Assembly (NCBI GenBank): GCA_018992685.1
Contig: JACVGT010000018.1
Coordinates: 160,001 to 224,000, forward strand
Origin: Theionarchaea archaeon
GTDB taxonomy: Archaea; Methanobacteriota_B; Thermococci; Methanofastidiosales; SZ-28-30
DNA: 64,000 bases
Direction: 5' to 3'
Shown here: in pieces, positions 1 through 64,000 of the stretch
Layout of the letters: each line of letters starts with the position of its first letter
Position numbering within the stretch: the first letter of the stretch is position 1
Program-made: the position numbers and the translations under genes
The notes under the pieces: generated by a model
The model's database searches: none
What the model was told of the DNA's origin: nothing
Seen by the model: only the letters and a program-made list of their open reading frames with translations

Positions 1-381
1 GACAATATCTCATTATTATTGGAAAATAATAACCAAAAACTCAAAGGAAGAGAACGTAAATTTGATGAAATACTCAATCAAGTAGTCATCAAGCCTATCT
101 TCCTCAAGTACAAGAACAGATTCAATGAAAGTCAAATCTGCTTAATTAGAAAGGTCCTTGAGAAACCCAACTTTTCAAGTGAGACGTCTTTCTCTTCAAA
201 TCCATATTTTTCCGCAACGGTGCTCGATAACCGAGATTTTTCAACTTTCGACTTGAATATTGTTGATAATGTCATAGCTCTAATCCCCAGAGCTGCGATG
301 TCATCCTCTTCCTTGTCGGAATTCTGTGATCTGATTTTAACAAGATTGGGTGAACCTGAAAGTATTGATATCGGGGAGTGA
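1..381 (+). CDS. Hypothetical protein, probably 5'-truncated by the window edge
   Basis: Frame 1 is open from base 1 to TGA at 379-381 and overlaps the next ORF; no recognisable motif. Confidence 0.5.
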   Translation, partial: DNISLLLENNNQKLKGRERKFDEILNQVVIKPIFLKYKNRFNESQICLIRKVLEKPNFSSETSFSSNPYFSATVLDNRDFSTFDLNIVDNVIALIPRAAMSSSSLSEFCDLILTRLGEPESIDIGE

Positions 382-1909
382 TTCCATTTTTGACAATTAT
401 GAGAGTGATTTGAAAAGAGAGATGGAACAGAGATTCGAGGAAATAGATTGGAGAGTCAAGAACTACAAACACAATAAGAGTGTCACAACTTTTCTCAAAG
501 GAGAATTAGAAAAAAGAGGACTGAAGTTCATAGGAGAAGATATATCCCTACAAAATGTTAATAGAAGAGTTTGTAGGCCGGATTTGGCCTTCTTATGTGA
601 AGACGATTTCGCTATCTTGATAGAAATAAAATCATCTCTGCCTAATCATCATGATATTTCAAGAACAGAAATCCAGAGTATTGGCCAAGGAGAAGACGAA
701 TATTTTAACATGTTCGTGAAAGAGATGCAAGAAAAAGAAAATTGCTTTGAGAAACTCATAGACTATGTTAGACATGAGATAATTTTTGTAGTCCATGATC
801 AAGACAAACATAAATTCAGCGAAATGGTCTTTCCTCCCAATTCAAGAAAAGAACTGACTTTTATGCTAGCACGAGACTATAATTTCCAATTATGGTATTG
901 GGTGTTTCAGAGAGACAAAAGAGACAGAGAGATTATCAAGGTTGAGCCTTTGAAGAGAACGCAATCAAGTTGTCAGAAACTCACACAAATCCCCCATCTA
1001 CAGACCAAATCTCATGGAGATTTCATTTATGCAATGGAGTCAGTGAAATTCATTCATGAAAAACCCGTAACTGAGTATACAATGGCATACTTACTCACAA
1101 ATCTTCAAGGATTAATTAGAAAACACACATCTGAAGCTGAACCAGATACATATGTATGGAAAAGCGCCGATGATATCCATGAGATAATACTTGTTAATCA
1201 TGAATCCTTGTTCGGGCCAATTCCAAAAAAGGGGTGGATCAAAGAAGCTCTCGAAGAATTAGTTGAATTGGGATATGTAGAGAAAAGACATTACAAAGAT
1301 GATCAATATAAAATCCCTCTCGCGAGGAGATGGGCACCAAAGACCATTTATGAGAAGTTCGCAGAACAACAGATTCTGAAAAAATATGGCCTTCTAAAAA
1401 AAAGAATTATGTCAAGAAAAAGGAGGTCAGTAGAGGAGTTTTTTATTCCAAATGCTACCTACAATCAGGTCAAAGACATTGTCCTTAGGGTGTATGAATC
1501 TGGAGGAATAATCACAAAGGATGAACTCAAAGAGAAGCGAAATAGTGCTGATATTCATCAGGAAAAGAACGTTGCTTGTTACCTAGATCTTATCGAGGAA
1601 AAAGACGGGGAAATCCTCATTACAAAGTTAGGAGCAAAATACGCAGAATCTGACGATTCTGGACAAAAAGGAATTTTCCATGACTCTGCAAATAATAAGA
1701 TCCCTCTTTATCATTTTATTTTCGAAAAACTTAGTGAAGAGAGATTCCTAACAAAGGAACAAGTATGCGATGAAATCCAGAGTAGAAGGGATGATCCATA
1801 TTCAAGAAAATCCATAATAGCAATTACAAACACGATCATGAATTGGCTCAAAACCACAGGCCATTGCCGTTACGAAAGGAGAAAAAAGGGATATTATTTT
1901 GTTCAATAG
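350..1909 (+). CDS. PD-(D/E)XK-fold nuclease-like protein with C-terminal winged-helix domains (start uncertain)
   Basis: N-terminal RPDLAF...LIEIK matches PD-(D/E)xK. Central ALEELVELGYVEKR and C-terminal YLDLIEEKDGEILITKLG and NWLKTTG resemble wHTH segments. Confidence 0.55.
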   Translation: MNLKVLISGSDSIFDNYESDLKREMEQRFEEIDWRVKNYKHNKSVTTFLKGELEKRGLKFIGEDISLQNVNRRVCRPDLAFLCEDDFAILIEIKSSLPNHHDISRTEIQSIGQGEDEYFNMFVKEMQEKENCFEKLIDYVRHEIIFVVHDQDKHKFSEMVFPPNSRKELTFMLARDYNFQLWYWVFQRDKRDREIIKVEPLKRTQSSCQKLTQIPHLQTKSHGDFIYAMESVKFIHEKPVTEYTMAYLLTNLQGLIRKHTSEAEPDTYVWKSADDIHEIILVNHESLFGPIPKKGWIKEALEELVELGYVEKRHYKDDQYKIPLARRWAPKTIYEKFAEQQILKKYGLLKKRIMSRKRRSVEEFFIPNATYNQVKDIVLRVYESGGIITKDELKEKRNSADIHQEKNVACYLDLIEEKDGEILITKLGAKYAESDDSGQKGIFHDSANNKIPLYHFIFEKLSEERFLTKEQVCDEIQSRRDDPYSRKSIIAITNTIMNWLKTTGHCRYERRKKGYYFVQ

Positions 1910-2020
1910 TGGGAAAAGAAGGAATCGAGTAGAATTAATCCCAGAATCGACAAATCTTATACAAAAAGAGGTTTAGCCTTTCAAAGAGGATACTTGCCTA
2001 TGATTATCAAATTGTGAATC

Positions 2021-3224
2021 TCACGAGAGTGTACAAGAATCATCTACATGTTGATCAACAATCAGCTCAGCAAACGTCATTAACGTAACATGACCATACT
2101 CAATGACAACGGCATTGAACAGGTAATACCCGTTTCGAATTAATAACCCAAAGAGAACAAAGAACCACCTTACTGAGAAATCCTTACATGTGGTCTTGGT
2201 TCTTACCTCTCCAAGCATACGATATGATGTCTCCACTGTCCACCTGTTCCGGTATAGTTCACACAGTTTCTCAATTTGCTCAGCATCTACTGCTAAATTG
2301 GTAACAAAGGCATATACTTCCTTCTTCCTCTCATTACCCTTCTCCTTGACAGTCTCAATGAGTATTAATGTCATGTCAACAGTCTTATTCCTGCTTCCCA
2401 ACGTGTAAGGCATGACAACGGGATAATCTCTGTTTTCCTTGATTATCTTCTGTATCTTGGTGTTCTTAATGGCGGGCATTAAGTACTTCAATCCAAGTTT
2501 CTCAAAAGTCTTAATGCATGGAACGCTAAAGAATCCCCTATCCACGTATGTTACCCCAATATGACCGTCTATGTACTTCAATGCCTTTACTAACATCTCT
2601 TCCAGCGTCTTTGGAGTGGAAGATAATTGAGTCATTGGCGTTGCAGAAAGCGTATATCTATCCTTCTGCGCAGTGACACACTGTCATGTACCTGAATGCG
2701 TAATTCGTTCCCAATTTCCGCTTCGTTCCTATGATTCCCCTTGTATTTCTCTTCCCGTAGAATGGTATGTCGTGAATGTCAATGGCTAAATCCACCCATC
2801 CTTTGAACACTCTCGCCTTTACGGCGGATTCAAGCAATTTCCTATTAGCCTCTTCATATCTGTTGATCCATTCTCTCGTGTCTACCTTCTTGGCTCTGTT
2901 AAAGACTGTATCAGAGGTTGGATAGCTCGGAACGACAATTCCCCTCACAATCTTAGGTTTCAGTAGATTAAGACTATTCACCGTGTCTTCAAGGCAGGTA
3001 TTTCTCTTTCCAGCCTGCACAACTACGTCTAATATCTCACCAGAAGTCCACTGTAAATTATGCCGTCCAGGCAGCTCCAGAAAAGGATACACTATTCTTT
3101 TTATCTTCCTGACTGTGTGGTCAGAAATCTCTCTAAAACTCTTACCGCTCCCAACGGGGAGCATACTTTTATATTCCCTCTCACCAATTGGTGAATCGGT
3201 GGAGGTGATTTTCTTTGGGTACAT
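2021..3224 (-). pseudogene. ISH3-family (IS4-like DDE) transposase split by a frameshift
   Basis: ORF 2658-3224 has LAIDIHDIPFYG...GTNYAFRY; ORF 2021-2635 has YVDRGFFS, AFVTN and YRNRWTVETSYR. The frames join as ...MTVC/VTAQKDRYTLSATPM if 2 nt are restored at the GTGTGT run (2676-2681). Confidence 0.8.
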
Positions 3225-3241
3225 ATTGGATCACCTTCGCC

Positions 3242-3280
3242 CCCCACAGAGGCTTTTCTTGCAGGAATCCCTCTGTGGGG
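3242..3280. repeat. Inverted repeat/hairpin upstream of the transposase RBS
   Basis: CCCCACAGAGG (3242-3252) and CCTCTGTGGGG (3270-3280) form a perfect 11-bp stem around a near-palindromic TTCTTGCAGGAA. Confidence 0.75.
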
Positions 3281-3572
3281 TTATGCGATTTATTTCATTT
3301 CTTCATTGGCAGCTTTCACTACCATTATCAGTTGAATAGCATTACTATATAAATGAAATCCGTCAGAGCACAGGAAAAATAATACTATATCGCATATAGT
3401 AAATGATGAATCTACAGAATCTTCTCATTTTGCATATTGTGTTAATGATGGATGAATGAAATATACGATGTTCTTTGACAAAAAAATAATAATGATAAAA
3501 ATACTATTCACTCAATCAAGATAAAAATAAAGAATTACATATTTAAAAAAATAAAAAAAGAAATAATAAACC

Positions 3573-3734
3573 TTATTGGAGAAGGTCTATTACTATTCCA
3601 AAGAGTCTATCTATCGCTTTCTGCACAAATTTCAGTGATGGAATGAGCTGTCCATGATTGTGCAAGTTGTCAACCACTATGCCAACACCGAATGCAATCG
3701 CAATAGCTATAATCCATCTCAGCCATCTGTTGAT
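3573..3734 (-). CDS. 53-aa small membrane peptide with putative non-canonical ATC start (absent from ORF track)
   Basis: GGAGGTGA SD just before ATC; reads (M)NRWLRWIIAIAIAFGVGIVVDNLHNHGQLIPSLKFVQKAIDRLFGIVIDLLQ*; TATA-like TATATAAA upstream (~3819-3826) and T-rich tract downstream. Confidence 0.45.
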   Translation of the reverse strand: MNRWLRWIIAIAIAFGVGIVVDNLHNHGQLIPSLKFVQKAIDRLFGIVIDLLQ

Positions 3735-4158
3735 TGTATCACCTCCTCAAAGCCTTTTCGAGGGAGGTGTATCCCACATTTTTCAAATTCCGCCCCACTG
3801 TAATTCAGAAACACAAGATTTATATACTTGCAGTTAGATGAACTACATGTTACAAGTGAACATTTCTGTGGGAGGGAATTCGTGTTTAGAGATTTTCCTC
3901 CCTATTTAATTAAATATTTACTCGGTTTATAAAGGTTACGATTTTTTATATATAATTTTGAGAACATTTGCTACTTGGTAACCATTTTGGATAGTAGATT
4001 TCATAGAGTGGTTTTTCCATCAGATATGTAGGTTAAATCAACATTCAATTCAATCCAGATATTTCCTCATGCAAGACATGAAATTTCTTACCGTGTCAAA
4101 ATTACAATTCTCGAATAAATAGAGTGATTGATCAGAGTTTTTATCAAAGGTGATTATA

Positions 4159-4335
4159 ATGAGCAATGTTAAGAATAAGAAATCAAGGAACGAACAACAA
4201 AAGGAGAATGAATCAGATAAAAGAGATTATTCGGATAGAGAAGATGAAATATTCAATATTGGTAGAGACTCTTTTTACCCACCAAAGAAAAGAAGGACTT
4301 CACATTATTCACGTAAGAAGAACACACATTTTTAG
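4159..4335 (+). CDS. Small charged hypothetical protein (58 aa)
   Basis: AAGGTGA SD at 4147-4153 before ATG; Lys/Arg/Glu-rich low-complexity product. Confidence 0.45.
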   Translation: MSNVKNKKSRNEQQKENESDKRDYSDREDEIFNIGRDSFYPPKKRRTSHYSRKKNTHF

Positions 4336-4391
4336 TAAATGAAAAAAAGAAATGAAAAAAAAGAACGATTTCTTCCTTGATTATCTTAGGA

Positions 4392-4637
4392 TTAACCAGC
4401 TCCAAATAGGAGAAGTCCTCCAATGAGAGCCATTATACCACTCGGAATCCATACAATAAATGGTGAGGTAAATCTCTGTTCACTTATCCATTGAGTGACT
4501 TCCGGTAGGTATCTAAATATCCATTGGGGTAGATTGTTGAGGAGCCATGAAGCACCATTTGTGTGAAACCAGATGTTCACAAATGCAGACAAGAGGAATA
4601 TTACTCCTATGGAAGGAACAATATCTTCTCTCCTCAT
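4392..4637 (-). CDS. Small two-TM membrane protein (81 aa)
   Basis: GAGGTGA SD before ATG; two hydrophobic segments; T-rich terminator-like tract downstream (4337-4365). Confidence 0.6.
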   Translation of the reverse strand: MRREDIVPSIGVIFLLSAFVNIWFHTNGASWLLNNLPQWIFRYLPEVTQWISEQRFTSPFIVWIPSGIMALIGGLLLFGAG

Positions 4638-4963
4638 GTTATCACCTCTATTTCTTTTAGTAAACTCCCCAACAGATGTGCTTTGACTGTCCTCCGATGT
4701 TTATTGTAGGATTTACAATCCTCAAACCATACCTTTTTAAGGAATGGTGCCTCTATATGGGATGCTTGAGTTATGAATGGAAACTCTCTATCTTCTATCT
4801 GTTGGGGAGTTTCCATATCTACATTTGCGGGCCTCCTTTTATACTTATCTGTCAAATAATCTTTCGAAAGACTAACCTTGGAGAAATAAATCATGAAATA
4901 CGTATTTTTCTATACCCATGCCGGCTGATTGTAATGGGTTAAAACCGCACTTTTCTCACACAT
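4634..4963 (-). pseudogene. Hypothetical ORF interrupted by an in-frame TAG
   Basis: GGAGGA upstream of ATG 4963; MCEKSAVLTHYNQPAWV, TAG (4910-4912), then KNTYF continuing in frame into track ORF 4634-4894. Confidence 0.3.
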
Positions 4964-5331
4964 ATTAATAGTCATCCTCCATTCTGAAGACAGTAATTTT
5001 GAAAATGTCTATCTAGTTTTAATTTCTGAGATTATTAATTAAAATGGACTTATTCATCGTGGAATTATATGCTATATATAACACTATATAATCATTATAG
5101 CAAATACGGAAAATTTTTATTCATAAAACTGTCTCATATCAGGGAGATATGATAAATATTGTTGTAGTGATATTCACAATATGTGTGCAGTAATTTTCTA
5201 CATTCGGAACTACTGCGGTAACCACAACCTTTATAAGTGTCCTCCAATACTGGCTCCAAAGGTGTGTGATATGTGCCAATTTTGATATGTCGGCCCGAAT
5301 TAGATTCAACCACTTATTCTGAGGTGTTTTC

Positions 5332-6819
5332 ATGTTAACAGTACAGGATAAAAAAGTATTGCTGGCTTTAGAAGATACTGGTGACATTCAGGGGTTGATA
5401 GAGAAGACACAGCTCCCAGAGGTTGCCATCATGAGGAGTGCCCTCACGCTGCAGGACAACAATCTGGCTGAGATTCATGAGCATACAGAGGCTGTCGTTG
5501 ACCTGACAGAAGAAGGTGAATACCTTTCTCAGGAGCTTCCAGAGCGGAAGATTCTCAACCTATTCAAAGAACCTGACACACTGGATGTGGAAGATATCTC
5601 AATAGACCCGTCAGAGGTAACTATTGCCCTGGGCTGGCTCAAGAGAAAAGGACTCATTGACATTCTGAAAAAGGACACATCCCTCACTCTGAAGATCACT
5701 GAAAGAGGAAGAGAATACCAGAAGATGAAGCTACCCGAAGAAGAAGCCCTGGACAAGATACGATCAGGAATGGGAGGAGACACACTTTCTCCTGAAATCC
5801 TCAAGACGTTGAAATCCAGGAAAGCAGTCACCATCAGGGAGAAGACACAGAGAAAGATCATCCTGACTGAAAAAGGAGCCCAGAAAATCAGAGAAGGCCT
5901 TGAATTGACAGAGCAAATCTCACAGGTTACACCTGAGGTGCTCCGGGAAAGAAAGTGGACCACCATTGGGTTCAGACCCTATGACATTACAGCAGACGTG
6001 AGAGATATCCCGTACGGCAAGAGGCATTTTGTCAATCGGGCCATAGAATACGTGCGGAAGATCTGGTTGGAGATGGGGTTCAAGGAAATGAAAGGGCCCT
6101 TGGTGTCCTCGGCATTCTGGAACTTTGACGCCCTCTTTCAACCCCAGGATCATCCCGCCCGAGACATGCAGGACACCTTCTTCGTGGCAGGAAAAGCCGA
6201 TCTACCTGAAAATTCTCTGGTGGAAAGAGTGAAAGCCATGCATGAGCATGGAGGAGACATCTCTTCAACAGGGTGGAAATACCAATGGGATAAAAAAGAG
6301 GCACAGAAACTTGTGCTCAGAACGCATACCACCGTGCTATCTGCCAGGACGCTGGCTGAAATCAAGAAGAGCGATTTGCCTTTGAAGTTCTTCTCCGTGG
6401 GGAAAGTCTTCAGGAATGAGAAACCTGACTGGAACCACCTTGCAGAGTTTTACCAGACAGATGGAATTGTGGTGGGAGAAGGTGTCAACCTGAGAAACCT
6501 CCTGGGGTATCTGGCACGGTTCCTGCAAAAGATGGGAATACAGAACTTCAGGTTCAGGCCAGCCTACTTCCCCTATACTGAACCCTCGGTGGAAGCAGAA
6601 GTGTACAATTCCCGCACCAAAGAGTGGGTGGAACTAATAGGATCTGGAGTGTTCAGACCGGAAGTGGTGGTTCCTCTCTTGGGAGAAGACATCCCTGTGC
6701 TGGCATGGGGACCTGGATTCGGAAGAATCATCATGGACTACTACAGAATAACGTATTTGAGGGATCTGTACAGAAACGATCTCAGGCAGATTAGAGACCT
6801 GGAATTGTGGATGTGGTGA
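5332..6819 (+). CDS. pheS: Phenylalanine--tRNA ligase alpha subunit (archaeal type)
   Basis: FWNFDALFQPQDHPARDMQDTF, LRTHTT, FRNE and YFPYTEPS motifs; archaeal N-terminal extension. Confidence 0.98.
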   Translation: MLTVQDKKVLLALEDTGDIQGLIEKTQLPEVAIMRSALTLQDNNLAEIHEHTEAVVDLTEEGEYLSQELPERKILNLFKEPDTLDVEDISIDPSEVTIALGWLKRKGLIDILKKDTSLTLKITERGREYQKMKLPEEEALDKIRSGMGGDTLSPEILKTLKSRKAVTIREKTQRKIILTEKGAQKIREGLELTEQISQVTPEVLRERKWTTIGFRPYDITADVRDIPYGKRHFVNRAIEYVRKIWLEMGFKEMKGPLVSSAFWNFDALFQPQDHPARDMQDTFFVAGKADLPENSLVERVKAMHEHGGDISSTGWKYQWDKKEAQKLVLRTHTTVLSARTLAEIKKSDLPLKFFSVGKVFRNEKPDWNHLAEFYQTDGIVVGEGVNLRNLLGYLARFLQKMGIQNFRFRPAYFPYTEPSVEAEVYNSRTKEWVELIGSGVFRPEVVVPLLGEDIPVLAWGPGFGRIIMDYYRITYLRDLYRNDLRQIRDLELWMW

Positions 6820-6820
6820 A

Positions 6821-8482
6821 ATGCCTCTCATAACACTTGATAAACAGGATGTGCTTCAGCTTCTGGGAAAGACCGTATCGGATGATGATCTGGCCTACAA
6901 CATCTCCATGATGGGTACAGACCTGAGACAGGTGAAAGACACAATTGAGGTTGAAGTCTTCCCTGATCGACCTGACATGCTGTCCACGGAAGGATTCGTC
7001 ATGGCACTGGAGGGGTACCTTGGTATCAGGACAGGACTTCCAGACTTTCATGCTGCCGGCCCCAGCAATGCGAACGAATCTGAGTACTCTGCATATATTG
7101 ATGAGAAAGTGGCTACTGTGAGGCCCTATGCAGTGTGTGCTGCAATCAGGGACGTACATCTGTCTGATGGGGCAGTGAAGTCGCTGATGCAGGTTCAGGA
7201 GAAGCTGCACATAACTCACGGACGAAACAGAAAGAAGGTGGCCATAGGAGTGCACGACCTGGACAAGATAGCATTTCCCGTTACCTATACAACCCGTCCT
7301 CTGAATTTCGCGTTTGTCCCCCTGGAATGGTATACTGAATTGACCTTGAAGGAGATTCTAACCAAACACAAGAAAGGGATTGAATTCGCTCACCTGCTCG
7401 AAACCTACGCAGAATATCCTCTGTGGATTGATAAGAAGGGAACTGTCTTATCCATGCCCCCTATTATTAACTCTGAAGATACCAAAGTTGAAGAGGATAC
7501 TGAGAACCTCTTTCTGGATGTTACCGGGTACTCCCGGCTGGCTTTAGAACAGGCTCTGAACATACTGGTATGCAGTCTTGCAAGGCGGGGCGGAACCATT
7601 CACCCAGTACACGTCCATGAACAGGAAAAAGAACTCTGGTATCCTCACCTGACTCCCCAGGAAATGGAGGTTGATCTAGACTATGTCAACAGATGGCTGG
7701 GCCTCAGTCTATCCTGGGACCAGGTAAAGGGATATCTTGAACGGATGCGGTATTCACTGAAAGGACACATAGCAATGATACCACCCTACAGGGCAGACAT
7801 TCTTCACCCTGTGGATATCATAGAAGACATTGCCAAAGCCTATTGCCTAGACAAAATGGAACCTGTCATCCCAAAAGTTTCAACCATCGGTGAAGAGGAC
7901 CCTCTGGAGGTGTTTGTGAGAAAGGTTGCCTACTTGATGGTTGGATTCGGCCTGCTGGAAGTGAAGAACTATTACCTCACTTCACGGGAGTTCTTTTTGA
8001 AGACCCGGATTGGTGATGACGTTGTGGAAGTGGTAAATGCAATTACAGCTGAATACAATGTCTTGCGATCCTGGCTCCTCCCTGAGATGCTGTACACCCT
8101 CTCATCCAACAAACACCATGAATACCCGCAGAATATCTTTGAAGTGGGAGAGGTGGTGAAACCCTCTTCAAAAGCCCAGGAACGCACCAGAGAGGAATAT
8201 CATCTCGCTGTAGTGCTGTGCCATCCCAGAGCATCCTTCACCGAAGCAAAGGAAATCCTCAAAGCATTTACAAAGAATGTGCGAAACCCCTTCACTCTTG
8301 ATGTCACTGAACATCCTGCCTTTATTGAAGGACGATGCGGATCCATTATCATGGGAGAAAAAGTGGGAGTAATTGGTGAGGTAGCCCCTGAGGTCCTGCT
8401 GGCATGGGGCCTGGAAGTTCCTGCTGCATGTTTTGAGCTCGATCTGGGGAAGGTGCTTTCTGAGGTGACAGCAGTCACCTGA
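6821..8482 (+). CDS. pheT: Phenylalanine--tRNA ligase beta subunit (archaeal type)
   Basis: DRPDMLS, QEKLH..GRNRKKVAIGVHD, SMPPIINS and PPYRADILHPVDIIED; directly follows pheS. Confidence 0.97.
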   Translation: MPLITLDKQDVLQLLGKTVSDDDLAYNISMMGTDLRQVKDTIEVEVFPDRPDMLSTEGFVMALEGYLGIRTGLPDFHAAGPSNANESEYSAYIDEKVATVRPYAVCAAIRDVHLSDGAVKSLMQVQEKLHITHGRNRKKVAIGVHDLDKIAFPVTYTTRPLNFAFVPLEWYTELTLKEILTKHKKGIEFAHLLETYAEYPLWIDKKGTVLSMPPIINSEDTKVEEDTENLFLDVTGYSRLALEQALNILVCSLARRGGTIHPVHVHEQEKELWYPHLTPQEMEVDLDYVNRWLGLSLSWDQVKGYLERMRYSLKGHIAMIPPYRADILHPVDIIEDIAKAYCLDKMEPVIPKVSTIGEEDPLEVFVRKVAYLMVGFGLLEVKNYYLTSREFFLKTRIGDDVVEVVNAITAEYNVLRSWLLPEMLYTLSSNKHHEYPQNIFEVGEVVKPSSKAQERTREEYHLAVVLCHPRASFTEAKEILKAFTKNVRNPFTLDVTEHPAFIEGRCGSIIMGEKVGVIGEVAPEVLLAWGLEVPAACFELDLGKVLSEVTAVT

Positions 8483-8957
8483 TTCTGGTGCCACAGAATC
8501 GGCAGAACTTGGCCGTGGGTTCTAACTCCTTGCCACACTTCTTGCAGGACAGAGATTCCTGAGGTACACGTGAGGAGATCAGTCCTTTCAATTTGTTGAA
8601 GGTGGGTTCATCAATTTCTCCCTGGGCCAGAGAGAGCCTAAGCTTCTGGAATGCTTCTTCTTCAGGCAAAGACAGAATTTCTTCTGTGAGAGATTTCTGA
8701 GCTGTGTGAGGGGAATCAGGGGACTCAACTCTTTCAGGTTCTTTACGCTCAACAGATTCCTCCCTGGATTCACCCGAACCCGTGCGGAACGCATCAATTT
8801 TCTCTGCGAGAATTTTTCTCACTTCAGTGGAAAACATGTCGGAGACAGCAGGGCGTATTTTGTCAGATACCTCCTCGATCAGTTTTTTCCTGACCTCGGC
8901 CTCCAGCAAATTCATGAACTCAGGGAGTTCAATCTCAATACACGTAGGTTCAGCCAT
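8475..8957 (-). CDS. SHOCT-like plus C-terminal zinc-ribbon protein
   Basis: LRLSLAQGEIDEPTFNKLK (SHOCT-like) and CKKCG...FCRFCG zinc ribbon. Confidence 0.75.
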   Translation of the reverse strand: MAEPTCIEIELPEFMNLLEAEVRKKLIEEVSDKIRPAVSDMFSTEVRKILAEKIDAFRTGSGESREESVERKEPERVESPDSPHTAQKSLTEEILSLPEEEAFQKLRLSLAQGEIDEPTFNKLKGLISSRVPQESLSCKKCGKELEPTAKFCRFCGTRIR

Positions 8958-9145
8958 GATGTCACTGCATGGCACAGGATAAAAACCTTTCGTAGGAACG
9001 AAGAAGGCACATATTGCTCAGAAATCAGCAAAATCGTTCAGTTGGAACCAGAAAGGAGATCAGCTGTTGTACGTATGCCTCCTGTATCATGACTGTCCTC
9101 TCAGGTTCATGACGCTGGCTACTTCATTAGCCCAACTCCTACCCA

Positions 9146-9202
9146 AAGCTTTATATAGTTTAACAATTATCACATAATAAATATCACATAATAATCGTGA
9201 TA
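9146..9202 (+). promoter_or_regulatory. BRE/TATA promoter with repeated operator-like sites for the 9.2-13.9 kb operon
   Basis: AAAGCTTTATATAG followed by TATCACATAATAA twice (9168-9180, 9182-9194) and the inverted pair TATCAC/GTGATA (9182-9187, 9197-9202). Confidence 0.6.
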
Positions 9203-9487
9203 CAACAAATGACAGAGAAGGTTGAACGAGAGATGAAGATGACTACCGCTGACGTTAAGGCTCTTCCCTACGAAATCAAGCGAAATCCTACGGCTCTGCT
9301 GATTCTGCTTTATTTGGCCGAGAATGGTGGGGCCAACTCAATCTGTTTTATTGCAGGTGAAATCGGATTCACGGAAGCAGCTGTTTCAAAAAGCGCCGAA
9401 AGACTACTAAAATATGATTTGATAGAGAAATCATATGGCAAAAGTGATTTAGGCAAAAGGAAGACTTTGATCAGACTGAAAAAGTAA
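9197..9487 (+). CDS. Winged-helix transcriptional regulator (MarR/ArsR-like)
   Basis: IAGEIGFTEAAVSKSAERLLKYDLIEK HTH-wing pattern. Confidence 0.8.
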   Translation: MIQQMTEKVEREMKMTTADVKALPYEIKRNPTALLILLYLAENGGANSICFIAGEIGFTEAAVSKSAERLLKYDLIEKSYGKSDLGKRKTLIRLKK

Positions 9488-9511
9488 GAATTAGTAATAT
9501 GAGGTGATAAT

Positions 9512-10585
9512 GTGATTGTAGCAATCTTGGGAGCTGGTAATGGAGGTCAGGCTCTGGCCGGATACCTCTCCCTAAAAGGATTTTCCGTAAACCTATTCAA
9601 TCGGAGTGAGAAGAGAATCAGACACATTAAGAATGATGCAGGTGTTCATATACAGGGGCTTTTTGAGGAATTTGCCCCTCTAAATATCGTTACGACTGAC
9701 ATCAAGAAAGCACTTTCTGATGCTGACCTGGTCATGGTCGTGGTACCTGCTCAGGCGCACAAGCATGTTGCAGAAATCTGTGCTCCTCATCTGGAGGACG
9801 GCCAGGTTGTTGTTCTCAGCCCTGGACGTACGGGGGGCGCTTTAGAATTCAAGAAGACGCTGGATAAGAATGGGTTCTCAAAGAGAATATACCTTGCAGA
9901 AACTCAAACCTTTTTGTTCGTGAGCCGTGTGGTGAACAACAAGGCTAGAATCACAGGCACCAAGAACTCAGTTCCTGTGGCAGCTTTCCCCGCTTCAGAC
10001 ACGGACAGGGTGATGAGTATGTTGAGACAGGTTCATCCTTCTTTCGAGAAGGCAGAGAACGTGATGGAAACAAGTCTAGCCAACATAGGGGCCATTTTCC
10101 ATCCCTCGACTATGATTCTTAACATGGGCAGAATCGAATCAAGCCAAGATTTCAGCTACTATTTTGATGGGATTACGCCTTATGTGGCACGGTTTCTTGA
10201 GCGGATCGATAAGGAGAGGCAGCGGGTTGCTCGAGCTATCGGAGTTCAGACACTGTCTGCACGCCAGTGGCTGAAGAGAGTTTACAACGCTCAGGGAGAG
10301 ACCTTGTTTGAACGCATCCAGGACAATGGAAAATATCGAGGAGTAGGGTCTCCACAAACCCCGATGCATCGATACATCATGGAAGACATACCCACAGGGC
10401 TGGTGCCCATTGCATCACTTGGTAATCATCTGGGAGTACACGCCCCGGCAATTGACAGTGTCATTGGGATCGCCACCCATCTATATGGGATTGATTTTGA
10501 AGCAAAGGGAAGGACAGTCGAGAGCCTGGGTCTCGAAGGAATGAATAGCCGGCGGATGATAGAATACGTGACAAGAGGTGCATAG
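9512..10585 (+). CDS. NAD(P)-dependent opine (octopine/nopaline) dehydrogenase family protein
   Basis: ILGAGNGG Rossmann motif, PGRTGGALEF, LANIGAIFHP, IDKERQRVA and RYIMEDIPTGLVP. Confidence 0.9.
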   Translation: MIVAILGAGNGGQALAGYLSLKGFSVNLFNRSEKRIRHIKNDAGVHIQGLFEEFAPLNIVTTDIKKALSDADLVMVVVPAQAHKHVAEICAPHLEDGQVVVLSPGRTGGALEFKKTLDKNGFSKRIYLAETQTFLFVSRVVNNKARITGTKNSVPVAAFPASDTDRVMSMLRQVHPSFEKAENVMETSLANIGAIFHPSTMILNMGRIESSQDFSYYFDGITPYVARFLERIDKERQRVARAIGVQTLSARQWLKRVYNAQGETLFERIQDNGKYRGVGSPQTPMHRYIMEDIPTGLVPIASLGNHLGVHAPAIDSVIGIATHLYGIDFEAKGRTVESLGLEGMNSRRMIEYVTRGA

Positions 10586-10586
10586 C

Positions 10587-12227
10587 ATGAGAAAGAGACT
10601 ACTTGGGGCGTCAATTGGAAGTTGCATTCATGTGGCAGGGGTTTTGAATTTTTTAGACCTTGCTGAAAAGCTAGGATATCAAACAAAATATATGGGACCC
10701 GCGGTTCGTGTTGAAGATCTCGTTGACGAGATCTTAGAATCTGATCCTGACATCATTGGGGTCTCGTATCGCCTGACCCCAGAGAATGCACAGGTGCTGT
10801 TTGAAGAATTGAAGAGAAGGATAGTGCAGTACAATATACAGAACAAGAGATGGATATTCGGGGGGACCAGACCAGTGTGTATTGTTGCTGAACGCTCGGG
10901 ACTTTTTGAAAGAGCCTTTGACGGGCTATCTACCATGGAGGACGCTATTTCATACTTAAAGTGCCAGGAAGTAACCCAGGAACAAGAGTACTATCCCCAG
11001 ACATTGATTGAACGTGTTTTTCTCAAGAAACCCTTTCCCATTCTACGGCACCACTTTGGATTACCCTCGCTGGAAGAAACGATTGACGGTATTCAGACGA
11101 TTGCTGAAGCTCAGGTGGTGGATGTAATCAGCATTGCTCCTGACCAGAATGCGCAGGAGAGCCTATTCCGTCCGGAAGAGATGACAGAAGAAACAGGTTC
11201 TGGAGGCGTTCCCTTCCGCAGTAAGGAAGATCTTGCGAGGATGTACAGGGCTTCCAGACGGGGGAACTACCCCCTCTTGCGATGCTATAGCGGGACGCGG
11301 GACCTGGTCAAGATGTCAGAGCTTCTCAAGGAATCGATCAACAATGCATGGACTGCCACTCCTTTGACCTGGTACAGTGTACTGGACGGAAGAAGTTGCA
11401 GGCCTTTGAAGGAAGCCATTTCCGAGAATCAGAAGAATATGACGTGGAATGCAGAAAGAGGAATTCCTGTGGAGGTTAATGAAGCCCATCAGTGGTCACT
11501 GAGAAACGCTCATGATGCTCTGGCTGTTGTCATGGCCTACCTTGCTGCCTACAACGCAAAGAAGATGGGTGTATCAACCTATGTGGCGCAATACATGTTC
11601 AACACGCCCCTGGGGACATCTCCTTTGATGGATGTGGCCAAGATGCTTGCCAAGATTGAACTGATCGAATCTCTACACGATCAAACGTTCACTTCGCTTC
11701 GACAGGTGCGGGTGGCTGGACTGCTGAGTTATCCTGTGGACACAGACTCTGCCATAGGGCAGCTCGCCTCTGCAGTCAATATAGGAATGAGCATTCACCC
11801 TGATATTGTACATGCTGTATCATACAGTGAAGCAGATCATGCAGCAACCTCTGAGGACGTTATCAGGACTTCGAAGATTGCAAAACGTGTTATCCAGAAC
11901 TGTCTCATGGGCATGCCCGATGCAGCGTCTGACCCCAGAGTGATTCAGAGAAAGAACCAGTTGGTAGAGGAAGCTCAGATCCTCCTTAATGCCATCAGGA
12001 CTCTGGGGGACAGTGTCAGAGAATCGTTCACTGATCCACGGGTTCTGGAGGAAGCTGTGAGAAGTGGGCTGCTCGATGCTCCTCAGTTGAAAGGCAATCC
12101 CGTTGCTAAAGGTGAAATCGAAACACAGATGGTCAATGGGGCATGCTATGCCGTGAATGGGGATCAAATCATGACAGAATGGGAGCGAACAGAAAGACTG
12201 ATGGAGGATGTTATTCGTGAATATTAA
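10587..12227 (+). CDS. Cobalamin-binding-domain protein with large C-terminal catalytic domain (mutase-like, function unknown)
   Basis: N-terminal CIHVAG...GVSYRL...FGG (DxHxxG/SxL/GG B12 signature); no CxxxCxxC radical-SAM motif; GAGGTG SD before ATG 10587. Confidence 0.8.
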   Translation: MRKRLLGASIGSCIHVAGVLNFLDLAEKLGYQTKYMGPAVRVEDLVDEILESDPDIIGVSYRLTPENAQVLFEELKRRIVQYNIQNKRWIFGGTRPVCIVAERSGLFERAFDGLSTMEDAISYLKCQEVTQEQEYYPQTLIERVFLKKPFPILRHHFGLPSLEETIDGIQTIAEAQVVDVISIAPDQNAQESLFRPEEMTEETGSGGVPFRSKEDLARMYRASRRGNYPLLRCYSGTRDLVKMSELLKESINNAWTATPLTWYSVLDGRSCRPLKEAISENQKNMTWNAERGIPVEVNEAHQWSLRNAHDALAVVMAYLAAYNAKKMGVSTYVAQYMFNTPLGTSPLMDVAKMLAKIELIESLHDQTFTSLRQVRVAGLLSYPVDTDSAIGQLASAVNIGMSIHPDIVHAVSYSEADHAATSEDVIRTSKIAKRVIQNCLMGMPDAASDPRVIQRKNQLVEEAQILLNAIRTLGDSVRESFTDPRVLEEAVRSGLLDAPQLKGNPVAKGEIETQMVNGACYAVNGDQIMTEWERTERLMEDVIREY

Positions 12228-12993
12228 TGCAGAATTACTGAAAGAACACCTGATTGACTTTATCAGTGGCGAAGTGGCCAAATCTCCCTTCGACAAGGTT
12301 GTTATCGGTATTTCGGGAGGGATCGATTCTGCTGTGGTTGCATACTTGGCCGCTGAAGCCTTGGGAAAAAGGAATGTCATTGGAATCTTAATGCCGTACA
12401 GGACAATGTCTGAAGAGAACAAAGAGGATGCGTCAGCTGTTATTGACGATCTGGGAATACCTTATGTTGAGGTGGATATTTCTCCCATGGTGGACGCTTT
12501 CAAAGTCCTGGTAGATGACACCGACAAGAGACGACTTGGGAGCAAAATGGTCAGAGAACGTATGAGCATTCTGTACTACTATGCAGACAGGTATAAGGCT
12601 GCAGTCTTGGGAACTAGCAACAAGTCTGAAGACCTCTTGGGATATTTCACCAATCATGGAGATTCTGCCTGGGATATTAACCCAATCTCGGGATTATTCA
12701 AGACTCAGGTTATCATGCTAGGTCTGGAACTGGGAGTTCCTGAACGTATTGTGGAGAAGAAGTCAACTGCTGATTTCTGGGTCGGTCAGACAGATGAGGA
12801 GGAATTCGGATTCACCTATTTCGAAGCCGACACCATACTGCATCAGATTGAGAAAGGATATTCCGCAGAAGACCTGGTAGACATAGGACTTGATGAACAG
12901 GTAGTCAGGAAGGTTCTTGAAAGAGTGGATAAAACTGCCCACAAGAGAGTTCCTCCTTCGATACCACAATTGCCTCGTGAGGTACTCAGATGA
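12208..12993 (+). CDS. nadE: NH3-dependent NAD+ synthetase family protein (divergent)
   Basis: ISGGIDS PP-loop, GTSNKSE..LGYFT, GQTDEEE and HKR; start may be GTG 12217. Confidence 0.8.
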   Translation: MLFVNINAELLKEHLIDFISGEVAKSPFDKVVIGISGGIDSAVVAYLAAEALGKRNVIGILMPYRTMSEENKEDASAVIDDLGIPYVEVDISPMVDAFKVLVDDTDKRRLGSKMVRERMSILYYYADRYKAAVLGTSNKSEDLLGYFTNHGDSAWDINPISGLFKTQVIMLGLELGVPERIVEKKSTADFWVGQTDEEEFGFTYFEADTILHQIEKGYSAEDLVDIGLDEQVVRKVLERVDKTAHKRVPPSIPQLPREVLR

Positions 12994-13940
12994 AGGTCGG
13001 AATTGTGTACAGCCAGAGGTGCATAGAACGATTGGAGAAAAAAATCTATGCTGATCACCCCGAAATGAAGGGAAGAACACTCCAGGCTATCTACAGGGCG
13101 CTGGACGACGTGTCCGAGCCAGAGTTCATAAACGAAGATGGAGCTATTATCCCTGCTTTGAGGAGGATGGATGCAGTATTCAACTTGAGCACAGGTTTGA
13201 GAGGAGAAAGCAGGCAGGCACACATTCCAGCCCTTCTGGAACGACTGGAAATACCCTATACGGGATCAGGAGTCCTGACGCATGCGATGGGGCTGAACAA
13301 GCCGAAATCTAAGGAAGTTTTCATAGCCAATGGTGTCCCAACCCCTCCCTTCGAGATTCTGGATACCCTTCAGATAACCCGTAAGGATCTTGATGGCATA
13401 GATTTCCCAATGGTGTTGAAACCCACGAATGGAGGTTCCAGCCGAGGCGTAAGAATAGCGGACTCCCTTACCCAGTTGAAAAAGGCGGTCAGAGAGGCTA
13501 TTCCCAAGTACGGCAGAGTGATGATTGAGCCTTTCGTCGAGGGAAGGGAACTAACAGTGGGGATTCTGGGAAATGAATCACCAGACGTACTTCCCATTTT
13601 GGAAACTGATTTTGAAGATCTTGATACAGTCGTTTACAATTTTGAAGTGAAAGCACGCATCGGGTATACCACAGAACATACATTCCCGGCTCAATTGACT
13701 CCTCAAGAGAGAGAAACAGTGTGTCAGGTGGCGATGAAGGCATACAGAGCGCTCCTCTGCAGGGATTATGCCCGTGTCGACATCCGGTTAGAGGACGGCG
13801 TCCCGTACGTACTTGAGATTAACACGCTTCCTGGACTCTACGTTGACTACAGTGCGATCCCCACCATGGCCCGAGTACGGGGATTGCCCTTTGAAACACT
13901 CATCAGAAGAATATACTTGTATGCTATGGAGCGCGAATGA
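12990..13940 (+). CDS. D-Ala-D-Ala ligase-like ATP-grasp peptide ligase
   Basis: IPYTGSG, LKPTNGGSSRGV, EPFVEGRELTVG, YARVDIRL and LEINTLPG; ATGA overlap with nadE. Confidence 0.88.
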   Translation: MKVGIVYSQRCIERLEKKIYADHPEMKGRTLQAIYRALDDVSEPEFINEDGAIIPALRRMDAVFNLSTGLRGESRQAHIPALLERLEIPYTGSGVLTHAMGLNKPKSKEVFIANGVPTPPFEILDTLQITRKDLDGIDFPMVLKPTNGGSSRGVRIADSLTQLKKAVREAIPKYGRVMIEPFVEGRELTVGILGNESPDVLPILETDFEDLDTVVYNFEVKARIGYTTEHTFPAQLTPQERETVCQVAMKAYRALLCRDYARVDIRLEDGVPYVLEINTLPGLYVDYSAIPTMARVRGLPFETLIRRIYLYAMERE

Positions 13941-14153
13941 CCTGAGTTCTCGCTCGAGGAACAATGCCAACCAGAGAGTGTCACACAAGTCCTGAGTTCT
14001 CTGGCTGCTTGTTCTCACCTGTACAAAGTTAAAACCCTGAAACCAGTCTTCTTCTTGAGGTCAGACTCATGGTTGTGACGGAGATAGTCTCCTGCACTCG
14101 GCAATTTCGTGTCGCCAAACAGGATCTGAGGTAATGTACCATTCTGGTGTCGT

Positions 14154-14786
14154 CTACGCCAATTTTCTGGCCTTCGAGACCCTGAATACGTCAGCATTAC
14201 ATCCTTGGGCTCTGCACTCAATTTCCTCCACTGTATGAGGATGACCTGTGATCCACTCCACCAATCCATAGAGAAGTCCAGCATAGATATTGCATACAGG
14301 AGACTGGGAGACTAATCCTTCGCTTTCGGTGCTGCTCTTTTCGATGATCAGAAAGTGATCTTCTTCCTCCCTGACCTCAATGCGCGGCCTGTGTTCAGAG
14401 GGCAATCTTTTCTCTGATTCTTCTGCGTATTTTTCCAGAGCAAGACGCATTCTTCTGTTCTCTGGCAGAAGGTGTGATGCTGCAAGAAGTGCTTTTGCCA
14501 TTGTACCTGCCTCCACGACTCCTACCCGCACAAATTCGCGGCCAGCTCTGAACTGGAGGGCGCGAGCACCCTTCTCACCAAACAGCTCAGTCAGGCCTGC
14601 TACTAGGCTCCGAACGTCCTGCAGAGGGATTTCTATGCCATCATTCTGGGGAGGCAATTCCTCAATGTATTTCTGCAGGCGGGCGAAGTTAAGAATCGAT
14701 TTCAGTCCGCCTGGGCCAACAGTATTCTCCAATGTCTCTAGGAAGATTCTCATTGTGAGATTGTCCATTTTTCGCTCATCAGACAT
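14154..14786 (-). CDS. V4R (4-vinyl-reductase) domain protein
   Basis: C-terminal PVCNIYAGLLYGLVEW...VEEIECRAQGCNADVF. Confidence 0.8.
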   Translation of the reverse strand: MSDERKMDNLTMRIFLETLENTVGPGGLKSILNFARLQKYIEELPPQNDGIEIPLQDVRSLVAGLTELFGEKGARALQFRAGREFVRVGVVEAGTMAKALLAASHLLPENRRMRLALEKYAEESEKRLPSEHRPRIEVREEEDHFLIIEKSSTESEGLVSQSPVCNIYAGLLYGLVEWITGHPHTVEEIECRAQGCNADVFRVSKARKLA

Positions 14787-14833
14787 GATACCACCAATTT
14801 GAACATGAATCCTCTCATTCTGACTGTTCTGGT

Positions 14834-15205
14834 CTACACCAGCTTCGCTACCTCTTCTGCCGTTCTCTTCATGTCCAGGAAGACCAGCCCCAACTTGGCG
14901 TCTTTTCTTGCCAGTGCAGTCAGGACGGCATTCTCACCTGATGCCATTAGCACCACATACCCGTTCTCTCCCTTAACATAGACTTCTGAGAGGTCTCCCC
15001 TTGCTAGCTCATTTGCTGTCCTCTCTCCCAATGATAACATGGCAGCAGACATAGCAGCAACTCGGTCCTCTTCCACATCTCGGGGTAGAGCGGATGCTAT
15101 CATCAATCCATCCACAGAAACGACGGCAGAAGCTTCAATGTCAGGTGTTGTAGCTTCCAAATCTTTTAGAAGGTCTGTGAGAGCTTCAGTTTTGGGTCTT
15201 GCCAT
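14834..15205 (-). CDS. Roadblock/LC7 (MglB-like) protein
   Basis: ASAVVSVDGLMIAS...VAAMSAAMLSLGER...VYVKGENGYV...AKLGLVFLDMKR; AAGGTGA SD. Confidence 0.92.
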   Translation of the reverse strand: MARPKTEALTDLLKDLEATTPDIEASAVVSVDGLMIASALPRDVEEDRVAAMSAAMLSLGERTANELARGDLSEVYVKGENGYVVLMASGENAVLTALARKDAKLGLVFLDMKRTAEEVAKLV

Positions 15206-15244
15206 TCTTGTCACCTTTTTTCTTTCTCATTTGAATTGAGATCA

Positions 15245-15300
15245 GGTTGTGACAGTAGTCTTTTTGACAGAGCCAGGGTAGTCAACTATCTGTCACAGCC
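15245..15300. repeat. Inverted repeat in the probable leader of the roadblock gene
   Basis: GGTTGTGACAG (15245-15255) and CTGTCACAGCC (15290-15300) pair at 10/11 positions; inner TTGAC/GTCAA. Confidence 0.6.
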
Positions 15301-15740
15301 ACTTCCTACCTATGCTCTCATTGTATATGAATCCTGTTTTTCGTTATTCAAGCAACTTTTCCAACCTTTTTCTGCAGAGATACGTATGTCACTTCATATC
15401 AATGGTAGAGCCAACTCTATCACAATACAGGCAAACTAAGCTCAGCATTTGAACGTGTCAGTTACATCATCAATTGCCTGAACATACTGTGATTTCACAC
15501 TTCCTTGTTCAAATGGAGTTGAAAGGTGAGAGACATCCATGTAAAATGAAGATTCCAAAATGCTGAAACAGAACCCTGGTAAGCTCTCATGGCGGCAAAA
15601 TGGCACATATTAGTGAGATCGAAAAGCCAGATGTCTACGAAAGGGCAACAGCCAGTATTGGCACACGACTGGTAGACAAGTCATGAAGGGTATCATTTAA
15701 ATTGTGGCGATCAATAGTCAAGCTGTTAGGAGGTCTAACT

Positions 15741-16934
15741 ATGTGGTATTTCTACTCGCCGATCGTGGTTTTCGGGGAAGATGCCCTGGATCACCTGGAA
15801 ACCATTGAAGGAAAAAGATGCTTTATAGTGACAGACCCAGGTATCAAGAGCCTGGGATTGCTGGAAATCCTCACCAGAAAATTGGAACGATTGGGAAGGA
15901 GCTGGGAAGTCTTTTCTGATGTTGAACCTGATCCCAGAGAAGAGACTGTGTATAGAGCTGCTGAGCAATGCAAAAAATATAATCCAGATCTCATCATTGG
16001 AATTGGAGGAGGTTCGTCGCTTGATGCAGCAAAAGGTGTCTGGGTCTTATATGAACATCCAGAATTCAAGAGTGTGGACGAGATCCATCCTTTTCAGAAT
16101 TTGAATACTGGGAAGAAAGCCCGGTTGATCGCGATTCCTACGACCTCGGGAACAGGTGCTGAAACAACGTGGGCTGTGGTCATTACCAGAACCAAAGAAG
16201 GGAAAACCCTGAAACTTGAGCAGGGAAACAAAGGAGTTATCCCCACGTATGCTGTGGTTGACCCTGTTTTCACCAAGGGAATGCCTCCAGGCCTGACAGC
16301 TGGAACAGGGTTTGATGCGCTGGCCCACAGTATGGAGTGCTTGATATCCACCTGGCAGAACATGTTTTCGGATGCCTTGGCCATTGGAGCTATCCGTCTC
16401 ATTCTTGAGTATCTACCGCTGGCGGTGAAAGATGGAGATAATATGAAAGCTCGAGAAGCACTGCATAATGCAGCCAGCATGGGGGGACTGGCATTCGGAA
16501 ACGCACAGGTGACATTGGGGCACGCCATGGCTCATGCTCTGGGCGCTGTTTTTCATATTCCTCACGGCACTGCGGTGGGGTTGTGTCTGCCCTATGCCAT
16601 GGAATACTGCATTCACGATCCTGAAAGTGACAGCTCAATTGAGAAACTTGCCCTGACTGCAAAATCAGTGGGGGTTGCTCAATGGTCAGATGACAATTCT
16701 GGAGCTGCCGAGAAGCTCGTGGAGAAGGTGAAGTGGCTGCAGAAAGAGACGGGACTACCCGTCTCGTTGCAGGCCTTGGATGTCTCGAGGGAAGATTTGG
16801 ATGAGAACCTGGATACCCTCATCACCCTGTGTATGGAATCAGCCAGTACCGTGATGACTCCTCGGAATATTGGCGTCTCGGAATTTAGGAAGCTCTTTGA
16901 CTATATGTACTCTGGAAGGAAAGTCGACTTCTGA
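15741..16934 (+). CDS. Iron-containing alcohol dehydrogenase
   Basis: GIGGGSSLDAAK, IPTTSGTGAE, DALAHSME and GHAMAH..HG; AGGAGGT SD. Confidence 0.93.
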   Translation: MWYFYSPIVVFGEDALDHLETIEGKRCFIVTDPGIKSLGLLEILTRKLERLGRSWEVFSDVEPDPREETVYRAAEQCKKYNPDLIIGIGGGSSLDAAKGVWVLYEHPEFKSVDEIHPFQNLNTGKKARLIAIPTTSGTGAETTWAVVITRTKEGKTLKLEQGNKGVIPTYAVVDPVFTKGMPPGLTAGTGFDALAHSMECLISTWQNMFSDALAIGAIRLILEYLPLAVKDGDNMKAREALHNAASMGGLAFGNAQVTLGHAMAHALGAVFHIPHGTAVGLCLPYAMEYCIHDPESDSSIEKLALTAKSVGVAQWSDDNSGAAEKLVEKVKWLQKETGLPVSLQALDVSREDLDENLDTLITLCMESASTVMTPRNIGVSEFRKLFDYMYSGRKVDF

Positions 16935-16944
16935 AGGTGATATC

Positions 16945-18774
16945 ATGAAAGGATTCCGCGGGAAGATCTTGGTGGTGGACTTGTCCTCAGAGACCATTAA
17001 GACTGAACTGGTGAATGAAGAGATTGCCAGGGCGTTTCTGGGTGGAGCTGGATATGCTGTTCGATACCTCTATGATCTTGTGGATGAGGGTACGGACCCT
17101 TTAGGGCCAGAAAATCCTCTTTTTTTCATGACGGGACCTCTCACCGGGACTCTTGCTCCTTCTGCAGGCCGGTGGGTGGTATGTGCCAAGTCGCCACTCA
17201 GCCAGATCTGGGGAGAATCCAACTGTGGAGGCTTTTTCGGAGCTGAGCTAAAATTCGCCGGCTTTGATGGCATTCTGGTGAAGGGAACTTCTGAACATCC
17301 TGTATACGTGTGGATTACCAACGATGAACAAGACATAATGGATGCATCTGATCTGTGGGGGAACGGTATCTATGAAACCCACTCCAGACTGAAACAAGCA
17401 GTTTCGGACAAACTAGCACGAGTAGCCTGTATCGGTCCTGCAGGGGAAAACCTGGTAAAATATGCCAGCATTGGATCTGAAGAACGAGCAGCGGGAAGGA
17501 CAGGGATGGGAGCTGTCATGGGCAGCAAGAACCTGAAGGCTGTGGTGGTCAGGGGAAAACTACGGGACATTGACCTCGCACATCCCGACCAGTATAATCA
17601 GCTGGCAAAGACCATCAAGAATGAGATCATGGATATCTTTACTGCCCAGATGATGGGTGAACTGGGAACGTCAGGTGGTGTTGATATGTACAATTATAGA
17701 GGACAGCTTCCGGTCAAGTACTGGACGAGAGGTGAATTTGACGGTGCCTATGATATCTCGGGTTCCACCATGAAAGAGACAATTCTGGTACGTCCCCGTC
17801 ACTGTTTTGCCTGCCCCATTGGGTGTGGGCGAGTGGTCAACGTGAAAGAAGGGAGATACAAGACCCCTGGTGAGGTGGAAGGGCCTGAGTACGAAACGGT
17901 GGCGGGATTTGGATCCCAACTCCTCAACAATAACCTAGAAGCCATAGCCAAGGCTAACTATCTGTGCAATGACTACGGGATTGACACCATCTCCTCAAGT
18001 GTTATTATTTCTTTTGTATACTACCTCGTGGAAAAAGGAATTGTTTCTGCTGGAGACCTTGATGGAATCAACCCCCGGTTTGGAGACTTTGATCCTGCAC
18101 TGGAGTTCATTTCCAGGATTGCCCAGCGAAAAGGAATTGGGAATCTGCTTGCTGAAGGTGCTCAAGCTGTTGGCAGCCACTTTGGCGTTTCCCGTGACGA
18201 GATTGCCACCGTTGACGGCATGGAGGTAACATATCATGATCTGCGCTCCACGTATGGGATGGCCATTGCGTATGCTACAGGGCCCCGAGGACCTGGGCAT
18301 AACTCCTGTGATATGTACATGACCTCCACGGGGCAGCCCTTTCCAGAACTGGACATTCCTGTTCCAGATCACTATGATGAGAGTTGTGTCATGACTGATG
18401 CCTGCGCCCGCCTCCAGGATTATCGAGCTTTCTACAGTACTGTGATCTTCTGCATGTTCTGCAACCCCGCTCCCTCTTCCATTGGTGACCTCATTTCGTT
18501 GGCCACTGGGTGGGACATTGGAATACCGGAGATCAAGATCATCGGAGAGCGAGTCTTCACCATGAAGAGGCTGTTCAACATCAAGATGGGCCTCTCTGGA
18601 GACTGGGACACCATTCCTGAGATATTGACAGCGCCGGTGTCTGATGGAGGGTCAGCAGGGAGGAGCCCCGACTGGAAAAAGATGCTCAGACAGTATTATG
18701 AATTTCGAAAATGGGACCCGAAGACGGGTATTCCTTCAAAAGAAAAACTGGAAGAACTGGGAATCCATGTGTAG
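16945..18774 (+). CDS. aor: Tungsten aldehyde:ferredoxin oxidoreductase family protein
   Basis: AAGRTGMGAVMGSKNLKA, CFACPIGC, EGPEYET and DYGIDTIS. Confidence 0.93.
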   Translation: MKGFRGKILVVDLSSETIKTELVNEEIARAFLGGAGYAVRYLYDLVDEGTDPLGPENPLFFMTGPLTGTLAPSAGRWVVCAKSPLSQIWGESNCGGFFGAELKFAGFDGILVKGTSEHPVYVWITNDEQDIMDASDLWGNGIYETHSRLKQAVSDKLARVACIGPAGENLVKYASIGSEERAAGRTGMGAVMGSKNLKAVVVRGKLRDIDLAHPDQYNQLAKTIKNEIMDIFTAQMMGELGTSGGVDMYNYRGQLPVKYWTRGEFDGAYDISGSTMKETILVRPRHCFACPIGCGRVVNVKEGRYKTPGEVEGPEYETVAGFGSQLLNNNLEAIAKANYLCNDYGIDTISSSVIISFVYYLVEKGIVSAGDLDGINPRFGDFDPALEFISRIAQRKGIGNLLAEGAQAVGSHFGVSRDEIATVDGMEVTYHDLRSTYGMAIAYATGPRGPGHNSCDMYMTSTGQPFPELDIPVPDHYDESCVMTDACARLQDYRAFYSTVIFCMFCNPAPSSIGDLISLATGWDIGIPEIKIIGERVFTMKRLFNIKMGLSGDWDTIPEILTAPVSDGGSAGRSPDWKKMLRQYYEFRKWDPKTGIPSKEKLEELGIHV

Positions 18775-18876
18775 ATTGATCAGATTTTTCTTCTCTTTTC
18801 CTCTTTCACCCAACCGTATGACAGTGCCAGCACGCTATTCATGCCACCATAAGTATGATACTGAAGCAATGAACAG

Positions 18877-19581
18877 CTAGCGCCTGCGAGCCAGCTCCTC
18901 CATCAGCTCCATCTGAATCTCCTGGATCTGCAGGAGTCTCTGCCACTGATTTGCCAGCAGATGATCAATTTTTTCATGAAGATTCCGTATCTCCACTTCT
19001 GCTTTGAGGTTGACAACATAATCATGCTCTGACCGCAAACGATCCTTTGATTCCTGACGATTCTGACTCATCATGATAACAGGAGCCTGTATTGCAGCAA
19101 GACATGACAGCACAAGGTTCAGGAGAATGAAGGGATAAGGATCAAAATGTTTAGAAAGGAGCACCACACTGTTTATGCCGATCCATACAACCAGTATGCT
19201 AAAGAACATCATGATAAAAAGCCAGCTCCCAGCAAATTTGGCAAGTGCGTCTGAAAGGCGTTCTCCGAAGGTGAGGTTCTGTTGAAACTCAACATTAATA
19301 TCTCTGGATATGAGCTCCTGTTCTCTGAGACTTTTCATTACCTGTTCCTCCAATGAGGAGAGTTCGCCTTTCTCAGTTTCCAGGATCTCCCTCACATACT
19401 CTGATCTGAAGTGGTTGAGGTCAGAAAGACAGATAAATCCAGAGGGGGACCACTGAGGGTACTTCTTCTGGATAGTCTCAACCAGGGGGTCTCGAATGAG
19501 ATCTCCCGGGATGACCTCATCCGGATCTTTATGTTCTCCACAAATCCCACATACAATAGTCTTCTTATCTGCATCTGTCAT
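18877..19581 (-). CDS. DUF1003-family membrane protein
   Basis: TFGERLSD..AKFAGSW and FDPYPFILLNLVLSCLAAIQAPVIMMSQNRQ. Confidence 0.88.
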   Translation of the reverse strand: MTDADKKTIVCGICGEHKDPDEVIPGDLIRDPLVETIQKKYPQWSPSGFICLSDLNHFRSEYVREILETEKGELSSLEEQVMKSLREQELISRDINVEFQQNLTFGERLSDALAKFAGSWLFIMMFFSILVVWIGINSVVLLSKHFDPYPFILLNLVLSCLAAIQAPVIMMSQNRQESKDRLRSEHDYVVNLKAEVEIRNLHEKIDHLLANQWQRLLQIQEIQMELMEELARRR

Positions 19582-19847
19582 ATTACCACCTCTGAAGGTT
19601 CCTGAATTTATACTCCCGGAGTCTAATAAATTCTTTCATCGCCATCCTCAATCCTCAAAACGGCAGGGCCTGCAGGAAGTTCCTCCTGTTGGGAACCCGT
19701 GGGCGTGAGGAAGACCACGTTGCAGGCGATGACAAAGATGTCTCCTGAATACTCAGGCTACAAGAATGATGGTACCTCGCTTTGATATCGAGGCCATCCT
19801 GCAGATTTTTAAGGTGTGACAGCAATACATAGGAGAATGGTGATGTC

Positions 19848-21587
19848 ATGACAGAGAAAAGACCAAAGTTGACTGGTGGCGACGTTCTTGTGCAGTGTTT
19901 GGTCCAGGAGGGAGCCAAGAAGGTTTTCGGTGTCCCTGGAGATCAATTATACCCTTTCTTGGATGCCATATACAAATCAGATGAAATCGATTTTGTTACC
20001 ACCCGGCATGAACAGGCTGCAGCCCACGCAGCAGATGCCTGGGCACGGGTAACGGGTAACCCAGGAGTCTGTGTGGGAACTGTGGGACCAGGTGCTGCAG
20101 ACCTGGTTCCTGGCGTGTATGTCGCATATGCAGATTCCATTCCTATGATTGTAATAACAGCTCAAAATCAATCCTGGAAGATACATCCTGATCATGGTTC
20201 TATGCAAGCTCTGGATCAGCAGTCCCTGTTTCATCCTATTACCAAGTGGAGAGTGCTAGTAAATCACTGGAAGAGAATTCCTTCTTTGGTCCAGTGGGCG
20301 TACCGGAATGCTGTGTCAGGCCGGCCGGGTCCTGTGCTCCTAGACTTTCCTGCAGATGTCTTGTTTGATGCGGGGTATCCTGAAGAGCTGGAGAGCCCTG
20401 TATTACCCCCTCACCAGTACAGAGCTGTAGCCTCCCCCGTGGGGAATCCTGAGGCCATACGAACGGCTGCACAGTTGCTGGTTGAAGCCAAGGCCCCTCT
20501 TATTCATGCAGGAGGAGGTGTCCTGCAATCTGAAGCATCAGATGAAATCGTTGGGCTCGCAGAACATTTGCAGGCCCCTGTCACCACGTCGCTGATGGCC
20601 AGAGGAGTCATACCTGAAGACCACGAGCTCTGTCTGCTTCCTGCAGGGTACGGTTCTCTGGCAGCACAGGTTGGAGCAGATATTGTCCTTGCCGTAGGAG
20701 GCAGGTTCGGTGATCTGGACTTTTGGGGAAAGCCTCCTGGATGGGGCGAACCTGATGAGCAGAGAGTGATCCAGATAGACATTGATCCCACCATGCACGC
20801 ATTGAACCGTCGCGTGGATCTGGCAATTACAGGAGATGCAAAGGTTACCCTCCGGCAGCTGCTGGAAGAAGTCAAGAAAATTCACCCAGAGAAGAAAATC
20901 CCCAGAGAAGACCTCGAGGATGATAGGGCAGCTCAGGAGGCGTGGCTGAATGATTTCAAGGAATTGAGTAACTCCAGCCAGGTACCTATCCACCCTTTGA
21001 CTGTGATCCAGAAAGTACGCGATTTCTTTCCCCGTTCAGCCATCAGTATCGTTGATGGAGGAAATACTGCAATCTGGGCCGTGTATCTCAATCGGATTTA
21101 TGAGCCCCGTACGTTCTTGTGGGCATCTGATTCTGGCCACCTGGGTACAGGTATTGGTTATGCTATCGGTGCCCAACTAGCCCGACCTGATAGGAGCGTG
21201 TACTGCATTACCAGTGACGGCTCAGTCATGTTTAACATACAGGAACTTGAAACTGCGGCGCGCCTGTGTGTTCCAATAGTCATTATCGTGGTTAATGATC
21301 AAGCCTACGGAATGATCAAAGCAGGCCAGAAGGCAGTGTGTGACTCCCGATTCATTGGAGTGGACTTCACTGATGCGAGATATGACAGGATTGCAGAAGC
21401 TATGGGATGCTATGGGGAGCGTATTCAGTCTCCTGATGAAGTCACCCCTGCACTGCAGAGAGCTGTAGATTCGGGCAAACCTGCCTTGCTGGATGTGGTT
21501 GTGGACAGTGATGTCAATTTAGAACCTCCTGATTTCAAGACCGTGGCTGCGCTCTGGTTGGAAGGCTGTGAAATGCCCGATGAGTAA
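19848..21587 (+). CDS. ThDP-dependent enzyme of the acetolactate synthase / 2-hydroxyacyl-CoA lyase superfamily
   Basis: RHEQAAAHAAD, GPG and SGRPGPV; ThDP motif variant SDGS...NDQAYG. Confidence 0.85.
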   Translation: MTEKRPKLTGGDVLVQCLVQEGAKKVFGVPGDQLYPFLDAIYKSDEIDFVTTRHEQAAAHAADAWARVTGNPGVCVGTVGPGAADLVPGVYVAYADSIPMIVITAQNQSWKIHPDHGSMQALDQQSLFHPITKWRVLVNHWKRIPSLVQWAYRNAVSGRPGPVLLDFPADVLFDAGYPEELESPVLPPHQYRAVASPVGNPEAIRTAAQLLVEAKAPLIHAGGGVLQSEASDEIVGLAEHLQAPVTTSLMARGVIPEDHELCLLPAGYGSLAAQVGADIVLAVGGRFGDLDFWGKPPGWGEPDEQRVIQIDIDPTMHALNRRVDLAITGDAKVTLRQLLEEVKKIHPEKKIPREDLEDDRAAQEAWLNDFKELSNSSQVPIHPLTVIQKVRDFFPRSAISIVDGGNTAIWAVYLNRIYEPRTFLWASDSGHLGTGIGYAIGAQLARPDRSVYCITSDGSVMFNIQELETAARLCVPIVIIVVNDQAYGMIKAGQKAVCDSRFIGVDFTDARYDRIAEAMGCYGERIQSPDEVTPALQRAVDSGKPALLDVVVDSDVNLEPPDFKTVAALWLEGCEMPDE

Positions 21588-21598
21588 CTGGTGATGAG

Positions 21599-22615
21599 GT
21601 GAAGGCTGCAGTATTTTACGGAGAAAAGGATGTCCGCATTGAAGACGTGGATGATCCTTCTCCAGGACCGGGTGACGTCCTGCTCAGTCCCTTGTATTGT
21701 GGAATCTGTGGTACAGATGTTGATGCCTGGAAAACTGGCATGTATACACCTGGAGTGATACTGGGTCACGAATTCTCTGCCAGAGTTGTTGAATGCGGAC
21801 CTGGAGTGGACGGATGGAGCCCCGGGGACAACGTGGTAGTCAACTCGATTATCCCCTGTGGGACCTGTTCTTTCTGCGTACAAGGGAGGTACAGCCTGTG
21901 TGACAATGTGAAAATGCCGGGTATTACTGTCAATGGTGGTCTTGCTGAGCTTGTCTCCATCCCTGCTGATTCATTATTGCGGATGCCAAATTCTGTTACT
22001 GCAAGAGAAGCTGCCCTTACAGAACCACTGGCTGTTGTCCTGCACGGGTTCAATTTAATCAAAGGGGACTGGGGACTGGGCAACAAAGCACTGGTGACAG
22101 GTGCAGGCACCCTGGGATTACTTGCACTGCAGGTGGCTCACGCTGCAGGTGCTTCTCTTGTGGCAGTTTCTGAACCCAATTCCTCCAGGCGGGACACTGC
22201 AGTCGCTCTGGGTGCTGACATGGTAATTGATCCTGAAGTATCTAATGTGTGGGTGGAATTTGGAGAAAAGGCAGGTCACCTTCCCGATCTAGTGGTGGAA
22301 TGTTCAGGATCGGCCCTGGCTGCAACAGAAACGTTCTCTCTGGCCAAGAAAGGAGGGGTGGTCCTTGTCTTGGGAATATCTGAAGAGCCAGTAGAAGCAG
22401 ATTTCATGGCAGCAGTCCTTAACGAATTGACCTTTCACTTCAGTTACTGTGGATATTCAGAGTTTTCCGCCGCACTGGCTATGATTGAAAGGAAGATAGT
22501 CCGCGTAGGTGACTTAATCACTGAAATACCCCTGGACGATACCGTTGAGAAGGGATTTCAGAGGCTGGCAGATTCCCACTCTGACGTAGTAAAACTCTTG
22601 GTAAAAATATCATGA
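21599..22615 (+). CDS. Zn-dependent medium-chain alcohol/diol dehydrogenase
   Basis: CGICGTD, GHEF, CGTCSFC...C and GAGTLG. Confidence 0.92.
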   Translation: MKAAVFYGEKDVRIEDVDDPSPGPGDVLLSPLYCGICGTDVDAWKTGMYTPGVILGHEFSARVVECGPGVDGWSPGDNVVVNSIIPCGTCSFCVQGRYSLCDNVKMPGITVNGGLAELVSIPADSLLRMPNSVTAREAALTEPLAVVLHGFNLIKGDWGLGNKALVTGAGTLGLLALQVAHAAGASLVAVSEPNSSRRDTAVALGADMVIDPEVSNVWVEFGEKAGHLPDLVVECSGSALAATETFSLAKKGGVVLVLGISEEPVEADFMAAVLNELTFHFSYCGYSEFSAALAMIERKIVRVGDLITEIPLDDTVEKGFQRLADSHSDVVKLLVKIS

Positions 22616-23040
22616 ATGGAGGTGATTGTATTCTCTTAGGTTGTGAAGAGTATCTCGAAGAAGCTAAAAAGCGGGTGAATGAGGATTCTCAGTATGAAGA
22701 GCTAGCCAAGGAAATTAATGACTCCTATACCTTGGTAATGGAGGCAGAACCCACCAAGGGGGTTCCCAATTCCATGGTTCTGGGATTTCAGATCTCCAAT
22801 GGAAAAATGATTGATATCTGGCGCGGTGACAGGAAAACTGATTTCATCCTTTCAGCCAAATACGGAGACTTTGTGGACATCTTGATGGGAAACCTCAATG
22901 TCACCAAGGCGTTTGTCACCCGGAAACTGAAGATAAAAGGGTCTCTAGCCCGCATGCTGAAAACTTCAAAAGCCACAGAACGGTTTGTTGAAGTGCTGAA
23001 GGCTATTCCTACAGAATTTGAGGGAGACTACTGCAAATAA
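22612..23040 (+). CDS. SCP2 sterol/lipid-carrier domain protein
   Basis: FVDILMGNLNVTKAFVTRKLKIKGSL SCP2 signature. Confidence 0.85.
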   Translation: MNGGDCILLGCEEYLEEAKKRVNEDSQYEELAKEINDSYTLVMEAEPTKGVPNSMVLGFQISNGKMIDIWRGDRKTDFILSAKYGDFVDILMGNLNVTKAFVTRKLKIKGSLARMLKTSKATERFVEVLKAIPTEFEGDYCK

Positions 23041-23058
23041 GAAATTAGAAAAAAAGAA

Positions 23059-23463
23059 TTAGTAAAACTGCGTATCGATCAACGTGATAGTGCGAACAAG
23101 CTCCTGGGCTGCTTTGACCGCCCGCATGACTTTGGCCATTTCACCTTTGAGCTTGAATTTGCCAGTCATCAATCCCTGGATGGGATCCAATTTCCCTTCC
23201 ACTAACTTGACATAGTTTGAGTAAGGACCTTCGTATACGAAGGCACTCTCTACCTCATCAGGAGACTGGAGGACTCTTCCATCGCGGGCCTCACCATGCC
23301 AGAGATCAATCCACAGAAATATGTCATGATCCAGCGGACCATCTGCTCTGATGATGAAGATGAAGTCACCTTCCCATGTGCTGGCAGCTTCACCATAAGC
23401 TGGGTTTTTGTTCAGCCTATCCATATATTCCTGACACCATTCTTCTGTTCCAAAAAGGGGCAT
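23059..23463 (-). CDS. SCP2 sterol/lipid-carrier domain protein
   Basis: FGTEEWC... and LVEGKLDPIQGLMTGKFKLKGEM. Confidence 0.88.
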   Translation of the reverse strand: MPLFGTEEWCQEYMDRLNKNPAYGEAASTWEGDFIFIIRADGPLDHDIFLWIDLWHGEARDGRVLQSPDEVESAFVYEGPYSNYVKLVEGKLDPIQGLMTGKFKLKGEMAKVMRAVKAAQELVRTITLIDTQFY

Positions 23464-23883
23464 TGAGTTCAACTCCTCTTTACGTATGTTGAGGTTGTTT
23501 CGATCTTCGTCTAATAAATGTTTGCAGTAATGACTCGCATCTTGGTCCCGCAGCGCCAGATTTATTTGATAGCCATCATGGTTTCTGATTCTGAGCTACA
23601 TTGATGATGTTCGAAGTTTCCCCTCAAGGCGGGCGTCCTTTCGAGACCAGACAACTCCAGACTGGCAAAAGGAAGGCAGATCTCTGATTCTCCTTTTCTA
23701 TTCGGCTTATATTTTGTGTTCTTTCTTTGATATATTCTCATATTCTCATGAAACGTTCAAGCTTTCCCGTGAATTCCTTCTTATGACGGTATTAGAAACA
23801 TCCTGATCATCTCACTATCGACGATACCATTAAATATATCATGTGTCCAAAGGAAGCCAGAAAAGAACCTGAAGAGGTTGCAC

Positions 23884-24252
23884 ATGAAAACTCACCACTT
23901 CACCTGTATCAAGTGTCCTTTAAGCTGCCAAATAGAACTCATTGAAGACAATGGCACTGTCCTGGAAATAAGAGGATGTACATGCAATCAAGGAGAACAA
24001 TACGCTCTTGACGAGTTCAGTAACCCTCTACGAATTGTCACCACTACTGTTCGCGTCACTGAGGGAATACTTCCTGTTGTCCCTGTTCGAAGCCAGGCCC
24101 CCCTGCCAAAATCATTGATCGCTGACTGTGTTAGTGTGTTGAATACTACGGAGGTTGAAGCACCGGTGACGTGTGGGCAGATCGTCTGCAGCAACATCCT
24201 GGACACAGGTATTGATGTAGTAGCGTCCCGAGATCTAGAAAGGAGGCATTAG
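23884..24252 (+). CDS. DUF1667 Cys-rich small subunit of the GlpA-like dehydrogenase module
   Basis: TCIKCPLSC...GCTC..G..Y...P.RIVTTTV pattern. Confidence 0.85.
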   Translation: MKTHHFTCIKCPLSCQIELIEDNGTVLEIRGCTCNQGEQYALDEFSNPLRIVTTTVRVTEGILPVVPVRSQAPLPKSLIADCVSVLNTTEVEAPVTCGQIVCSNILDTGIDVVASRDLERRH

Positions 24253-24253
24253 T

Positions 24254-25813
24254 ATGTATGTTCTGGTTATTGATGCAGGGACCACAGGTATCAGGTCCAT
24301 TATTTTCGATAAAGAGACCACCGTCGTCTCACAAGCATATGAAGAAATCCCCCAGATTTACCCTGAGCCGGGCTGGTGTGAGCAAGATCCTGTTGTCATC
24401 TGGGAAAAATGCGTTAGTGTCCTCAAGCAGTCCTTGGAAAAGGCCAAACTATCCTCAACCGATATTGTGGCCATAGGAATGACCAATCAGAGATCCACCA
24501 GTTTGCTCTGGGACAAGAAAACAGGTGTTCCCATCCATAATGCTGTTACCTGGCAGGACACCAGAACAGCTCACTTATGTAAAGAAAAAGACAGAGCCTT
24601 CAAGATAAGGGCACTTCGAGGTGCAGGTTCTGCAGTGAAGCTTCTTGGTCAGATAATCAAGCCAATCAAGAGGAGCCGCACCGGAAAATTGCTGATGACG
24701 GTGTCGAACCTTTCCTTCAGCCCTGCTACTTCACTAGCCCATATTGCATGGGTTCTCAACAATGTAAATGGAGCACGAGAAAAAGCAGAAAAGGGGGATC
24801 TCCTTGCGGGTACCATTGATACCTGGTTAATCTGGAACCTTACAAGAGGCAGTGTTCACGCCACAGACTATAGCAATGCCAGTGCCACCAATATGTTTGA
24901 TACCTTCAGCCTGAAGTGGAGCACCCTGTTTCTGGGGCTATTTGACATTCCTCTTTCATTACTGCCTGAAGTCAGAGAATCCAGTGGAGATTTCGGCAAA
25001 ACCCATCCCGACCTGTTTGGCACTCCAATACCCATCACAGGTGTGTGTGCAGACCAGCAGGCTGCCCTCTTCGGGGAGACCTGTTTCAACGCAGGTGACG
25101 TGAAATGCACACACGGGACGGGCACCTTCATTGATATGAATGTGGGAGAAGAACCGGTCACCTCTCCTCACAAGCTTGTTCCCCTCATTGCCTGGTGTCT
25201 GAATAAGAAGGTGACCTACATGCTGGAAGGATATCTCGGGGCAACAGGTTCTGCTGTCCAGTGGCTGTGTGATGGACTGCAAATCGTCAACGCTCCCTCA
25301 GAAACGGATGATATCGCCTGTTCCATAGGAGACACAGGAGGAGTCTACCTTGTACCCGCCTTCCAGGGGCTGACCTCTCCATACTGGGACCCTCTGGCCA
25401 GGGGAGTTGTGGTAGGACTGACCCGGGGAACCAGAAAGGAACACGTGGTCAGAGCAACTCTGGAGGCCATTGCATACTGCTGCAGAGATATCATGGTAGC
25501 TATGGAAGAGGATTCTGGAGTGACCATCAAGACCATAAAGGCGGATGGAAATGCTTCCACCAACAATTTCATAATGCAATTCATGGCGGATCTCCTGGAT
25601 GTGGAGATCGAGAGACCTGCAATGCTGGAGTCTACAGCACTGGGAGCAGCATTCCTTGCTGGATTGTCTGTAGCCTACTGGAAATCACAGGAAGAGCTCA
25701 AGAAATACCGGAAAATAGATTCAAGATTCCAACCTGCAATGGACCACGCAGAAAGAGAGAAACTGTATAAAAAATGGAAAAAAGCAGTGAAAAGATCATT
25801 TGACTGGGCTTAG
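24254..25813 (+). CDS. FGGY glycerol-kinase family protein with a GK5-like insertion
   Basis: IDAGTTG, TNQRST, WQDTR, GTIDTWL, DQQAALFG and KCTHGTGTF; a basic amphipathic stretch follows WQDxR. Confidence 0.9.
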   Translation: MYVLVIDAGTTGIRSIIFDKETTVVSQAYEEIPQIYPEPGWCEQDPVVIWEKCVSVLKQSLEKAKLSSTDIVAIGMTNQRSTSLLWDKKTGVPIHNAVTWQDTRTAHLCKEKDRAFKIRALRGAGSAVKLLGQIIKPIKRSRTGKLLMTVSNLSFSPATSLAHIAWVLNNVNGAREKAEKGDLLAGTIDTWLIWNLTRGSVHATDYSNASATNMFDTFSLKWSTLFLGLFDIPLSLLPEVRESSGDFGKTHPDLFGTPIPITGVCADQQAALFGETCFNAGDVKCTHGTGTFIDMNVGEEPVTSPHKLVPLIAWCLNKKVTYMLEGYLGATGSAVQWLCDGLQIVNAPSETDDIACSIGDTGGVYLVPAFQGLTSPYWDPLARGVVVGLTRGTRKEHVVRATLEAIAYCCRDIMVAMEEDSGVTIKTIKADGNASTNNFIMQFMADLLDVEIERPAMLESTALGAAFLAGLSVAYWKSQEELKKYRKIDSRFQPAMDHAEREKLYKKWKKAVKRSFDWA

Positions 25814-25815
25814 AA

Positions 25816-26799
25816 CTATTCTGAATCAGGGGAGAAGGCATAGTGGACAGTTATCGTGCCATCCTCTCCAATAAGTGCAGTGATTCCGCTGTGCCTGGTT
25901 TCATTCCCCATGAATGCATCATACCAGAGAACCTGCCAATTCTCTTCTCCGACCTGAGTGACTACCACAGCCGGGAGCCGCGCCTTGGCCAGGAATGCCT
26001 GTATTTTTTCATCCTTTCTGGAATAGGAGACTGCTTTCTCAGGAGTGTCCACTGGAGGATCAGAAACAGTGTCCAATAGGGGCAGAGTCTCAACAGTCCG
26101 CGTTTCCAGGATGCTCTGGGAAAGAGTGTTCACGGTGTATATGTAGTATATCCGGGCTTTCTCATCCTCTCTCTGGACCACTACTGACCATATGTGGGGT
26201 AAAGCAGTGGGGAGACCATAGCCCTCTTCTCCTGCCTCTTTTTGGACAGTGGCGAGGGCCACTCCTTTTTCGTAGTACCGTATTCCAAAAAAAGTGGCTA
26301 CAAGACAGAGAGATACCACCGCGAGGACCTTCACGGTCTTTCTATCCTTGCGATAGTGACCAACTACAGCAGCCAAAAGGAAAATGGCGAAGAAGACTGG
26401 ATCAAAGAAACTGGTGATATCGAACACAGTTCTCGAATCTGAGAATGGCCATCGTATAGCCATGCTCCACGGAGTCAGTAAATCAAGGAAAAGGTGACCA
26501 AAAGCTCCGATCATGAATAGACAGAGCATCAAGAGGACCTTGTTCTTCTGAAAGTTGGACAGTTGGACAGTCATCACGAGATACAGCAGTCCCAGAACAA
26601 GAGCCCCAACAATAACTCCCACAATCGAGTGAGTGACTCCTCTGTGGTACTGGAATACAGCATCTATGCCCCCCAGAATGGAGACACCGTCAAAGTCAGG
26701 GAGCATGCATGCCGCTACAAAGAGCACCCAGGATTTCTTATCCAGGTTCAGCCCTCTGCCAATCACGATTCCTACCAGCCCATGAGATATGAGGTCCAT
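25816..26799 (-). CDS. Membrane-bound metal-dependent hydrolase (YdjM/DUF457-like)
   Basis: MDLISH...PDFD...HRGVTHS...HLFLDLLT..; several TM helices. Confidence 0.85.
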   Translation of the reverse strand: MDLISHGLVGIVIGRGLNLDKKSWVLFVAACMLPDFDGVSILGGIDAVFQYHRGVTHSIVGVIVGALVLGLLYLVMTVQLSNFQKNKVLLMLCLFMIGAFGHLFLDLLTPWSMAIRWPFSDSRTVFDITSFFDPVFFAIFLLAAVVGHYRKDRKTVKVLAVVSLCLVATFFGIRYYEKGVALATVQKEAGEEGYGLPTALPHIWSVVVQREDEKARIYYIYTVNTLSQSILETRTVETLPLLDTVSDPPVDTPEKAVSYSRKDEKIQAFLAKARLPAVVVTQVGEENWQVLWYDAFMGNETRHSGITALIGEDGTITVHYAFSPDSE

Positions 26800-26921
26800 T
26801 CATGAATCACCTGTATATGGTCAATCCAGAGTCTCAATTGTTAAATACTTTCTCACTATCACGGAAATAATCAAAATGTCTGCACAACACAGAACCATCA
26901 ATATATTGACGTGTTGTACCT

Positions 26922-26945
26922 TGAGCTTTCTTCCTCGAAAGCTCA
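26922..26945 (-). terminator. Stem-loop at the stop of the oxidoreductase gene
   Basis: TGAGCTTTC / GAAAGCTCA 9-bp perfect stem with a 6-nt loop, overlapping the stop codon at 26943-26945. Confidence 0.45.
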
Positions 26946-28199
26946 TTCCCCTAGTCTAATAACATCAAAGTGCAGTTCCTCATTCACATTTTCAAGTACA
27001 GCTTTTTCCATTTGCACCTTGACCATTTCAGGAGGTTTGACAATCCTCTCCTTTTTTTCCTTGACTACTTCCCCTTGTGAGGATATGATAACCTTCACAT
27101 TCTTCTCAATTTCCTTTACACGTAGGTAAAACACAATGTCTTCCTTGGGATGTCCTCGGATTATCTGAGGAACAACATAACTAACATTTCGTCCCTTTTT
27201 TACTGAAACGACGGTATCCCTTCTCTCTACGGTTCCTTTAACGCAGGCTGCAGCACCTTTACCTGCGACTTCAGCCGCCTGAGATACGTCATCCACCAGG
27301 TCGTGGACATGCACCACATTTCCACAGGCGAATATCCCAGGAACAGAGGTTTCCATCGACTCATCTACCACCGGCCCTCCTGTGGTCAAGTCCATTTCAA
27401 TGGTAGCTTTCCTGGATAACTCGTTTTCTGGAATCAGTCCCACAGACAACAACACGGTATCACACGGAATATACCGTTCAGTTCCAGGTACCGGTTTGAA
27501 TCTCTCATCAACTTGCGCCACTGTCACTCCCTCGACTCTCTCCTTCCCTTTGATGTCAACGATCGTATGTGAAACATGCAAGGGTATCCCATAATCCTCC
27601 AGACACTGAACCACATTTCTGGTCAACCCCCCAGCCCTTGGCAGAATCTCGTATACTCCCTCCACGTCTCCGCCTTCCAGAGAAAATCGCCGAGCCATGA
27701 TTAACCCCACATCGCCTGAACCCAGAACAACCACTTTCTTTCCTGGTAGTAGTCCTTCCATGTTGATGAACCGCTGAGCAACCCCTGCAGTATAAATGCC
27801 TGATGGCCTCTCCCCCGGAATCAAGATCTGTGAGCGTGTTCTTTCCCTGCATCCCATGGCCAGTATTACGGCTTTCGCCTTCATGGTGACCACCCCCTCT
27901 TCGGGATTCACAACAGTCACCTTTTTGTCAGAGTCCAGGTCCACCACCATGCTATTTAGCATAACGCTGATTCCTGTTTTCTCAATCTCCTCAATGTATC
28001 GCTGGGCATATTCAGGACCTGTCAACATCTCGCCAAAGACAAAATTCCCAAACCCATCATGAATACACTGAGGCAGGATACCCCCCAGCTCGAAATCACG
28101 TTCCAGAATTACCACCTGTTGAGCTCCAGCCCTGTATGCACTCAGAGCAGCCGCCAACCCCGCAGGACCGCCTCCAATGACCACAATATCCACATTCAT
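26943..28199 (-). CDS. NAD(P)/FAD-dependent oxidoreductase, partner of the GlpA-like dehydrogenase
   Basis: GGGPAG, GGILPQCIHDGFG, AMGCRER, GSGDVGLIMARR and CGNVVHVHDLVD. Confidence 0.9.
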   Translation of the reverse strand: MNVDIVVIGGGPAGLAAALSAYRAGAQQVVILERDFELGGILPQCIHDGFGNFVFGEMLTGPEYAQRYIEEIEKTGISVMLNSMVVDLDSDKKVTVVNPEEGVVTMKAKAVILAMGCRERTRSQILIPGERPSGIYTAGVAQRFINMEGLLPGKKVVVLGSGDVGLIMARRFSLEGGDVEGVYEILPRAGGLTRNVVQCLEDYGIPLHVSHTIVDIKGKERVEGVTVAQVDERFKPVPGTERYIPCDTVLLSVGLIPENELSRKATIEMDLTTGGPVVDESMETSVPGIFACGNVVHVHDLVDDVSQAAEVAGKGAAACVKGTVERRDTVVSVKKGRNVSYVVPQIIRGHPKEDIVFYLRVKEIEKNVKVIISSQGEVVKEKKERIVKPPEMVKVQMEKAVLENVNEELHFDVIRLGE

Positions 28200-29953
28200 G
28201 AGACCACCTTTGTTTTGCTGGCCACAATGTATGATCCTCCACCCTTTTTCGTAACTCTCTCCAGTGGTAAGCCCTGCTCTCTGGACAGTATTTCAGCTAC
28301 CCTGGGTCCACAGAACCCACCCTGACACCTTCCCATCCCCGCCCTGGTTCTCCTCTTGACTGCGTCCATAGTCACAGCTGGTATTGACCCATGGATTGCA
28401 TTAACAATCTCAGCTTCAGTAACCTGCTCACATCGACACACTATGTGTCCATATCGTGAATTTTTCTTGATCAGTTCTGTCTTTTCTTCTGCAGACAGTT
28501 CTTTAAACACTGGAGGTGCCTTCCTCACTGGGTTAAACCCTTCCTTCTCCTTCAAAGGAACACCTGATTTTCTCAATATGTCCACAACCCTCTTGGCAAT
28601 CACAGGAGCAGCTGTCAACCCGGGGGATTGTATGCCTGCTGCATGGATGAATCCCCTTACCCTGGAAGGTCCAATCACGAAATCTTCAGTGTACGTGGCA
28701 GCTCTCACGCCGGCAAAATATGTAATAACAGAATTCAAGGGAAATTCGGGGACTGCTGGATGGTATTTCTCCACCATGGTCTCAAGTTCACTCTTGCTCA
28801 CAGATGTATCCTCCCTGTCTGAGACTTCCACTGCTGTGGGTCCCCACAACATGTTGCCGTCCACGGTCTCTAGGACCCCGCCTCCCTTGGTATGGGGATC
28901 CTGAGGGAATCGTAACTCGCTAACCTGGTGTGTAAGATACCCCTCAGTCTTATCAAAGAGCAAGATACTTCCTTTCCGGGGATGGATTGTGTACTCTCTG
29001 GCCCCTGCCATGCCGGCAATCACATCCGCATACACACCTGCTGCATTGATCACGGTCCTACAGGAAATGTCCCCTCTGGAGGTTGCTACTTTCCTGACAG
29101 CATCATTCTCTACCATAATGTCGAGCACTTCAGTATCTAGAACAAAGGTGACTCCATTCTCGACAGCGTTTTCTGCCAGGGCAATTGTGATCTTATAGGG
29201 ACAGGTTACACCATACCCAGGCATTAATATGGCTTTTACTGCCCTTTTCGTTATGTGGGGCTCCATCTGTAGCAGTTCCTTTCTGTTCACAACGCGGGGA
29301 GTATCTCCCACACTTTTGCCCCTGTGAGCCACAAAGTATGGTACTATGTACGTGAGAATAATTCGGGAAAGAAAAGAAGGAACCCACTGGGGCAGACTCT
29401 CCTCTGTTAATAAGATTAAGAGCCCATTCTTCTCATAGGGAACATCCAGATCTTCTGCAATCTTTTGGTATAGAGGCCAGGCTTCAGCACACAATTCTTT
29501 CTTAAGAGTGCCGGATTTCTCTCCGACCCCGGTGTGGATCTGTCCATTATTGGCTTTGGTTGCCCCACATGCCACATCTGATTCTTTTTCCACCACCACA
29601 ACATCTAGATTATACCGGGACAGCTCCCTGGCAACAAAACAGCCAATGACCCCTGCCCCTATGATGACTACATCTGTTTTTCCTGGAAGTTTCATACGTA
29701 TTCCAGAATCTCTGAAAAAGGACTGAGCCTCATCTTTACGCTCTGTGATATCTCTGCTTTTAGTATTATTGACAATCCCCCTCACTCCTTTCAGGCTGCC
29801 CGCATAGTGACCTATCTGCACCACGTCGTCCCATGTGTCAGCTAATCCAGCAATGGTGACAATTCTATCTTCTACAGAAACTTTAATAGACGATAGATTC
29901 TTTTTTTCCAGGAATTTTTCTAATTTTTTCTTTATTTTTTCATTTGTGGTCAT
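28196..29953 (-). CDS. GlpA/LhgO-like FAD dehydrogenase with N-terminal BON-like domain and C-terminal BFD-like [2Fe-2S] domain
   Basis: IIGAGVIG, ATKANNGQIH, PHTKGG, GIQSPGLTAAP and CRCEQV...GMGRCQGGFC; N-terminal IKVSVEDRIVTIAG...LKGVRGIVN resembles BON. Confidence 0.85.
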   Translation of the reverse strand: MTTNEKIKKKLEKFLEKKNLSSIKVSVEDRIVTIAGLADTWDDVVQIGHYAGSLKGVRGIVNNTKSRDITERKDEAQSFFRDSGIRMKLPGKTDVVIIGAGVIGCFVARELSRYNLDVVVVEKESDVACGATKANNGQIHTGVGEKSGTLKKELCAEAWPLYQKIAEDLDVPYEKNGLLILLTEESLPQWVPSFLSRIILTYIVPYFVAHRGKSVGDTPRVVNRKELLQMEPHITKRAVKAILMPGYGVTCPYKITIALAENAVENGVTFVLDTEVLDIMVENDAVRKVATSRGDISCRTVINAAGVYADVIAGMAGAREYTIHPRKGSILLFDKTEGYLTHQVSELRFPQDPHTKGGGVLETVDGNMLWGPTAVEVSDREDTSVSKSELETMVEKYHPAVPEFPLNSVITYFAGVRAATYTEDFVIGPSRVRGFIHAAGIQSPGLTAAPVIAKRVVDILRKSGVPLKEKEGFNPVRKAPPVFKELSAEEKTELIKKNSRYGHIVCRCEQVTEAEIVNAIHGSIPAVTMDAVKRRTRAGMGRCQGGFCGPRVAEILSREQGLPLERVTKKGGGSYIVASKTKVVS

Positions 29954-30107
29954 AGTAGTCCCTCCAGCAACCTCAGATCACCAAGAACGGGCTAAGATTT
30001 TAAATGTTTCTGTGTACTGAAGCGTCTTTTCTAGGAATTGAGCAGGAAGCAGCATCATAGCTCTGTGTCCACAGCAATCCACTGAATCCTTCAGCAGAAT
30101 CTATACT

Positions 30108-31310
30108 CTATTGATTCATGCTTTCAAAAACGATTTCTGACAGATCACGCGATTCAGAATTCCTGGTCCTCTTAAAAGCAATTTTGCACGCAGGGCAGGC
30201 AGTGACCACAGTGTCAGCAAGCTCACACAACTCACTGTCCCTAGCTCGCAGCAGTGTGACAGAAAGTTCAGGATTGGTCATGGCCAGGAGCCCACCTATT
30301 CCGCAGCATCGAGTGTGCTCCCTGGTCAGAGGAGGCTCCCTCACGGATACGCCCGGGATAGCTTCCAAGACCCTTCTTGGCTGTTCAATGATATGCAATT
30401 TCCTGGCCAGGACACAGGGATCATGATACACCAGGTCTTTGTTGAGCTCTTTCAACTGAATCTTCCCTTGTTCAATCAATTCCAGAAAATACTCAGACGT
30501 GTGCATCACGTCAGCTTTCACGGGGAATCCTGCTTCAGCATATACGTCCTTGAAGGTATACACACACTCAGGACAGCTACAGATCATCTTCTTACAGCCA
30601 CTTTTCTCAATGATATCTGCATTACGGGCTGCGAATTCCTTGAAATCATTTTCAAACCCCAAGAGATTCAAAGGAGCCCCGCAGCACCATTCCTCGGGTA
30701 ACGTAGTCACAGCAATTCCTACTTTCTCGAGAATCTTCATGGTGGTCTGGGCAATGACTCGTTCCTTGTTCAGCACCGTGCACCCAGCAACGTACAGTAT
30801 ATCTGCTTCTCGTGGCTCCAGCCCCAGGGAAGTCCTGGAATTCTGATAGATGGTGTGGCTGTTGACAATCTGATCTCTAATGCCCATCAGCATCTCTGGA
30901 GCCAGATTCCTGTCCACCAGATCTCTTCTCACCCCTATTAAGAGATCATCCACAGAAAAATCAAAAGGACACCACTGCTGGCATGCAGAACATGCAGCAC
31001 ATGCATACATCAAATCCACGGCATCTTGAGATGAAACCCGGCCCATCTCCAGTAAATAAGCTATCCGTGCCCTGCCTGCGGGTGCATATGTTTCAGACTT
31101 GGCTGCCTGCAACACGGGGCAATCAAATCGGCACATATTAGGACAGAGTGCACACTTCAAAATGTCATCCACGTGTGCCTTCGTTTTGCCATCTGGTAGA
31201 TACTTCTTCTTTGCTGTGAGAAACCTGACCACAACTTCCTTTTGCGTAGAAAGGGCCAACCTTGAGATAGCTTTTGCAATCCAGAAATACTTTTTGAATT
31301 CTTCCAGCAT
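30108..31310 (-). CDS. CCG-domain Fe-S oxidoreductase (GlpC/HdrD/GlcF-like)
   Basis: CALCPNMCRFDCP and CAACSACQQWCP, plus two CCG domains (WCCG, YHDPC..CCG..TACPAC). Confidence 0.9.
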   Translation of the reverse strand: MLEEFKKYFWIAKAISRLALSTQKEVVVRFLTAKKKYLPDGKTKAHVDDILKCALCPNMCRFDCPVLQAAKSETYAPAGRARIAYLLEMGRVSSQDAVDLMYACAACSACQQWCPFDFSVDDLLIGVRRDLVDRNLAPEMLMGIRDQIVNSHTIYQNSRTSLGLEPREADILYVAGCTVLNKERVIAQTTMKILEKVGIAVTTLPEEWCCGAPLNLLGFENDFKEFAARNADIIEKSGCKKMICSCPECVYTFKDVYAEAGFPVKADVMHTSEYFLELIEQGKIQLKELNKDLVYHDPCVLARKLHIIEQPRRVLEAIPGVSVREPPLTREHTRCCGIGGLLAMTNPELSVTLLRARDSELCELADTVVTACPACKIAFKRTRNSESRDLSEIVFESMNQ

Positions 31311-31311
31311 G

Positions 31312-32790
31312 TTATAACCCCATTTTTCCCGGATTCATTACATACTCAGGATCCAATGCTTTCTTTATCGTTCTCAGAACTTCAAGAGATGATCCCAGTT
31401 CCTGTTGTACCCACGGGCTCCGCAAGATTCCAATGCCGTGGTGATGACTTATGGAACCTCCAGCGTGCAAGCACGCTTTCATGGCAGCATCCCATACAGT
31501 CTGGTAGAAATCTGTAGGACTCCCAGTCATGGGTGTTCCCCCGAAAGTGAAATAGAAACACACACCCTGGGGATAGAAGTGTGAGGCGTGGGCAGATGCG
31601 ATAATCACCCCGTCAATTGATTTCATTGCAGAAATCATGGATTGATATAACTCCATGGATTTATCCCACATGACAGAGACTTCAATGGTGTCAAAAACAA
31701 CATCTCGGGGGGTGAATTCTGAGATTTCCTTCACATTGAAGCGGGTCTCTAACCAGTGGGCTGCGGGTCCCTCACCTACTGAGATTCCGCCGTGCTCTGT
31801 GCATACTGCATGAGAGACGGATCCTTCAAGGTCTACCAGCTCTCTGTCTCCTTCCAGAATCAGAATCAAAACACACTTTCCTCTTGTCTTCTTTGTACGG
31901 TAAAAATGCCTTTCTGTCTCCACCTGATCATATAATCGGGCCACAGCAGGAAAGATGCCTCTTCTCAAGATGATTCGTATGGATTCTAATGCCTCTTCCA
32001 GATGGGAAAAAACATAGGATTGCAATACCCTCTTTTCAGGGTAGGGCCAGATCTTCAGGGTTGCTTCTGTAATGATTCCGAGGGTCCCTTCTGCTCCCAG
32101 CAGGAGCATGTCAATCCGGGGGCCTGTGGAGGATTTGGGAACTGGTTTTGACCTGATAATTGTCCCCTGAGGGAAAACGGCTTCCAAGGAAATGAGTATG
32201 TCATCAATCTTGCCGTATTTAGTGGAGAATTGACCTGCCGCCCTGCAAGCAAGCCACCCACCTAGCGTGGAGCAGTACAATGACTGTGGTATGTGTCCCA
32301 GAGTGTAGCCCTTCTGATTGAGGAAGCGTTCCAAATTCATGCCGTTGATCCCTGGTTGGACAGTTATAGTCAAATTAGTATCGTCAAGGGCTAGAACTGC
32401 ATTCATTCTCTTCATGTCGACGATAATTCCTCCCTGAACAGGGATAGCTGCTCCTAGTACTCCTGATCCTTCCCCAAAAGGTGTAACAGCCAGGTTTTCT
32501 TCATTAGCCATCCTCATGATGCGAGAAATGTGATCTGCTGTTTCCGGCCACACCACGAATTCGGGAAGGGCAGGGACTTTCCCCTCTAACATCCATCTCA
32601 GTGCAATGGGCCAGTAGTCTCTAGAATAGGACAGCCGATCCAGCTCCCTGTGAGACACATTTCGCTTACCCACTATCTTCTGTAGGTTCACCAGGATCTG
32701 TTCTTTCTGTTCAGCAGACAACGGTGTCTGTGGGTAGACTATTTCGTAGTCCGAGCCATGAGTGTGTCCTGTAGTATTTTCTGAAGACAT
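31312..32790 (-). CDS. Alkyl-dihydroxyacetonephosphate synthase-like FAD oxidoreductase (VAO family)
   Basis: LGHIPQSLYCSTLGGWLACRAAGQFSTKYGKI, GAEGTLGIIT, RLYD, HASHFYPQGVCFYF and GGSISHHHGIG. Confidence 0.8.
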   Translation of the reverse strand: MSSENTTGHTHGSDYEIVYPQTPLSAEQKEQILVNLQKIVGKRNVSHRELDRLSYSRDYWPIALRWMLEGKVPALPEFVVWPETADHISRIMRMANEENLAVTPFGEGSGVLGAAIPVQGGIIVDMKRMNAVLALDDTNLTITVQPGINGMNLERFLNQKGYTLGHIPQSLYCSTLGGWLACRAAGQFSTKYGKIDDILISLEAVFPQGTIIRSKPVPKSSTGPRIDMLLLGAEGTLGIITEATLKIWPYPEKRVLQSYVFSHLEEALESIRIILRRGIFPAVARLYDQVETERHFYRTKKTRGKCVLILILEGDRELVDLEGSVSHAVCTEHGGISVGEGPAAHWLETRFNVKEISEFTPRDVVFDTIEVSVMWDKSMELYQSMISAMKSIDGVIIASAHASHFYPQGVCFYFTFGGTPMTGSPTDFYQTVWDAAMKACLHAGGSISHHHGIGILRSPWVQQELGSSLEVLRTIKKALDPEYVMNPGKMGL

Positions 32791-33125
32791 GATATTCACT
32801 TCCTCAGTACCCGTATCAATAAAAGGTATTTAAATTCTCCTGTAGATTTTTTCTTTGCCTGAGTACATCGTTTAATTACTTTCTCTATTCCTCGTTTTTC
32901 TTCCATACTTGTGGTTCCTCAATAAGACTCCTGACACACCCTGAGGTTGTCCGGGATGGAATCCTTTCAGGTTCTGAGAATCGAAAGTCCCTTGTGCCGG
33001 GTCTGATAGAGAGCAGTGTGAACACGCATTCTGCACGGATTTCATCATTTCTCCTTAGCGCAGGCAGGGAAATCCTTATATGGATAAGACGCCCAAGAAT
33101 AAGAAATGTAAAAGAGGTGAGAACC

Positions 33126-34268
33126 ATGAGGAAATTCGCGATAGGAGTTCTTGTTGCATTTCTGCTGCTGTCGTTGTATTCTGTGTCTGCTCCAGCACCC
33201 GAGAGAGTGATCGTGGTCTTTAATACGGGGCCAGATGTGGGGCTGGTGAGTCAGTACGGACAGGTTCATCAAACCTTCCACTTGATTCCTGCTGTTGTGG
33301 CGACACTCCCTCAGCATGCAGTTGAAGCACTCTCCAAGAACCCCAACATCAAGTACATTCAGATAGATCACTACAGGCCATACGTGGGCCCACCAGCAGA
33401 GGTGAAAGCCAAACCGGAACCTCCTGCTGAAGAACTTCCCTGGGGTGTGGACAGAATCGATGCTGACCTGGCTTGGAGCACCAGTAAGGGAACAGGTGTC
33501 AAGGTAGCCATCGTGGATACCGGGATTGACATGGATCACCCGGACCTGGTTGCAAACATTAAAGGCGGATTCAATGCCATTGCACCTTCCAGAAAGTACA
33601 AAGATCCCAGTAATTTCGATGATGATCATGGTCATGGAAGCCACTGCGCAGGAATCGTGGCGGCCGTTGACAATGAGATTGGGGTCATCGGTGTGGCACC
33701 AGAGGCATGGTTATACGGTGTCAAAGTACTAGATTCATCTGGTTCGGGGTATGATTCAGACATCATTGAGGGAATTCAGTGGTGCGTGGACAATGACATC
33801 CAGGTGCTCTCCATGAGTTTCGGAGGATATGATGATGATCAGACCTTCCACGATGCCATTGATGCTGCCTGGAATGCAGGATTGCTCCTGGTAGCAGCAG
33901 CCGGAAATGAAGGATATGAAGAACCTGACCTGTATCCTGCTGGCTACTCTACAGTGATGGCAATTTCTGCCATGGACTCCAGTGACGCAATCGTCGAATG
34001 GAGCAACACGGGCTCAGAAATTGAACTGGCAGCACCAGGTGTTAGCATTTACTCAACCTACAAGAGAGGTGGATACACTACCATGTCGGGTACGTCCATG
34101 GCCTGCCCCCACGTTTCTGGTACGGCAGCTCTGGTGTGGGCTGTTCATCCCAGTTACACAAATGCCCAGGTCAGGCAGACCCTCTGGAATACAGCGGAAG
34201 ACCTAGGGGTTTCTGGATGGGATCCATACTACGGCTATGGGTTGGTAGATGCTCAAGCAGCAGTTTGA
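33126..34268 (+). CDS. Secreted S8 subtilisin-like serine protease with signal peptide and propeptide
   Basis: VDTG, HGSHCAG and GTSMACPH catalytic triad; GAGGTGA SD before ATG 33126. Confidence 0.95.
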   Translation: MRKFAIGVLVAFLLLSLYSVSAPAPERVIVVFNTGPDVGLVSQYGQVHQTFHLIPAVVATLPQHAVEALSKNPNIKYIQIDHYRPYVGPPAEVKAKPEPPAEELPWGVDRIDADLAWSTSKGTGVKVAIVDTGIDMDHPDLVANIKGGFNAIAPSRKYKDPSNFDDDHGHGSHCAGIVAAVDNEIGVIGVAPEAWLYGVKVLDSSGSGYDSDIIEGIQWCVDNDIQVLSMSFGGYDDDQTFHDAIDAAWNAGLLLVAAAGNEGYEEPDLYPAGYSTVMAISAMDSSDAIVEWSNTGSEIELAAPGVSIYSTYKRGGYTTMSGTSMACPHVSGTAALVWAVHPSYTNAQVRQTLWNTAEDLGVSGWDPYYGYGLVDAQAAV

Positions 34269-34500
34269 ATTTAATTCTTTTCTTTCTTTTCTTGATTGCG
34301 AACTCTTTGGTGGAAGTCATCAAAGTTCTGAGGTAGGTGAATGTGTAGCTGGGGTTGATTCACCAGGCCACGGTATGGAAGAGTGGCTTCACGCATCACT
34401 TTCTCGCTCTGAATTATCACAGTCAACAGCAGAACTCAGTTCAAAAGAAAGAGGTTGACCAGGGAGTCTGGTGTCAACCTCGGTTCGGTTTCCAGCGAAC

Positions 34501-35247
34501 CTATACCAATCTCTTGTAGGCGTGCCTGTACAGAGAACATCCCACGAATATAAAAATGTCTCCAGAAAGCCACAGAAGATCCACAGGATGGCCACTCCAG
34601 TACAACTCTTCCCAGGTGAGATACGAGAATGCCAGATCAGCAAAAGAGAACAGTATGAATCCTACTGAAATCAGGATCCATGATCTGCCTAGGCGGCCTC
34701 CAAAGTACACAAAGCACAGAAGAAAGGCAGCATACAGCAACGCCATATCACCAATGGGATACGTCAAGTCTAGGAATTTTTCTGTTGTGGAGATTTCATC
34801 TGATATTGCGATGGAATACAGCAACGTCCAGATCATTATGACAGAGGCAATAAGAACAAGAGCCAGAATTCCCGTTTTTTTAGCGCTGCCAAGATCTATA
34901 TCCAGTCTCCTATACTCCAGGAAAAGAGCAGCAAAAAGCACAGGATATCCAGCAAGCCAGGAGACATCTGCCACAGAAGGGAAAGGTACTTCCTGTAGGG
35001 TTTCTTCTAGATACAGCCACAGGGTTTCGCCTCCCAGGTACAGAAGCAGTCCCAGAGCCAAAAGCATCCACACAGTACTTTCTCCTTCTCTTTCTCTCAA
35101 GCGAAGCCAGGTGAGGACTGAAGCAGCGAACCCCAGGAAGGCAGCTATCACTGCAAGAGCGTCAGTGAGCGTTGGAGCGGGGTACACAGCATAAATAACA
35201 ACCGCCGCTGCCATAAAGAGAGCAGCTATACCATATTCAATTTTCAT
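34501..35247 (-). CDS. Multi-pass membrane protein resembling a standalone sensor membrane domain
   Basis: About 7-8 TM segments; PFPSVAD..WL.GYP and LTYPIGD motifs typical of membrane input domains. Confidence 0.65.
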   Translation of the reverse strand: MKIEYGIAALFMAAAVVIYAVYPAPTLTDALAVIAAFLGFAASVLTWLRLREREGESTVWMLLALGLLLYLGGETLWLYLEETLQEVPFPSVADVSWLAGYPVLFAALFLEYRRLDIDLGSAKKTGILALVLIASVIMIWTLLYSIAISDEISTTEKFLDLTYPIGDMALLYAAFLLCFVYFGGRLGRSWILISVGFILFSFADLAFSYLTWEELYWSGHPVDLLWLSGDIFIFVGCSLYRHAYKRLV

Positions 35248-36140
35248 AGGATACCTCCAAATATTTCTTTCATGGGAGAGTTCATTTCTCCTAGCAGCCT
35301 CCGGTAGAGGCTGTGAGTTGCTTCTTCTCCCAGTTCTCTCTTGAAAAGGGTTAACTCACATTTCATAAGGGTCTTCAGGATCTTCTCCCGTTCCCAGGGG
35401 TCTCGAGGGAGCTCTTCAAGCCTAAATTCAAGGTGTCCCACTTCCACTCCTTTGACCTTCTTAACGCATGATGATAGTCTTTTCCACATCTTTTGAGTCA
35501 GCATCGTACCCTTGAGGTCTGTGTAAGCAGAAAGAAGACCCTGCGACAACATAACGAAAGCATCTGTCAAGGGTAATGAGGCAAGCGGGTAAACGCTGAT
35601 AGAGGCTTGCATTTGACTCATATCGTTGAAGATTCTCTCCAGTGCGCCTGCTCCTCTCACAAGGTTCCCTGATGAGAAATGGAGAGCTGTTCTCGGCCCA
35701 CCATCTTCCATAGTGATGTAGTAAGCCCCACTCTCAGTTTCCAGCTCTACGAAGCCACTGAACTTTTCTGCTTCTAGACTCTTGAGCAGTGTCCTGAAGT
35801 CAGTGAAGGATGAAGAAAGGTTGTGATGCAGAGGCGTACACAGGAGAAGACGGGCTATCATTTCAACAATCTCTGGGGGGAGCATCACTCCTCTCACCTC
35901 ACCGGAATGCAATTCCTTGAGAATGTCATCGGCATGGTGCAGGCCAGGACTCCCATCGTGCATGCTGAAGGACCTCAGTATTTCGCCCTTCTCGAAGAGG
36001 ATGACAGCCCGAGTGTCACCTGTATCAAATTCCAGAAATCCAGTGAACCTGTCCTGTTCAAGAGAGAGTAAGAGTTTGTCCACGTTGACCAACTCAATAT
36101 TGATGGGCTTATAACGTGTGGTACCTTCTGGCAAGAACAT
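35244..36140 (-). CDS. Protein with two tandem DUF4388/DUF2226-like domains
   Basis: Repeated LL.SLE..(R/K)F(T/S)GF.E unit at about residues 23 and 118. Confidence 0.55.
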   Translation of the reverse strand: MFLPEGTTRYKPINIELVNVDKLLLSLEQDRFTGFLEFDTGDTRAVILFEKGEILRSFSMHDGSPGLHHADDILKELHSGEVRGVMLPPEIVEMIARLLLCTPLHHNLSSSFTDFRTLLKSLEAEKFSGFVELETESGAYYITMEDGGPRTALHFSSGNLVRGAGALERIFNDMSQMQASISVYPLASLPLTDAFVMLSQGLLSAYTDLKGTMLTQKMWKRLSSCVKKVKGVEVGHLEFRLEELPRDPWEREKILKTLMKCELTLFKRELGEEATHSLYRRLLGEMNSPMKEIFGGIL

Positions 36141-36515
36141 TTATCCACCTTCTGTGGGGTTCTGCACCAAGAGGTAAGTGAGTTCATTCTCCTCGAGAAA
36201 TCGCTCCAGGCTCCTCCTGTCAATATCAGGCAAGGGAGATATGTACAGTTCCTCTTCATCATACAGGAGTTCCTGCCATTTCAACCACAACTCGACCTGG
36301 CGCTGAGAGAGCTGCGTGACTTGCGTGTTAAAGGGAAGAGGAAGCGGAGACATCGTGTCGAGAGCTGAGCGACCTGAAACATCCTTGTATGACACGAGCT
36401 TAACACTTCCCCCTATGAAGAGAATTTTCCCCTTCTCAAAAGTAAGTGCACCGGTGAAATTCTTACCCCTAAGGATTGTAGTCAATGCTTGCACTGTTAT
36501 GCGATTATTATGCAT
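36141..36515 (-). CDS. Single DUF4388/DUF2226-like domain protein
   Basis: LRGKNFTGALTFEKGKILFIGG, similar to the downstream gene; ATG 36515 preferred over the track start. Confidence 0.5.
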   Translation of the reverse strand: MHNNRITVQALTTILRGKNFTGALTFEKGKILFIGGSVKLVSYKDVSGRSALDTMSPLPLPFNTQVTQLSQRQVELWLKWQELLYDEEELYISPLPDIDRRSLERFLEENELTYLLVQNPTEGG

Positions 36516-36726
36516 ACTATCCTTGTTATGTGACTTTGAAGAGAATATAAACGTTACTATGATTATAGTGTTCAAAATGGTGAATATCCCTTCTTCTTCT
36601 GGTGAGACTGATGCGGTGAAGTCAGAAAGAGGCTGCTCTGAAGGGTTCTTCGGTTGAAGGTGTGGTCGTGTGATCATATCGTGAAGCACTGCAAACCCTC
36701 TTATTGGGGAAAGATATCCGTGCACC

Positions 36727-37197
36727 ATGGAACCCACCATACGAATCGCTCAGAAGCAGGACCTTGATGTGATTACAGAGCTGAACAGTGAACTTGCAGA
36801 TTACCATAGAGCTCTGGATGCGTACTACCGATCAGGCCAGGAGACCCGCAACGTATTCAATGAGTATGTACGTGAAATACTGGGGAAGAACCATGTGAGA
36901 ATTGTGGTTGCAGACATGGGAGGGAGAGTCGTCGGGTATTGTATTGGCAAGATTGAACCTACCAAACCATTCATTTCTCCCGAAAGAATCGGGAAGATAT
37001 CTGATGCAATTGTCAAAAAGGCATACAGGAATTGTGGAATTGGAAGACACATGGTGTACTCACTTTTTGACTGGTTTGAAGAACATGGCATTTGCCAGAT
37101 AGAACTTTCAGTGGATTCTCGGAACGAAGATGGAGTGAAAGCCTGGGAAAGTCTTGGATTTTACGAATTCATGAAGAAGATGAGAATAGAACTCTAA
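36727..37197 (+). CDS. GNAT-family acetyltransferase
   Basis: VKKAYRNCGIGR motif A and N..G...WESLGF. Confidence 0.88.
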   Translation: MEPTIRIAQKQDLDVITELNSELADYHRALDAYYRSGQETRNVFNEYVREILGKNHVRIVVADMGGRVVGYCIGKIEPTKPFISPERIGKISDAIVKKAYRNCGIGRHMVYSLFDWFEEHGICQIELSVDSRNEDGVKAWESLGFYEFMKKMRIEL

Positions 37198-37588
37198 TGC
37201 ATCTGTGGTACCTGGTTGAGTGATACGCTTCTTTCCTCACACCGGAATGACTATTCCGAATCCTGCAACCTAAGGCATCAAAATGAACTTCCTGACCAGT
37301 GCCATTGGATTTGAAGGCAGAGATACAGTGGGGAGGAGAAGGATGGTGCGCCCCCAGTGGACTCGAGCCCTTCACTATAGCTCTCAAAGCCTGGACACTC
37401 TTCATGAGCGTCTTGACTTCAATCGTGGTCTTTTTGCCGTAGGACAGCACGGGGGGGAACTTCTGGGCAGTTCACATGTTTCGCAGTAGACCAAAGGTTT
37501 ATAAGGCCTCGACGTGGTGTATTATCGGATAACATATGCGAGCCTTTTTCAAGAAGCTTAACTATGTTACTAACCAGGAGGACTAGCT

Positions 37589-37753
37589 ATGAGAAGTAGT
37601 AGACCTCGCGGTCGTAGAAACTACGGGCCACGAGAAATGCATAAGGCAGTTTGTAGTGAGTGCGGTCAGGAGTGTGAAGTTCCTTTCAAGCCCACAGATG
37701 GCCGGCCGGTATACTGCAAGGAATGCTATATGAAAAGGAAGAAGGGTTACTGA
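37589..37753 (+). CDS. CxxC-x17-CxxC zinc-ribbon protein, 54 aa (absent from ORF track)
   Basis: MRSSRPRGRRNYGPREMHKAVCSECGQECEVPFKPTDGRPVYCKECYMKRKKGY*; AGGAGG SD; TTTATAA TATA at ~37498. Confidence 0.92.
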   Translation: MRSSRPRGRRNYGPREMHKAVCSECGQECEVPFKPTDGRPVYCKECYMKRKKGY

Positions 37754-37810
37754 TTCTTTGAAATATAGTGGAAGAATAGACTTTATTTTTTGTTCCTTTA
37801 TTATTTTTTT

Positions 37811-39451
37811 TCATTGATTGACCTTGAATATGATGATATCTTCATTCTGGTAGACTATGGTAAACCACTCGGTGAAAAACTTATCGGGGGGGATTTCCAA
37901 TCCCCATTTCTCTTTCTGGAGATACGTGCCGAAATAACCAGTTGCTTCCAGGTTTCTCGAGTAGAATACATGCGTGATTCTATACCGTCTGATAATCTGT
38001 AGAGCTTCTTCCACGTCTTCTGTCGTATATAAAGTGTAGATATCATCCTGAACCTGTCCCGGTGCCTGTATATACGGGTAGTCCACATTTCGTAAGGGGA
38101 ACAGGCCTCCCAGTAAAGCTTTCCCTCCACATACACCAGCAATCATCTGGGCTCTGTAATAGTCTGCTACAATCAATGCATCCTCTGAGGAATTCCCCCT
38201 GAACCATACAGCGGCATCATACTCGGGCCGTGTGATTCCAGCATTGATCAGATCAAATGTAATGTCATACATCCACAAATTGAGAGCAAGTAACAGGAGG
38301 ACCCCTGAGAATACCACCTTGGCAGAGATTCTCTGGGTCAGCTTCCACACCAGGACCCCGCCTGCAATACTCACCGGCTGAGCGAGAAAACAGTAAAACC
38401 TGAACCCTTCCAATGGTTTGGCCAGTGTTTCCCAGGAAAGTTCAACGTGCCCAATCAGCTGAAGAATTGTCTCGTTCTGAGTTTCCAGAAAGAGGGGGAG
38501 AATCCACAGTCCCAGCAGAGCAAAATACCTGTCACGTTTCACAGCCAGATACACCAGCCCAACAGCACCCAAGAGCGCAGGAACAGCACCGAATTCAAGA
38601 AAGTGCTTCAACGGCGTATAGTATCCCGATGAGGATGTGAGCCCTTTGATCCACCACCAGTACAAATCCCTTGGGTACCACCACCAGAATGCCACCATTT
38701 GTGAGAGTCCGACAAGAACAACAAAGGCAATCAAGGGCCTCCTGATACTGTTTTGGGTAGCAAAGTATACGAGAACCATGAACAGCACCAGGATAAGGAC
38801 GAAATAGGAAAGATGAAAGAGAAAGGCGACACCCAGCAGAGTCCCCATGATGACCAGAGAGGTATTCCCATACTCTCCTTTAGCATACTTGATGAACCAC
38901 AAAATATACAGTGGAATGAGGAATAGCACGAATGATTGAGGGTCAGCTATCCCTGTCCAGTAGATGAAGCTGGAAGTAGCTGCCAGAATGACGGTGGAAT
39001 AGATAGCAATGTGCTGGCGGTACAAATATCGAGCCAGAACATATATGGACAGAGGGGACAGAGCCTCGAAAAAGGGAATTACCCGAGTGACAACTTCCGG
39101 GATAGTGAGAGTGGTAACCTTGGAGAGAGCTGCGAGAACCGCAACAGAGAGTGGTGGATACCACATGGGCACAAACCCGTAAGGGAGATATCTGATATCT
39201 GGCTCTGGAAGCCGCCCATGATCAAAGATGTGCTGGGCCATGCAAATTCGGTACCATACATCACCCTGAAAGGCAGGTAAGTGAGGATCTACCGCCAGTT
39301 TGGGCCCCAGTCTGATGGCTACACTAAAGAGGTAGATGGAAATGAGAAAGTACACTTCCCAGCGCTTCAGGTTCCACGTCATATGTTTTCTATGCTTCCT
39401 GTTATTAAACATTGCTGTCCCGCTGAGTCCTCGTGGCTGGATATGACCCAC
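37811..39451 (-). CDS. GT-C fold membrane glycosyltransferase, AglB/STT3-like architecture (true start probably 39412 or 39382)
   Basis: First-loop GDVWY and YPPL, many TM helices, soluble C-terminal AAVWFRGNS.EDA.IVADY and IIRRYRITHV. Confidence 0.7.
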   Translation of the reverse strand: MGHIQPRGLSGTAMFNNRKHRKHMTWNLKRWEVYFLISIYLFSVAIRLGPKLAVDPHLPAFQGDVWYRICMAQHIFDHGRLPEPDIRYLPYGFVPMWYPPLSVAVLAALSKVTTLTIPEVVTRVIPFFEALSPLSIYVLARYLYRQHIAIYSTVILAATSSFIYWTGIADPQSFVLFLIPLYILWFIKYAKGEYGNTSLVIMGTLLGVAFLFHLSYFVLILVLFMVLVYFATQNSIRRPLIAFVVLVGLSQMVAFWWWYPRDLYWWWIKGLTSSSGYYTPLKHFLEFGAVPALLGAVGLVYLAVKRDRYFALLGLWILPLFLETQNETILQLIGHVELSWETLAKPLEGFRFYCFLAQPVSIAGGVLVWKLTQRISAKVVFSGVLLLLALNLWMYDITFDLINAGITRPEYDAAVWFRGNSSEDALIVADYYRAQMIAGVCGGKALLGGLFPLRNVDYPYIQAPGQVQDDIYTLYTTEDVEEALQIIRRYRITHVFYSRNLEATGYFGTYLQKEKWGLEIPPDKFFTEWFTIVYQNEDIIIFKVNQ

Positions 39452-39711
39452 GTATTAAGTCACTCCTGCAGTACCTGTCACTAATGAGACCCTCACACGT
39501 GAAGAGGATCAAGAATCTTGTAGAAAGGATACCCATACTCCTCAAAAAATGACGTCATCGGCTCTTATGTCCTTCCCTATTGATTGTGTCAGGAATTTCA
39601 AAGAAAGAACACATTCATACAAGAATTCAGTGAAGTGGATATGATTCTCCAAGCATTTCGCTTTCCGAAAACCATTTAATACCCCCATCCTCATACTACT
39701 GTGGTGATTAT

Positions 39712-41526
39712 ATGCACGGATGGAATGGAAAGATCCTGCGAGTGAACCTAAACGAAAAAACATCTGCGGTTCAGTCCTATGATAGAGATTTCGCTCTCAA
39801 CTATCTGGGAGGTCGAGGATTTGCCATCAAGATACTTTGGGATGAACTCCCTGCAGGCACTGATCCTCTCTCTCCCCGGAACAAGCTGATTTTTACAACA
39901 GGCCCTCTGACCGGGCTCCCTGTAGCCAGCAGCGGCAAGATTGTGGTGGCGGCCAAGAGCCCTCTGACCAATGGATACGGTGATGGTAACCTGGGGTCAC
40001 GAGCTGCAGTCACATTGAGAAAGGCAGGGTACGAAGTCCTCGTAGTGGAGGGAAAAGCAGATTCTCCAGTCTACATCCTGATTGAAGATGATTCTGTTGA
40101 AATAAAGGATGCAAAAGACCTGTGGGGAAGAGGAACGTTTGATGTAGAGGATGACCTTACCAGAACCCATGGGAAAAGTGCAGGGGTCTTGCTCATCGGC
40201 CAGGCAGGGGAGAATCTGGTGAAATTCGCTCCTGTCATGTCACAGAAGGGAAGAGCAGGCGGTCGTCCTGGAATGGGTGCAGTCATGGGTTCAAAGAACT
40301 TGAAAGCAGTGGTCATCAGAGGAACGAAAGATATCCCTCTTGCAGATCCTGAGAGCCTTAAAGAACTTGGAAGAGATGCATATAAAGACATCAGAGAGAA
40401 GGAAAGCTATGACTTCTGGATTCGGCAGGGCACCATGCAAGCTTTGGAATGGGCTAACGAGAGCAGCTGCCTCCCAAGCTACAACTTCAAGGAGGGAGTC
40501 TTTGATGAAGCAAAAGGCATTGATGGGTACAAAGTAGAGGAACTGAAGGTGGATAGACGGGGATGCCCCAACTGCAACATGCAGTGCGGTAATGTCATCA
40601 AGGACATAGAGGGTCAGGAGGCGGAACTGGACTACGAGAATGTCGGATTGCTGGGCTCCAACATCGGAATTGGAAAATTGAAAGAGGTTGCCCTCCTAAA
40701 CAGACTGGCAGATGACTGGGGAATTGACACTATATCTGCTGGAAACATCATCGGCTTTGTCATGGAGGCCTCAGAAAAGAACCTACTATCAGAGACCTAC
40801 AGGTGGGGTTCAGTAGATGATGCGCGCTCTCTCTTGGAAGCTATAGCATTCAGAAAAGGATTTGGAAAGACCCTGGCTGAGGGTGTGAAACATACCGCAG
40901 CCACTATTGGAAAGGGCAGTGAGAAATGGGCGATTCAGTGCAAGGGGCTTGAGTGTTCTGCATATGACTGTCATGCAGCACCTGGGATGGCTCTGGCCTT
41001 TGCCACCTCCAGTATTGGTGCTCACCACAAGGATGCATGGTTGATCTCCTGGGAGATAGCAACGGATCGGTCTGGATACAACAGGGAAAAAGTGGCAAAG
41101 CTCATCGAACTGCAACAGCTGAGAGGAGGAGTCTTTGAAGGGTTGGTGGCCTGCAGGCTGCCCTGGATTGAAGTTGGGTTTGCTCTTGATTGGTACCCCA
41201 AGTTCCTGAAGGCAGCTACTGGAGAGAATCTCTCCCTGGATCAGTTGAAAACCGCAGGTGATCGCATCTTTGCATTGATAAGATGCTTCTGGAAGCGGGA
41301 AAATCCGGATTTTGGGCGTTCCTGGGACATGCCGCCTGAACGGTGGTTTACTGAACCATTAACCAAGGGACCCATGAAAGGTACAAAAGTGGACCGCGAA
41401 GGGTATACAAGGATGCAGAACTGGTATTATGAGATAAGGGGATGGGACAGTAACGGAATTCCCACCAGGAAGACGCTGGAATCGCTGGGGTTGGCCTATG
41501 CGGCCGAGGCTTTGCACATTGCATGA
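39712..41526 (+). CDS. aor: Second tungsten AOR-family oxidoreductase
   Basis: GGRPGMGAVMGSKNLKA, CPNCNMQC, ELDYEN and DDWGIDTIS. Confidence 0.93.
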   Translation: MHGWNGKILRVNLNEKTSAVQSYDRDFALNYLGGRGFAIKILWDELPAGTDPLSPRNKLIFTTGPLTGLPVASSGKIVVAAKSPLTNGYGDGNLGSRAAVTLRKAGYEVLVVEGKADSPVYILIEDDSVEIKDAKDLWGRGTFDVEDDLTRTHGKSAGVLLIGQAGENLVKFAPVMSQKGRAGGRPGMGAVMGSKNLKAVVIRGTKDIPLADPESLKELGRDAYKDIREKESYDFWIRQGTMQALEWANESSCLPSYNFKEGVFDEAKGIDGYKVEELKVDRRGCPNCNMQCGNVIKDIEGQEAELDYENVGLLGSNIGIGKLKEVALLNRLADDWGIDTISAGNIIGFVMEASEKNLLSETYRWGSVDDARSLLEAIAFRKGFGKTLAEGVKHTAATIGKGSEKWAIQCKGLECSAYDCHAAPGMALAFATSSIGAHHKDAWLISWEIATDRSGYNREKVAKLIELQQLRGGVFEGLVACRLPWIEVGFALDWYPKFLKAATGENLSLDQLKTAGDRIFALIRCFWKRENPDFGRSWDMPPERWFTEPLTKGPMKGTKVDREGYTRMQNWYYEIRGWDSNGIPTRKTLESLGLAYAAEALHIA

Positions 41527-41738
41527 AAGTGAAATTTCTGGGCTGGATCTCCTCACTGGCAGGAAGAAGAGAAATGCAGGTTGATCTAGACAATCCTGTC
41601 AAGTTAGGAGAAATTCTACCCTTTTCTTTACAGGGGAGGAGTATTATAATCATTGTGAACAATGAACCTGGTTCAGGAGAGACCGTAGTAAAGAATTCAG
41701 ACCAGGTTACACTCATGCCTGTGATTTCTGGGGGGTAG
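41523..41738 (+). CDS. MoaD/ThiS/SAMP ubiquitin-like protein
   Basis: Beta-grasp size, C-terminal ISGG, translationally coupled to the AOR gene. Confidence 0.88.
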   Translation: MKVKFLGWISSLAGRREMQVDLDNPVKLGEILPFSLQGRSIIIIVNNEPGSGETVVKNSDQVTLMPVISGG

Positions 41739-41964
41739 GGGTCTTTCATTGTGCAGGTGTATCAAAGTGAATGGTGAGGTACTGATGGGGATTTACATGT
41801 GAAGAGAATTGTCTGAATACTGAATTCTGTCTTTCAGAAAAGACAACCCCCTTGTGGCAGGGCAAAGAGCTTCTTTTGAACCCCATAATGCAAAACCCAT
41901 TATCCTAGTATACCCCTGGAGTCATAATGAAAATCTTTTTAAATGAGAAGTCTCCACCTCTGGC

Positions 41965-42717
41965 ATGAAATGGTTACTTCCACTGTTACTCTTCATCTTA
42001 CTCTTGGGACCAGTGAAGGTGGTGGTGATCTCAAACTCCATTGATTACTCACCAGAACTCATCCAGTACATCAGTCAGGAATTTCAGACGATATCCATTA
42101 CTGCTGACCAGTTCCCTAATTATCAGAACTACCAGTACTTTGTGATACTGGGAGGGCCAGATGCTCCCGAGGGTATTGGGGAGCTTGTGAGTACCATTTT
42201 GTCACTCCGCGAACAGGAATATCTTCGAACTACAGAAGAATATAATTTGTTTATCAGGGTGAAGGACGGAAAGACTTTCTTTGTCCTGGCAGGATCAGAT
42301 CGGGAGCAGACAAGGCTGGCGGTGGACACTCTGAAAGATGATGTGTTGACATATATACCAAAGCAGCCCATCCAGTGGATGGATGACTACGAGGCTGCAC
42401 TGGAGAAGGCCCAAGCGGAGAATAAGCTGATTTATATAGACTTCTATACAACATGGTGTAAATACTGTACACAAATGGACGAAGAGACCTACAGTGAAAT
42501 TCGTATCATCAAACTGCTCACGGAAGACTTCGTAGCCGTTCGATTGAACAGGGAAGATCCAGAGAATGAGGATATTGTCTCGTTGTACAGAATTTTCGGT
42601 CAGCCAGTCGAGATTGTAATTAATGCTCAAGGTGAAATTGTCTGGACTCATCAGGGCTTTCTGGATGCACCTGAGTTATACTATTACTTGACTACCATTC
42701 TCTCTGAAACGCAATAA
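41965..42717 (+). CDS. Exported thioredoxin-like protein with an N-terminal surface-type domain
   Basis: Signal peptide; VILGGPDA..LAGSDRE.T domain; IYIDFYTTWCKYC. Confidence 0.8.
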   Translation: MKWLLPLLLFILLLGPVKVVVISNSIDYSPELIQYISQEFQTISITADQFPNYQNYQYFVILGGPDAPEGIGELVSTILSLREQEYLRTTEEYNLFIRVKDGKTFFVLAGSDREQTRLAVDTLKDDVLTYIPKQPIQWMDDYEAALEKAQAENKLIYIDFYTTWCKYCTQMDEETYSEIRIIKLLTEDFVAVRLNREDPENEDIVSLYRIFGQPVEIVINAQGEIVWTHQGFLDAPELYYYLTTILSETQ

Positions 42718-42817
42718 AGTCCAACAGGGGATTTCAGGATTTATCCACCGAATTTCAATTGAATGAACCAAGGTTGAGTTTTCTCAACCACGTCCAGCTG
42801 ACCTTCTGGGAAACCAT

Positions 42818-43945
42818 TCATGTCTTACCGTCCAATTCATTCATCAACTCCCTGATGAATTCTGCCTTTGCCCTCATGGTGAACTCTTCTGTAATCAAAT
42901 AGGCCCTCTCAAGAACGTTGAGGATTTCAGAGAAGCCCGCGGACTCAGTATCTTCAGGAGTACGATCCTGCATTCTATGCAGCAGGTCTTCTATCTTGCT
43001 TCGGGTTGTTGACGCATACGCAAATCCACGATCATAGTAATTCAGAATCAATTCCGCAAGCGACACAGCTGGCCTGTACATCTTTGTGCGAGAGCCGGAA
43101 ACCTTCTCAACCACAATGAACCCTTCTTCAACTGCAACAGACAGCATATCTGATATAGTACTCTGGGGAAGCTGGGTCGACTCCTGTAGTGCTTTCTGCG
43201 TTGTGGTCTTCTCGATAATCACATCATGTACGACGATTAGCAGGTCTGCTGCACTTTGAGCGTAGAGGGGATTGAGACCTGTCTTGATTCCCCTGAAGTA
43301 CTCTCTCTTTAGTTCAATGTAGTGAAGAGGTGGCTTGCCCTCTGTAGATCTATCTTCTGTTCCAGAAAGATCTTCTGAACCCTTTAGACGACGGAGGAAA
43401 CCAATTACTTCGTTGGAGTTGAGAGCTGTAACCTCCGGAATGTTCAGACCGGCGAATGAACCAGACTGGAGAACTTTCTTGAATGTTATAAGGTTACTTT
43501 TTCGGACAGAATGCATGATCTTCAAGTAGAGCTGCAATTCTTCAAGATACTGAAGGAGTCTACGGTATGAAACATGCTTTAGTACCTTCTTTTCTGCTTT
43601 CTTCTGAATGGTGCGAATCATCTCTGGATTGATGTCTGGTATATCTGTCCTCCTGCTAAGTATGTCCACAAGAAACTGCTCTGGATCTTTCTCGTACGTG
43701 TAATAATGCTTTCGGTCACCCATGATCTTGAGCGTTCGTACTGGTAATGTCAACTGGATTTTCTGAAGAGCAAGGGAAACAGATGCCCGTGAGTATCGCG
43801 TCAGCTCCATGATTCTTTCCTGAGTAGTGGGTCCATCTTCTACAAGGAGTGCTGTCAAACATCCAAAGAAATTGTGATGATATCGTCTTCCATGGGCCTT
43901 TTCCATATACTGGACTAGCTCTCTCTTGAAGTCATCTCCTGTCAT
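42818..43945 (-). CDS. Tandem-duplicated GbsR/MarR-type HTH regulator
   Basis: Two copies of the TTQ..(I/L).E.T....(S/T)(V/I)S..L....G.R..Y pattern. Confidence 0.75.
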   Translation of the reverse strand: MTGDDFKRELVQYMEKAHGRRYHHNFFGCLTALLVEDGPTTQERIMELTRYSRASVSLALQKIQLTLPVRTLKIMGDRKHYYTYEKDPEQFLVDILSRRTDIPDINPEMIRTIQKKAEKKVLKHVSYRRLLQYLEELQLYLKIMHSVRKSNLITFKKVLQSGSFAGLNIPEVTALNSNEVIGFLRRLKGSEDLSGTEDRSTEGKPPLHYIELKREYFRGIKTGLNPLYAQSAADLLIVVHDVIIEKTTTQKALQESTQLPQSTISDMLSVAVEEGFIVVEKVSGSRTKMYRPAVSLAELILNYYDRGFAYASTTRSKIEDLLHRMQDRTPEDTESAGFSEILNVLERAYLITEEFTMRAKAEFIRELMNELDGKT

Positions 43946-44002
43946 CTCGCATCACTGAGTCCTTTTTCCGGTCGCATGATACGCGCAACTATATGCGCTT
44001 GT

Positions 44003-44033
44003 TATTTCGAAACTTTTAAAAACTTTCGAAATA
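44003..44033. promoter_or_regulatory. Palindromic operator enclosing a TATA-like box between divergent genes
   Basis: TATTTCGAAA-CTTTTAAAAAC-TTTCGAAATA: perfect 10-bp inverted repeat with 11-bp spacer. Confidence 0.7.
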
Positions 44034-44044
44034 TAATTCTTCTC

Positions 44045-45448
44045 ATGGCCATGACACATCGTGTAGGAGAAATCAACTCTTTTCGACGGGCTGTAACACC
44101 GCAGGAACGAAGATTCGTTATGGCTCCCACATCTCACATCTCGCTGGGAGTCAAAGTAAAGGGGAACTTATCAAAAGAGTCATTGCGAGATGCCGTAGAC
44201 AAGATGCTGGTCACCTATCCTCTATTCGGTGTACGAATTCTATGGGATTATGAGATAACACAGTCTACAACGGAAGATGCTGCTGAGGTACCTGTGAAGG
44301 TATACAGAAGAGAATCAGAAACCAGTTGGCTGGAGGCATTGAACAAGGAACACTCAATCCCCATCAAACCCTCCAGTGGCCCTCTTACTCGCATCATTCT
44401 GGTGAAGGGCCCAGATGTATCAGAACTATTCATCTTCTGCCATCATTCCATTTGTGATGGGAGATCTCTGGAGTTTGCTCTTCGAGAGATACTCCTTCAT
44501 CTGAGAGATCCTGGCAGAGTTCCTCATCTACTTCCTGAGGTACCGCCACAGACTCCTGAGATATTTCCGGAAGGTGTTTCCAGGAGCAGACTCAAATTAT
44601 GGTTCATCGAACGACTCAACAAGAAGTGGCTCAAAGAGAAGGTACTGTTTGATGAAGAGGATCTGTTGAATGTATGGGAGTCATTTTGGAAGAACTCTAG
44701 CTATGGTGTTGAACTTGTCACCCTTGATGCGCGTGAAACACAGAACCTCGTGGAGGCATGTAGAGCTAATAGTGTAACAGTCAATTCAGCGTTGCTTGTT
44801 GCATTTGTTAGGGCACGATGGGAAGCTTTGGGACCCTACAAGGACACGGTGAAAATCGGTACTGCAGTTGATACTCGTGACCGACTTCGCATTACAGTTG
44901 GAGATGCAGTTGGTCTCTATGCAGGTGGAATATCTCTTGCATTCAAGTACAGAAGCGATCGTCCTTTCTGGGAGAATGTCCAAGAATACCATAAGGAGGT
45001 CAAGAGACATCTGAAGGACAACAATGTGTTTGGTCCCATATACGACCAAATCGCATTAGACCCGACGTTGCTCGATGCCTTGCTCTTTGCCATGATTGGA
45101 GATCAGGTGGAACCTCATCAGAGTCGATACAAGAAAATATCGGAGTTCGCCAAGCGTCAAAAAGGTCTCGTGGCAGAATATCTCGACAAGTTTTCAAGCA
45201 ACATACCGGATGTCATGAGCACCAACCTTGGTGTATTGAATCTACCTGATGAGATTCATGGGTTGGAGATAGAAGAAGCATTTTTCACACCCTCCTCTGG
45301 CTTGAAGATGGAAATCGTCCTGGGTGTTGCTACAGCTGGAGGTTGTCTTACTGTATCTTTGAACTATCATGATGCATATGTCGACGGTGAAAAGATCAGG
45401 CGCGTTCGTGATAGGGCTGAAGAGATATTGAAGACCATACTCCCTTAG
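44045..45448 (+). CDS. Standalone condensation-domain / alcohol O-acyltransferase (CAT fold)
   Basis: HHSICDG (HHxxxDG), CRANSVTVNSAL, AVDTRDRL and STNLG; ATG about 25 nt after the TATA suggests a leaderless mRNA. Confidence 0.85.
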   Translation: MAMTHRVGEINSFRRAVTPQERRFVMAPTSHISLGVKVKGNLSKESLRDAVDKMLVTYPLFGVRILWDYEITQSTTEDAAEVPVKVYRRESETSWLEALNKEHSIPIKPSSGPLTRIILVKGPDVSELFIFCHHSICDGRSLEFALREILLHLRDPGRVPHLLPEVPPQTPEIFPEGVSRSRLKLWFIERLNKKWLKEKVLFDEEDLLNVWESFWKNSSYGVELVTLDARETQNLVEACRANSVTVNSALLVAFVRARWEALGPYKDTVKIGTAVDTRDRLRITVGDAVGLYAGGISLAFKYRSDRPFWENVQEYHKEVKRHLKDNNVFGPIYDQIALDPTLLDALLFAMIGDQVEPHQSRYKKISEFAKRQKGLVAEYLDKFSSNIPDVMSTNLGVLNLPDEIHGLEIEEAFFTPSSGLKMEIVLGVATAGGCLTVSLNYHDAYVDGEKIRRVRDRAEEILKTILP

Positions 45449-45670
45449 AAGTCGTACTGAGAAGACAAAAGATCATTCTTTTGCCTCGATTCTCATTTCG
45501 AAATGCTAATGCTGTTCCTGGCCCTGCACTCATGTCACTGAACATTAATCGTCTGACTAAGTGTTGAAGAGTAGCTTCAGAACCCAATGTTCTCACTACT
45601 CAGATGAAAACTGACTAACGCCTGCGATGAGGCACAGAAAAACTTAAGAAGGGTACTGCCATCACAGCGT

Positions 45671-46627
45671 GTGGACGCCATCACCTGTGAGCATGTGGAT
45701 AGAATTTTCGAAAGCAAAAATAGAATGGTGAAAGCACTCAATGATGTGACAATTACTGTGAAGAAGGGAGAACTCTTTGGGCTACTCGGTCCAAATGGGG
45801 CTGGGAAGACTACCCTCATCAAAATTTTGACTACACTACTCCTCCCTACATCAGGAGAAGCCCACGTTTATGGCTATGATGTCACCAAAGATGAAACCAA
45901 GATCAGACCCATTATCAACATGGTGTCAGGTGGGGAATTTTCTGGCTACGGACTACTAACCGTCCATGAAAATCTCTGGATGTTCTCTCAATTCTACGGA
46001 ATACCTGGAAAAGAAGCCAACAAGAGAATCGAAACCCTCATGGAACGGTTAGGAATAGTACATATGGGGGACAGAAAAATTAGAACATTATCCACTGGGG
46101 AAAGGCAGAAAGTAAGCATCATTAGAGCATTCATGACAGATCCACGGGTAGTTTTCCTGGATGAACCCACGTTGGGACTGGATGTGGAAACTGCCCGGCT
46201 GATCCGACGGTTCATTCAAGAATGGCTGGCACAAGACTCTCAGAGAACCGTCCTTCTGACTACTCACTATATGATGGAAGCAGATGAACTCTGCAGCAGG
46301 ATTGCCATCATTAATGAAGGGAAGATTGTGGCTCTGGACACTCCTGGAAACCTAAAGAACATGGTAAAAAAGGAAATCTCCCTGAACATAGAGGTCTTCC
46401 CAGAAATTAGAGTGGACTGGCTCAATACCCTAGAAGGTGTCATGGGATTCAATTCCAGGGATGCTGGAGGGAATCTCAATCTGAGGGTTGTGGTTGATAA
46501 CGATGCTACTGTGGGGGAAGTTCTCGCAGGTATTAGCCAGCGTGGAGGAAAGATCAGCTATTTAAACAAAGAAGAACCTACTCTCGAAGACGTCTTCCTC
46601 AAATTAACAGGGAGAGGACTGGAATGA
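45671..46627 (+). CDS. ABC-2 type exporter ATP-binding subunit
   Basis: GPNGAGKT, LSTGE, FLDEPT and TTHYM. Confidence 0.95.
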   Translation: MDAITCEHVDRIFESKNRMVKALNDVTITVKKGELFGLLGPNGAGKTTLIKILTTLLLPTSGEAHVYGYDVTKDETKIRPIINMVSGGEFSGYGLLTVHENLWMFSQFYGIPGKEANKRIETLMERLGIVHMGDRKIRTLSTGERQKVSIIRAFMTDPRVVFLDEPTLGLDVETARLIRRFIQEWLAQDSQRTVLLTTHYMMEADELCSRIAIINEGKIVALDTPGNLKNMVKKEISLNIEVFPEIRVDWLNTLEGVMGFNSRDAGGNLNLRVVVDNDATVGEVLAGISQRGGKISYLNKEEPTLEDVFLKLTGRGLE

Positions 46628-47436
46628 ATGTCATGCTCAATCTCCGGGCTCTCAAGGGGAGAGCCTACCCACGAATGATTGGCGCAGTACGAGAACCCTC
46701 CTGGATGTTCTGGGATACATTCTTACCCATTCTCAGTATGGCCGCCTACATATACGTATATCGAAGCCTTGATGCCCCAAAGGAATTTGAAGGATTCGTG
46801 GTTTTAGGCGGAGTCATGACCACCTACTGGATGAACGTCTTGTGGGGAATGGCCTCCCAACTGTACTGGGAGAAAGAGACTGCAAACCTCCAGTTGTACC
46901 TGGCAGCTCCCATGTCAAAAATGTCGATTCTGGCTGGAATGGCTCTGGGTGGCATGTTTTCCACCAGCGTCCGCTGCATCAGCATAATTCTGATAGGCAT
47001 AGTAATTTTCAAGGTGGAATTTGTTGTCACCAGTGTAGGACTACTTCTCGGGATATTCGGTGTTACCCTAGTAGCTCTCTACGGGATGGGTATGGTGTTT
47101 GCCTCTCTCTTTCTCATGTGGGGGCGAGAAGCGTGGCATCTGAATATGATTATGGAGGAACCCATATACTTTCTCTCTGGCTACTCATTCCCGGTGAAGG
47201 CTCTGGGATCACTTTCAGCCTTTGCTACCGTGATACCCTTCACCCTGGGATTGGACGCCATGAGACAGTTGACCTTCCCGAGCATGGCTGCCCAGTGGGG
47301 ATTGGTGTCCCCTCACCTGGAGCTGGGAATATTACTGGTCATGAGCATTACTTTGTTGTACGTTGCCAGGCTCTCATTGGATCGCATGGAACGTATGGGG
47401 AGATCAAAAGGGACACTCACCATGAGGTGGCAGTAA
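46624..47436 (+). CDS. ABC-2 type permease
   Basis: About six TM segments, EKETANLQ..LAAP and LSGYSFPV. Confidence 0.9.
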   Translation: MNVMLNLRALKGRAYPRMIGAVREPSWMFWDTFLPILSMAAYIYVYRSLDAPKEFEGFVVLGGVMTTYWMNVLWGMASQLYWEKETANLQLYLAAPMSKMSILAGMALGGMFSTSVRCISIILIGIVIFKVEFVVTSVGLLLGIFGVTLVALYGMGMVFASLFLMWGREAWHLNMIMEEPIYFLSGYSFPVKALGSLSAFATVIPFTLGLDAMRQLTFPSMAAQWGLVSPHLELGILLVMSITLLYVARLSLDRMERMGRSKGTLTMRWQ

Positions 47437-48251
47437 TGGCAATTAGGAGTTCACTATGGCTGGAATACCAGATTGAAGCCAATTGGACGTCACCTGTGAT
47501 ATTTATACTGTATAATACGTTAAAACCAGTCGGGGGCTCATTGTTACTTCTGGCCATGTACTATGTAGTCACTGGCGGCTTTCTGGGAGGTGAAGGCCTG
47601 TATTTTTTGTATATTGGTAACGCATTCTACATGCTGGTGGCCCAGACACTGTTTAGCGTGGGCTGGATCATCCACGATGATAGAGAGCACTACCAGACCA
47701 TGAAGTACCTGTACATATCGCCCCTGTCGTACTTCACCTACTTGATGGGGAGAAGTGCCATGAGATTTCTCCTGAGCTTACTCCCTCTGTCAGTGTTGAT
47801 AGGGCTGGGTATCCTTCTGAAGATACCATACCGCATTGAGATTCTGTTGCTGATTGGCACATTTTTTCTAGGATGGATTTTTGTTATATCGGCAGGGCTG
47901 CTCTTGTCAGGGGTCAACATGCTCACAGCGCGTCACGGGAATTCAATTGGACAGGCCTTTTCAGGGATATTCTATCTCTTTTCAGGGGTTGTCTTTCCCA
48001 TACACGTCCTCCCAGGTTGGGCAAGCACTGCAGCTCTCGGGCTGCCTTCAACGTATTGGTTCTCATTGGTGAGAAGGAGCGTCCTGGGAAAAGAGGTTGA
48101 CAGCATTATGAGTGGGTTCACCACAGGGGACGTTGCTGTCCGGTTGATCATTATTTCAGTACTATTCTTTGTGATTTCTTATCTCACGTTTAGACTGGCC
48201 GATTACCTGGCCAGGAAGAAAGGCATCATTGACATGTCCACTACCTACTAG
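47436..48251 (+). CDS. ABC-2 type permease
   Basis: TAATG overlap at 47434-47438; DREHYQTMKYLYISP and FSGVVFPI. Confidence 0.88.
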   Translation: MAIRSSLWLEYQIEANWTSPVIFILYNTLKPVGGSLLLLAMYYVVTGGFLGGEGLYFLYIGNAFYMLVAQTLFSVGWIIHDDREHYQTMKYLYISPLSYFTYLMGRSAMRFLLSLLPLSVLIGLGILLKIPYRIEILLLIGTFFLGWIFVISAGLLLSGVNMLTARHGNSIGQAFSGIFYLFSGVVFPIHVLPGWASTAALGLPSTYWFSLVRRSVLGKEVDSIMSGFTTGDVAVRLIIISVLFFVISYLTFRLADYLARKKGIIDMSTTY

Positions 48252-48289
48252 GGTATACTAGAGCTGGAGTTCCCATAGAATAGTTGAAT

Positions 48290-49402
48290 CTAGCCCACAA
48301 GGGACAACAATACTCCAGCAGCAATTGCTGAACCGATAACTCCCGCCACATTGGGACCCATAGCATGCATTAGCAGGTAGTTCTTGGGGTTCTCCTTCAG
48401 CCCGACCTTTTGAACCACCCGTGCTGCCATGGGAACTGCTGAAACCCCTGCTGCTCCAATCAGTGGGTTAACCTGCCCCCTGGTGAGAAAGCACATGAGT
48501 TTCCCAAACAGCACACCTGCTGCAGTGCCAAAACAGAATGCAATTAGCCCCAGAACGATGATTTTAATGGTCCCCATTGTCAGAAATTGGGAAGCAGTCA
48601 TGGTAGCCCCCACTGATAATCCCAGAAAGATGGTGACCAGGTTGATCAGTTCATTTTCAGATGCTTTCCACAACCTGTTGACCACTCCTGATTCTCTGAA
48701 AAGATTTCCCGCCATGAGCATGCCAATCAGGGGAGTAGCAGAAGGCAGAAGGAGTGCAGTCACGATGGTGATGGCAATGGGAAAAACAATCTTTGTCTTC
48801 TTGCTCACAGGTCGCAACTGAACCATCTCAATACTGCGTTCCCTCTTCGTGGTAAGTGCCCGCATGATGGGGGGCTGAATAATTGGAACCAGAGCCATGT
48901 ACGAATACGCAGCCACTGCCACTGGTCCCAGAAGATGTGGAGCGAGCTTGCTGGTTAAATAGATGGCAGTTGGACCATCTGCCCCTCCAATAATCCCTAT
49001 AGAAGAAGCTTCTGGTAGACTGAATCCAAGGTACAGTGCACCCAGTAGCGTCCCGAAAATTCCAAACTGGGCAGCAGCTCCCAGCAGGAAAGTCTTTGGA
49101 TTGGCCAGTAGAGGGCCAAAATCAGTGAGAGCGCCCACCCCCAGGAAAATTAGCGGAGGAAAGATACCATATCTAACTCCCTGATAAAAGAAATAGAGCA
49201 GTCCTCCCTCTTCCATCAATCCTGCCAGGGGAATATTGGTTAGAATCGCACCAAATCCAATTGGCAGGAGCAGTAATGGCTCATATTCCCTGGTGATGGC
49301 TAGATATATGAGAACACAGCCGATACCGATCATGACAACACTTCCCAGTGTGAGGTTGCTGAACCCTGTCAACTGAAGAAACTCACGCATCACGTCCTGC
49401 AT
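48290..49402 (-). CDS. mmdB: Na+-translocating decarboxylase beta subunit
   Basis: [33 protein letters not shown] and HAMGPNVAG. Confidence 0.95.
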
Positions 49403-49413
49403 TTTAATCACCT

Positions 49414-49830
49414 CTAAGAAATGATTGCCAGTGAATCCCCTGTATTCACAGCCTGCCCTTCTTTCACCAGAATTCTCTTTAAGGTGCCTGTAAGTGGGGA
49501 CGATATCTGGTTTTCCATCTTCATGGCCTCCAGCGTGAACAGAAGGTCGCCTGCTGAAACCGTCTTCCCTTCCACAGCATGGATTTTGAGAATGGTTCCC
49601 GGCATAGGGGAAGGCACTGATCCTGGAGACATGGCTCTGGATGTGGGAATAGAGGGCGATGAAACAACGACGGGTCCCTGAGCGTGCAGGGTTTTCTCTT
49701 CCCTGACCCTCTCTTCCTGGATTGAGACTTCATATGGGACTCCGTCCACGATTACTGAATAGGAGGGTCCTTCTCCTTCTATTTCCACTTCATAGGGCTT
49801 GCCTTCAATTTCGACTGTGTATTTGGTCAT
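49414..49830 (-). CDS. mmdC: Biotin carboxyl carrier (gamma) subunit
   Basis: SPMPG and LEAMKMEN biotinylation motif. Confidence 0.93.
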
Positions 49831-50086
49831 GGTATGATCTCCCTTGTTGTATCCACAAACTCTCTGCTACGGTGTCAAACCGGATGAAACCTTTTCTTTT
49901 CAGGTGGTAGGTCAGAGCACAGGCTATCACCGCCTTCACACGTGGCTCTGGCTCACCATGTGCAATCTGCTCTGCAGGCTCAGTCCTGAACATTCGTTCC
50001 AGTCCCCAGGCGATGACTGCTAAAAGCCCCAGAGCGGAAAACACGACCCCCATGCCCACCGCTGTCAATATGTATCCTGATACCAT
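49805..50086 (-). CDS. mmdD: OadG-like membrane anchor (delta) subunit
   Basis: N-terminal GMGVVF TM helix, AVIACA and W...GR; position in the mmd operon. Confidence 0.8.
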   Translation of the reverse strand: MVSGYILTAVGMGVVFSALGLLAVIAWGLERMFRTEPAEQIAHGEPEPRVKAVIACALTYHLKRKGFIRFDTVAESLWIQQGRSYHDQIHSRN

Positions 50087-50097
50087 GGACCATCCAC

Positions 50098-51642
50098 CTA
50101 CAACGGGATACTCCCGTGCTTTTTTCGGGGCCTGTCTTCTCTCTTTCTATGTAACATCTTTACTGCCTGTATGAGATGGTATCTAGTTTTTCTGGGGTCA
50201 ATGACGGCATCTACAAACCCACACCTGGCTGCTACATACGGATTTGCAAACCTCTCCCTGTATTGTCTCACTTTTTCTTCCCGCACTTTCTCGGGGTTCT
50301 CTGCCGCACTGATCTCTCTCCTATGGGCGACATTAACTGCACCTTCAGGCCCCATGACAGCAATCTCTGCCTGTGGCCAGGCCAGTACTAGATCAGTTCC
50401 GAGCTTCTTGCTGCACATGCATACGTAGGCTCCCCCGTATGCTTTTCTCACAATCAACGAAATCTTGGGAACATTGGCTTCAGCATAGGCGAACAGCATT
50501 TTAGCGCCGTGACGGATGATTCCGCCATGTTCTTGGGACACACCCGGAAGAAACCCAGGAACATCCACAATAGCAACCAGAGGAATGTTAAAAGCATCAC
50601 AGAACCTGATGAATCGTGCACCCTTGTCAGACGCATCGATATCCAGACAGCCAGCCAAGACTGCAGGTTGGTTCGCTACAATCCCCACCACTTTCCCGTT
50701 GAGGCGAGAGAATCCCACCACCAGGTTCCCGGCAAACAGTGCATGAACCTCTATGAACTCACCATTATCAACGACACTGCAGATGATGTCCTTGACATCA
50801 AAGACTTTCTGTGGATCTTCTGGGACAACTGTTAACAAAGACTCATCCTCCCTGAAAGGAGAATCAGTGACCTCTTTTTCTGGTGGGTCTTCCACATTAT
50901 TCGACGGTAGGTATTCCAGCAGCTTTCTCACCTTCAAGAGACACTCTTTTTCAGTCTGATCAAAGAAGTGGGCAACTCCGCTGCGCGTGCTGTGAGCGGC
51001 TGCGCCTCCAAGTTGCTCGAACGTCACCTCTTCACCGGTGACCGTTCTGATTACATCCGGCCCGGTGATGAACATGTGGGAAACTTGGTCCACCATGAAT
51101 ACGAAATCAGTGATCGCAGGTGAATAAACGGCTCCCCCTGCACAGGGGCCCAGAATGATAGAAATCTGTGGAATAACTCCTGAAGCAAGCGTATTGAACT
51201 TAAAAATCTCGCCATATCCCTCCAGAGAGGCCACACCTTCCTGGATGCGGGCTCCTCCTGAATCATTGATCTGTATGAATGGCACTCCGTTTTTCAAGGC
51301 CAGCTCCTGGGCATAGACAATCCTTCTGGCATGCATTTCTCCCAAGGAACCCCCCATTATTGTAAAATCCTGGCTTGCCACATACACCAATCGACCATCA
51401 ATGGTTCCACACCCCGTGACCACACCATCTCCCAAGAATTCTCTTTGATCGGCCACAAGGCCATGACATCCCTGGGAAATGAACATATCGATTTCCTCAA
51501 AGCTTCCCTCGTCAAGCAGGACAGAAATGCGTTCACGTGCCGTCAGTTTTCCTTTCTGATGCCGCTGTTCAATCCGTTCGAGTCCTCCTCCCAGGCAGGA
51601 TTCCTGCAGTTTTTCCTGGAGCTCCTTCAATTTTTCTTCCAT
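50098..51642 (-). CDS. mmdA: Methylmalonyl-CoA decarboxylase alpha (carboxyltransferase) subunit
   Basis: GKLTARER, DSGGARIQEG, GPCAGGAVYSPA, RKAYGGAY and KKHGSIPL. Confidence 0.93.
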   Translation of the reverse strand: MEEKLKELQEKLQESCLGGGLERIEQRHQKGKLTARERISVLLDEGSFEEIDMFISQGCHGLVADQREFLGDGVVTGCGTIDGRLVYVASQDFTIMGGSLGEMHARRIVYAQELALKNGVPFIQINDSGGARIQEGVASLEGYGEIFKFNTLASGVIPQISIILGPCAGGAVYSPAITDFVFMVDQVSHMFITGPDVIRTVTGEEVTFEQLGGAAAHSTRSGVAHFFDQTEKECLLKVRKLLEYLPSNNVEDPPEKEVTDSPFREDESLLTVVPEDPQKVFDVKDIICSVVDNGEFIEVHALFAGNLVVGFSRLNGKVVGIVANQPAVLAGCLDIDASDKGARFIRFCDAFNIPLVAIVDVPGFLPGVSQEHGGIIRHGAKMLFAYAEANVPKISLIVRKAYGGAYVCMCSKKLGTDLVLAWPQAEIAVMGPEGAVNVAHRREISAAENPEKVREEKVRQYRERFANPYVAARCGFVDAVIDPRKTRYHLIQAVKMLHRKREDRPRKKHGSIPL

Positions 51643-51713
51643 TACAGTTCTTTTCACTAGGGCTTAAAATAGCTTTCTCATAAAGTGGGGCTTGAAAGCG
51701 TAAGATTCAAATA

Positions 51714-52538
51714 ATGAACCTGACTACCAGTAATATGCATCTAGTAACTGCAGACGTACTCGATGAGTATGGCCTCCCCGACTTTTCTTTCATCATTGCC
51801 GATCCGGAGAACACTCGCTACGTACGAGACCTCGCACAGTTCTCCTACATCAAGGATGGATCTGACGTCGTAGGATTCCTGGCTTTTCACGAGCAGGAGT
51901 CCCAGATGGTCATCCATTATATCTCCCTAGATGAGCATGTTTCTCTGTCCAGTGCTGAAACCTTTATCAACAACCTCGCGTCCGGAAAGGAAGTCTACGC
52001 TGTTACCTACGATTGCAACAGGGCAACAGACCTTTTCGAAACCATGGGATTCTACAGGGAGGCTGGTCTCCAGTACATGGAGATGAAAACCATCCCCCAT
52101 TTCAGATCGCCCTATGGATTAGAATTCGTATCCATAGCAACCTCGAAAATCCCCCAAAAAATGTCCAATCTGTACAATACCTGTTTTTCAGTGTCTGATG
52201 GAAAGAAGACTCTGGAGGAATTTGTCGTTGACCCCTTTTCCACCACAGGAATTGATCTTATTTTGCGAAGAGAAGGGAGGAATATCGGGTTCTGGGTAGA
52301 TGTCACCTACTTCGGGACTGTGTGCTTCAACTGCTGGATCGGCATTGTTCCCCGACACAGAAGAAAAGGGTATGCAACTCAGCTAATGGAGTACGCTCTG
52401 ACTGTTGCCACTGAAAAAGGATGTACCAGAGCTGGTCTCCTTGTAAACCCGCGGAATGATGCTGCAGTGAGTTTTTATGATCAGATGGGGTTCGAAAAAC
52501 GGTGGGGAAGACTCCATTTTAGAAGCGAATCCGACTGA
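51714..52538 (+). CDS. GNAT-family acetyltransferase (two-domain)
   Basis: GIVPRHRRKGYA and N.AAVSFYDQMGF. Confidence 0.8.
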   Translation: MNLTTSNMHLVTADVLDEYGLPDFSFIIADPENTRYVRDLAQFSYIKDGSDVVGFLAFHEQESQMVIHYISLDEHVSLSSAETFINNLASGKEVYAVTYDCNRATDLFETMGFYREAGLQYMEMKTIPHFRSPYGLEFVSIATSKIPQKMSNLYNTCFSVSDGKKTLEEFVVDPFSTTGIDLILRREGRNIGFWVDVTYFGTVCFNCWIGIVPRHRRKGYATQLMEYALTVATEKGCTRAGLLVNPRNDAAVSFYDQMGFEKRWGRLHFRSESD

Positions 52539-52543
52539 GGTTT

Positions 52544-53461
52544 CTACATTTCCTTCAAGAAGTGAGGGGTGGCATCCCGCACTGGGTCGAATTTCTCCCA
52601 GTTTTTGACCACAGTACACACCATGGATACCTTGGAATGCAGTGAAGTCGGCAGCCTCAGAATTCGTTTAATATCTATGGTACATTTCCCATCGACCGAT
52701 TCTGCATTAACCAGTGATAGTTCCTCCAGCAAAGATTCCAGAGCTTTTTTCTTGATTATTCCTTCCAGGCGCATTTTATCTCTGCTGGTCAAAGCTTCAA
52801 TGATGGAATCTCTGTTCTCGAGAAGTGTTGAACCCCCTCTCATGGCAAGGCTCCTCATTTTGGAGAGTGTCACCCCACTCATCCTCCGGAAAGCTGAAGA
52901 ATACCCCTTCACCATGAAAAGATCTGAGGGAACCTTAGACCCTGTCACAAATGTGAAAACACTGCCCCTGTCTCTGATGCTCATGGCTTCCTCATCAGTA
53001 CACCTGACGTGATATCCCCTCCCTGAGTAGACCAGGAACAGCTTGCTCACTCCAAAGCTCTCTTTCAGCGTCTCGATGAGGGTCAGAGCGACATCTCGCG
53101 CATCTTCCAGGCAGATTTCACACACCTCCCCTGCTTTGCATTCGCATCGGCGAGCAGGGAGATCACGAGCATCAATATCAAATACCAGCTCAGCCCTCAG
53201 CCATCCTTCTCTCTGGGAAGGCACGTCGTAATGAGAAACACTGGAGTATATGGCGTACGGTGCAGCCTTTCGGATTCTGGAACTCAACTCGTCAAGAGAG
53301 GAAAAGGCATTGTACCTGTCATTTGGGCCTGTACCATCATTATCAAAGGCGAATTCCAGAAAGCGAAAATAATCAGTAATAAAAGAAGGAAGATCACGAG
53401 GATTCCATTCCCGAGCAAAATACTCTCGTCTATCTTGAAGGGTAGCTTCTCTGAACTCCAT
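52544..53461 (-). CDS. priS: DNA primase small (catalytic) subunit
   Basis: EFAFD..G.GP.DRY, ELVFDID, YSGRGYH and D.K.TID.KRILRLP.SLHSKV. Confidence 0.93.
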   Translation of the reverse strand: MEFREATLQDRREYFAREWNPRDLPSFITDYFRFLEFAFDNDGTGPNDRYNAFSSLDELSSRIRKAAPYAIYSSVSHYDVPSQREGWLRAELVFDIDARDLPARRCECKAGEVCEICLEDARDVALTLIETLKESFGVSKLFLVYSGRGYHVRCTDEEAMSIRDRGSVFTFVTGSKVPSDLFMVKGYSSAFRRMSGVTLSKMRSLAMRGGSTLLENRDSIIEALTSRDKMRLEGIIKKKALESLLEELSLVNAESVDGKCTIDIKRILRLPTSLHSKVSMVCTVVKNWEKFDPVRDATPHFLKEM

Positions 53462-54107
53462 GGTCTTTCTCTAAACGAGTTATTATTCCCCCAACCTCAG
53501 CTGAAATTTCATCAATTGATCTGGTTCCGTCAAGGGTGATAAGGGTTCCTTTGTCCTTGTAGTACTGGATCAGAGGAGTTGTCTGCTTCTTGTAGATTTC
53601 AAATCGGTGTGTAATAGCTCCGGGGGTATCATCAGCTCTTTGATACAGATCTTCCCCACACGTGTCACACAGACCTTTCTGGCGGGGTGGATTGTACGAT
53701 GTGTGATAAATGGCGTTGCACTCAGGACAGGTCAGCCTTCCTGAAAGTCTTTCCACCAGGCTATCAAGAGGTACATCAATGGAGATTACGGCATCAAGGG
53801 CGAGGTTCATCTCTTCCAGAACATCATCCAGTGTTGTGGCCTGCTCCAGGGTTCGGGGAAACCCATCCAGGATGAACTGGTCTCCGTTGGAAATAGCTTC
53901 TCTCACAAGTTCAATGACTATTGAGTCAGGAACCAGAGCTCCTCTTTCCATGTACTCCTGGGCCTTTGTACCTGCAGGAGTACCCTTGTCTGCTGCTTCC
54001 CTGAGGAGGTCTCCTGTAGAAATCTGAGGAATTCCCAGGCTTCTGGCTATTACTTGAGCCTGAGTCCCCTTTCCGCTCCCGGGGGGTCCAAGAAAAACGA
54101 TCCTCAT
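53430..54107 (-). CDS. adk: Adenylate kinase (bacterial type with Zn-LID)
   Basis: GPPGSGKGTQ, ISTGDLLR, LDGFPRT and CPEC...CDTC LID. Confidence 0.95.
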   Translation of the reverse strand: MRIVFLGPPGSGKGTQAQVIARSLGIPQISTGDLLREAADKGTPAGTKAQEYMERGALVPDSIVIELVREAISNGDQFILDGFPRTLEQATTLDDVLEEMNLALDAVISIDVPLDSLVERLSGRLTCPECNAIYHTSYNPPRQKGLCDTCGEDLYQRADDTPGAITHRFEIYKKQTTPLIQYYKDKGTLITLDGTRSIDEISAEVGGIITRLEKDHGVQRSYPSR

Positions 54108-54188
54108 ACTGTCACCTGAGCATACACAGAGTACCACCATAAAAAGCTTTTCAGTGCCAGGTGATTTGCCCAGCTATCTTGTCTCCAC

Positions 54189-55556
54189 TCACTGTTCAGC
54201 CATATTGGGTTCAGGGGGACTCTTCAACTCCTTCTCGAGAATGGCAAGATTCTCCCTATCAAAGGCCCTGCCGTCATAGCTCAGGATAAATCTGCACTGC
54301 TGCTGGACAACTCTGTCATCAAGACAATACAGAAACTTCATGATCGTGTCAAACGAATTGTGGATCATGAGAAACTCAAACCCTTCAAACAGTACGCAGG
54401 AAACGGGGTACTCTTTTATGAAACTGCTTATCATGTGAGTCAGCTTGGCGAGGTCGATGGGACTCACACTCCACGAATTCTCCTCATTGATGGCAAGCCA
54501 GATCATGGGGACACGGTCCAGGTCCCATTCCCTGAAAAAGATATCAGGGTGCTCTCTGCTCACCACAAGCCCGAAATCGCCCCGTATCAGCTGATCTCTA
54601 AAGATCCCCCTGGCTACCCCATAATCAGGTGAATCTACCCTGTAGGAGCTGCCCACAGGAAGTTTTTTCGCATGATCCATAAATGGACATTGTTCCCTGT
54701 ATTGAGCGAATATCTGACACCATGTAATCTGACTGCAACGATGGCAGTTGACGCCCTTTTCATTTGCACATATGTATATCGGGCACTCCCTCTTCTGCTG
54801 CTCCTCGGCTGCTGCACAACTCTTGCATCTCCCCGTCTGAAAAGAAGAACACAAAGAACACCTGCCTCCACACAGCGCATCTTTCATGGTCAATGCTTTC
54901 TGCACAGGGTAAATAATGGAACTTCCCTCCACATAGGAATATCCAAACGCCACCGTGCTGAATAAAGCAAACATAGACCCGATTTTTGGCAACCCCCATC
55001 CCATCAAAGGGGAGAAGACTTCAAAAATATAAGCAAATGCCATGGAAAACATGAATCCCTGCATCATAACGTCCACACGATGAATCTTTCCCAACTCTTT
55101 GAGTTTCATCCTCTCAGCATAGAGGAGTATGAATACCGTGACCGTCAGCGTGAGGTGAATCACTGCCAGATATAAAAACGTGGGCCCCGGCTCAAATGGG
55201 GGCGAGGTACCCGGCCGAATGAAAGCGTCTGTGAGGATTAGAACCATGAAGGGAATGCACAAGACTTTCGAGAAATAGTAAGGGATCTTGAATCTATTTT
55301 CGGAAATATGATAAGCCAGGTGATACAGTTCTGAAGGCAAAATGAAGAAGGGTATATACGACAGTCGTGTCCACCATATTGTCTCCCGATGTGAAGCTAA
55401 TGCACCCGCTTCGGTAATTCCCCACGCCCCAATAAGCAGTGCAACCAAGAAGAACCTTCTCACTATTTTTGAGTCGGGGGATTCCCAGTATATCCACAAT
55501 CCAATGCCGAGGCTGCACAAGGCTCCCAGCATGGCTGCAGCTCCGTAAACCTCCAT
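54189..55556 (-). CDS. 7TM input domain + Cys-rich domain + C-terminal DUF835 domain
   Basis: Seven hydrophobic helices; CGGRCSLC...CKSC...CPIY.C...C..C...C; C-terminal LVVSREHP, WL and VLFEGFEFLMIHNSF typical of DUF835. Confidence 0.75.
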   Translation of the reverse strand: MEVYGAAAMLGALCSLGIGLWIYWESPDSKIVRRFFLVALLIGAWGITEAGALASHRETIWWTRLSYIPFFILPSELYHLAYHISENRFKIPYYFSKVLCIPFMVLILTDAFIRPGTSPPFEPGPTFLYLAVIHLTLTVTVFILLYAERMKLKELGKIHRVDVMMQGFMFSMAFAYIFEVFSPLMGWGLPKIGSMFALFSTVAFGYSYVEGSSIIYPVQKALTMKDALCGGRCSLCSSFQTGRCKSCAAAEEQQKRECPIYICANEKGVNCHRCSQITWCQIFAQYREQCPFMDHAKKLPVGSSYRVDSPDYGVARGIFRDQLIRGDFGLVVSREHPDIFFREWDLDRVPMIWLAINEENSWSVSPIDLAKLTHMISSFIKEYPVSCVLFEGFEFLMIHNSFDTIMKFLYCLDDRVVQQQCRFILSYDGRAFDRENLAILEKELKSPPEPNMAEQ

Positions 55557-55773
55557 TGCATCTACTCCCTTTCATCCTCCCCTCCTTTTCCTGAAAGAAT
55601 GTAGGAGTGCGATCATAAAAACCTTTCCATCCTGAACAGGGAATCTTCCGAGTGTGGAAAATACTCTTCGCCTGATTGGCAAAAAGTGTGAGGTCTGCTG
55701 TTCGTAGACGCGATCTTCTCAGTCACAATCAACAGTCCAGTGGGTACGTGCTGCATCTCGCGTTATGGGCACA

Positions 55774-56913
55774 CTATCCCACTACATACGCTTCTCCAGT
55801 GATTTCCCCTTCAAACCGGCTCAAGGTAAGATCATCTATGGGCATGGATGGTTTCCCATCTACAATGAGCTCAGCAACTAACTCAGTAACCTTGGGGGCA
55901 ACCATGAACCCGTGTCCACTGTAACCATTGGCCTGGCAGAACCGATCTACCCCCTCTGTCCATCCCAGAATTGGTTGTGCATCTGGAGTAACATCATACA
56001 GCCCTGCCCACTGGCGGAGAACATTGAGATGACCAAAGGCAGGCACCAGCTCAACCATGGTCCTGGCCATTCGTTTCAAGAACCGCAGACTCCCTGAAAG
56101 GTTGTAGGACGATGGTTCTTCAGGGTCACCAATACCTCCAATGATAGAACCATGCTTCTGCTGTGAGAAGTATATTCCTGTCTTAAAGGATATGACCATG
56201 GGATCCAGTACGTGTTCCAACGGTTCAGTTACCAGGATCTCATGACGGTAGGGTTTATTAGGCAAATCTACCCCCACCATAGCAGCAATGTCTCTAGAAT
56301 GGGCTCCTGCAGCATTGACTACGGTGTCGGTCTTTACTGTTCCCTTATCAGTCCTTACGGCCTGAATATGACCATCTACAGCTACAATGTCTGTAACATT
56401 GGTGAATTTGTTGATCTCAACCCCCATCTCCTGCGCTTTCCTTGCATATCCATGAACTACCCGGAAGGGGTTGGCATGTCCATCAGTCTGGCAGAACGTT
56501 GCTCCTGCTATGGGATCCGTATTCAACAAAGGGACAATCTCCTGAGCTTCTGCGGGAGTGATAAACCTGCTGTGGAGGCCCAGCGAGTTCTGCAACCTGA
56601 CGTTCTTCCTGAACTGATCCACGTCGTCCTCATATGCAATGATCAGGTACCCTCCCTGTTCATACTCAATGTCTGTATCAAGTTCCTCTGAGAGCTGCTC
56701 AAAAAGGCGCACACTTTCCATTGCCAGAGCAATATTGGCTTCTGTCGTGAACTGCTGTCTGATACCCCCACCGCACCGGCCGGAGGCTCCCGTACACAGA
56801 CCCCCCCTCTCCAGAACTACAACATCGGTCAGTCCCTTCTTCGCCAGGCTATAAGCAGTTCCACATCCCGTGACCCCTCCTCCTATGATCACTGCTTCTG
56901 CCTTTTCTCTCAT
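55774..56913 (-). CDS. Proline dehydrogenase / sarcosine oxidase beta-like FAD subunit
   Basis: IIGGGVTG, GASGRCGGGIRQQF, RQWAGLYD.TPD and GYSGHGFM. Confidence 0.9.
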   Translation of the reverse strand: MREKAEAVIIGGGVTGCGTAYSLAKKGLTDVVVLERGGLCTGASGRCGGGIRQQFTTEANIALAMESVRLFEQLSEELDTDIEYEQGGYLIIAYEDDVDQFRKNVRLQNSLGLHSRFITPAEAQEIVPLLNTDPIAGATFCQTDGHANPFRVVHGYARKAQEMGVEINKFTNVTDIVAVDGHIQAVRTDKGTVKTDTVVNAAGAHSRDIAAMVGVDLPNKPYRHEILVTEPLEHVLDPMVISFKTGIYFSQQKHGSIIGGIGDPEEPSSYNLSGSLRFLKRMARTMVELVPAFGHLNVLRQWAGLYDVTPDAQPILGWTEGVDRFCQANGYSGHGFMVAPKVTELVAELIVDGKPSMPIDDLTLSRFEGEITGEAYVVG

Positions 56914-57173
56914 TCTTCGTCACCTGCAAATAGTGATAGGGACAGGGGCTGTAAGGGTGGTCTGGTCGTGGGACGTGATACTTCTGCTGCAGATTTTCCA
57001 GTCTCCCGGGCTACCACCCTGGTTATCAGAGGTATACATGTCCGTCCCTGACAGGGCCCCATGCCGCACCTCAATACGTGTTTTATTTCGTCCAGCGTGG
57101 TATATCCCTGGTCAATGGCCTTCAAAATGTCTTCTTTGGTTATGTCCTCACATCTGCACACCATTTCCGTCAT
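56910..57173 (-). CDS. BFD-like [2Fe-2S] subunit of the proline dehydrogenase-type complex
   Basis: VCRCEDIT...GMGPCQGRTC...RPP. Confidence 0.9.
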   Translation of the reverse strand: MTEMVCRCEDITKEDILKAIDQGYTTLDEIKHVLRCGMGPCQGRTCIPLITRVVARETGKSAAEVSRPTTRPPLQPLSLSLFAGDEE

Positions 57174-57643
57174 TGAATCCTCCTCACATTGCGGACCTTC
57201 ATAGCCAGATCTCTTGGAACTAGAACAGATAAGACAGCAGTCTTATTCTTGTGAACTCTCACTCTTTCAATCTCACCCTTTCCGCACGGAGTTCCTTCTC
57301 TATCCAGGAGGTCAACTCGTTCTCCCTTTTCCGGAAGAGGGATGAATTCGTAAGGCAGCATCACCAGTGCTTTGTCCTGAGAATAGTCAAAATCCACCAC
57401 AAAGACTGCCAGCCCAGGGCATTCTGCAATGCAGGCGCCGCACCCCCCACACTTCTCAACAATGAGCTGTGGTCTGCCCACCAGTGAATCCTTAACCAGG
57501 GCATCAGAAGGACAGGCTGTCACACAGGGGTCGCAGGGGATGTCTTCAACACATTCAACAATGGCTATCTTTCCTTTGAGTTCAGGCGTCATCTCTTTCA
57601 ACTGAGATTCTGTAAGCACTCCTGTCTTACGGTGTTCATTCAT
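57170..57643 (-). CDS. 4Fe-4S ferredoxin subunit of the proline dehydrogenase-type complex
   Basis: CVEDIPCDPCVTACP, CGGCGACIAECPGLA and LPYEFIP. Confidence 0.9.
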   Translation of the reverse strand: MNEHRKTGVLTESQLKEMTPELKGKIAIVECVEDIPCDPCVTACPSDALVKDSLVGRPQLIVEKCGGCGACIAECPGLAVFVVDFDYSQDKALVMLPYEFIPLPEKGERVDLLDREGTPCGKGEIERVRVHKNKTAVLSVLVPRDLAMKVRNVRRIQ

Positions 57644-59060
57644 GCAATTCCTCCATTATGGCAAATACTCTCTCCTTTCCCTGACGGGCCCTTTCCCCAA
57701 AGGATCCTGAACGTAACAGCCGTAATTCTTCGTATGATTCTTTCGACTCCTTTTCTGTCTCAAGTGTTGATAGTCCCAGAGCTTTCACGCAGGAGAGGGC
57801 TGCTATTTTCCCCTCCATCATGGCAGTATTGGCTTCACCGATTCCTGCTGCATCCCCTGCAGCATACATACCCTTGACAGTCGTTTCCATTGCGGGAGAG
57901 TGTACTGGTGTATTTCCACCCAGTTCAGGGATGTGAGCAATCCTGCACCCTGCCTGACAGAAGAATTCAATTGAGGGCGATAACCCTACTGCCAGACAGA
58001 TTGTATCCACATCGAATTTTCTCTCGGTTCCAGGTATGTGATTCCAGTCTTTATCCAGTGAGACTGTGACTGCACCGGTCACGTACTCTTCTCCCAGGGC
58101 TTTCAAAATGCTGGTAGAGGTATAAATGGGAACACCGCACCGCCTGACCTTGGCTGCGTGTACGTGGTATCCTCCGATACGCGGAAGAGCCTCCACAACC
58201 CCCACTACTTTCACACCTGCCTGCAATAGCTGGTAGCTGACAATCAATCCCACATTTCCTGCCCCAACCATGAGTACTGAATTTCCGGGTACAATACCAT
58301 ATACATTCATGAGAGTCTGGACTGCCCCTGCTCCATACACACCAGGAAGGTCATTATTTTCAAAAAGCAGCATATTCTCAGAAGCACCTGTTGCCACAAT
58401 GACTTTCTCAGCCTCCAATTCAGCAAGGGTTCCATCTTTCACCAGGACAAGCCGGTGGCCCCTGTCATTGTAGTGCCCCACGACAGCTGCCTGCAGCATG
58501 ACGAAGGACTCAGCCTCCCGGTACAAGATCTTGGCAATCTCTGTTCCTCTGGTACCTGCACGTTCCCTGCTTGATCCAAAAAACTTGTGAGTCTGCTTAA
58601 CCAACTGTCCACCCGCATGGGGATTCTCATCGATGACCAGAACAGAAGCCCCATATGCATGGGCAGTCACGGCTGCATTGAGTCCTGCAGGTCCTGCTCC
58701 TATCACCGCAACTTGTGTTTTCATGTGGCTGATATGGGATTTCTTCGGCCCTGTAAACGGTTTCAAGACACCCTTGTGCTGTGATTCAACCACCATGCCC
58801 TCCTCAACCAGCGTGACACAGGTTTTAACATTGGGCACACCGTTGACATTCATCATGCACGAGGCACACTTCCCGATGGCACAAAAAAACCCCCTGGGCC
58901 TGGAATAGGTAATACTCCGGGAGAGGACTTTGATCCCTGCTGCATGGAGTGCTGCTGCAATAGTCTCTCCTTCATATGCTTCAAGTGGCCCTCCATTGAA
59001 GGTAAAATGGATTACTCTCTTTCGTTGAAAACTAAGGAGTGGATGCTCTGTGATTCTCAT
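57636..59060 (-). CDS. Proline dehydrogenase / sarcosine oxidase alpha-like subunit ([2Fe-2S] + FAD/NAD)
   Basis: GETIAAAL..RPRGFFCAIGKCASC...C, GAGPAG, GGQLVKQTHKFFG and GAGNVG. Confidence 0.9.
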   Translation of the reverse strand: MRITEHPLLSFQRKRVIHFTFNGGPLEAYEGETIAAALHAAGIKVLSRSITYSRPRGFFCAIGKCASCMMNVNGVPNVKTCVTLVEEGMVVESQHKGVLKPFTGPKKSHISHMKTQVAVIGAGPAGLNAAVTAHAYGASVLVIDENPHAGGQLVKQTHKFFGSSRERAGTRGTEIAKILYREAESFVMLQAAVVGHYNDRGHRLVLVKDGTLAELEAEKVIVATGASENMLLFENNDLPGVYGAGAVQTLMNVYGIVPGNSVLMVGAGNVGLIVSYQLLQAGVKVVGVVEALPRIGGYHVHAAKVRRCGVPIYTSTSILKALGEEYVTGAVTVSLDKDWNHIPGTERKFDVDTICLAVGLSPSIEFFCQAGCRIAHIPELGGNTPVHSPAMETTVKGMYAAGDAAGIGEANTAMMEGKIAALSCVKALGLSTLETEKESKESYEELRLLRSGSFGERARQGKERVFAIMEELHE

Positions 59061-59245
59061 GATACTCGACCTACCGCTTGCATAGCTCTTATCCTATATA
59101 AGGTTTTAGCGCTTTAGCGAAGCTCTTCCTTTGTGAAGCAACCATTCTCTTTCATTGGTGTTGGCGAGAACCCATCACCAATGGGCCTCAGAATCGTCTG
59201 TCCTGACCTCCTGAGATAGTTCCACGTCCATGAAACCCCTGAAAT

Positions 59246-59539
59246 TCAGTAGATCTCCAGCAGGCGTCTTACAGCATTCTCTGCAATTCCTTCCAGATCA
59301 TCAAGGCACCTGTAGATATCCCCATCCACAATAGAATAGTAGATTGATTTTCCTTCCTTCCTATCTGTCAGTACATTCGCATCTTTAAGAATTCTCAGAT
59401 GCTGTGATACGTTGGACTGAGAGGTGCCGATGTAGGGCACAATCTCGCAAACACATTTCTCCCCATCCCGCAAGAATTCCAGGATATTCAACCGAGTTTC
59501 GTCACTTAATGCCTTCAGAATCCTGAGCTTAAGATGCAT
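59246..59539 (-). CDS. arsR: ArsR/SmtB repressor
   Basis: KALSDETRL, EKCVCEI and SQSNVSQHL. Confidence 0.92.
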   Translation of the reverse strand: MHLKLRILKALSDETRLNILEFLRDGEKCVCEIVPYIGTSQSNVSQHLRILKDANVLTDRKEGKSIYYSIVDGDIYRCLDDLEGIAENAVRRLLEIY

Positions 59540-59543
59540 AATA

Positions 59544-59622
59544 ATATTAGTGATGACTTATATTTAAACCTACGGGTACTGTCTCTCAACCGATCAATAA
59601 GTATATAAATACATCATTATAT
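59544..59622. promoter_or_regulatory. Two putative ArsR operators in the arsR/acr3 divergent promoter
   Basis: ATATTAG-N6-CTTATAT (59544-59563) and ATATAAA-N6-ATTATAT (59603-59622). Confidence 0.55.
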
Positions 59623-59670
59623 ATTGGCCAATCATGCTGGACATCAACAAGATCTGTGAGGAGGAAGAGA

Positions 59671-60798
59671 ATGAAAGAAAAAAAACTATCCATCTTTGAG
59701 AAATACCTGACTGTATGGGTTCTTGGCTGTATTGCGGGAGGCATCCTCCTGGGAAAGCTGGCACCTGGAGTCGCTCTCGCTCTGGATTCATTCTCGGTCT
59801 ATCAGGTTTCAGTTCCGATTGCAGTGTGTCTCTTCTTCATGATGTACCCCATTATGGTGAAGATCGATTTCGCAGAGGTGGTGAGAGCTGCCAAAACCCC
59901 CAAACCTGTGGGACTCACTCTGTTCATCAACTGGGCAATTAAGCCTTTCACCATGTACCTGATCGCTTCTTTCTTTCTGGGGGTTGTGTTCAGAGGATTC
60001 ATTCCGGGAACTGAAGTAGTGAAGACAGGACAGGAGGTTGAATTGTGGAGAAGCTATATATCTGGTGCAATTCTGCTGGGGATTGCTCCCTGTACTGCCA
60101 TGGTTCTCATGTGGAGTTACCTTGCTAAAGGGAATGATGGGTTAACCCTGGTCATGGTGGCTATTAATTCTCTGACAATGCTGGTGCTGTATGCTCCTTT
60201 GGGAGGATTTCTCTTGGGAGTCAACGCAATGCCCATTCCCTGGCAAACTATTGTGCTGTCTGTAACCTTCTATGTGGCAGTGCCGTTGGTTGCAGGGTAT
60301 TTCTCCCGAAAACAGATCATCAAGTCCAAGGGAAAGCAGTGGTTTACTGAGAAATTCTTGCATCTCCTTACTCCAGTAAGCATTGTTGCACTTCTGGCGA
60401 CCCTGGTATTACTATTCGCCTTCAAGGGGGAGGTAATTGTTGAGAACCCCCTGACCATTCTGTGGATTGCTGTCCCTCTGTTCGTTCAGACAGTCGTAAT
60501 CTTCAGTCTGGGATACTTCGTGCTGGCCCGTCTGCTAAATCTATCCTATCACGATGCAGCCCCGTCCGCAATGATAGGTGCTTCAAACCATTTTGAGGTG
60601 GCAATTGCAACCGCCACGATTCTGTTCGGGCTATCATCAGGTGCATCCCTGGCTACTGTTGTCGGGGTGCTCATTGAAGTGCCTGTCATGTTGATGCTGG
60701 TTTCTGTCTGTAAGAGAACATGCCATCTCTTCTCTGAATGCAATCTGGACCTGCCTCAGTGTCACAACGATTCTGAGGCAGATAGTACTGCTCATTGA
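59671..60798 (+). CDS. acr3: Acr3 arsenite efflux permease
   Basis: FEKYLT.W, MMYPIM.K, NWAIKPF, APCTAMV and [10 protein letters not shown]. Confidence 0.96.
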
Positions 60799-60818
60799 CA
60801 GGATCTTCCCTTTTTTCC

Positions 60819-61631
60819 TCAGGAAATTTCCCCGCTATTCTTTGACCTTCTCTCTGCAAGTTCCCGTGCTATTACCAATCCCACACCTATTATGCCTACT
60901 ACAAGGGGAAGCCACCTGATGAGCGTGGGGTCAGAACTCACACAAGGGACAATATAGGATATGCCCACACTGATGAGGACAACTCCCAGGACACTGCTGA
61001 CCTCCCTCCACAGATGAGAAAGCCTCTGGAGAGCGGTCCTCGCCCTGGTAGCCCCGAAATACAGCAGACCTGTGTACACAAGTATTGGCACATTGACTCC
61101 TAATCCAAAAAAGAGAGGCAGAGAGTACCCTTCTGATACCTGGACTGCCAGCGGGATCAACATTCCAAAGAAGAGCGCAGCAGAGTACGGGCAGAAAGCA
61201 AGCCCCAGCAGGAGTCCCAGTACCAGTGCTCCCACAAGACCCATGGTATGGGTCTTGAACATCAATCGGGCAAGAATCCCTCCTCCAAAGCCCCGATTAA
61301 TGGAAATCACGTTCAAGAACAGCGCACCGAAGAGAATGAGCATGCATCCCAGCAAAAGACTTCCTGCAGTCTGAGAGAATAGCGCAATCTTGCCGATGGT
61401 GTGACCTGCAGAGATCATCAGACCACCAATGATCAAGAACGTGATGATTCTTCCCAGACTGATAAGGGTTCCCACCACCACAGCATACTTGGGCAAAACC
61501 ATTGTGCGGGATATGAAGGCTGCTCCTGAAACATTGGCGGCCAGTGCACAGGGACTGACTGCTGTCACCAGCCCCAGAAAGAAGGCAGTGGCAATTGGGA
61601 TCTGGTTTGTTGCTTGTGTCCAATCAAACAC
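60819..61631 (-). CDS. ArsG-like (CcdA/DsbD-fold) membrane protein
   Basis: LGLVTAVSPCALAAN and LAFCPYSAALFFG; GGAGG SD before GTG 61631. Confidence 0.75.
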   Translation of the reverse strand: MFDWTQATNQIPIATAFFLGLVTAVSPCALAANVSGAAFISRTMVLPKYAVVVGTLISLGRIITFLIIGGLMISAGHTIGKIALFSQTAGSLLLGCMLILFGALFLNVISINRGFGGGILARLMFKTHTMGLVGALVLGLLLGLAFCPYSAALFFGMLIPLAVQVSEGYSLPLFFGLGVNVPILVYTGLLYFGATRARTALQRLSHLWREVSSVLGVVLISVGISYIVPCVSSDPTLIRWLPLVVGIIGVGLVIARELAERRSKNSGEIS

Positions 61632-61647
61632 GACATGACCTCCCAAT

Positions 61648-62082
61648 TCACAGCTGCTGTAGCGCATCGTCCAGCACTGTTTTCAGCAGGCTAATATAGC
61701 GGTCGTGGTCAAAACAATACTGCCACACTTCTGCATTTTCATTGATATGGTCAGTACCTTCTTTCACTATGTTAATGTACAACGAGGCGCCATACGCGTC
61801 GTATTTACTGGCCAGCTCCGGATTTTCCTCAACACAAACATCCAGGTATCTGATCGTCTCGGATTCAAATTCTCCTGGGAAGAATTCTTTGATAGTTTCT
61901 TCCGCCCACTTGCCCACGTTTATGCAACAGGTACACTGATTGATCCTGTGAAAATGCACCACCAGAATCTGGGATTCCTTTGTCACATCAGTTGACATGT
62001 CAGAGGATGGTTCCTCTGGGCTGTCTTGTAGGCACAGGCTGAAAGCCATCAAGATTCCGAGCAGGATAAGAGCGCGTCTCAT
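61648..62082 (-). CDS. ArsF-like exported thioredoxin-fold protein
   Basis: Signal/lipoprotein-like N-terminus and VVHFHRINQCTCC; ATG 62082 overlaps the upstream stop. Confidence 0.7.
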   Translation of the reverse strand: MRRALILLGILMAFSLCLQDSPEEPSSDMSTDVTKESQILVVHFHRINQCTCCINVGKWAEETIKEFFPGEFESETIRYLDVCVEENPELASKYDAYGASLYINIVKEGTDHINENAEVWQYCFDHDRYISLLKTVLDDALQQL

Positions 62083-62345
62083 TCCGAACCATCTCCTAAG
62101 ACCTTTTTCACCGCGCTTTCCAGGGTTTCGACAGACGGTATCCTGCCAACCTCCACTGTCAGATCGTTGACCATTACAGTGGGAGTCATCATAATGCCAC
62201 ATTCCTCAGCCTCCTCTGAAAACACATCGCACTTCTTCACAGTTACTCCTTCAAATTTCTGAGCCACTTCAGCTGCAACCTTCTCTGCACCTTTGCATTT
62301 TGCGCAGCCAGGCTCAGGACCGAACACACGGATAACGACCTCCAT
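62079..62345 (-). CDS. MTH895/ArsE-like small thioredoxin
   Basis: PGCAKC and GIMMTPTVMVN..GRIP. Confidence 0.85.
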   Translation of the reverse strand: MEVVIRVFGPEPGCAKCKGAEKVAAEVAQKFEGVTVKKCDVFSEEAEECGIMMTPTVMVNDLTVEVGRIPSVETLESAVKKVLGDGSE

Positions 62346-62366
62346 TTTACCACCTCCTCATTTATT

Positions 62367-62639
62367 TCATTCTCTGGGTTGATCTCTTTTTAGATCGGTG
62401 ATGAAAGCCTTGATCTCCTTGATATCAGGAAATGAAATGGCACCTTGGGGACATAGCGACTGGCAATTGGAACAGCCCACCACACACTGATACGGGTGAT
62501 CCACTTTCGCGGTAGTGCCTTCCATTTGGTATACAGAATGAGGACAGAACTCAAAGCACGTCTTGCACGCGGTACACTTCTTTTCATCAATGGTAGGAAA
62601 CCACGGGATTTTTTCCCTCTGAATATTGCGCCACATCAT
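62367..62639 (-). CDS. 2x[4Fe-4S] ferredoxin
   Basis: CTACKTCFEFCP and CVVGCSNCQSLCP. Confidence 0.9.
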   Translation of the reverse strand: MMWRNIQREKIPWFPTIDEKKCTACKTCFEFCPHSVYQMEGTTAKVDHPYQCVVGCSNCQSLCPQGAISFPDIKEIKAFITDLKRDQPRE

Positions 62640-63676
62640 GCTATCCCTCCATAGACTATTCCTGAGATACTGGCAAAGAGGATTACGAGTCCAATATACG
62701 TGAGTGTTTTCTGCGTCCCCAGAACTTGTCTGATGGCCAGCATATTAGGCAGGGAAAGAGCAGGTCCCGCCAACAACAAGGCCAATTCTGGTCCCTTTCC
62801 CATCCCAAGGGAGACCAGGGAGTTTACAATGGGGACCTCAGTGAGTGTTGCAAAATACATCAATGCTCCTGCAACAGACGCAATCACATTTGCTGATACA
62901 GAATTTCCTCCCACAAATCGGGACACATAGGCTGGAGGCAGCCCTTGTTTGATAATACCGGCTACAAAGACACCGACAAGTAAGTAGGGTATGATTAGCT
63001 TGGAGAGCTGCCACGTTTCGCTCATCCACAGCCTCGTCTCTGAACGATCTTGCCACGCAATCACAACATATATCAGCACTACCAGCAATCCAATGACCAC
63101 CGGCCACTTCACCACCCCCGGCAAGGTGGAAGCTCCAATTACCAGAATGAGCACCAAATCCACAAAGAATAGCCATTTCCTATACGATCTATCTTCAGAT
63201 TCAGTAAAGCTCTTGCTCTTGGGTAGAGGGGTGATGCTGTCTTCTTTCTGATAGATAAAAGCCATGATCAGCCCGATGACTACTGCCATGAGGATCGCAA
63301 GGACAGCCCTTGCTACTCCAATTTCGACTCCCAACACACGGGCGGTAAACACAATGGCCAGAATATTGATGGCTGGGCCTGAGTATAAGAAGGCTGTGGC
63401 AGGTCCTATCCCTGCCCCTCTCTTGTAGATTCCTGCAAACAATGGAATGACTGTGCATGAGCAGGCAGCCAGAATGCATCCAGAAACGGAAGCTACAGGA
63501 TATGACACATATTTCTTGGCCTGGGCTCCAAAATATGCAAGAACCGATTGCTTGGAGACAAAAACAGCTATTGCTCCAGCAATGAAGAACGCAGGCACCA
63601 GACAGGTAACCACATGTGCCTGCAGGTAATCGAGGAGTTCAAGAACTCCTGCCTCGAGTAGGGTTACGACATTCAT
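62636..63676 (-). CDS. arsP: ArsP/DUF318 permease
   Basis: ACSCTVIPLFAG, AFLYSGPAIN, YFATLTEVP and LLLAGPALSLP. Confidence 0.85.
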   Translation of the reverse strand: MNVVTLLEAGVLELLDYLQAHVVTCLVPAFFIAGAIAVFVSKQSVLAYFGAQAKKYVSYPVASVSGCILAACSCTVIPLFAGIYKRGAGIGPATAFLYSGPAINILAIVFTARVLGVEIGVARAVLAILMAVVIGLIMAFIYQKEDSITPLPKSKSFTESEDRSYRKWLFFVDLVLILVIGASTLPGVVKWPVVIGLLVVLIYVVIAWQDRSETRLWMSETWQLSKLIIPYLLVGVFVAGIIKQGLPPAYVSRFVGGNSVSANVIASVAGALMYFATLTEVPIVNSLVSLGMGKGPELALLLAGPALSLPNMLAIRQVLGTQKTLTYIGLVILFASISGIVYGGIA

Positions 63677-63684
63677 ATATCCAC

Positions 63685-63704
63685 CTATCAGTATATGCTA
63701 ATAT
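63685..63704 (-). promoter_or_regulatory. Putative ArsR operator upstream of the arsP operon
   Basis: CTATCAG-N6-CTAATAT, with the same spacing as the two arsR/acr3 sites, next to TTTATAAA. Confidence 0.5.
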
Positions 63705-63730
63705 ATTCATTTATAAATGTTGCTATTCTG

Positions 63731-64000
63731 CTAGAGAGAAATAGAGGTTACCTGCTCTTTCAGGTGGATATGGTTTCTCTTCAACTGAGATGTGAAAACC
63801 ATGAGGTTGACACCTTGCTCGGCTGCCTTCCGCAAAGCAGTCGTAAACTGAGGATCTGTTTCTTTGTTAGGTGAGAATGCAGACGCATCTGGTCTTTGTA
63901 TGAGGAACAGAACATAGGAGATGTATCCCAGGTTCGTTGCAGAGGTCAGGGTTTCTACATGGCGTCTGCCCCGTTGAGTTGGGGCATCTGGAAACAGAGC
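63731..64000 (-). CDS. sfsA: SfsA DNA/RNA nuclease, 3' part (5' end outside window; absent from ORF track)
   Basis: Translates as ALFPDAPTQRGRRHVETL...LFLIQRPDA..FSPN...DP.F..AL..A...GV. Confidence 0.9.
   Translation of the reverse strand, partial: ALFPDAPTQRGRRHVETLTSATNLGYISYVLFLIQRPDASAFSPNKETDPQFTTALRKAAEQGVNLMVFTSQLKRNHIHLKEQVTSISL

Follow-up and report, generated by a model that had tools for sequence, protein, structure and literature searches.

What does an archaeon make with an opine dehydrogenase (ODH), a B12-binding mutase-like protein, an NAD+ synthetase-family protein (NadE) and an ATP-grasp ligase encoded in one run of genes? This set occurs in a 64,000-nt stretch of a Theionarchaea archaeon contig (hereafter the window), where a sequence-only reading had proposed a novel route to a modified amino-acid or opine peptide amide. 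The underlying observation was confirmed: five genes on the plus strand abut or overlap at 9197-13940, with the open reading frames (ORFs), coordinates and orientation all borne out. The overall interpretation was partly supported.

A putative five-gene transcription unit

In order along the window, the features are:

9145-9158, plus strand: BRE/TATA-like archaeal promoter element AAAGCTTTATATAG, read from the sequence, of putative function
9168-9180 and 9182-9194, plus strand: TATCACATAATAA, a 13-nt direct repeat in two exact copies and a candidate operator bound by the HTH protein
9197-9487, plus strand: small winged-helix-like regulator (HTH protein), 96 aa, with sub-threshold family matches only
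9512-10585, plus strand: ODH, predicted acidic-amino-acid (mODH-like) subclass (PF02317, 158 bits; residue signature)
10578-12227, plus strand: N-terminal B12-binding domain fused to a glutamate-mutase-E-like TIM barrel, putative AdoCbl-dependent mutase (PF02310; predicted structure)
12208-12993, plus strand: NadE, NH3-type (short) NAD+ synthetase family (NF010587, 304.9 bits; cut-off 255)
12990-13940, plus strand: Ddl-like ATP-grasp ligase (PF07478, 141.8 bits)

Measured on the longest ORFs, the HTH and ODH genes are separated by 24 nt, and the ODH/B12, B12/NadE and NadE/ATP-grasp junctions overlap by 8, 20 and 4 nt, respectively. The genes abut or overlap even when shorter starts are taken from database copies (546 aa and 258 aa), and the gene 3′ of the operon (14154-14786) is on the opposite strand. 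The earlier proposal of one promoter with repeated operator sites held for its sequence elements, since the BRE/TATA element and both TATCACATAATAA copies are present; from the gene spacing, we infer a single promoter for all five genes, which would make them one transcription unit of this Theionarchaea-type archaeon.

The BRE/TATA block, AAAGCTTT(A/T)TATAGTTTAA, is invariant in all four aligned Theionarchaea-type loci (the window, L005, L006 and L007), and an A/T-rich block downstream of it is partly conserved across the same four. Variants of the TATCACATAATAA repeat are partially conserved in L005–L007. Window-wide, allowing up to two mismatches, TATCACATAATAA occurred 3 times against 1.43 expected, a count reached in 19 of 100 shuffles and not significant alone. 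The weight of the repeats lies instead in their two exact copies, their 14-nt spacing and their position downstream of the TATA box and ahead of the first start codon. The HTH protein gave no family match above threshold (MarR, 19.6 bits vs 24.6; Lrs14 and Csa3-HTH also sub-threshold), and L005, L006 and L007 each have a homologue (70–79% identity) at the corresponding position.

The ODH–B12 pair is the core of the operon

The expectation that the ODH and B12 genes would be co-conserved was borne out. They are adjacent in 73 of 80 archaeal and bacterial loci, and four of the seven exceptions are contig ends; no other neighbour cluster exceeds 13 of the 80. The core of the operon is therefore this two-enzyme pair. 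Its range covers Asgard and Theionarchaea-type archaea, Bacillota, Armatimonadota and Ignavibacteria, with 29 archaeal loci of Thorarchaeota and Theionarchaea types.

Our literature search found no characterisation of the pair, in line with the earlier statement that no such pathway has been characterised; the gene association itself, however, had already been predicted. Zhang, Rodionov, Gelfand & Gladyshev (2009) described a ‘novel B12-dependent family’ whose gene always adjoins that of octopine dehydrogenase and has Ddl and asparagine synthase genes in its vicinity (BMC Genomics 10:78; PMC2667541, excerpted text). In those excerpts, the set comprises 11 bacterial genomes, and archaea, a function, the C-terminal fold, a riboswitch link and NadE do not feature. 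To that prediction we add archaeal members, a GlmE-like fold, c-di-AMP control, an ODH specificity signature and phyletic co-occurrence.

Predicted specificity of the two core enzymes

The ODH matched the Arthrobacter N-(1-D-carboxyethyl)-L-norvaline dehydrogenase (ArODH/CENDH; PDB 1bg6) with 258.5 bits (E 8.4e-76) and keeps the catalytic His plus a conserved E-D and Trp. ArODH, which acts on hydrophobic amino acids, has Ala111/Asn198, where the window enzyme has Arg and Gly. Its R106, G193 and N30-R31 correspond to ArODH positions 111, 198 and 34-35; across 22 B12-linked ODHs, R106 and G193 never vary and N30-R31 is kept in 90% or more, so that the Arg-111/Gly-198/Arg-35 signature is invariant or nearly so. 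The same signature marks the mODHs that Telek et al. (2024) described from hot springs, which prefer L-Asp, then L-Glu, with pyruvate and mostly NADPH, and in which exchange of residues 111 and 198 flips specificity (PMC10787698). We thus predict that the window ODH, like this subclass, uses NAD(P)H to join an acidic L-amino acid to pyruvate. The published mODHs have a kcat near 1 s-1 and a mM Km for L-Asp (PMC10787698), and the native substrate may be other than L-Asp. The main text of that paper makes no mention of gene context, cobalamin or methylaspartate.

The B12 protein scored above the cut-off for PF02310 (34.6 bits) and below it for Pfam Met_asp_mut_E (E 1.4e-3). Its AF2 model (pLDDT 84.7) gave Clostridium glutamate mutase GlmS/GlmE (MutS/MutE; 6h9e_B and 1cb7_B) as the best Foldseek matches, with E 7e-17 and TM 0.57/0.64. 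As modelled, the protein folds like a fused GlmS and GlmE, a feature outside the 2009 prediction, and it is probably an AdoCbl-dependent carbon-skeleton mutase. It differs from glutamate mutase in being a single polypeptide with the B12 domain first, at 18% identity, and in its pairing with an ODH. The B12 domain has the His, Gly, SxL and GG positions at canonical spacing, and the Asp of DxHxxG is replaced by Cys in at least 90% of family sequences.

Alignment of the family with true GlmE by hhalign (probability 60%, E 8.5e-5) showed conserved equivalents of R100, E330 and the G-T-x-D motif (R198, E418 and G239/T240/D242). In the same 60%-probability alignment, GlmE R149, K326 and R66 pair with Tyr, Val and His, and because of these exchanges the substrate may be other than glutamate. 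More than 6200 homologues are in the database, none with a functional name. An ATP:corrinoid adenosyltransferase gene lies directly upstream in L006 and L007, and one operon (L230) encodes a glutamate-mutase-type MutL (PF13941, 560 bits) directly upstream of the B12 gene.

Many bacterial pairs follow c-di-AMP riboswitches

A c-di-AMP riboswitch (RF00379) lies upstream on the same strand in 21 of 46 scanned bacterial loci, equal to 21 of the 40 with at least 400 nt of upstream sequence; it was also found at L137, L150, L152 and L230. No c-di-AMP riboswitch was found in the other 19 of the 40, including all six Halanaerobiales loci. One of these 19, L068, has an nhaA-I alkali-cation riboswitch ahead of both the ODH–B12 pair and an AsnB-like gene. 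None of the archaeal loci of the pair had a riboswitch, and the assembly of this archaeon (G000) encodes a diadenylate cyclase. In the excerpted literature, c-di-AMP riboswitches act as OFF switches on genes of osmotic shock and the cell wall (PMC9337991). Because the same pair follows this riboswitch in many bacteria, the ODH–B12 operon probably makes an unknown stress-protective small molecule, and the earlier suggestion of an osmolyte is strengthened.

NadE and the ATP-grasp ligase as possible accessory enzymes

An amide-forming, carboxylate-adenylating enzyme often occupies the slot after the B12 gene, in keeping with the kind of chemistry proposed earlier. Thirteen of the 80 loci have an AsnB-like gene close to the pair, and such genes belong to riboswitch-led operons in L024, L045, L047 and L064. 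Their products mostly lack the glutaminase cysteine and match TIGR03104 weakly (127–141 bits, far under the cut-off of 570).

The idea that NadE travels with the pair failed outside this lineage: only L005, on a G001 contig, had NadE among the 80 pair loci, and it was beside the pair in 0 of 80 loci in the set where ATP-grasp partners were counted. NadE is the sole copy in G000 (91% complete), which also encodes NadC. The above-cut-off score, single copy and NadC fit a plain housekeeping role, and NadE is probably still the NAD synthetase of this archaeon. This partly bears out the earlier caveat that NadE might be just the genome's only housekeeping copy; against it, the sister genome G001 retains a second, long NadE and the NadE→ATP-grasp cassette recurs in two Bacillota (G046 and G410) with three NadE genes each.

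The ATP-grasp enzyme did travel with the pair. Its subfamily was present in 11 of 401 sampled genomes, every one of which also encodes the B12 family (77 of the 401 do so overall), and at least five bacterial loci (L074, L137, L150, L152 and L230) place it within ODH–B12 operons led by a riboswitch, in three different gene orders. Among 80 loci of the subfamily, 32 have a KamA-like radical SAM aminomutase as the partner and 4 have ODH–B12; no riboswitch was found in the six KamA-type loci scanned. We rejected the enzyme as a bona fide D-Ala-D-Ala ligase, its scores being below the NCBIfam Ddl cut-offs (195.4 < 243; 181.5 < 245.65).

These distributions bear on an explanation by accretion, in which only the pair and the HTH protein form a functional unit, NadE is an ordinary NAD synthetase and the ATP-grasp gene came with a laterally acquired cassette of separate function. 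In its favour, besides the housekeeping features of NadE, both genes are confined to G000 and G001 among 41 related genomes (ATP-grasp in 2/41), L006 and L007 carry D-glutamate-cyclase-like and AsnB-like genes at that position, and ODH–B12 is absent within ±10 kb of the cassette in G046 and G410. The latter genomes nevertheless have the B12 family elsewhere and encode two further NadE proteins besides that of the cassette. Together with the 11/11 co-occurrence, the riboswitch-led operons and the 20- and 4-nt overlaps in the window, this makes accretion unlikely, although it is the best of the alternatives.

A proposed stress-induced solute pathway

The reading we favour, to which we give about an even chance, is a stress-induced pathway in which an acidic amino acid becomes an opine-type solute that is next ligated or amidated, the chemistry being deduced from the enzyme families. 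The B12 mutase would rearrange glutamate or a close acidic analogue to 3-methylaspartate or similar, or alternatively act on the opine itself. The ODH would couple an acidic amino acid with pyruvate to give an N-(1-carboxyethyl) tricarboxylate, which amide-bond enzymes (Ddl-like ATP-grasp and AsnB-like, or NadE-family in this lineage) could lengthen or neutralise; the order of mutase, ODH and accessory steps is a guess. The bacterial operon would be turned off by c-di-AMP and would therefore form part of the response to osmotic or envelope stress. The small HTH protein and the tandem-repeat candidate operator may take the riboswitch's place in this archaeon. The product would most likely be a compatible solute or K+ counter-ion from the glutamate/aspartate pool.

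Opine dehydrogenases can run in either direction, and AdoCbl mutases typically serve in the fermentation of amino acids. The pair could be catabolic, breaking down N-carboxyalkyl amino acids taken up from outside (opines or glycation products) or fermenting glutamate/aspartate, with the ODH oxidative, the mutase feeding fermentation, and NadE and ATP-grasp unrelated. The hosts, judged from locus names, are anaerobic peptide and amino-acid fermenters, and no recurrent biosynthetic exporter or transporter appeared among the neighbour clusters of the 80 loci. However, these clusters held no co-conserved uptake system either, ATP-consuming amide-forming enzymes recur in the operon, and Tepidanaerobacter acetatoxydans, besides the pair, encodes a canonical catabolic glutamate mutase in a cluster of its own. 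An OFF-riboswitch in 21/46 bacterial loci also marks osmotic/envelope genes rather than catabolic operons, and we regard catabolism as less likely still than accretion.

Wall synthesis is the classic setting of Ddl-like and AsnB-like enzymes, and Thorarchaeota- and Theionarchaea-type archaea are not known to make murein. The weakest explanation, a non-canonical amino acid or dipeptide for peptidoglycan or another surface polymer, with the ligase and the AsnB/NadE-like amidases acting as in cross-bridge synthesis and amidation, draws on MurJ beside the cassette in G046 and G410, on a candidate D-Ala-D-Ala carboxypeptidase (assigned by eye from sequence) in cluster c19 (6 loci, mainly Thermoanaerobacter-type) and on c-di-AMP riboswitches ahead of cell-wall remodelling genes (PMC9337991, excerpted text), but is improbable given the 29 archaeal loci, a MurJ adjacency limited to two related genomes of one bacterial lineage, and wall-type neighbours that are not conserved across phyla.

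Comparison with known systems

The favoured solute pathway has several partial counterparts. The parallel with PylB/PylC/PylD drawn earlier stands as an analogy only: the order of mutase, Ddl-type ATP-grasp and dehydrogenase is alike, and the enzyme families differ, PylB being a radical SAM enzyme and PylD belonging to another dehydrogenase family. In the N-acetylglutaminylglutamine amide (NAGGN) pathway, the ATP-grasp-containing Ngg and the AsnO amidotransferase make a neutral osmolyte from glutamate-family amino acids. The logic of ATP-grasp plus AsnB-family amidotransferase is common to the ODH–B12 operons, and the weak TIGR03104 matches of their AsnB-like neighbours point the same way; NAGGN synthesis, however, proceeds without a mutase or ODH, and the ODH–B12 operons are without a GNAT domain.

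Aminomutase osmolyte genes, ablA for beta-lysine and eam for beta-glutamate, are under Na+/c-di-AMP riboswitches, and as excerpted these systems place an amino-acid isomerase first in solute synthesis behind a c-di-AMP OFF riboswitch (PMC9337991), a logic similar to that proposed here. They use radical-SAM 2,3-aminomutases with acetyltransferases, whereas the ODH–B12 module has a B12 carbon-skeleton-mutase-like enzyme with an ODH; the KamA-like neighbours of the window ATP-grasp subfamily are a further point of contact. The same excerpts show that c-di-AMP regulons cover cell-wall genes too (PMC9337991).

Organisation of the operon

The operon comprises five co-oriented genes, with either 24 nt or an overlap between neighbours and a convergent gene next downstream.

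Features of the operon and its upstream region
9145-9158, upstream of the HTH gene: BRE/TATA-like block, AAAGCTTTATATAG
9168-9180 and 9182-9194, upstream of the HTH gene: two exact copies of TATCACATAATAA
9197-9487, + strand: HTH-like protein, 96 aa; MarR, Lrs14 and Csa3-HTH matches all sub-threshold
9512-10585, + strand: opine dehydrogenase (ODH), 357 aa; PF02317, 158.1 bits (cut-off 30)
10578-12227, + strand: B12-binding protein, 549 aa; PF02310, 34.6 bits (cut-off 32.1)
12208-12993, + strand: NadE, 261 aa; NF010587, 304.9 bits (cut-off 255)
12990-13940, + strand: Ddl-like ATP-grasp protein, 316 aa; PF07478, 141.8 bits; NCBIfam Ddl/Van models all below cut-off

The sequence-only reading had described abutting or overlapping genes behind one promoter with repeats, and its ORFs, junctions and upstream elements were all correct. 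The BRE/TATA block was invariant across four aligned Theionarchaea-type loci, and a single transcript would be expected to span all five genes. The closest relatives of the encoded proteins are named Theionarchaea and Methanofastidiosia.

An ODH–B12 pair is the conserved core of the operon

Conservation was assessed at 80 loci encoding the B12 protein, taken from one genome per species (34 archaeal and 46 bacterial). ODH adjoined the B12 gene in 73 of these and lay immediately upstream on the same strand in 72, with a gap between tblastn matches of 54 nt (median) and at most 135 nt; in the remaining locus (L083), ODH was downstream. Four of the seven loci lacking ODH had no more than 200 nt of contig upstream, and the other three (L026, L054 and L078) had at least 2.6 kb. 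When neighbours were clustered all-against-all, no further family was present in more than 13 of the 80 loci. The ODH–B12 pair is the conserved core of the operon.

The bare gene association is not new, since Zhang et al. (2009) had already flagged this B12-dependent family and its neighbourhood in 11 bacteria, with no function proposed in the accessible part of that paper (PMC2667541). Our search of full texts, mostly from journals outside subscription, found no later characterisation of the family. Within the main texts searched, no paper besides PMC2667541 linked an ODH to a B12 mutase or to c-di-AMP. As far as this search reached, the archaeal form of the operon (HTH, NadE, ATP-grasp), the fold assignment, the tie to a biochemically defined ODH subclass, the c-di-AMP control and the co-occurrence data are new.

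In 13 loci of Thorarchaeota type, a separate gene (cluster c3, e.g. L019:4739-5689) adjoins ODH–B12. Read by eye, its product looks like a TFIIB/TFB-like factor with a zinc ribbon and cyclin-type repeats, and it may be a TFB paralogue that serves the ODH–B12 operon specifically.

The ODH carries the signature of an acidic-amino-acid subclass

The window ODH matched the Arthrobacter enzyme (ArODH/CENDH, PDB 1bg6) across residues 3-346 (E 8.4e-76). The main text of PMC10787698 lists as ODH hallmarks a GxGxxG/A dinucleotide fold, a catalytic His paired with an acidic residue, and a conserved Trp. The window enzyme has the motif G7-A-G9-N-G11-G12 at its N-terminus and H197 aligned with the catalytic H202 of ArODH, and H197, E291, D292 and W253 are invariant among 22 B12-linked ODHs from archaea and bacteria.

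The substrate preference of this subclass is suggested by work on six hot-spring ODHs (mODHs), ∼40% identical to ArODH, that were characterised by Telek et al. (2024; PMC10787698). As described in the main text of that paper, mODHs prefer L-aspartate, followed by L-glutamate and sulfonate analogues, with pyruvate as co-substrate and mostly NADPH as cofactor. There, an Arg at ArODH position 111 and a Gly at position 198 set the acidic preference, swapping the two residues together switches specificity either way, and an Arg at position 35 accompanies NADPH use. The window ODH has Arg106 and Gly193 at the equivalents of positions 111 and 198, and Asn30-Arg31 at those of 34-35. Both R106 and G193 are invariant among the 22 B12-linked ODHs, and N30/R31 are conserved in at least 90%. 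By these residues, the window ODH is assigned the mODH-type acidic-amino-acid signature. The accessible main text of PMC10787698 does not mention gene context, cobalamin or methylaspartate. It reports a kcat near 1 s-1 and a Km of 0.5-25 mM for L-Asp; with such values, a better native substrate such as 3-methylaspartate is conceivable.

The B12 protein resembles a fused glutamate mutase

Homologues of the B12 protein number more than 6200, are of equal length and share ∼55% identity between archaea and bacteria. Flagged in 2009, this large family still has no assigned function. Its members are named only as 'cobalamin-binding' or bear labels transferred in error, for instance 'methionine synthase'. 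The N-terminal 130 residues match corrinoid-binding domains. In such domains, the DxHxxG, SxL and GG elements of the base-off/His-on motif follow one another at a canonical spacing. His18, Gly21, Ser63..Leu66 and Gly94-Gly95 are present at this spacing. In place of the motif Asp stands Cys16, in at least 90% of sequences. The accessible part of PMC2667541 cites DxHxxG for B12-binding domains.

An AlphaFold2 model based on an alignment of 20 sequences (pLDDT 84.7, pTM 0.83) had the E chains of glutamate mutase (GlmE) as its best Foldseek matches in the PDB (6h9e_B, E 7.1e-17; 1cb7_B, E 1.8e-16; 468-469 columns), with TM scores of 0.57/0.64 and 18% identity to 6h9e_B. The next matches were ornithine and lysine aminomutases and methylmalonyl-CoA mutases, all of which are adenosylcobalamin (AdoCbl) isomerases. 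In the model, the B12 protein has the TIM-barrel fold of GlmE. A sequence search of the PDB with the B12-family profile returned the N-terminal B12 domain only, and the Pfam Met_asp_mut_E model scored 17.7 bits, under its cut-off of 26.6; the kinship with GlmE emerged only by fold and by hhalign. The latter aligned 335 columns at low confidence (probability 60%, E 8.5e-5) with a true GlmE from the Tepidanaerobacter acetatoxydans genome (714 bits to 1cb7_B).

In GlmE, we take substrate binding to involve an 'arginine claw' (R66/R100/R149) together with E171, and K326 and E330 to contact the adenosyl ribose; the positions of these residues were checked on the 1cb7_B sequence. The low-confidence alignment pairs R100 with R198 and E330 with E418, both conserved, and G151/T152/D154 with G239/T240/D242. 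At the same low confidence, R149 pairs with Y237 (R235 lies two before), R66 with H159 (R157 two before) and K326 with V414, and E171 falls near D270/G271.

In three loci, the neighbouring genes are in keeping with AdoCbl chemistry. The gene for an ATP:corrinoid adenosyltransferase of CobA type directly precedes the HTH gene in the Theionarchaea-type loci L006 and L007, and a glutamate-mutase-type MutL gene (PF13941, 560 bits) directly precedes the B12 gene in L230. In the window's own genome (G000), CobA is encoded away from the operon, and a search of that genome found no MutL.

The ODH–B12 pair as a canonical glutamate mutase was ruled out, given the sub-threshold Pfam score and the separate, true GlmE of T. 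acetatoxydans, which has both a B12-family protein and a canonical glutamate mutase cluster. The B12 protein is probably a mutase in which GlmS- and GlmE-like parts are fused, and it would form a family of its own; its substrate would be related, and probably not identical, to that of glutamate mutase. An acidic-amino-acid ODH adjoining a glutamate-mutase-like enzyme is a coherent pair.

Separately, frames of 1232-1245 aa in three sampled genomes (G168:C5:21126-22241, G203:C59:2177-3298 and G127:C156:24447-25565) contain a region 35-38% identical to B12 residues 107-468 and may be large fusions that include a mutase-like barrel.

The ATP-grasp protein is a recurrent third member

The ATP-grasp protein scored below the Ddl cut-offs (NF002378, 195.4 < 243; TIGR01205, 181.5 < 245.65), with other Ddl/Van models far below theirs, and the Dala_Dala_lig_N domain was absent among its Pfam matches at E ≤ 0.01. 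Among 41 related genomes, it was found only in G000 and the sister genome G001; the B12 protein was found in 19. A role as housekeeping Ddl was ruled out by these sub-threshold scores and by this presence in two of 41 relatives. Four Tepidanaerobacter-type loci have a longer ATP-grasp gene on the opposite strand (29-30% identical), which is probably a real Ddl.

In the 80 B12 loci, ATP-grasp follows the B12 gene in L074 and L005, the latter on the same 66,636-nt contig as G001. When metagenome contigs were scanned with the ATP-grasp alignment, 80 loci were obtained (33-44% identity); all were bacterial, and the close archaeal relatives (56-80% identity) were not returned. A KamA-like radical-SAM aminomutase lay alongside in 32, often with a second ATP-grasp, and ODH–B12 in four. 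Of 401 genomes sampled from one bacterial phylum, 11 had a close ATP-grasp homologue (E ≤ 1e-70 to P0130) and 77 had the B12 family; all 11 were among the 77, although related genomes are not independent. Therefore, from these neighbour and co-occurrence counts, the ATP-grasp protein appears as a recurrent third member and, more generally, as a partner of amino-acid isomerases.

The sequence-only reading had asked whether ATP-grasp and NadE travel with the pair. This held for ATP-grasp, in all 11 genomes and in operons led by a riboswitch (RF00379): L137, L150 and L152 from the ATP-grasp search have the order riboswitch, ATP-grasp, ODH, B12, and L230 has riboswitch, ODH, ATP-grasp, 4HBT thioesterase, MutL, B12. 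It did not hold for NadE outside this lineage; NadE was alongside in none of the 80 metagenome ATP-grasp loci.

The KamA-type loci (L141-L195, e.g. L143:7017-9997) have two tandem Ddl-like ATP-grasp genes adjoining a KamA-family radical-SAM 2,3-aminomutase (the 32 of 80 loci), and a Wukongibacter locus (L123) has a version with one ATP-grasp. This cassette suggests an uncharacterised beta-amino-acid peptide pathway. In T. acetatoxydans, a 34-repeat CRISPR array (L125:4788-7025; RF01315) lies just upstream of a stand-alone ATP-grasp homologue and ∼5 kb from the genes of the canonical glutamate mutase (MutL, GlmE).

NadE may serve NAD synthesis, the operon pathway or both

The window NadE scored 238.3 with TIGR00552 (cut-off 63.65) and has the PP-loop SGGIDS. 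The concern that it might be its genome's only housekeeping copy was borne out in G000 (91% complete), where it is the sole NadE and where a search with the long NadE of G001 found the operon gene only. Two Bacillota genomes related to each other, G046 and G410, each have three full-length NadE genes. A second PF02540 match in G000 (on C8) was ruled out as a NadE because it is GuaA. Because G000 has NadC, it needs the NaAD amidation step.

Relatives in families f1 and f2 rely on a long NadE that takes its nitrogen from glutamine, and G001 has one (NF010588, 627 bits; C67, L127:1135-2715) besides its operon copy. No NF010588 long form was seen in G000, and NadE matches of 515-562 aa suggest the long form in six other f1/f2 relatives. 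Either the short operon NadE has replaced it in G000, or the long gene falls in a part missing from the assembly.

In G046 and G410, the closest bacterial homologues of NadE (52-53% identity) and ATP-grasp (41-43%) are adjacent in the same order, with the B12-family gene elsewhere in each genome. Therefore, from this adjacency and the three NadE genes, NadE–ATP-grasp appears to be a transferable cassette, and in G000 the cassette NadE has probably taken over NAD synthesis. In the mixed-operon rival, NadE and ATP-grasp are passengers beside the ODH–B12 core. The sole NadE copy and the cassette are in keeping with this for NadE; the co-occurrence of ATP-grasp with the B12 family argues for ATP-grasp as a member. 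Participation of NadE in the operon pathway is somewhat doubtful, and there is a hint that one more archaeal lineage keeps the B12, NadE and ATP-grasp homologues together (71, 66 and 56% identity).

The cassettes of these two Bacillota genomes (L228:8924-14583 and L229:5629-11155) continue from NadE and ATP-grasp into a threonine-synthase-like PLP enzyme (506-585 aa) and a Gate-domain membrane protein, with a divergent MurJ alongside.

Other amide-forming enzymes accompany the pair

An AsnB-like gene was near the pair in 13 of the 80 loci. Two of these (L028, L049) were canonical 613-aa AsnB with other genes between, and the other 11 were short forms that mostly follow the B12 gene directly; they occur in Thorarchaeota, Theionarchaea-type, Thermoanaerobacter/Caldanaerobacter, Ignavibacteria-type, Armatimonadota and Desantisbacteria loci. 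The glutaminase nucleophile Cys was clearly replaced by Pro, Ser or Thr in seven of the 11, the start was uncertain in two, and the L047 and L064 forms retained an N-terminal Cys. The archaeal and Ignavibacteria-type forms scored under the AsnB cut-offs. L006 and L007 have the order CobA, HTH, ODH, B12, D-glutamate-cyclase-like (PF14336), AsnB-like; the slot of NadE and ATP-grasp in the window is filled there by two other amide-forming enzymes.

Many bacterial loci carry a c-di-AMP riboswitch

All 46 bacterial loci were scanned with Rfam at the gathering threshold. Of these, 21 have a c-di-AMP riboswitch (RF00379; 84-118 bits) on the coding strand, and in 19 its distance to the ODH match is no more than about 350 nt; in L024 it precedes AsnB-like, ODH and B12 genes, and in L066 it lies 725 nt upstream. 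The count is 21 of 40 when only those bacterial loci are considered in which ODH precedes B12 and 400 nt or more of sequence lies upstream. The 19 without RF00379 include all six Halanaerobiales loci and those of Paramaledivibacter, Wukongibacter, Formimonas, Thermaerobacter and Ignavibacteria type. Another of them, the Desantisbacteria locus L068, has one nhaA-I match before ODH–B12 (6775-6828) and a second before an AsnB-like gene three genes downstream (11468-11520). The nhaA-I RNAs are a Li+ class with rare Na+-responsive variants, according to the accessible part of PMC9646797; by the same source, the L068 association with ODH–B12 and AsnB-like genes is unusual for the class.

Osmolyte genes ablA and eam are controlled by Na+ or c-di-AMP riboswitches, as described in the accessible part of PMC9337991. 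In the rival reading, the pair catabolises opines or acidic amino acids; the c-di-AMP riboswitches and amide-forming neighbours are more in keeping with synthesis.

No riboswitch was found in the archaeal loci scanned (L005, L006, L007 and L126), where the HTH protein and tandem repeats likely stand in for it; G000 encodes a diadenylate cyclase. Scans around the stand-alone ATP-grasp homologues L123-L125, six KamA-type ATP-grasp loci and the NadE–ATP-grasp pairs of L228 and L229 likewise found none.

A proposed opine pathway

The sequence-only reading had the operon building a modified amino-acid/opine peptide amide. In the pathway that we propose, an AdoCbl-dependent mutase would act on an acidic amino acid of the glutamate/aspartate family, the acidic amino acid would be reductively condensed with pyruvate, further amide formation would follow, and the product would serve in osmotic or other envelope-related stress. 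We regard this chain, taken whole, as roughly evenly balanced; the mutase-plus-opine core and the membership of ATP-grasp are more probable than the chain. An osmolyte role of the product falls slightly short of an even chance. The rival of envelope modification has the Ddl-like family of the ATP-grasp protein in its favour and the presence of the pair in archaea, which are not known to make murein, against it.

A more specific version is rather unlikely: ODH–B12 would be the core of an unrecognised AdoCbl-dependent, c-di-AMP-controlled compatible-solute pathway, with a NadE-family enzyme amidating in this lineage. Its product would belong to a new class of solute, an opine-type compound in which glutamate, aspartate or 3-methylaspartate carries an N-(1-carboxyethyl) group, with ligation, amidation or cyclisation as options, and the pathway would be common to Bacillota, Armatimonadota, Theionarchaea-type and Asgard archaea. 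If true, an osmolyte would for the first time be seen to depend on B12 for its synthesis, and the acidic-amino-acid opines of prokaryotes would gain their first physiological role.

Together, the fold, ODH signature, riboswitches and partners turn an anonymous 'cobalamin-binding protein' into a testable hypothesis with substrates, cofactors and an inducing condition. If the proposed pathway is right, it would add a new AdoCbl-dependent reaction, give a physiological role to acidic-amino-acid ODHs so far studied as biocatalysts, and tie cobamide supply to the stress tolerance of anaerobes from sediments and of thermophilic ones, Asgard archaea among them.

Genomic surroundings and occurrence

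The genes flanking the operon showed no link to it. Upstream are the alpha and beta subunits of an archaeal PheRS (5332-8482) and a zinc-ribbon protein (8475-8975, - strand); downstream are a V4R-domain protein (14154-14786, - strand) and an iron-containing alcohol dehydrogenase (15702-16934). For positions 9100-14000, sequencing runs from five studies contained at least half of the sampled words, with possible-source runs excluded; their labels name marine sediment, sediment and a coded organism, and one reads simply 'metagenome'.

What the first reader, a model, noticed from the sequence alone, without database searches (positions are those of the whole stretch)
15741..32790. Candidate anaerobic glycerol-ether-lipid breakdown pathway in an archaeon
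Seen: about 17 kb holds an alkyl-DHAP-synthase-like flavoprotein next to a CCG Fe-S protein, a GK5-like kinase, a GlpA-like dehydrogenase with its NAD(P)/FAD and DUF1667 partners, a membrane metallo-hydrolase, two SCP2 proteins, a ThDP enzyme, Zn-ADH, Fe-ADH and W-AOR. The glycerol-module enzymes carry extra membrane-facing parts (kinase amphipathic insert; BON domain plus hydrophobic insert in GlpA). Known: AGPS exchanges acyl and alkyl groups on DHAP via FAD without O2, SCP2 carries lipids, and ADH plus AOR oxidise alcohol to aldehyde to acid. Inference: head-group removal, then alkylglycerol phosphorylation, oxidation to alkyl-DHAP, AGPS-type release of the long-chain alcohol, and ADH/AOR oxidation. 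This would be an O2-independent way to break ether bonds, unlike alkylglycerol monooxygenase. The reverse direction (ether-lipid synthesis) is the alternative. I recall a kinase/Fe-S/AGPS-like trio in Archaeoglobus but did not verify it.
Basis: partly seen in the sequence, partly recalled or inferred. Interest (0 to 1): 0.9.

Follow-up and report, generated by a model that had tools for sequence, protein, structure and literature searches.

The report
Archaeal AGPS-like glycerol-backbone catabolic operon
Many oxygen-avoiding archaea share a six-gene operon that joins a relative of the animal ether-lipid-making enzyme to altered, membrane-seeking copies of the glycerol-burning enzymes; it may dismantle lipid backbones without oxygen, but its substrate is untested.

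Summary
Only six form a conserved unit: an AGPS-like flavoprotein, a CCG iron-sulfur protein, FngA'B'C' (a G3P-oxidoreductase paralogue) and a GlpK-like kinase K'. In 80 related loci the CCG gene follows the AGPS-like gene in 77. An FGGY kinase follows in 49 of the 49 loci long enough to show it. The colinear six-gene operon occurs in Theionarchaea, Thermoplasmatota, Bathyarchaeia and 16 of 97 genomes of family f6, probably Thermococcaceae. Most f6 carriers also keep a canonical GlpK, and the two examined hold the ordinary GlpK-FngABC operon. The module proteins differ systematically from the canonical ones. K' lacks two of the five glycerol-specificity residues and has a cationic amphipathic helical insert. 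FngA' has a BON domain and a hydrophobic insert. The AGPS-like protein keeps the AGPS catalytic motifs, lacks the gating domain, and is predicted to bind the Fe-S partner (score 0.92, best control 0.00). My best reading, at 0.4, is catabolism of O-substituted glycerols at the membrane. SCP2, ADH, AOR, ThDP and YdjM are linked only within this genus. Ether cleavage is unproven. No description of the module was found in the papers searched.

The parts
31312..32799 (-). AGPS-like FAD flavoprotein (AGPSl), 495 aa. Core module gene 1.
   Evidence: Pfam FAD_binding_4 plus FAD-oxidase_C. Best PDB hits are AGPS 2uuu/4bby (E 2e-66 and 5e-65). The Arg, Arg, Tyr and HHH motifs align with AGPS and are invariant in 13 diverse homologues. 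The alignment starts at AGPS chain residue 131 or 180, so the AGPS-only N-terminal domain is missing.
30108..31310 (-). Iron-sulfur partner, 400 aa: two ferredoxin-type Cys motifs plus two CCG domains. Core module gene 2.
   Evidence: Pfam CCG (two stretches) and Fer4_8. Conserved Cys pattern in 23 sequences. No hydrophobic segment (maximum KD19 1.27). Follows AGPSl in 77 of 80 loci. Predicted complex with AGPSl scores 0.92 against a best control of 0.00.
28196..29953 (-). FngA' : BON domain plus DAO flavoprotein plus BFD [2Fe-2S] domain, 585 aa. Core module gene 3.
   Evidence: Pfam BON 5-65, DAO 94-458, Fer2_BFD 504-557. The N-terminal extension of about 90 aa and the hydrophobic insert of about 14 aa are in 25 of 25 module copies and absent in 2 of 2 canonical FngA. 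BON is detected in 23 of 27 members of A2.
26943..28199 (-). FngB' : Pyr_redox_2 FAD/NAD subunit, 418 aa. Core module gene 4.
   Evidence: Pfam. About 40% identical to the FngB of the canonical f6 operon. Colinear in relatives.
23878..24252 (+). FngC' : DUF1667 [4Fe-4S] subunit, 124 aa. Core module gene 5. Here it is inverted together with the kinase.
   Evidence: Pfam DUF1667. PMC13689815 (passages) equates DUF1667 with FngC.
24254..25813 (+). K' : GlpK-like FGGY kinase with altered specificity residues and a cationic amphipathic helical insert, 519 aa. Core module gene 6.
   Evidence: Pfam and NCBIfam. Glu84->Ser81 and Tyr135->Ala158 against E. coli GK. The same changes occur in all module kinases examined. 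Insert properties.
25816..26799 (-). YdjM-family membrane metal-hydrolase, 327 aa, last gene of the minus-strand unit. A local addition in Theionarchaea.
   Evidence: Pfam YdjM. Hydrophobic segment with KD19 2.61. Found beside the module only in L004/G032 (75% identity) and G033 (40% identity).
19848..23040 (+). Neighbouring ThDP enzyme, Zn-ADH and SCP2 unit (19848-21587, 21599-22615, 22612-23040). Not part of the conserved module.
   Evidence: Pfam. The ThDP protein is below every NCBIfam cut-off. ThDP is in 0 of 80 related loci, SCP2 in 1 of 80 and a Zn-ADH-like gene in 5 of 80.
23059..23472 (-). Second SCP2-domain protein, 137 aa. A local neighbour.
   Evidence: Pfam SCP2, E 2.6e-9. The genome holds 4 SCP2 matches, 2 of them here.
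15702..18774 (+). Fe-ADH (15702-16934) and aldehyde:ferredoxin oxidoreductase (16870-18774). Local neighbours.
   Evidence: Pfam. Found in 0 of 80 related loci. The genome has 5 AOR genes, 2 of them in this window.

Best explanation
The real unit is a six-gene operon: AGPSl, CCG, FngA', FngB', FngC' and K'. In this genome the last two are inverted and a YdjM hydrolase has been added. I read it as a membrane-surface pathway that dismantles glycerol backbones still carrying a substituent on one end carbon. The most likely substrates are 1-O-alkyl- or 1-O-acyl-glycerols released from membrane lipids.

The three chemistries map onto the three glycerol carbons:
1. K', tethered to the membrane by its cationic amphipathic helices, phosphorylates the free primary hydroxyl.
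2. BON-tethered FngA'B'C' oxidises C2 to the ketone, coupled to NAD and ferredoxin as in P. furiosus FngABC.
3. AGPSl uses AGPS-type flavin-N5 chemistry at C1 of the resulting substituted DHAP to expel the substituent. Flavin electrons pass to its bound Fe-S/CCG partner.

A triose phosphate enters central metabolism and a long-chain alcohol or acid is released.

Shown: the conserved operon, its separation from the canonical glycerol operon, the altered specificity residues, the membrane-type additions, the retained AGPS motifs and the predicted AGPSl-CCG complex.

Inferred: the substrate, the order of steps, the direction, and the oxidative role of the CCG partner.

The SCP2, ADH, AOR and ThDP genes are neighbours in this genus only and are not part of the conserved system.
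For: 1. Linkage. In 80 loci from genome contigs, CCG follows AGPSl in 77. That is 72 of the 72 loci with at least 1300 bases downstream. An FGGY kinase follows in 59 of 80, which is 49 of the 49 loci with at least 6400 bases downstream. FngA' is present in 25 of 32 non-Asgard loci. Six f6 genomes show the colinear six-gene operon with unrelated housekeeping flanks.

2. Not plain glycerol use. In the class search of 133 genomes, 87 of 97 f6 genomes have a kinase match, mostly a copy about 50% identical to K'. Sixteen of 97 have AGPSl, and 16 of 97 have a second kinase of 33-37% identity. Fifteen genomes have both, and in 12 of them the two genes lie about 6 kb apart on one contig. Thirteen of those 15 also have a ~50%-identity kinase; G115 and G119 do not. 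The two f6 genomes I examined hold the ordinary GlpK-FngA(497 aa)-FngB-FngC operon elsewhere. Five of 5 Asgard genomes with the trio hold a BON-less FngA homologue elsewhere.

3. Kinase specificity. PMC3245297 (passages) gives Arg83, Glu84, Tyr135, Asp245 and Phe270 as the GlpK signature. K' reads R-S-A-D-F. Glu84 or Tyr135 is kept in 0 of 21 non-Asgard module kinases and in 0 of 9 module kinases of this class. All 26 canonical f6 kinases read R-E-Y-D-F and have no insert.

4. Membrane-type additions. The kinase insert is described. The BON domain and hydrophobic insert of FngA' are described.

5. AGPS chemistry. AGPSl aligns with the motifs that carry the residues needed for AGPS catalysis. 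PMC3509576 (section 5 and the Fig. 5 legend) lists R352, R447 and Y508 of the Dictyostelium enzyme. The HHH motif is also kept. All are invariant in A1 (R288, R353, Y409, H452-454).

6. Redox partner. Complex prediction scored 0.92 against a best control of 0.00. That mark was reached by 58 of 80 solved complexes and 2 of 110 mismatched pairs. The runs agree in at least 90% of contacts and partner pLDDT is at least 89. My own alignments were used, so these counts hold only roughly. The first 4Fe-4S Cys motif of CCG (residues 51-63) lies against the FAD-binding domain and the family-specific N-terminus of AGPSl.

7. Hydrolases of three different families sit at the module edge in different lineages. 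They are YdjM here, an alpha/beta hydrolase in 33 of 48 Asgard loci, and an EEP phosphoesterase in one f6 genome.
Against: - No enzyme of the module has been assayed, and no lipid-specific gene is conserved with it.
- AGPSl lacks the AGPS-only gating domain that forms the entrance of the C16 channel, so a lipid tunnel is not shown.
- AGPS chemistry is redox-neutral, so the Fe-S partner is explained only by an added assumption (oxidative collapse of the flavin adduct).
- K' still passes both NCBIfam GlpK cut-offs (594.1 against 590.35, and 632.6 against 498). In this genome it is the only GlpK-like kinase, so it could simply be the organism's glycerol kinase.
- In 31 kinase rows from Asgard loci the kinase is a generic FGGY type of 24-28% identity, without the insert. 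The kinase partner is therefore not uniform.
- Archaeal diether lipids are blocked at C2 and could not enter this route directly.
- BON and amphipathic helices are indicators of membrane binding, not proof.
- The loci are related to one another, so the counts overstate independence.
Confidence: 0.4

Rival explanations
1. This is a second, membrane-associated glycerol/G3P (or sn-glycerol-1-phosphate) oxidation system. K' is a glycerol kinase variant. AGPSl/CCG is a new kind of glycerol-phosphate dehydrogenase that passes electrons through its CCG clusters to a thiol/disulfide or membrane acceptor. It works beside or together with FngA'B'C'. No lipid substituent is involved.
For: - K' passes the GlpK family cut-offs and is the only GlpK-like kinase in this genome.
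- Flavoprotein-plus-CCG pairs of this superfamily are dehydrogenases. The CCG protein's family matches are TfrB, LdhH, GlpC and GlcF.
- The predicted Fe-S to FAD docking fits electron transfer.
- PMC13689815 (section 15) proposes that the CCG subunit GlpC provides the exergonic branch of E. coli GlpABC.
- In the Asgard trio, a kinase plus AGPSl/CCG would be a complete two-step route.
Against: - Thirteen of the 15 f6 genomes with both module genes also have a ~50%-identity kinase, and the two examined hold the full canonical GlpK-FngABC operon.
- 5 of 5 Asgard genomes also keep a separate FngA homologue.
- Two of the five glycerol-binding signature residues are replaced in every module kinase examined.
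- The retained AGPS Tyr/Arg/HHH set is not explained.
- The membrane-directed additions have no obvious use for soluble glycerol.
Confidence: 0.22
2. The module catabolises a soluble polyol or sugar alcohol (C4-C5, or a glycosyl-glycerol). K' phosphorylates it. FngA'B'C' makes the keto-sugar phosphate. AGPSl/CCG is a second oxidoreductase acting on the ketol end.
For: - PMC13689815 (abstract and section 15) reports that many FngABC homologues sit with sugar kinases and probably use polyols other than glycerol.
- Smaller residues at positions 84 and 135 could admit a larger polyol.
- Generic FGGY kinases accompany AGPSl in many Asgard loci.
Against: - No transporter, isomerase, aldolase or glycosidase is conserved beside the operon.
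- K' remains closest to GlpK.
- The BON domain and the cationic amphipathic insert are unexplained.
- The AGPS-type motifs point to a DHAP-like C3 unit.
Confidence: 0.13
3. The module works in the synthetic or salvage direction. AGPSl forms an ether bond on DHAP from a recycled long-chain or isoprenoid alcohol. FngA'B'C' reduces alkyl-DHAP with NADH. K' re-phosphorylates salvaged alkylglycerol.
For: - This is the only reaction known for AGPS.
- FngAB-type enzymes are proposed to run in the reductive direction (section 15 of PMC13689815).
- A weak prenyl-binding alpha/alpha-toroid lead lies upstream in Asgard loci.
- In one locus (L011) the gene after the kinase matches the geranylgeranyl-reductase family model, though below its cut-off (96.2 bits against 158.8).
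Against: - No acyltransferase or fatty-acyl reductase was seen beside the module to supply acyl-DHAP and alcohol.
- The patchy distribution (16 of 97 in f6) suits an accessory catabolic trait, not core lipid synthesis.
- The synthetic reaction needs no Fe-S partner.
- The authors of 10.1101/2025.10.10.681575 (passages) found no plasmalogen pathway in Archaea.
Confidence: 0.07
4. YdjM removes head groups, SCP2 proteins carry the lipid, and Zn-ADH, Fe-ADH and AOR oxidise the released alcohol to the acid. The ThDP enzyme also takes part.
For: - The whole block is syntenic in G032 at 75-91% protein identity.
- 2 of the genome's 4 SCP2 matches and 2 of its 5 AOR genes lie in this window.
- ThDP, Zn-ADH and SCP2 are tightly packed on one strand.
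- YdjM is the last gene of the minus-strand unit and stays near K' in G033.
Against: - Synteny at that identity carries no weight.
- G033, of the same genus, has other genes beside K'.
- SCP2 is in 1 of 80 related loci and ThDP, AOR and Fe-ADH in 0 of 80.
- The six f6 operons have housekeeping flanks.
- AOR and ADH are common in peptide-fermenting archaea (my own knowledge).
Confidence: 0.1

Closest known systems
FngABC (ferredoxin- and NAD-dependent G3P oxidoreductase) with glycerol kinase, Pyrococcus furiosus PF2003-PF2007 (PMC13689815; abstract, sections 13 and 15, passages)
   Same: DAO+BFD subunit, Pyr_redox_2 subunit, DUF1667 subunit and a GlpK-family kinase in one operon. The module proteins are about 40-47% identical to the canonical f6 copies.
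   Different: FngA' carries a BON domain and a hydrophobic insert. The kinase has lost Glu84 and Tyr135 and gained an amphipathic insert. Two extra genes, AGPSl and CCG, lead the operon. The canonical operon co-exists with the module in the two f6 genomes examined.
Alkyl-DHAP synthase (AGPS/ADPS, EC 2.5.1.26) of animals, Dictyostelium and Myxococcus
   Same: VAO-type fold. AGPS is the best match among solved structures. The Arg, Arg, Tyr and HHH motifs are conserved.
   Different: AGPSl is about 90-160 residues shorter and lacks the AGPS-only gating domain. It is always paired with, and predicted to bind, an Fe-S/CCG protein. It is linked to a kinase and a dehydrogenase, not to FAR/GNPAT. It occurs in strict anaerobes.
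GlcD/GlcF-type two-subunit dehydrogenases (glycolate oxidase GlcDEF, D-lactate dehydrogenase with a CCG subunit, fused YdiJ)
   Same: A FAD_binding_4 flavoprotein next to a 4Fe-4S plus 2xCCG protein, which is the architecture of an electron-transferring dehydrogenase.
   Different: The flavoprotein scores far below the glcD cut-off (199.9 against 567.9). It carries HHHG where, as I recall, the 2-hydroxyacid dehydrogenases carry a metal-binding Glu-His. Its genomic partner is a kinase, not a lactate or glycolate permease.
Alkylglycerol monooxygenase (AGMO)
   Same: Possible functional analogue: cleavage of the 1-O-alkyl bond of alkylglycerols.
   Different: AGMO is an O2- and tetrahydrobiopterin-dependent membrane enzyme. 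It is described as the only known enzyme for this reaction (abstracts of PMC7911779 and PMC9192799). It is unrelated in sequence. Here the attack would be on the glycerol-side carbon after phosphorylation and oxidation.
E. coli anaerobic G3P dehydrogenase GlpABC
   Same: A GlpA/FngA-type flavoprotein together with a CCG iron-sulfur subunit in one operon.
   Different: The CCG protein here is below the GlpC cut-offs (99.2 against 278 and 78 against 279.9). There is no GlpB. The CCG protein's constant partner is AGPSl, also where FngA' is absent, as in Asgard loci.

Membership tests
Alkyl-DHAP synthase (AGPS) | VAO-type FAD_binding_4 plus FAD-oxidase_C architecture, with AGPS as nearest characterised relative | tested here: met
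   Pfam. PDB: AGPS 228 and 223 bits, next family 137 bits.
Alkyl-DHAP synthase (AGPS) | Catalytic Tyr, two Arg and the His-His-His loop | tested here: met
   The aligned motifs are vaRlyd, etRf, hfYpqg and sHHHg. R288, R353, Y409 and H452-454 are invariant in 13 homologues. The roles of R352, R447 and Y508 come from PMC3509576. Matching those published numbers to the motifs, and the role of the HHH loop, rest on my recall.
Alkyl-DHAP synthase (AGPS) | AGPS-only extra domain (beta-sheet plus gate-keeping helix) controlling the C16 lipid channel | tested here: not met
   The protein has 495 aa against 584 and 658. Alignments begin at chain residue 131 (Dictyostelium) and 180 (guinea pig). The short conserved N-terminus is instead predicted to contact the CCG partner.
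Alkyl-DHAP synthase (AGPS) | Redox-neutral enzyme that works without an electron-transfer partner | tested here: not met
   A CCG Fe-S gene is adjacent in 77 of 80 loci. The predicted complex scores 0.92 against a control of 0.00. This is genomic and model evidence only.
Alkyl-DHAP synthase (AGPS) | Acyl/alkyl exchange on DHAP | not testable with these tools
   Needs an enzyme assay.
Glycerol kinase GlpK | Family model score above the curated cut-off | tested here: met
   TIGR01311 594.1 against 590.35 (marginal). NF000756 632.6 against 498.
Glycerol kinase GlpK | Specificity signature Arg83-Glu84-Tyr135-Asp245-Phe270 (PMC3245297) | tested here: not met
   The window kinase reads R-S-A-D-F. 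The loss of Glu84 and Tyr135 holds in all module kinases examined, while 26 of 26 canonical f6 kinases keep R-E-Y-D-F.
FngABC G3P oxidoreductase | Three subunits (DAO+BFD, Pyr_redox_2, DUF1667) encoded together with a kinase | tested here: met
   PMC13689815.
FngABC G3P oxidoreductase | Substrate is free G3P, with bifurcation between Fd and NAD | not testable with these tools
   The BON domain and insert set the module copy apart. Activity is unknown.
GlcD-type 2-hydroxyacid dehydrogenase | Family model score above cut-off | tested here: not met
   TIGR00387 199.9 against 567.9. PRK11230 108.1 against 897.
GlpC (CCG subunit of E. coli GlpABC) | Family model score above cut-off | tested here: not met
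   NF008369 99.2 against 278. TIGR03379 78 against 279.9.

The most novel reading that the evidence does not exclude
[quoted passage not shown] An alkylglycerol kinase (K') and an alkyl-G3P dehydrogenase (BON-FngA'B'C') make alkyl-DHAP. The AGPS-like/CCG flavo-iron-sulfur enzyme then runs AGPS chemistry 'open-ended'. It forms the flavin-N5 adduct, expels the fatty or isoprenoid alcohol, and either hydrolyses the adduct or collapses it oxidatively with electrons leaving through the CCG clusters. On this reading AGPS of eukaryotes and myxobacteria would descend from, or be sister to, an ancient anaerobic catabolic enzyme. Sediment and vent archaea would be consumers of ether-lipid necromass.
Probability: 0.25. 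Interest if true: 0.9.

Novelty: new variant of a known kind. Interest (0 to 1): 0.72.

Why it matters
Ether lipids are abundant and persistent in anoxic sediments. The only enzyme described as cleaving alkylglycerols needs O2 (abstracts of PMC7911779 and PMC9192799). A conserved anaerobic module that combines AGPS-type chemistry with membrane-adapted glycerol enzymes is a concrete candidate for the missing anoxic route.

Even if the substrate proves different, three results stand:
- It defines an unstudied flavo-Fe-S branch of the AGPS family.
- It defines a GlpK subfamily with a changed specificity signature.
- It defines a BON-tagged subclass of the newly described FngABC bifurcating enzymes.

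It also warns against reading archaeal 'AGPS' or 'glycerol kinase' annotations as ether-lipid synthesis or glycerol use. The module occurs in 16 of 97 genomes of family f6, many of them single-contig. If some of these come from cultured strains of the Thermococcus/Pyrococcus group, for which genetic tools exist (my own knowledge), the question can be tested directly.

Tried and rejected
- Literature. Searches for an archaeal AGPS function found no description of the AGPS-like/CCG/kinase module. PMC11868695 (passages) only remarks that Agps hits occur in archaeal MAGs. 10.1101/2025.10.10.681575 (passages) filtered AGPS to 500-700 aa, which would exclude this 495-aa family.
- One search was badly designed (min_terms 2 matched taxon names) and gave nothing. 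PMC5059525 (passages) did not separate kinase subfamilies.
Tables S1/S2 of PMC13689815 (neighbours of FngA) and Tables S8/S14 of PMC11868695 (archaeal Agps hits) may bear on novelty, and I could not see them.
- Aligning AGPSl with this genome's own FAD_binding_4 paralogues, to contrast active-site motifs, was uninformative because they are too divergent.
- The kinase tree (57 rows; I thinned generic FGGY to 8 rows and canonical to 10, and dropped two duplicate rows) neither shows nor excludes a single origin of module kinases. The canonical f6 clade nests among them with SH-aLRT 87. The 'module' group was defined by the insert, and no bacterial GlpK was included.
- Flanking genes of the operon (52 genes of 24 Thermoplasmatota, Bathyarchaeia and related loci): no Pfam family in more than 3. 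For this I used align_proteins only as a container for unrelated proteins.
- The Asgard upstream 492-aa protein is present in 35 of 48 loci. The atlas lead to prenyltransferase/squalene-cyclase toroids had low recognition (1454). The AlphaFold model had pLDDT 87. The best Foldseek matches were RabGGTase beta at E 0.14-0.6, with none at E <= 0.001. It is kept as a lead only.
- The Asgard alpha/beta hydrolase has only generic esterase relatives.
- The look-up of sequencing runs: no RNA holder listed. The DNA holders are sediment metagenomes.

Full report
**What is in the window.**
- On the minus strand lie a FAD_binding_4/FAD-oxidase_C flavoprotein (31312-32799), a 4Fe-4S/2xCCG protein (30108-31310), a BON+DAO+BFD protein (28196-29953), a Pyr_redox_2 protein (26943-28199) and a YdjM membrane hydrolase (25816-26799).
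- Converging on them on the plus strand are a DUF1667 protein (23878-24252) and an FGGY kinase (24254-25813).
- Further left lie two SCP2 genes, a Zn-ADH, a ThDP enzyme, DUF1003, an AOR and an Fe-ADH.
- Named homologues of the flavoprotein place the organism among Theionarchaea.
- The genome (G000, 3.03 Mb, 91% complete) has a single GlpK-like kinase and a single GlpA/FngA-like gene.

**Identity of the parts.** A 2026 paper (PMC13689815; abstract, sections 13 and 15, passages) shows that the DAO+BFD, Pyr_redox_2 and DUF1667 trio of Pyrococcus furiosus is FngABC. FngABC is an electron-bifurcating ferredoxin- and NAD-dependent G3P oxidoreductase, encoded with a glycerol kinase and a glycerophosphodiesterase.

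The flavoprotein is genuinely AGPS-like.
- Among solved structures, AGPS of Dictyostelium and guinea pig score 228 and 223 bits, against 137 bits for D-lactate dehydrogenase.
- It falls far below the glcD cut-off (199.9 against 567.9).
- It aligns with the AGPS motifs that hold the two arginines and the tyrosine needed for catalysis (PMC3509576, section 5 and the Fig. 5 legend) and with the HHH motif. These residues are invariant in 13 homologues from five phyla.
- It lacks the AGPS-only N-terminal gating domain.

**The conserved unit.** A degenerate-pattern scan of one genome per species found 272 relatives, and the best 80 loci were kept. I compared them with the 14 window proteins by tblastn.
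- The CCG gene directly follows the AGPS-like gene in 77 of 80 loci. The other three loci end within about 620 bases.
- An FGGY kinase lies downstream in 59 of 80 loci, and in 49 of the 49 with at least 6400 bases of room.
- In the 32 non-Asgard loci (Theionarchaea, Thermoplasmatota, Bathyarchaeia, Methanolliviera) the order is AGPSl-CCG-FngA'-FngB'-FngC'-K'. FngA' is present in 25 of 32.
- In the 48 Asgard loci the Fng genes are absent from the locus. The unit there is AGPSl-CCG-FGGY kinase. It is usually preceded by a conserved 492-aa protein of no Pfam family (35 of 48) and followed by an alpha/beta hydrolase (33 of 48).
- By contrast, SCP2 and YdjM occur in 1 of 80 loci (the same-genus L004), and ThDP, AOR, Fe-ADH and DUF1003 in 0 of 80. 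A Zn-ADH-like gene of about 30% identity occurs in 5 of 80.
- No Pfam family recurs in more than 3 of 52 flanking genes.
- G032, of the same genus, is syntenic over the whole block at 75-91% protein identity. G033, also of the genus, has different genes beside the kinase and keeps only a YdjM homologue.

**The module is not the ordinary glycerol operon.** I searched the 133 genomes of the class. I take family f6, 97 genomes of about 2 Mb, to be the Thermococcus/Pyrococcus family.
- 87 of 97 f6 genomes have a kinase match, mostly a copy about 50% identical to K' whose alignment breaks at the insert.
- 16 of 97 have the AGPS-like gene at 49-56% identity.
- 16 of 97 have a second kinase of 33-37% identity.
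- 15 genomes have both. In 12 of them the two genes are about 6 kb apart on one contig. The two discordant genomes are 81% and 85% complete.
- Six fetched regions show the colinear six-gene operon with unrelated housekeeping flanks.
- Thirteen of the 15 genomes with both module genes also have a ~50%-identity kinase. The two genomes I examined (G037, G069) carry a canonical GlpK-FngA(497 aa)-FngB-FngC operon elsewhere.
- Five of 5 Asgard genomes with the trio also have a BON-less FngA homologue elsewhere.

**How module proteins differ from canonical ones.**
- *Kinase.* PMC3245297 (passages) defines the GlpK specificity signature as Arg83, Glu84, Tyr135, Asp245 and Phe270. Against E. coli GK the window kinase has Ser at position 84 and Ala at position 135, with a block of extra residues just before position 135. 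None of 21 non-Asgard module kinases keeps Glu84 or Tyr135 (18 Ser and 3 Ala at position 84). Nor do the 9 module kinases of this class. All 26 canonical f6 kinases read R-E-Y-D-F and have no insert. The insert is strongly cationic and amphipathic: median net charge +8 and median hydrophobic moment 0.685, z 2.5 against shuffles, n = 38. It is modelled as a confident helical hairpin (model pLDDT 90.4).
- *FngA'.* An alignment of 25 module copies and 2 canonical copies shows an N-terminal extension of about 90 residues and a hydrophobic insert of about 14 residues only in the module copies. Pfam BON is detected in 23 of the 27 members.
- *Asgard kinases.* They are of two kinds: a GlpK-like type of 40-43% identity (Ala at 84, Asp at 135, shorter insert) and a generic FGGY type of 24-28% identity without the insert.

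**The flavoprotein has a redox partner.** The CCG protein has two ferredoxin-type Cys motifs and two complete CCG motifs, conserved in 23 sequences. It has no hydrophobic segment. Complex prediction, with my own alignments, gave 0.92 against a best control of 0.00. That mark was reached by 58 of 80 solved complexes and 2 of 110 mismatched pairs. The runs agree in at least 90% of contacts and partner pLDDT is at least 89. Because my own alignments were used, these counts hold only roughly. The interface puts the first cluster motif (CCG residues 51-63) against the FAD-binding domain (AGPSl residues 108-112, 152-155, 173-176) and against the conserved N-terminal segment 49-73 of the flavoprotein. 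The partner has no close solved relative in a like complex at E <= 1e-5. The model supports binding but does not show it.

**Reading.** The three known chemistries address the three carbons of glycerol: kinase at C3, FngA-type dehydrogenase at C2, AGPS-type flavin chemistry at C1. Ordinary glycerol use needs only the first two steps. Three changes distinguish the module: a C1-directed enzyme has been added, the kinase residues that hydrogen-bond glycerol hydroxyls have been lost, and both the kinase and the dehydrogenase carry membrane-type tethers. Together these are most simply explained by a glycerol backbone that carries a substituent at C1 and resides in a membrane, such as alkyl- or acyl-glycerol. 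The Fe-S partner suggests that the flavin ends up reduced. One possible route is oxidative collapse of the N5 adduct, as in nitroalkane oxidase, which PMC3509576 discusses as the precedent for the adduct. All of this is inference, and I give the whole scheme 0.4.

The main rivals are:
- a membrane-linked G3P or G1P dehydrogenase system (0.22);
- soluble polyol use (0.13);
- ether-lipid synthesis or salvage (0.07);

The evidence against my reading is listed in full under Best explanation. The chief points are that nothing has been assayed, the AGPS gating domain is missing, K' still passes the GlpK cut-offs, the Asgard kinases vary, and archaeal diethers could not enter the route directly.

**Novelty.** My searches found no description of this module. 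One paper only notes Agps hits in archaeal MAGs (PMC11868695, passages). Another excluded proteins under 500 aa and reported no plasmalogen pathway in Archaea (10.1101/2025.10.10.681575, passages). AGMO is described as the only enzyme known to cleave alkylglycerols (abstracts). Supplements that might list the association were closed. I class the finding as a new variant of known kinds: an FngABC-kinase operon plus an AGPS-family flavoprotein. The bolder reading, an anaerobic ether-cleaving pathway, stands at 0.25.

Noticed in passing
L063:8394-9872 (+) and 34 further Asgard loci: A conserved 492-aa all-helical protein of no Pfam or NCBIfam family lies directly upstream of the AGPS-like gene on the same strand in 35 of 48 Asgard loci. 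Language-model features and weak Foldseek hits (E 0.14 or worse) point to a prenyltransferase-beta/squalene-cyclase type alpha/alpha toroid. This is a lead only.
   Followed up: partly
L063:14342-15166 (+) and 32 further Asgard loci: An alpha/beta-fold hydrolase (generic esterase relatives) follows the kinase in 33 of 48 Asgard loci. Several Asgard loci carry two FGGY kinases in tandem (for example L083, L079, L051).
   Followed up: partly
window 39712-41526 (+): A second aldehyde:ferredoxin oxidoreductase lies in the same window. The genome has five AOR genes in all.
   Followed up: partly
window 55774-59060 (-): A second DAO-family flavoprotein (379 aa, 27% identical to FngA'), a small BFD-like ORF and a Fer2_4+Pyr_redox_2 protein (474 aa) lie together. 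This resembles the heteromeric proline/opine/sarcosine-type dehydrogenases, as I recall them.
   Followed up: no
window 1-6000: G+C is 0.36-0.39 here against 0.45-0.52 elsewhere in the window. The stretch holds an ORF with an AAA-associated C-terminal domain (350-1909) just before the phenylalanyl-tRNA synthetase genes. It may be foreign DNA.
   Followed up: no
L011:4710-5915 (+): In the Methanolliviera locus the gene after AGPSl-CCG-K' matches the geranylgeranyl-reductase family model, but below its cut-off (96.2 bits against 158.8).
   Followed up: no
L127:4307-5578 (+): In one f6 genome an endonuclease/exonuclease/phosphatase-family (PGAP2IP-like) protein lies directly upstream of the operon on the same strand. 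This is a third kind of hydrolase at the module edge.
   Followed up: no
window 14154-15214 (-) and 35244-36140 (-): V4R-domain, Roadblock/LC7 and DUF4388 proteins flank the region. They are small-GTPase-associated regulators, typical of archaea.
   Followed up: no

Follow-up and report, generated by a model that had tools for sequence, protein, structure and literature searches.

What reaction is catalyzed by a protein that carries the active-site signature of an alkyl-DHAP synthase and is encoded immediately upstream of an iron-sulfur protein? Such a pair is found in the stretch of DNA analyzed here (hereafter the window), which comprises 64,000 nucleotides of contig JACVGT010000018.1 from a Theionarchaea archaeon, an uncultured inhabitant of sediment. 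Alkyl-DHAP synthase (AGPS, EC 2.5.1.26) is the textbook flavoenzyme without net redox chemistry; it is redox-neutral, it acts alone, and most of what is known of the ether-bond step that it catalyzes comes from eukaryotes and myxobacteria.

The AGPS-like flavoprotein

The flavoprotein, named AGPSL (P0001), is a member of the VAO family with the Pfam domains FAD_binding_4 and FAD-oxidase_C and is encoded on the reverse strand at 31312-32790. The longest ORF (31312-32799) starts with a GTG at 32799, and an alternative ATG is located at 32790; the latter is likely the true start, as it generates a 492-amino acids protein of the same length as an identical database protein (P0006). A GAGG sequence is present about 12 nt upstream of this ATG, and a TATA-like box, TTTAAATA, identified by eye on the same strand at 32827-32834 (37-44 nt before the start codon), may serve as a promoter for AGPSL and the iron-sulfur protein gene.

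A preliminary description had assigned AGPSL to the AGPS branch rather than to the GlcD/LdhD enzymes, and this assignment holds. The four motifs GHIPQS (168-173), ARLYD (287-291), HASHFYPQGVCFYF (404-417), and SHHHGIG (451-457; all in the GTG numbering) are present, and phmmer comparison with the PDB gave 227.8 and 223.3 bits to the AGPS structures 2uuu and 4bby (E values 2e-66 and 4.7e-65, respectively), versus 137.1 bits (E 6.6e-39) to the D-lactate dehydrogenase LDHD. A Foldseek search with the predicted fold returned AGPS 4bby as the best match (E 1.5e-37, TMq 0.83), with the first non-AGPS chain at rank 37. Judged by these comparisons, the likeness between P0001 and AGPS is homology and not chance. 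Residues R288 and Y416 correspond to Arg419 and Tyr578, a mapping that was fixed by the mutant PDB chains R419H and Y578F (4bca, 4bc7). The catalytic His, Tyr, and Arg, to which attention had been drawn before, are all kept: R288, Y416, and H452-454, the counterparts of Arg419/Arg352, Tyr578/Tyr508, and the His615-617 loop, are invariant in the 77 members of the AGPSL clade. The GEHGIG sequence of mouse D-lactate dehydrogenase aligned opposite the HHHGIG of P0001, and the substitution of HHHG for GEHGxG pointed out earlier is therefore real with respect to at least the mouse enzyme; the Glu of the LDHD motif binds metal. Two paralogs from the same genome were used as negative controls for the placement in the AGPS branch, and GEHG was absent from both. 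The genome encodes a separate LDHD/LctD-like paralog.

In a FastTree phylogeny of 153 rows, consisting of unnamed library members with the two own-genome paralogs as outgroups, P0001 grouped with short-loop members that have a serine at the position of Ser360, including the CCG fusion described below. None of the best 150 library representatives was closer to AGPS than P0001 itself. The prokaryotic family defined by the AGPS active-site signature includes 1884 clusters at 50% identity (E <= 1e-30), none of which has been characterized to our knowledge, and no biochemical study of the archaeal AGPSL family was found in the literature.

AGPSL shares with the AGPS/ADPS enzymes from Dictyostelium (2uuu) and guinea pig (4bby) the VAO fold, the FAD-binding and cap domains, and the catalytic Arg/Tyr/His loop, but these enzymes are 584-658 amino acids long and possess elements that are missing in the archaeal protein. 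Ser360 of P0001 aligned with Arg447 of the Dictyostelium enzyme, which is Arg515 in guinea pig and is essential in ADPS (PMC3509576); this position is occupied by serine in 76 out of 77 clade members. The ADPS-specific N-terminal domain that includes the gate-keeping helix has no counterpart in P0001, as the alignments start at residue 131 (2uuu) or at residues 170-181 (4bby) and only about 70 residues of P0001 are located N-terminal to that point. Some 23-37 amino acids that are inserted in the AGPS cap are also missing. On these sequence criteria AGPSL is not a standard AGPS, and with the gating region, the cap insertion, and Arg515 the ability to handle lipids may have been lost too. Among short-loop relatives there are fusions with a PfkB sugar kinase (P0216) and with a HAD phosphatase (P0191), which point toward small soluble phosphates.

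The iron-sulfur partner

The partner gene (P0002; 30108-31310, reverse strand) encodes a protein with a Fer4_8 and two CCG Pfam domains. As had been noticed, it starts 1 nt after the AGPSL stop codon, the junction being TAA-C-ATG. Alignment identified two [4Fe-4S] motifs with conserved cysteines (C53/C56/C60/C64 and C104/C110/C114) as well as two CCG motifs, both complete (C177/C209/C210/C246/C249 and C299/C335/C336/C372/C375). The protein scored below all of the NCBIfam cut-offs for TfrB, LdhH, GlpC, and GlcF; in the case of GlpC the scores were 99.2 versus a cut-off of 278 (NF008369) and 78 versus 279.9 (TIGR03379).

The preliminary description considered this protein a dedicated partner of AGPSL, a view that is reinforced by three kinds of evidence. 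Of the 80 related loci from archaea, 79 have the CCG gene directly downstream of AGPSL, and among the 64 with calls for both ORFs the gap does not exceed 10 nt in 63. A natural AGPSL-Fer4-CCG fusion exists (P0129). Complex prediction using alignments made in this analysis yielded an ipSAE of 0.93 in three out of three runs, while the best of three controls gave 0.00; among reference pairs, this mark was attained by 116 of the 157 complexes with solved structures and by 2 of the 215 mismatched pairs. The runs shared at least 89% of their contacts, and the pLDDT of the partner was at least 89. Since a solved fused FAD-oxidase/Fe-S reductase (9ojn) exists, this result may in part reflect likeness to it. 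In the model the first cluster motif of the CCG protein lies against the FAD-binding loops of AGPSL, its N-terminal helix lies against the cap domain, and residues 49-73 of P0001 touch the partner. The genomic and modeling data strongly support the conclusion that AGPSL and the CCG protein are one two-subunit enzyme with a second subunit of the GlcF/GlpC/HdrD type.

The predicted position of the cluster at the FAD loops makes an electron-exchanging flavin, i.e., a net-redox or redox-poised variant of AGPS, the economical reading, in agreement with the net-redox variant proposed at the outset. The general plan is that of the glycolate dehydrogenase GlcDEF and of D-lactate dehydrogenases in which a FAD_binding_4/FAD-oxidase_C protein is joined by a subunit with two [4Fe-4S] and two CCG motifs, and the electron path predicted by the model, which leads from the edge of the flavin to the nearest (first) cluster, would be similar. 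Unlike in those enzymes, catalysis is assigned to a subunit of the AGPS branch, in which HHHG replaces GEHG and all NCBIfam scores are far below the cut-offs.

The suggestion that the electrons feed a membrane carrier fared less well. A hydrophobic or transmembrane-like segment was sought in AGPSL and in the CCG protein and found in neither, and a search of the genome, which is 91% complete, detected no MqnA, no MenA above the cut-off, and no HdrE/NarI-type cytochrome b. A quinone as electron sink is thus unsupported by this search, although at this level of completeness absence is not proven. Of the earlier reading as a whole, the AGPS branch and the dedicated Fe-S partner stand, and the membrane carrier is unsupported; it had also overlooked the replacement of Arg515 by serine, the loss of the gating region, and the gene set described below.

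A recurrent six-gene set

The CCG gene is followed, after a 154-nt spacer that includes a TATA-like box, by the gene for a G3P-dehydrogenase-like flavoprotein of the Thermococcus "GlpTk" type (P0003, GlpA-like; 28196-29953, reverse strand), in which Pfam detects a DAO domain (94-458) together with an extra N-terminal BON domain (5-65) and a C-terminal BFD [2Fe-2S] domain (Fer2_BFD, 504-557). This gene has a 4-nt overlap with that of an NADH-oxidase-like (NOX-like) pyridine-nucleotide-disulfide oxidoreductase (P0004; 26943-28199, reverse strand; Pfam Pyr_redox_2), the second GlpTk-type subunit. On the forward strand are a gene for a DUF1667 protein (23878-24252; Pfam, E 1.1e-29), the third or "MOX" subunit of a complex of this type, and one for a GlpK-related FGGY kinase (24254-25813). 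The window also includes a YdjM-family (Pfam) membrane hydrolase gene located after the NOX-like gene (25816-26799, reverse strand), whose product has 35 hydrophobic 19-residue windows; it is linked in two Theionarchaea loci only (among the 80 loci, in L001 only), so that its membership in the set is doubtful. Genes for SCP2, ADH, and AOR adjoin the set in the window.

The six genes coding for AGPSL, the CCG protein, the BON-bearing G3P-dehydrogenase-like protein, the NOX-like protein, the DUF1667 protein, and the FGGY kinase form a recurrent set, and the evidence strongly supports the AGPSL-CCG pair as the constant core of this altered-glycerol gene set. The GlpA-like and NOX-like genes follow the CCG gene in 21 of the 80 loci, the FGGY kinase gene is found within the flank in 59, and in related operons the DUF1667 gene is located between those of the NOX-like protein and the kinase. 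About 50 Asgard loci have no GlpA-like gene within 8 kb of the pair. Where it was not adjacent, the GlpA-like gene was found elsewhere in the genome in all five Asgard and both Thermoplasmatota genomes tested, which rules out that AGPSL-CCG replaces the G3P dehydrogenase. Four out of five related complete genomes possess, besides the AGPSL set, a separate canonical GlpK and a BON-less GlpA trio, and the AGPSL set should therefore serve another substrate. After the kinase gene, 32 of the 51 loci grouped as Asgard encode an alpha/beta hydrolase. No conserved flanking lipid genes were found in the Thermococci-class loci, and no conserved extra cluster, lipase, or lipid carrier in the non-Asgard loci. 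Pfam finds the BON domain in the window protein; at E <= 1e-4 it gave no such match in the homologous extension at the N terminus of the GlpA-like protein of locus L090.

The window kinase barely clears the NCBIfam GlpK cut-offs (TIGR01311, 594.1 versus 590.35). It has NQRSTS where GlpK has NQRETT; the DAYFS tyrosine loop is missing, and there is an insertion of some 30 amino acids, a cationic stretch with the highest amphipathic moment of the protein. If these motifs correspond, as we assume, to the residue numbers Arg83, Glu84, Tyr135, Asp245, and Phe270, comparison with the canonical kinases of related genomes indicates that Glu84 is changed to Ser, the Tyr135 loop is replaced, and the Arg, Asp, and Phe are kept. 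These residues constitute the glycerol-binding signature of GlpK (PMC3245297), two of whose five positions are thus altered. All of the aligned GlpK-like kinases linked to AGPSL lack Glu84 and the Tyr135 loop and possess the insertion, and QRET was found in none of 15 non-Asgard kinases. No second GlpK was found in the Theionarchaea genome; as the kinase clears the GlpK equivalog cut-offs, plain glycerol may be the substrate here.

Two known systems resemble parts of the set. P0003, P0004, and the DUF1667 protein are homologous to the subunits of the three-subunit GlpTk-NOX-MOX G3P dehydrogenase complex of Thermococcus, as portrayed in PMC11962113 (citing Koga 2019). In the window, unlike in that complex, the catalytic subunit is extended by an N-terminal BON domain, and AGPSL-CCG and the altered kinase accompany the trio; the canonical trio of the related genomes lacks all three of these features. 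A study of the Pseudomonas aeruginosa GliR regulon (PMC8151288) describes a triad, PA3026-PA3025-PA3024, whose induction goes together with that of a phospholipase and a lipid kinase and that consists, by its description, of an AGPS-like FAD oxidoreductase, a G3P-dehydrogenase homolog, and an FGGY kinase. It differs from the archaeal set in that no CCG partner is reported for it and the host is aerobic.

Proposed function and alternatives

AGPSL-CCG probably acts in glycerol-phosphate-type metabolism as a flavin/Fe-S enzyme of two subunits and does not synthesize ether lipids. As for the reaction, we tentatively propose, with somewhat less than even confidence in the full scheme, that the set participates in the catabolism of 1-O-substituted glycerol through AGPS-type chemistry by a flavin wired to Fe-S clusters. 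The substrate would be a glycerol substituted at O-1; monoalkyl and monoacyl glycerols of detrital lipids are examples. The FGGY kinase, acting at the membrane interface, would phosphorylate the free primary hydroxyl, and the BON-bearing dehydrogenase would oxidize C2 to render 1-O-substituted DHAP, a product that would match the AGPS ligand class exactly. AGPSL would then carry out an enolization by Tyr416 followed by formation of a flavin-N5 adduct, and the substituent would be expelled, with water as the second substrate and release of DHAP. The Fe-S/CCG subunit could keep the flavin oxidized in a strongly reducing cytoplasm or remove two electrons upon oxidative collapse of the adduct; a thiol/disulfide at the CCG clusters would be a more likely final acceptor than a quinone. 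That an ether would be cleaved is an inference drawn from the gene context. We hold it possible, if rather doubtful, that the six-gene set mediates oxygen-independent ether-lipid cleavage in anaerobic archaea (Theionarchaea, Thermococci, Thermoplasmatota, Bathyarchaeota, Asgard); the interfacial kinase and the BON-bearing dehydrogenase would turn monoalkylglycerol into alkyl-DHAP, and the AGPS-like enzyme would operate "backwards" with water to produce DHAP and fatty alcohol while the HdrD-like subunit services the flavin.

There is also a limited chance that AGPSL-CCG is a dehydrogenase of a small soluble phosphate ester (sn-glycerol-3-phosphate, sn-glycerol-1-phosphate, DHAP, or another polyol or ketose phosphate), in which two substrate electrons would pass through flavin and Fe-S clusters to a thiol/disulfide or other soluble acceptor as a second redox step beside the GlpTk-type complex. 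All characterized enzymes composed of a VAO-type flavoprotein and a GlcF/GlpC-like protein are net dehydrogenases, and Price et al. proposed that a FAD-oxidase/Fer4/CCG fusion is a phosphoglycerate dehydrogenase (PMC5764234). The PfkB and HAD fusions of the relatives, a linked kinase that clears the GlpK cut-offs, the loss of the gating region and Arg515, and the lack of hydrophobic segments in both subunits are consistent with such a substrate. On the other hand, a G3P-dehydrogenase homolog is always present (adjacent in 21 of 80 loci and elsewhere in 7 of 7 genomes tested), so AGPSL is no substitute for it; the canonical glycerol set coexists in four of five related genomes, the kinase pocket is changed at two of its five signature residues, and the full AGPS catalytic constellation for enolization of a DHAP-type ketone is conserved.

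The remaining alternatives are considerably weaker. A GlcD/LdhD-type dehydrogenase of D-lactate, glycolate, or another 2-hydroxyacid, which could clear D-lactate formed from DHAP via methylglyoxal, is unlikely; glycolate dehydrogenase and, reportedly, the Desulfovibrio lactate dehydrogenases have the flavoprotein-plus-CCG architecture and glcD is the best named NCBIfam match of P0001, but its 199.9 bits are far under the cut-off of 567.9, AGPS scores about 90 bits above LDHD, HHHG stands where LDHD has GEHG, and the genome has its own LDHD/LctD-like paralog. It is very improbable that the CCG protein is instead a GlpC-like partner of the neighboring GlpA-like dehydrogenase, its coupling to AGPSL being incidental. 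The CCG gene does lie between the two and has weak GlpC matches (99 bits, NF008369), but it accompanies AGPSL in 79 of 80 loci, including the Asgard loci that lack a nearby GlpA-like gene, the two proteins are found fused, and in the window the 154-nt spacer with its TATA-like box lies between the CCG gene and the GlpA-like gene; furthermore, in the related genomes and in PMC11962113 the canonical trio operates with NOX and DUF1667 proteins and no CCG protein. Hardly any weight can be given to a true alkyl-DHAP synthase function, with acyl-DHAP and fatty alcohol as the precursors of ether lipids, in spite of the conserved Arg419, Tyr578, and HHH and of the JGI label "alkyldihydroxyacetonephosphate synthase" on close homologs. 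The conserved serine at Arg515 in all but one of the clade members, the missing N-terminal gating region, and the obligate Fe-S partner argue against it. While the context of AGPS is FAR and GNPAT, that of AGPSL is catabolic, with kinase and dehydrogenase in addition to the CCG protein; the glycerolipid acyltransferase PF01553, which would make acyl-DHAP, was not found in the 91%-complete genome and is present in 10 of 14 control genomes, and the matches to PF07993 in the genome are generic. A PNAS 2026 study reported no plasmalogen pathway for Archaea (PMC13012113).

The AGPS active-site signature is thus the marker of a very large prokaryotic family, the 1884 clusters mentioned above, and in anaerobic archaea one clade with this signature is hard-wired to an HdrD/GlpC-type iron-sulfur subunit. 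The genes of this clade are accompanied by those of a glycerol kinase and a G3P dehydrogenase that are both altered, and ordinary glycerol genes are often present as well. "AGPS" labels in archaeal MAGs should therefore be taken with caution and not as evidence for bacterial-type ether-lipid synthesis. Homologs occur in complete genomes of 1.8-2.0 Mb from the same class, so testing in an isolate is probably possible. Should a small phosphate ester prove to be the substrate, the enzyme would be a new dehydrogenase type at the glycerol-phosphate level. If it is an ether or ester glycerolipid, the set would constitute the first oxygen-independent ether-cleavage route and would explain the use of detrital lipids by abundant sediment archaea; the ether-cleavage reading, if true, would give anaerobes an equivalent of alkylglycerol monooxygenase and would supply a step that is missing from the turnover of lipids in sediments.

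The flavoprotein and its place in the AGPS branch

Nucleotides 30108 to 32790 of the window correspond to two minus-strand ORFs, P0001 and P0002. P0001 (31312-32799 when read from a GTG), named AGPSL, is an AGPS-like VAO-family flavoprotein with the Pfam domains FAD_binding_4 and FAD-oxidase_C; translation from the ATG at 32790, which coincides with the end coordinate in the preliminary description, gives 492 amino acids, as in the identical database protein P0006 and in the majority of homologues. P0002 (30108-31310) includes a Fer4_8 domain and two CCG stretches. The junction between them reads TAA-C-ATG, i.e. a single spacer nucleotide precedes the P0002 start, as previously described. The motifs that had been taken as AGPS-type are all present in P0001 at residues 168-173 (GHIPQS), 287-291 (ARLYD), 404-417 (HASHFYPQGVCFYF) and 451-457 (SHHHGIG), numbered from the GTG. 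The contrast drawn with GEHGxG is true for mouse D-lactate dehydrogenase (LDHD), in which GEHGIG is aligned to HHHGIG of P0001.

A phmmer comparison of P0001 with all PDB sequences identified 59 distinct sequences at E <= 1e-3. The Dictyostelium (2uuu, 227.8 bits, E 2e-66) and guinea-pig (4bby, 223.3 bits) AGPS scored well above LDHD (8jdc, 137.1 bits), glycolate oxidase (9qgz, 127.2 bits), LctD (7qh2_C, 123.4 bits) and D-2-hydroxyglutarate dehydrogenase (6lpn, 88.8 bits). When the AlphaFold2 model of P0001 (20-sequence alignment, mean pLDDT 81.8, pTM 0.80) was compared using Foldseek, AGPS chains were found at the top (4bby_A, E 1.5e-37, TMq 0.83), and the first non-AGPS chain, LDHD 8jdt, appeared at rank 37 (E 4e-31, TMq 0.78). 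The other two VAO-type proteins of this genome served as controls: the closest matches of the contig 10 protein were of the p-cresol methylhydroxylase and vanillyl-alcohol-oxidase types, AGPS chains being absent from its 39 matches at E <= 1e-10, and those of the contig 6 protein were LDHD and LctD, AGPS reaching just 51 bits. These results confirmed that P0001 belongs to the AGPS branch rather than to that of GlcD/LdhD. The correspondence of residues is fixed by the R419H and Y578F mutant PDB chains, which depart from the wild type exactly at the columns of R288 and Y416; H452-454 are aligned to AGPS His615-617, and all five residues are invariant in the 77 archaeal clade sequences.

P0001 cannot be called a standard AGPS. 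In the Dictyostelium enzyme (ADPS), mutagenesis is reported to have identified R352, Y508 and R447 as important, and an ADPS-only domain with a gate-keeping helix is described in the same work (PMC3509576). The equivalent of R447, which is Arg515 in the guinea-pig enzyme, is Ser360 in P0001, and Ser occupies this position in 76 of 77 archaeal clade members. The alignments of P0001 begin at residue 131 of 2uuu and residues 170-181 of 4bby, and therefore most of the AGPS N-terminal region has no counterpart. Also absent is the AGPS cap insertion after P0001 position 295, which ranges from about 23 residues in Dictyostelium to about 37 in guinea pig. A glycerolipid acyltransferase is needed for making acyl-DHAP; no PF01553 member was found in the 91%-complete genome, while 10 of 14 control genomes included one.

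Scoring of P0001 against 1.84 billion cluster representatives produced 25111 matches at E <= 1e-3 and 1884 at E <= 1e-30. The AGPS signature (H169, P171, S173, R288, D291, R353, H404, H407, Y416, H452-454) is kept in 144-149 of 151 sequences (the best 150 plus P0001), and is thus the hallmark of a large prokaryotic family rather than of ether-lipid synthesis itself. One class has a short 292-312 loop and includes P0001, a CCG fusion and the fusions P0216 and P0191. A second class carries 50-110 inserted residues and frequently two FAD-binding domains in tandem; two long members checked were no nearer to AGPS than P0001 (190 and 216 bits). Two of the library proteins are natural fusions of an AGPS-like domain (38-39% BLASTP identity with P0001), in P0216 to a PfkB sugar kinase and in P0191 to a Cof-type HAD phosphatase, a hint that some branches of the family may act on small sugar or polyol phosphates.

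The iron-sulfur partner and the electron acceptor

An alignment of 26 P0002 relatives defined two conserved Cys groups, C53, C56, C60, C64 and C104, C110, C114 (C107 is variable, and this second motif is partly lost in Asgard sequences), followed by two CCG sets, C177, C209, C210, C246, C249 and C299, C335, C336, C372, C375. P0002 scored under every NCBIfam cut-off, the best being TfrB (133 bits, cut-off 385); GlpC reached 99 (cut-off 278). A scan of species-representative genomes gave 287 confirmed P0001 relatives, of which the best 80 loci were retained. In 79 of these best 80 a CCG gene was located directly downstream of AGPSL by tblastn, and in the exception, L058, the contig stops 311 nt past AGPSL. 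The gap was 10 nt or less in 63 of 64 loci with both genes called by a simple longest-ORF caller. A natural AGPSL-Fer4_8-CCG fusion also exists, the 894-amino acid library protein P0129 (46% identical).

The predicted AGPSL-CCG complex had an ipSAE of 0.93 in all three runs (contact agreement at least 89%, partner pLDDT at least 89), the best of three controls reaching 0.00; among reference cases, 116 of 157 solved complexes attained this mark, as did 2 of 215 mismatched pairs, a calibration only roughly valid here as custom alignments were used. P0002 residues 172-379 match 9ojn, a solved 1042-amino acid 'iron-sulfur-binding reductase', and this likeness may therefore contribute to the pass. 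The prediction supports AGPSL-CCG binding. In the model, P0002 51-63, the first cluster motif, contacts the FAD-binding loops of AGPSL (108-112, 128-133, 152-155, 173-176); further interface residues are P0002 6-37 and 71-100 and AGPSL 49-73 and 354-367, the latter stretch including Ser360. Adjacency, fusion and predicted complex all speak for the dedicated partner proposed in the preliminary description.

The membrane electron carrier proposed as acceptor fared differently. Neither P0001 nor P0002 has a transmembrane-like segment, and the search of the 91%-complete genome detected no MqnA, no NarI/HdrE-type cytochrome b and a MenA-like match that was sub-threshold, so that the proposal found no support. 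NuoH-like genes are present. Taken as a whole, the original observation is confirmed and its interpretation is partly supported.

The same genome has a second flavoprotein-CCG pair on contig 10 (39536-42210; L083:3537-6211, minus strand), in which the gene for a 499-amino acid PCMH/VAO-type flavoprotein (p-cresol-methylhydroxylase/vanillyl-alcohol-oxidase), situated at the end of the contig, shares 4 nt with that for a 392-amino acid CCG protein (best named match TfrB, 209 bits). Including this one, the genome encodes at least three CCG proteins besides P0002. The pair suggests repeated use of CCG subunits, as acceptors for several enzymes of the VAO type.

The glycerol module and its kinase

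P0002 is followed, after 154 nt containing the TATA-like TTTAAAAT, by the minus-strand genes for P0003 (28196-29953), a GlpA-like protein with BON, DAO and BFD [2Fe-2S] domains, P0004 (26943-28199), a Pyr_redox_2, NADH-oxidase-like (NOX-like) protein, and a YdjM-type membrane hydrolase (25816-26799). Genes for a DUF1667 protein (23878-24252), convergent with those on the P0001-P0004 side, and an FGGY kinase (24254-25813) are located on the plus strand. P0003, P0004 and the DUF1667 protein are counterparts of the Thermococcus 'GlpTk'-NOX-MOX G3P dehydrogenase complex, as described in PMC11962113. Together with P0001, P0002 and the kinase they form a six-gene altered-glycerol set. Two genes of the SCP2 lipid-carrier family (22612-23040, plus; 23059-23472, minus) lie directly beside the DUF1667-kinase pair, and the region 15702-23472 also includes a Zn-dependent alcohol dehydrogenase, a TPP enzyme, an aldehyde:ferredoxin oxidoreductase and an Fe-dependent alcohol dehydrogenase; acting jointly, the encoded proteins could oxidise an alcohol once it is released.

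Among the best 80 loci the GlpA-like gene is next in 21, the NOX-like gene likewise in 21, and the FGGY kinase is inside the fetched flank in 59. All loci with both GlpA-like and NOX-like genes are Theionarchaea, Thermococci, Thermoplasmatota or Bathyarchaeota records. The Asgard order is AGPSL-CCG-kinase, and an alpha/beta hydrolase is next in 32 of 51 loci grouped as Asgard. The possibility that AGPSL-CCG replaces the G3P-dehydrogenase homologue was rejected: a GlpA-like gene is found elsewhere in 5/5 Asgard genomes (41% identity, aligned from residue 93 and thus without the BON region; beside NOX-like and DUF1667 genes in two of three regions fetched) and in 2/2 Thermoplasmatota genomes (49-50% identity, full length). 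AGPSL-CCG therefore accompanies this homologue. At L087:10082-13104 of an Asgard genome (G001), a 581-amino acid FAD-linked oxidase 26% identical to AGPSL adjoins a separate GlpA-NOX-DUF1667 trio and is followed, with a 4-nt overlap, by a 426-amino acid ORF of unknown type.

AGPSL was detected at E <= 1e-80 in 20 of 133 genomes of the phylum, the present one counted, 16 of these being among 97 genomes of one same-class family, largely complete at 1.8-2.0 Mb. In five fetched loci the genes are tightly packed and follow one order, AGPSL, CCG, GlpA-like (587-598 amino acids), NOX-like, DUF1667 (detected in four) and FGGY kinase, and four of the five genomes additionally encode canonical GlpK, GlpA (about 500 amino acids, lacking the N-terminal extension), NOX and DUF1667 as a set of their own. 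In GlpK, the residues Arg83, Glu84, Tyr135, Asp245 and Phe270 are given as the signature that contacts glycerol (PMC3245297). In the kinase alignment the canonical-set kinases have NQRETT, DAYFSASK, GDQQAA and YGTGxF. In the window kinase, and in all aligned AGPSL-linked GlpK-like kinases (Thermoplasmatota, Bathyarchaeota, the Thermococci-class second set and the Asgard type of 41-43% identity), the first motif reads QR[S/A][S/T], the Tyr loop is lacking and about 30 residues are inserted; a QRET motif scan was negative in all 15 non-Asgard kinases. On what we take to be the correspondence of motifs to residue numbers, two of the five signature residues are changed. Residues 119-136 of the window kinase insertion, whose net charge is +4, are its most amphipathic 18-residue window (moment 0.68 vs mean 0.24, SD 0.12). 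On the other hand, the window kinase exceeds the NCBI GlpK cut-offs (TIGR01311, 594.1 vs 590.35; NF000756, 632.6 vs 498) and is closer by BLASTP to canonical (46-47% identity) than to second-set kinases (34-35%), which weighs against this reading of the kinase. No other GlpK was found in this genome.

Other genes of the window include a 490-amino acid Condensation and PapA_C (wax-ester-synthase/acyltransferase-like) protein (43976-45448, plus), unusual for an archaeon, adjoined by an ABC-2 exporter pair (45671-48251). Minus-strand sodium-pumping decarboxylase genes (48290-51657) code for OAD_beta, biotin carrier and carboxyltransferase proteins (methylmalonyl-CoA/oxaloacetate decarboxylase type). 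A minus-strand cluster (55774-59060; DAO flavoprotein, small BFD-like ORF, 2x[4Fe-4S] ferredoxin, Fer2_4 plus Pyr_redox_2 protein) resembles heteromeric amino-acid/opine (proline-dehydrogenase-type) oxidoreductases of Thermococcales and is the sole other weak GlpA-like match in the genome. Positions 1-4000, with low GC (0.373 vs about 0.48 elsewhere) and a DDE transposase fragment (2021-2635, minus), are probably mobile DNA.

Possible reactions and relation to known systems

The data strongly support a heterodimer, a flavin/Fe-S enzyme from the AGPS clade that is linked to a module of kinase and G3P dehydrogenase. As to its reaction, we tentatively propose, at somewhat less than even confidence for the scheme as a whole, the cleavage of 1-O-substituted glycerol. 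The altered kinase would phosphorylate glycerol carrying a substituent on O-1, and the BON-bearing dehydrogenase would oxidise C2 to yield 1-O-substituted DHAP, the ligand class of AGPS. AGPSL would then form a flavin-N5 adduct through Tyr416, expel the substituent and, with water as second substrate, release DHAP, the Fe-S subunit re-oxidising or poising the flavin. The main rival, which we regard as rather doubtful, is that AGPSL-CCG acts as a dehydrogenase on a small phosphate ester. In its favor are the family's fusions to PfkB and HAD domains, the absence of Arg515 and of the gating region, and the fact that the non-Asgard operons contain no lipid genes. A 2-hydroxyacid dehydrogenase is quite improbable, and a true ether-lipid synthase is more improbable still.

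The literature searched included no biochemical study of the archaeal AGPSL family. A plasmalogen-origin study (PNAS 2026, preprint and paper) retained AGPS of 500-700 amino acids only and notes that a plasmalogen pathway has not been reported in Archaea, and the authors of a Black Sea survey were surprised by Agps matches in MAGs of archaea (PMC11868695). In Pseudomonas, according to the GliR paper, the bacterial triad PA3026-PA3024 is induced along with a phospholipase and a lipid kinase; its deletion is reported there as having no phenotype, with no function assigned (PMC8151288). For a FAD-oxidase/Fer4/CCG fusion, Price et al. proposed the function of phosphoglycerate dehydrogenase (PMC5764234). 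AGPSL-CCG is an uncharacterised variant of the known VAO flavoprotein plus CCG Fe-S subunit architecture, built on an AGPS-type active site, and the AGPSL family occurs widely and could probably be studied in isolates.
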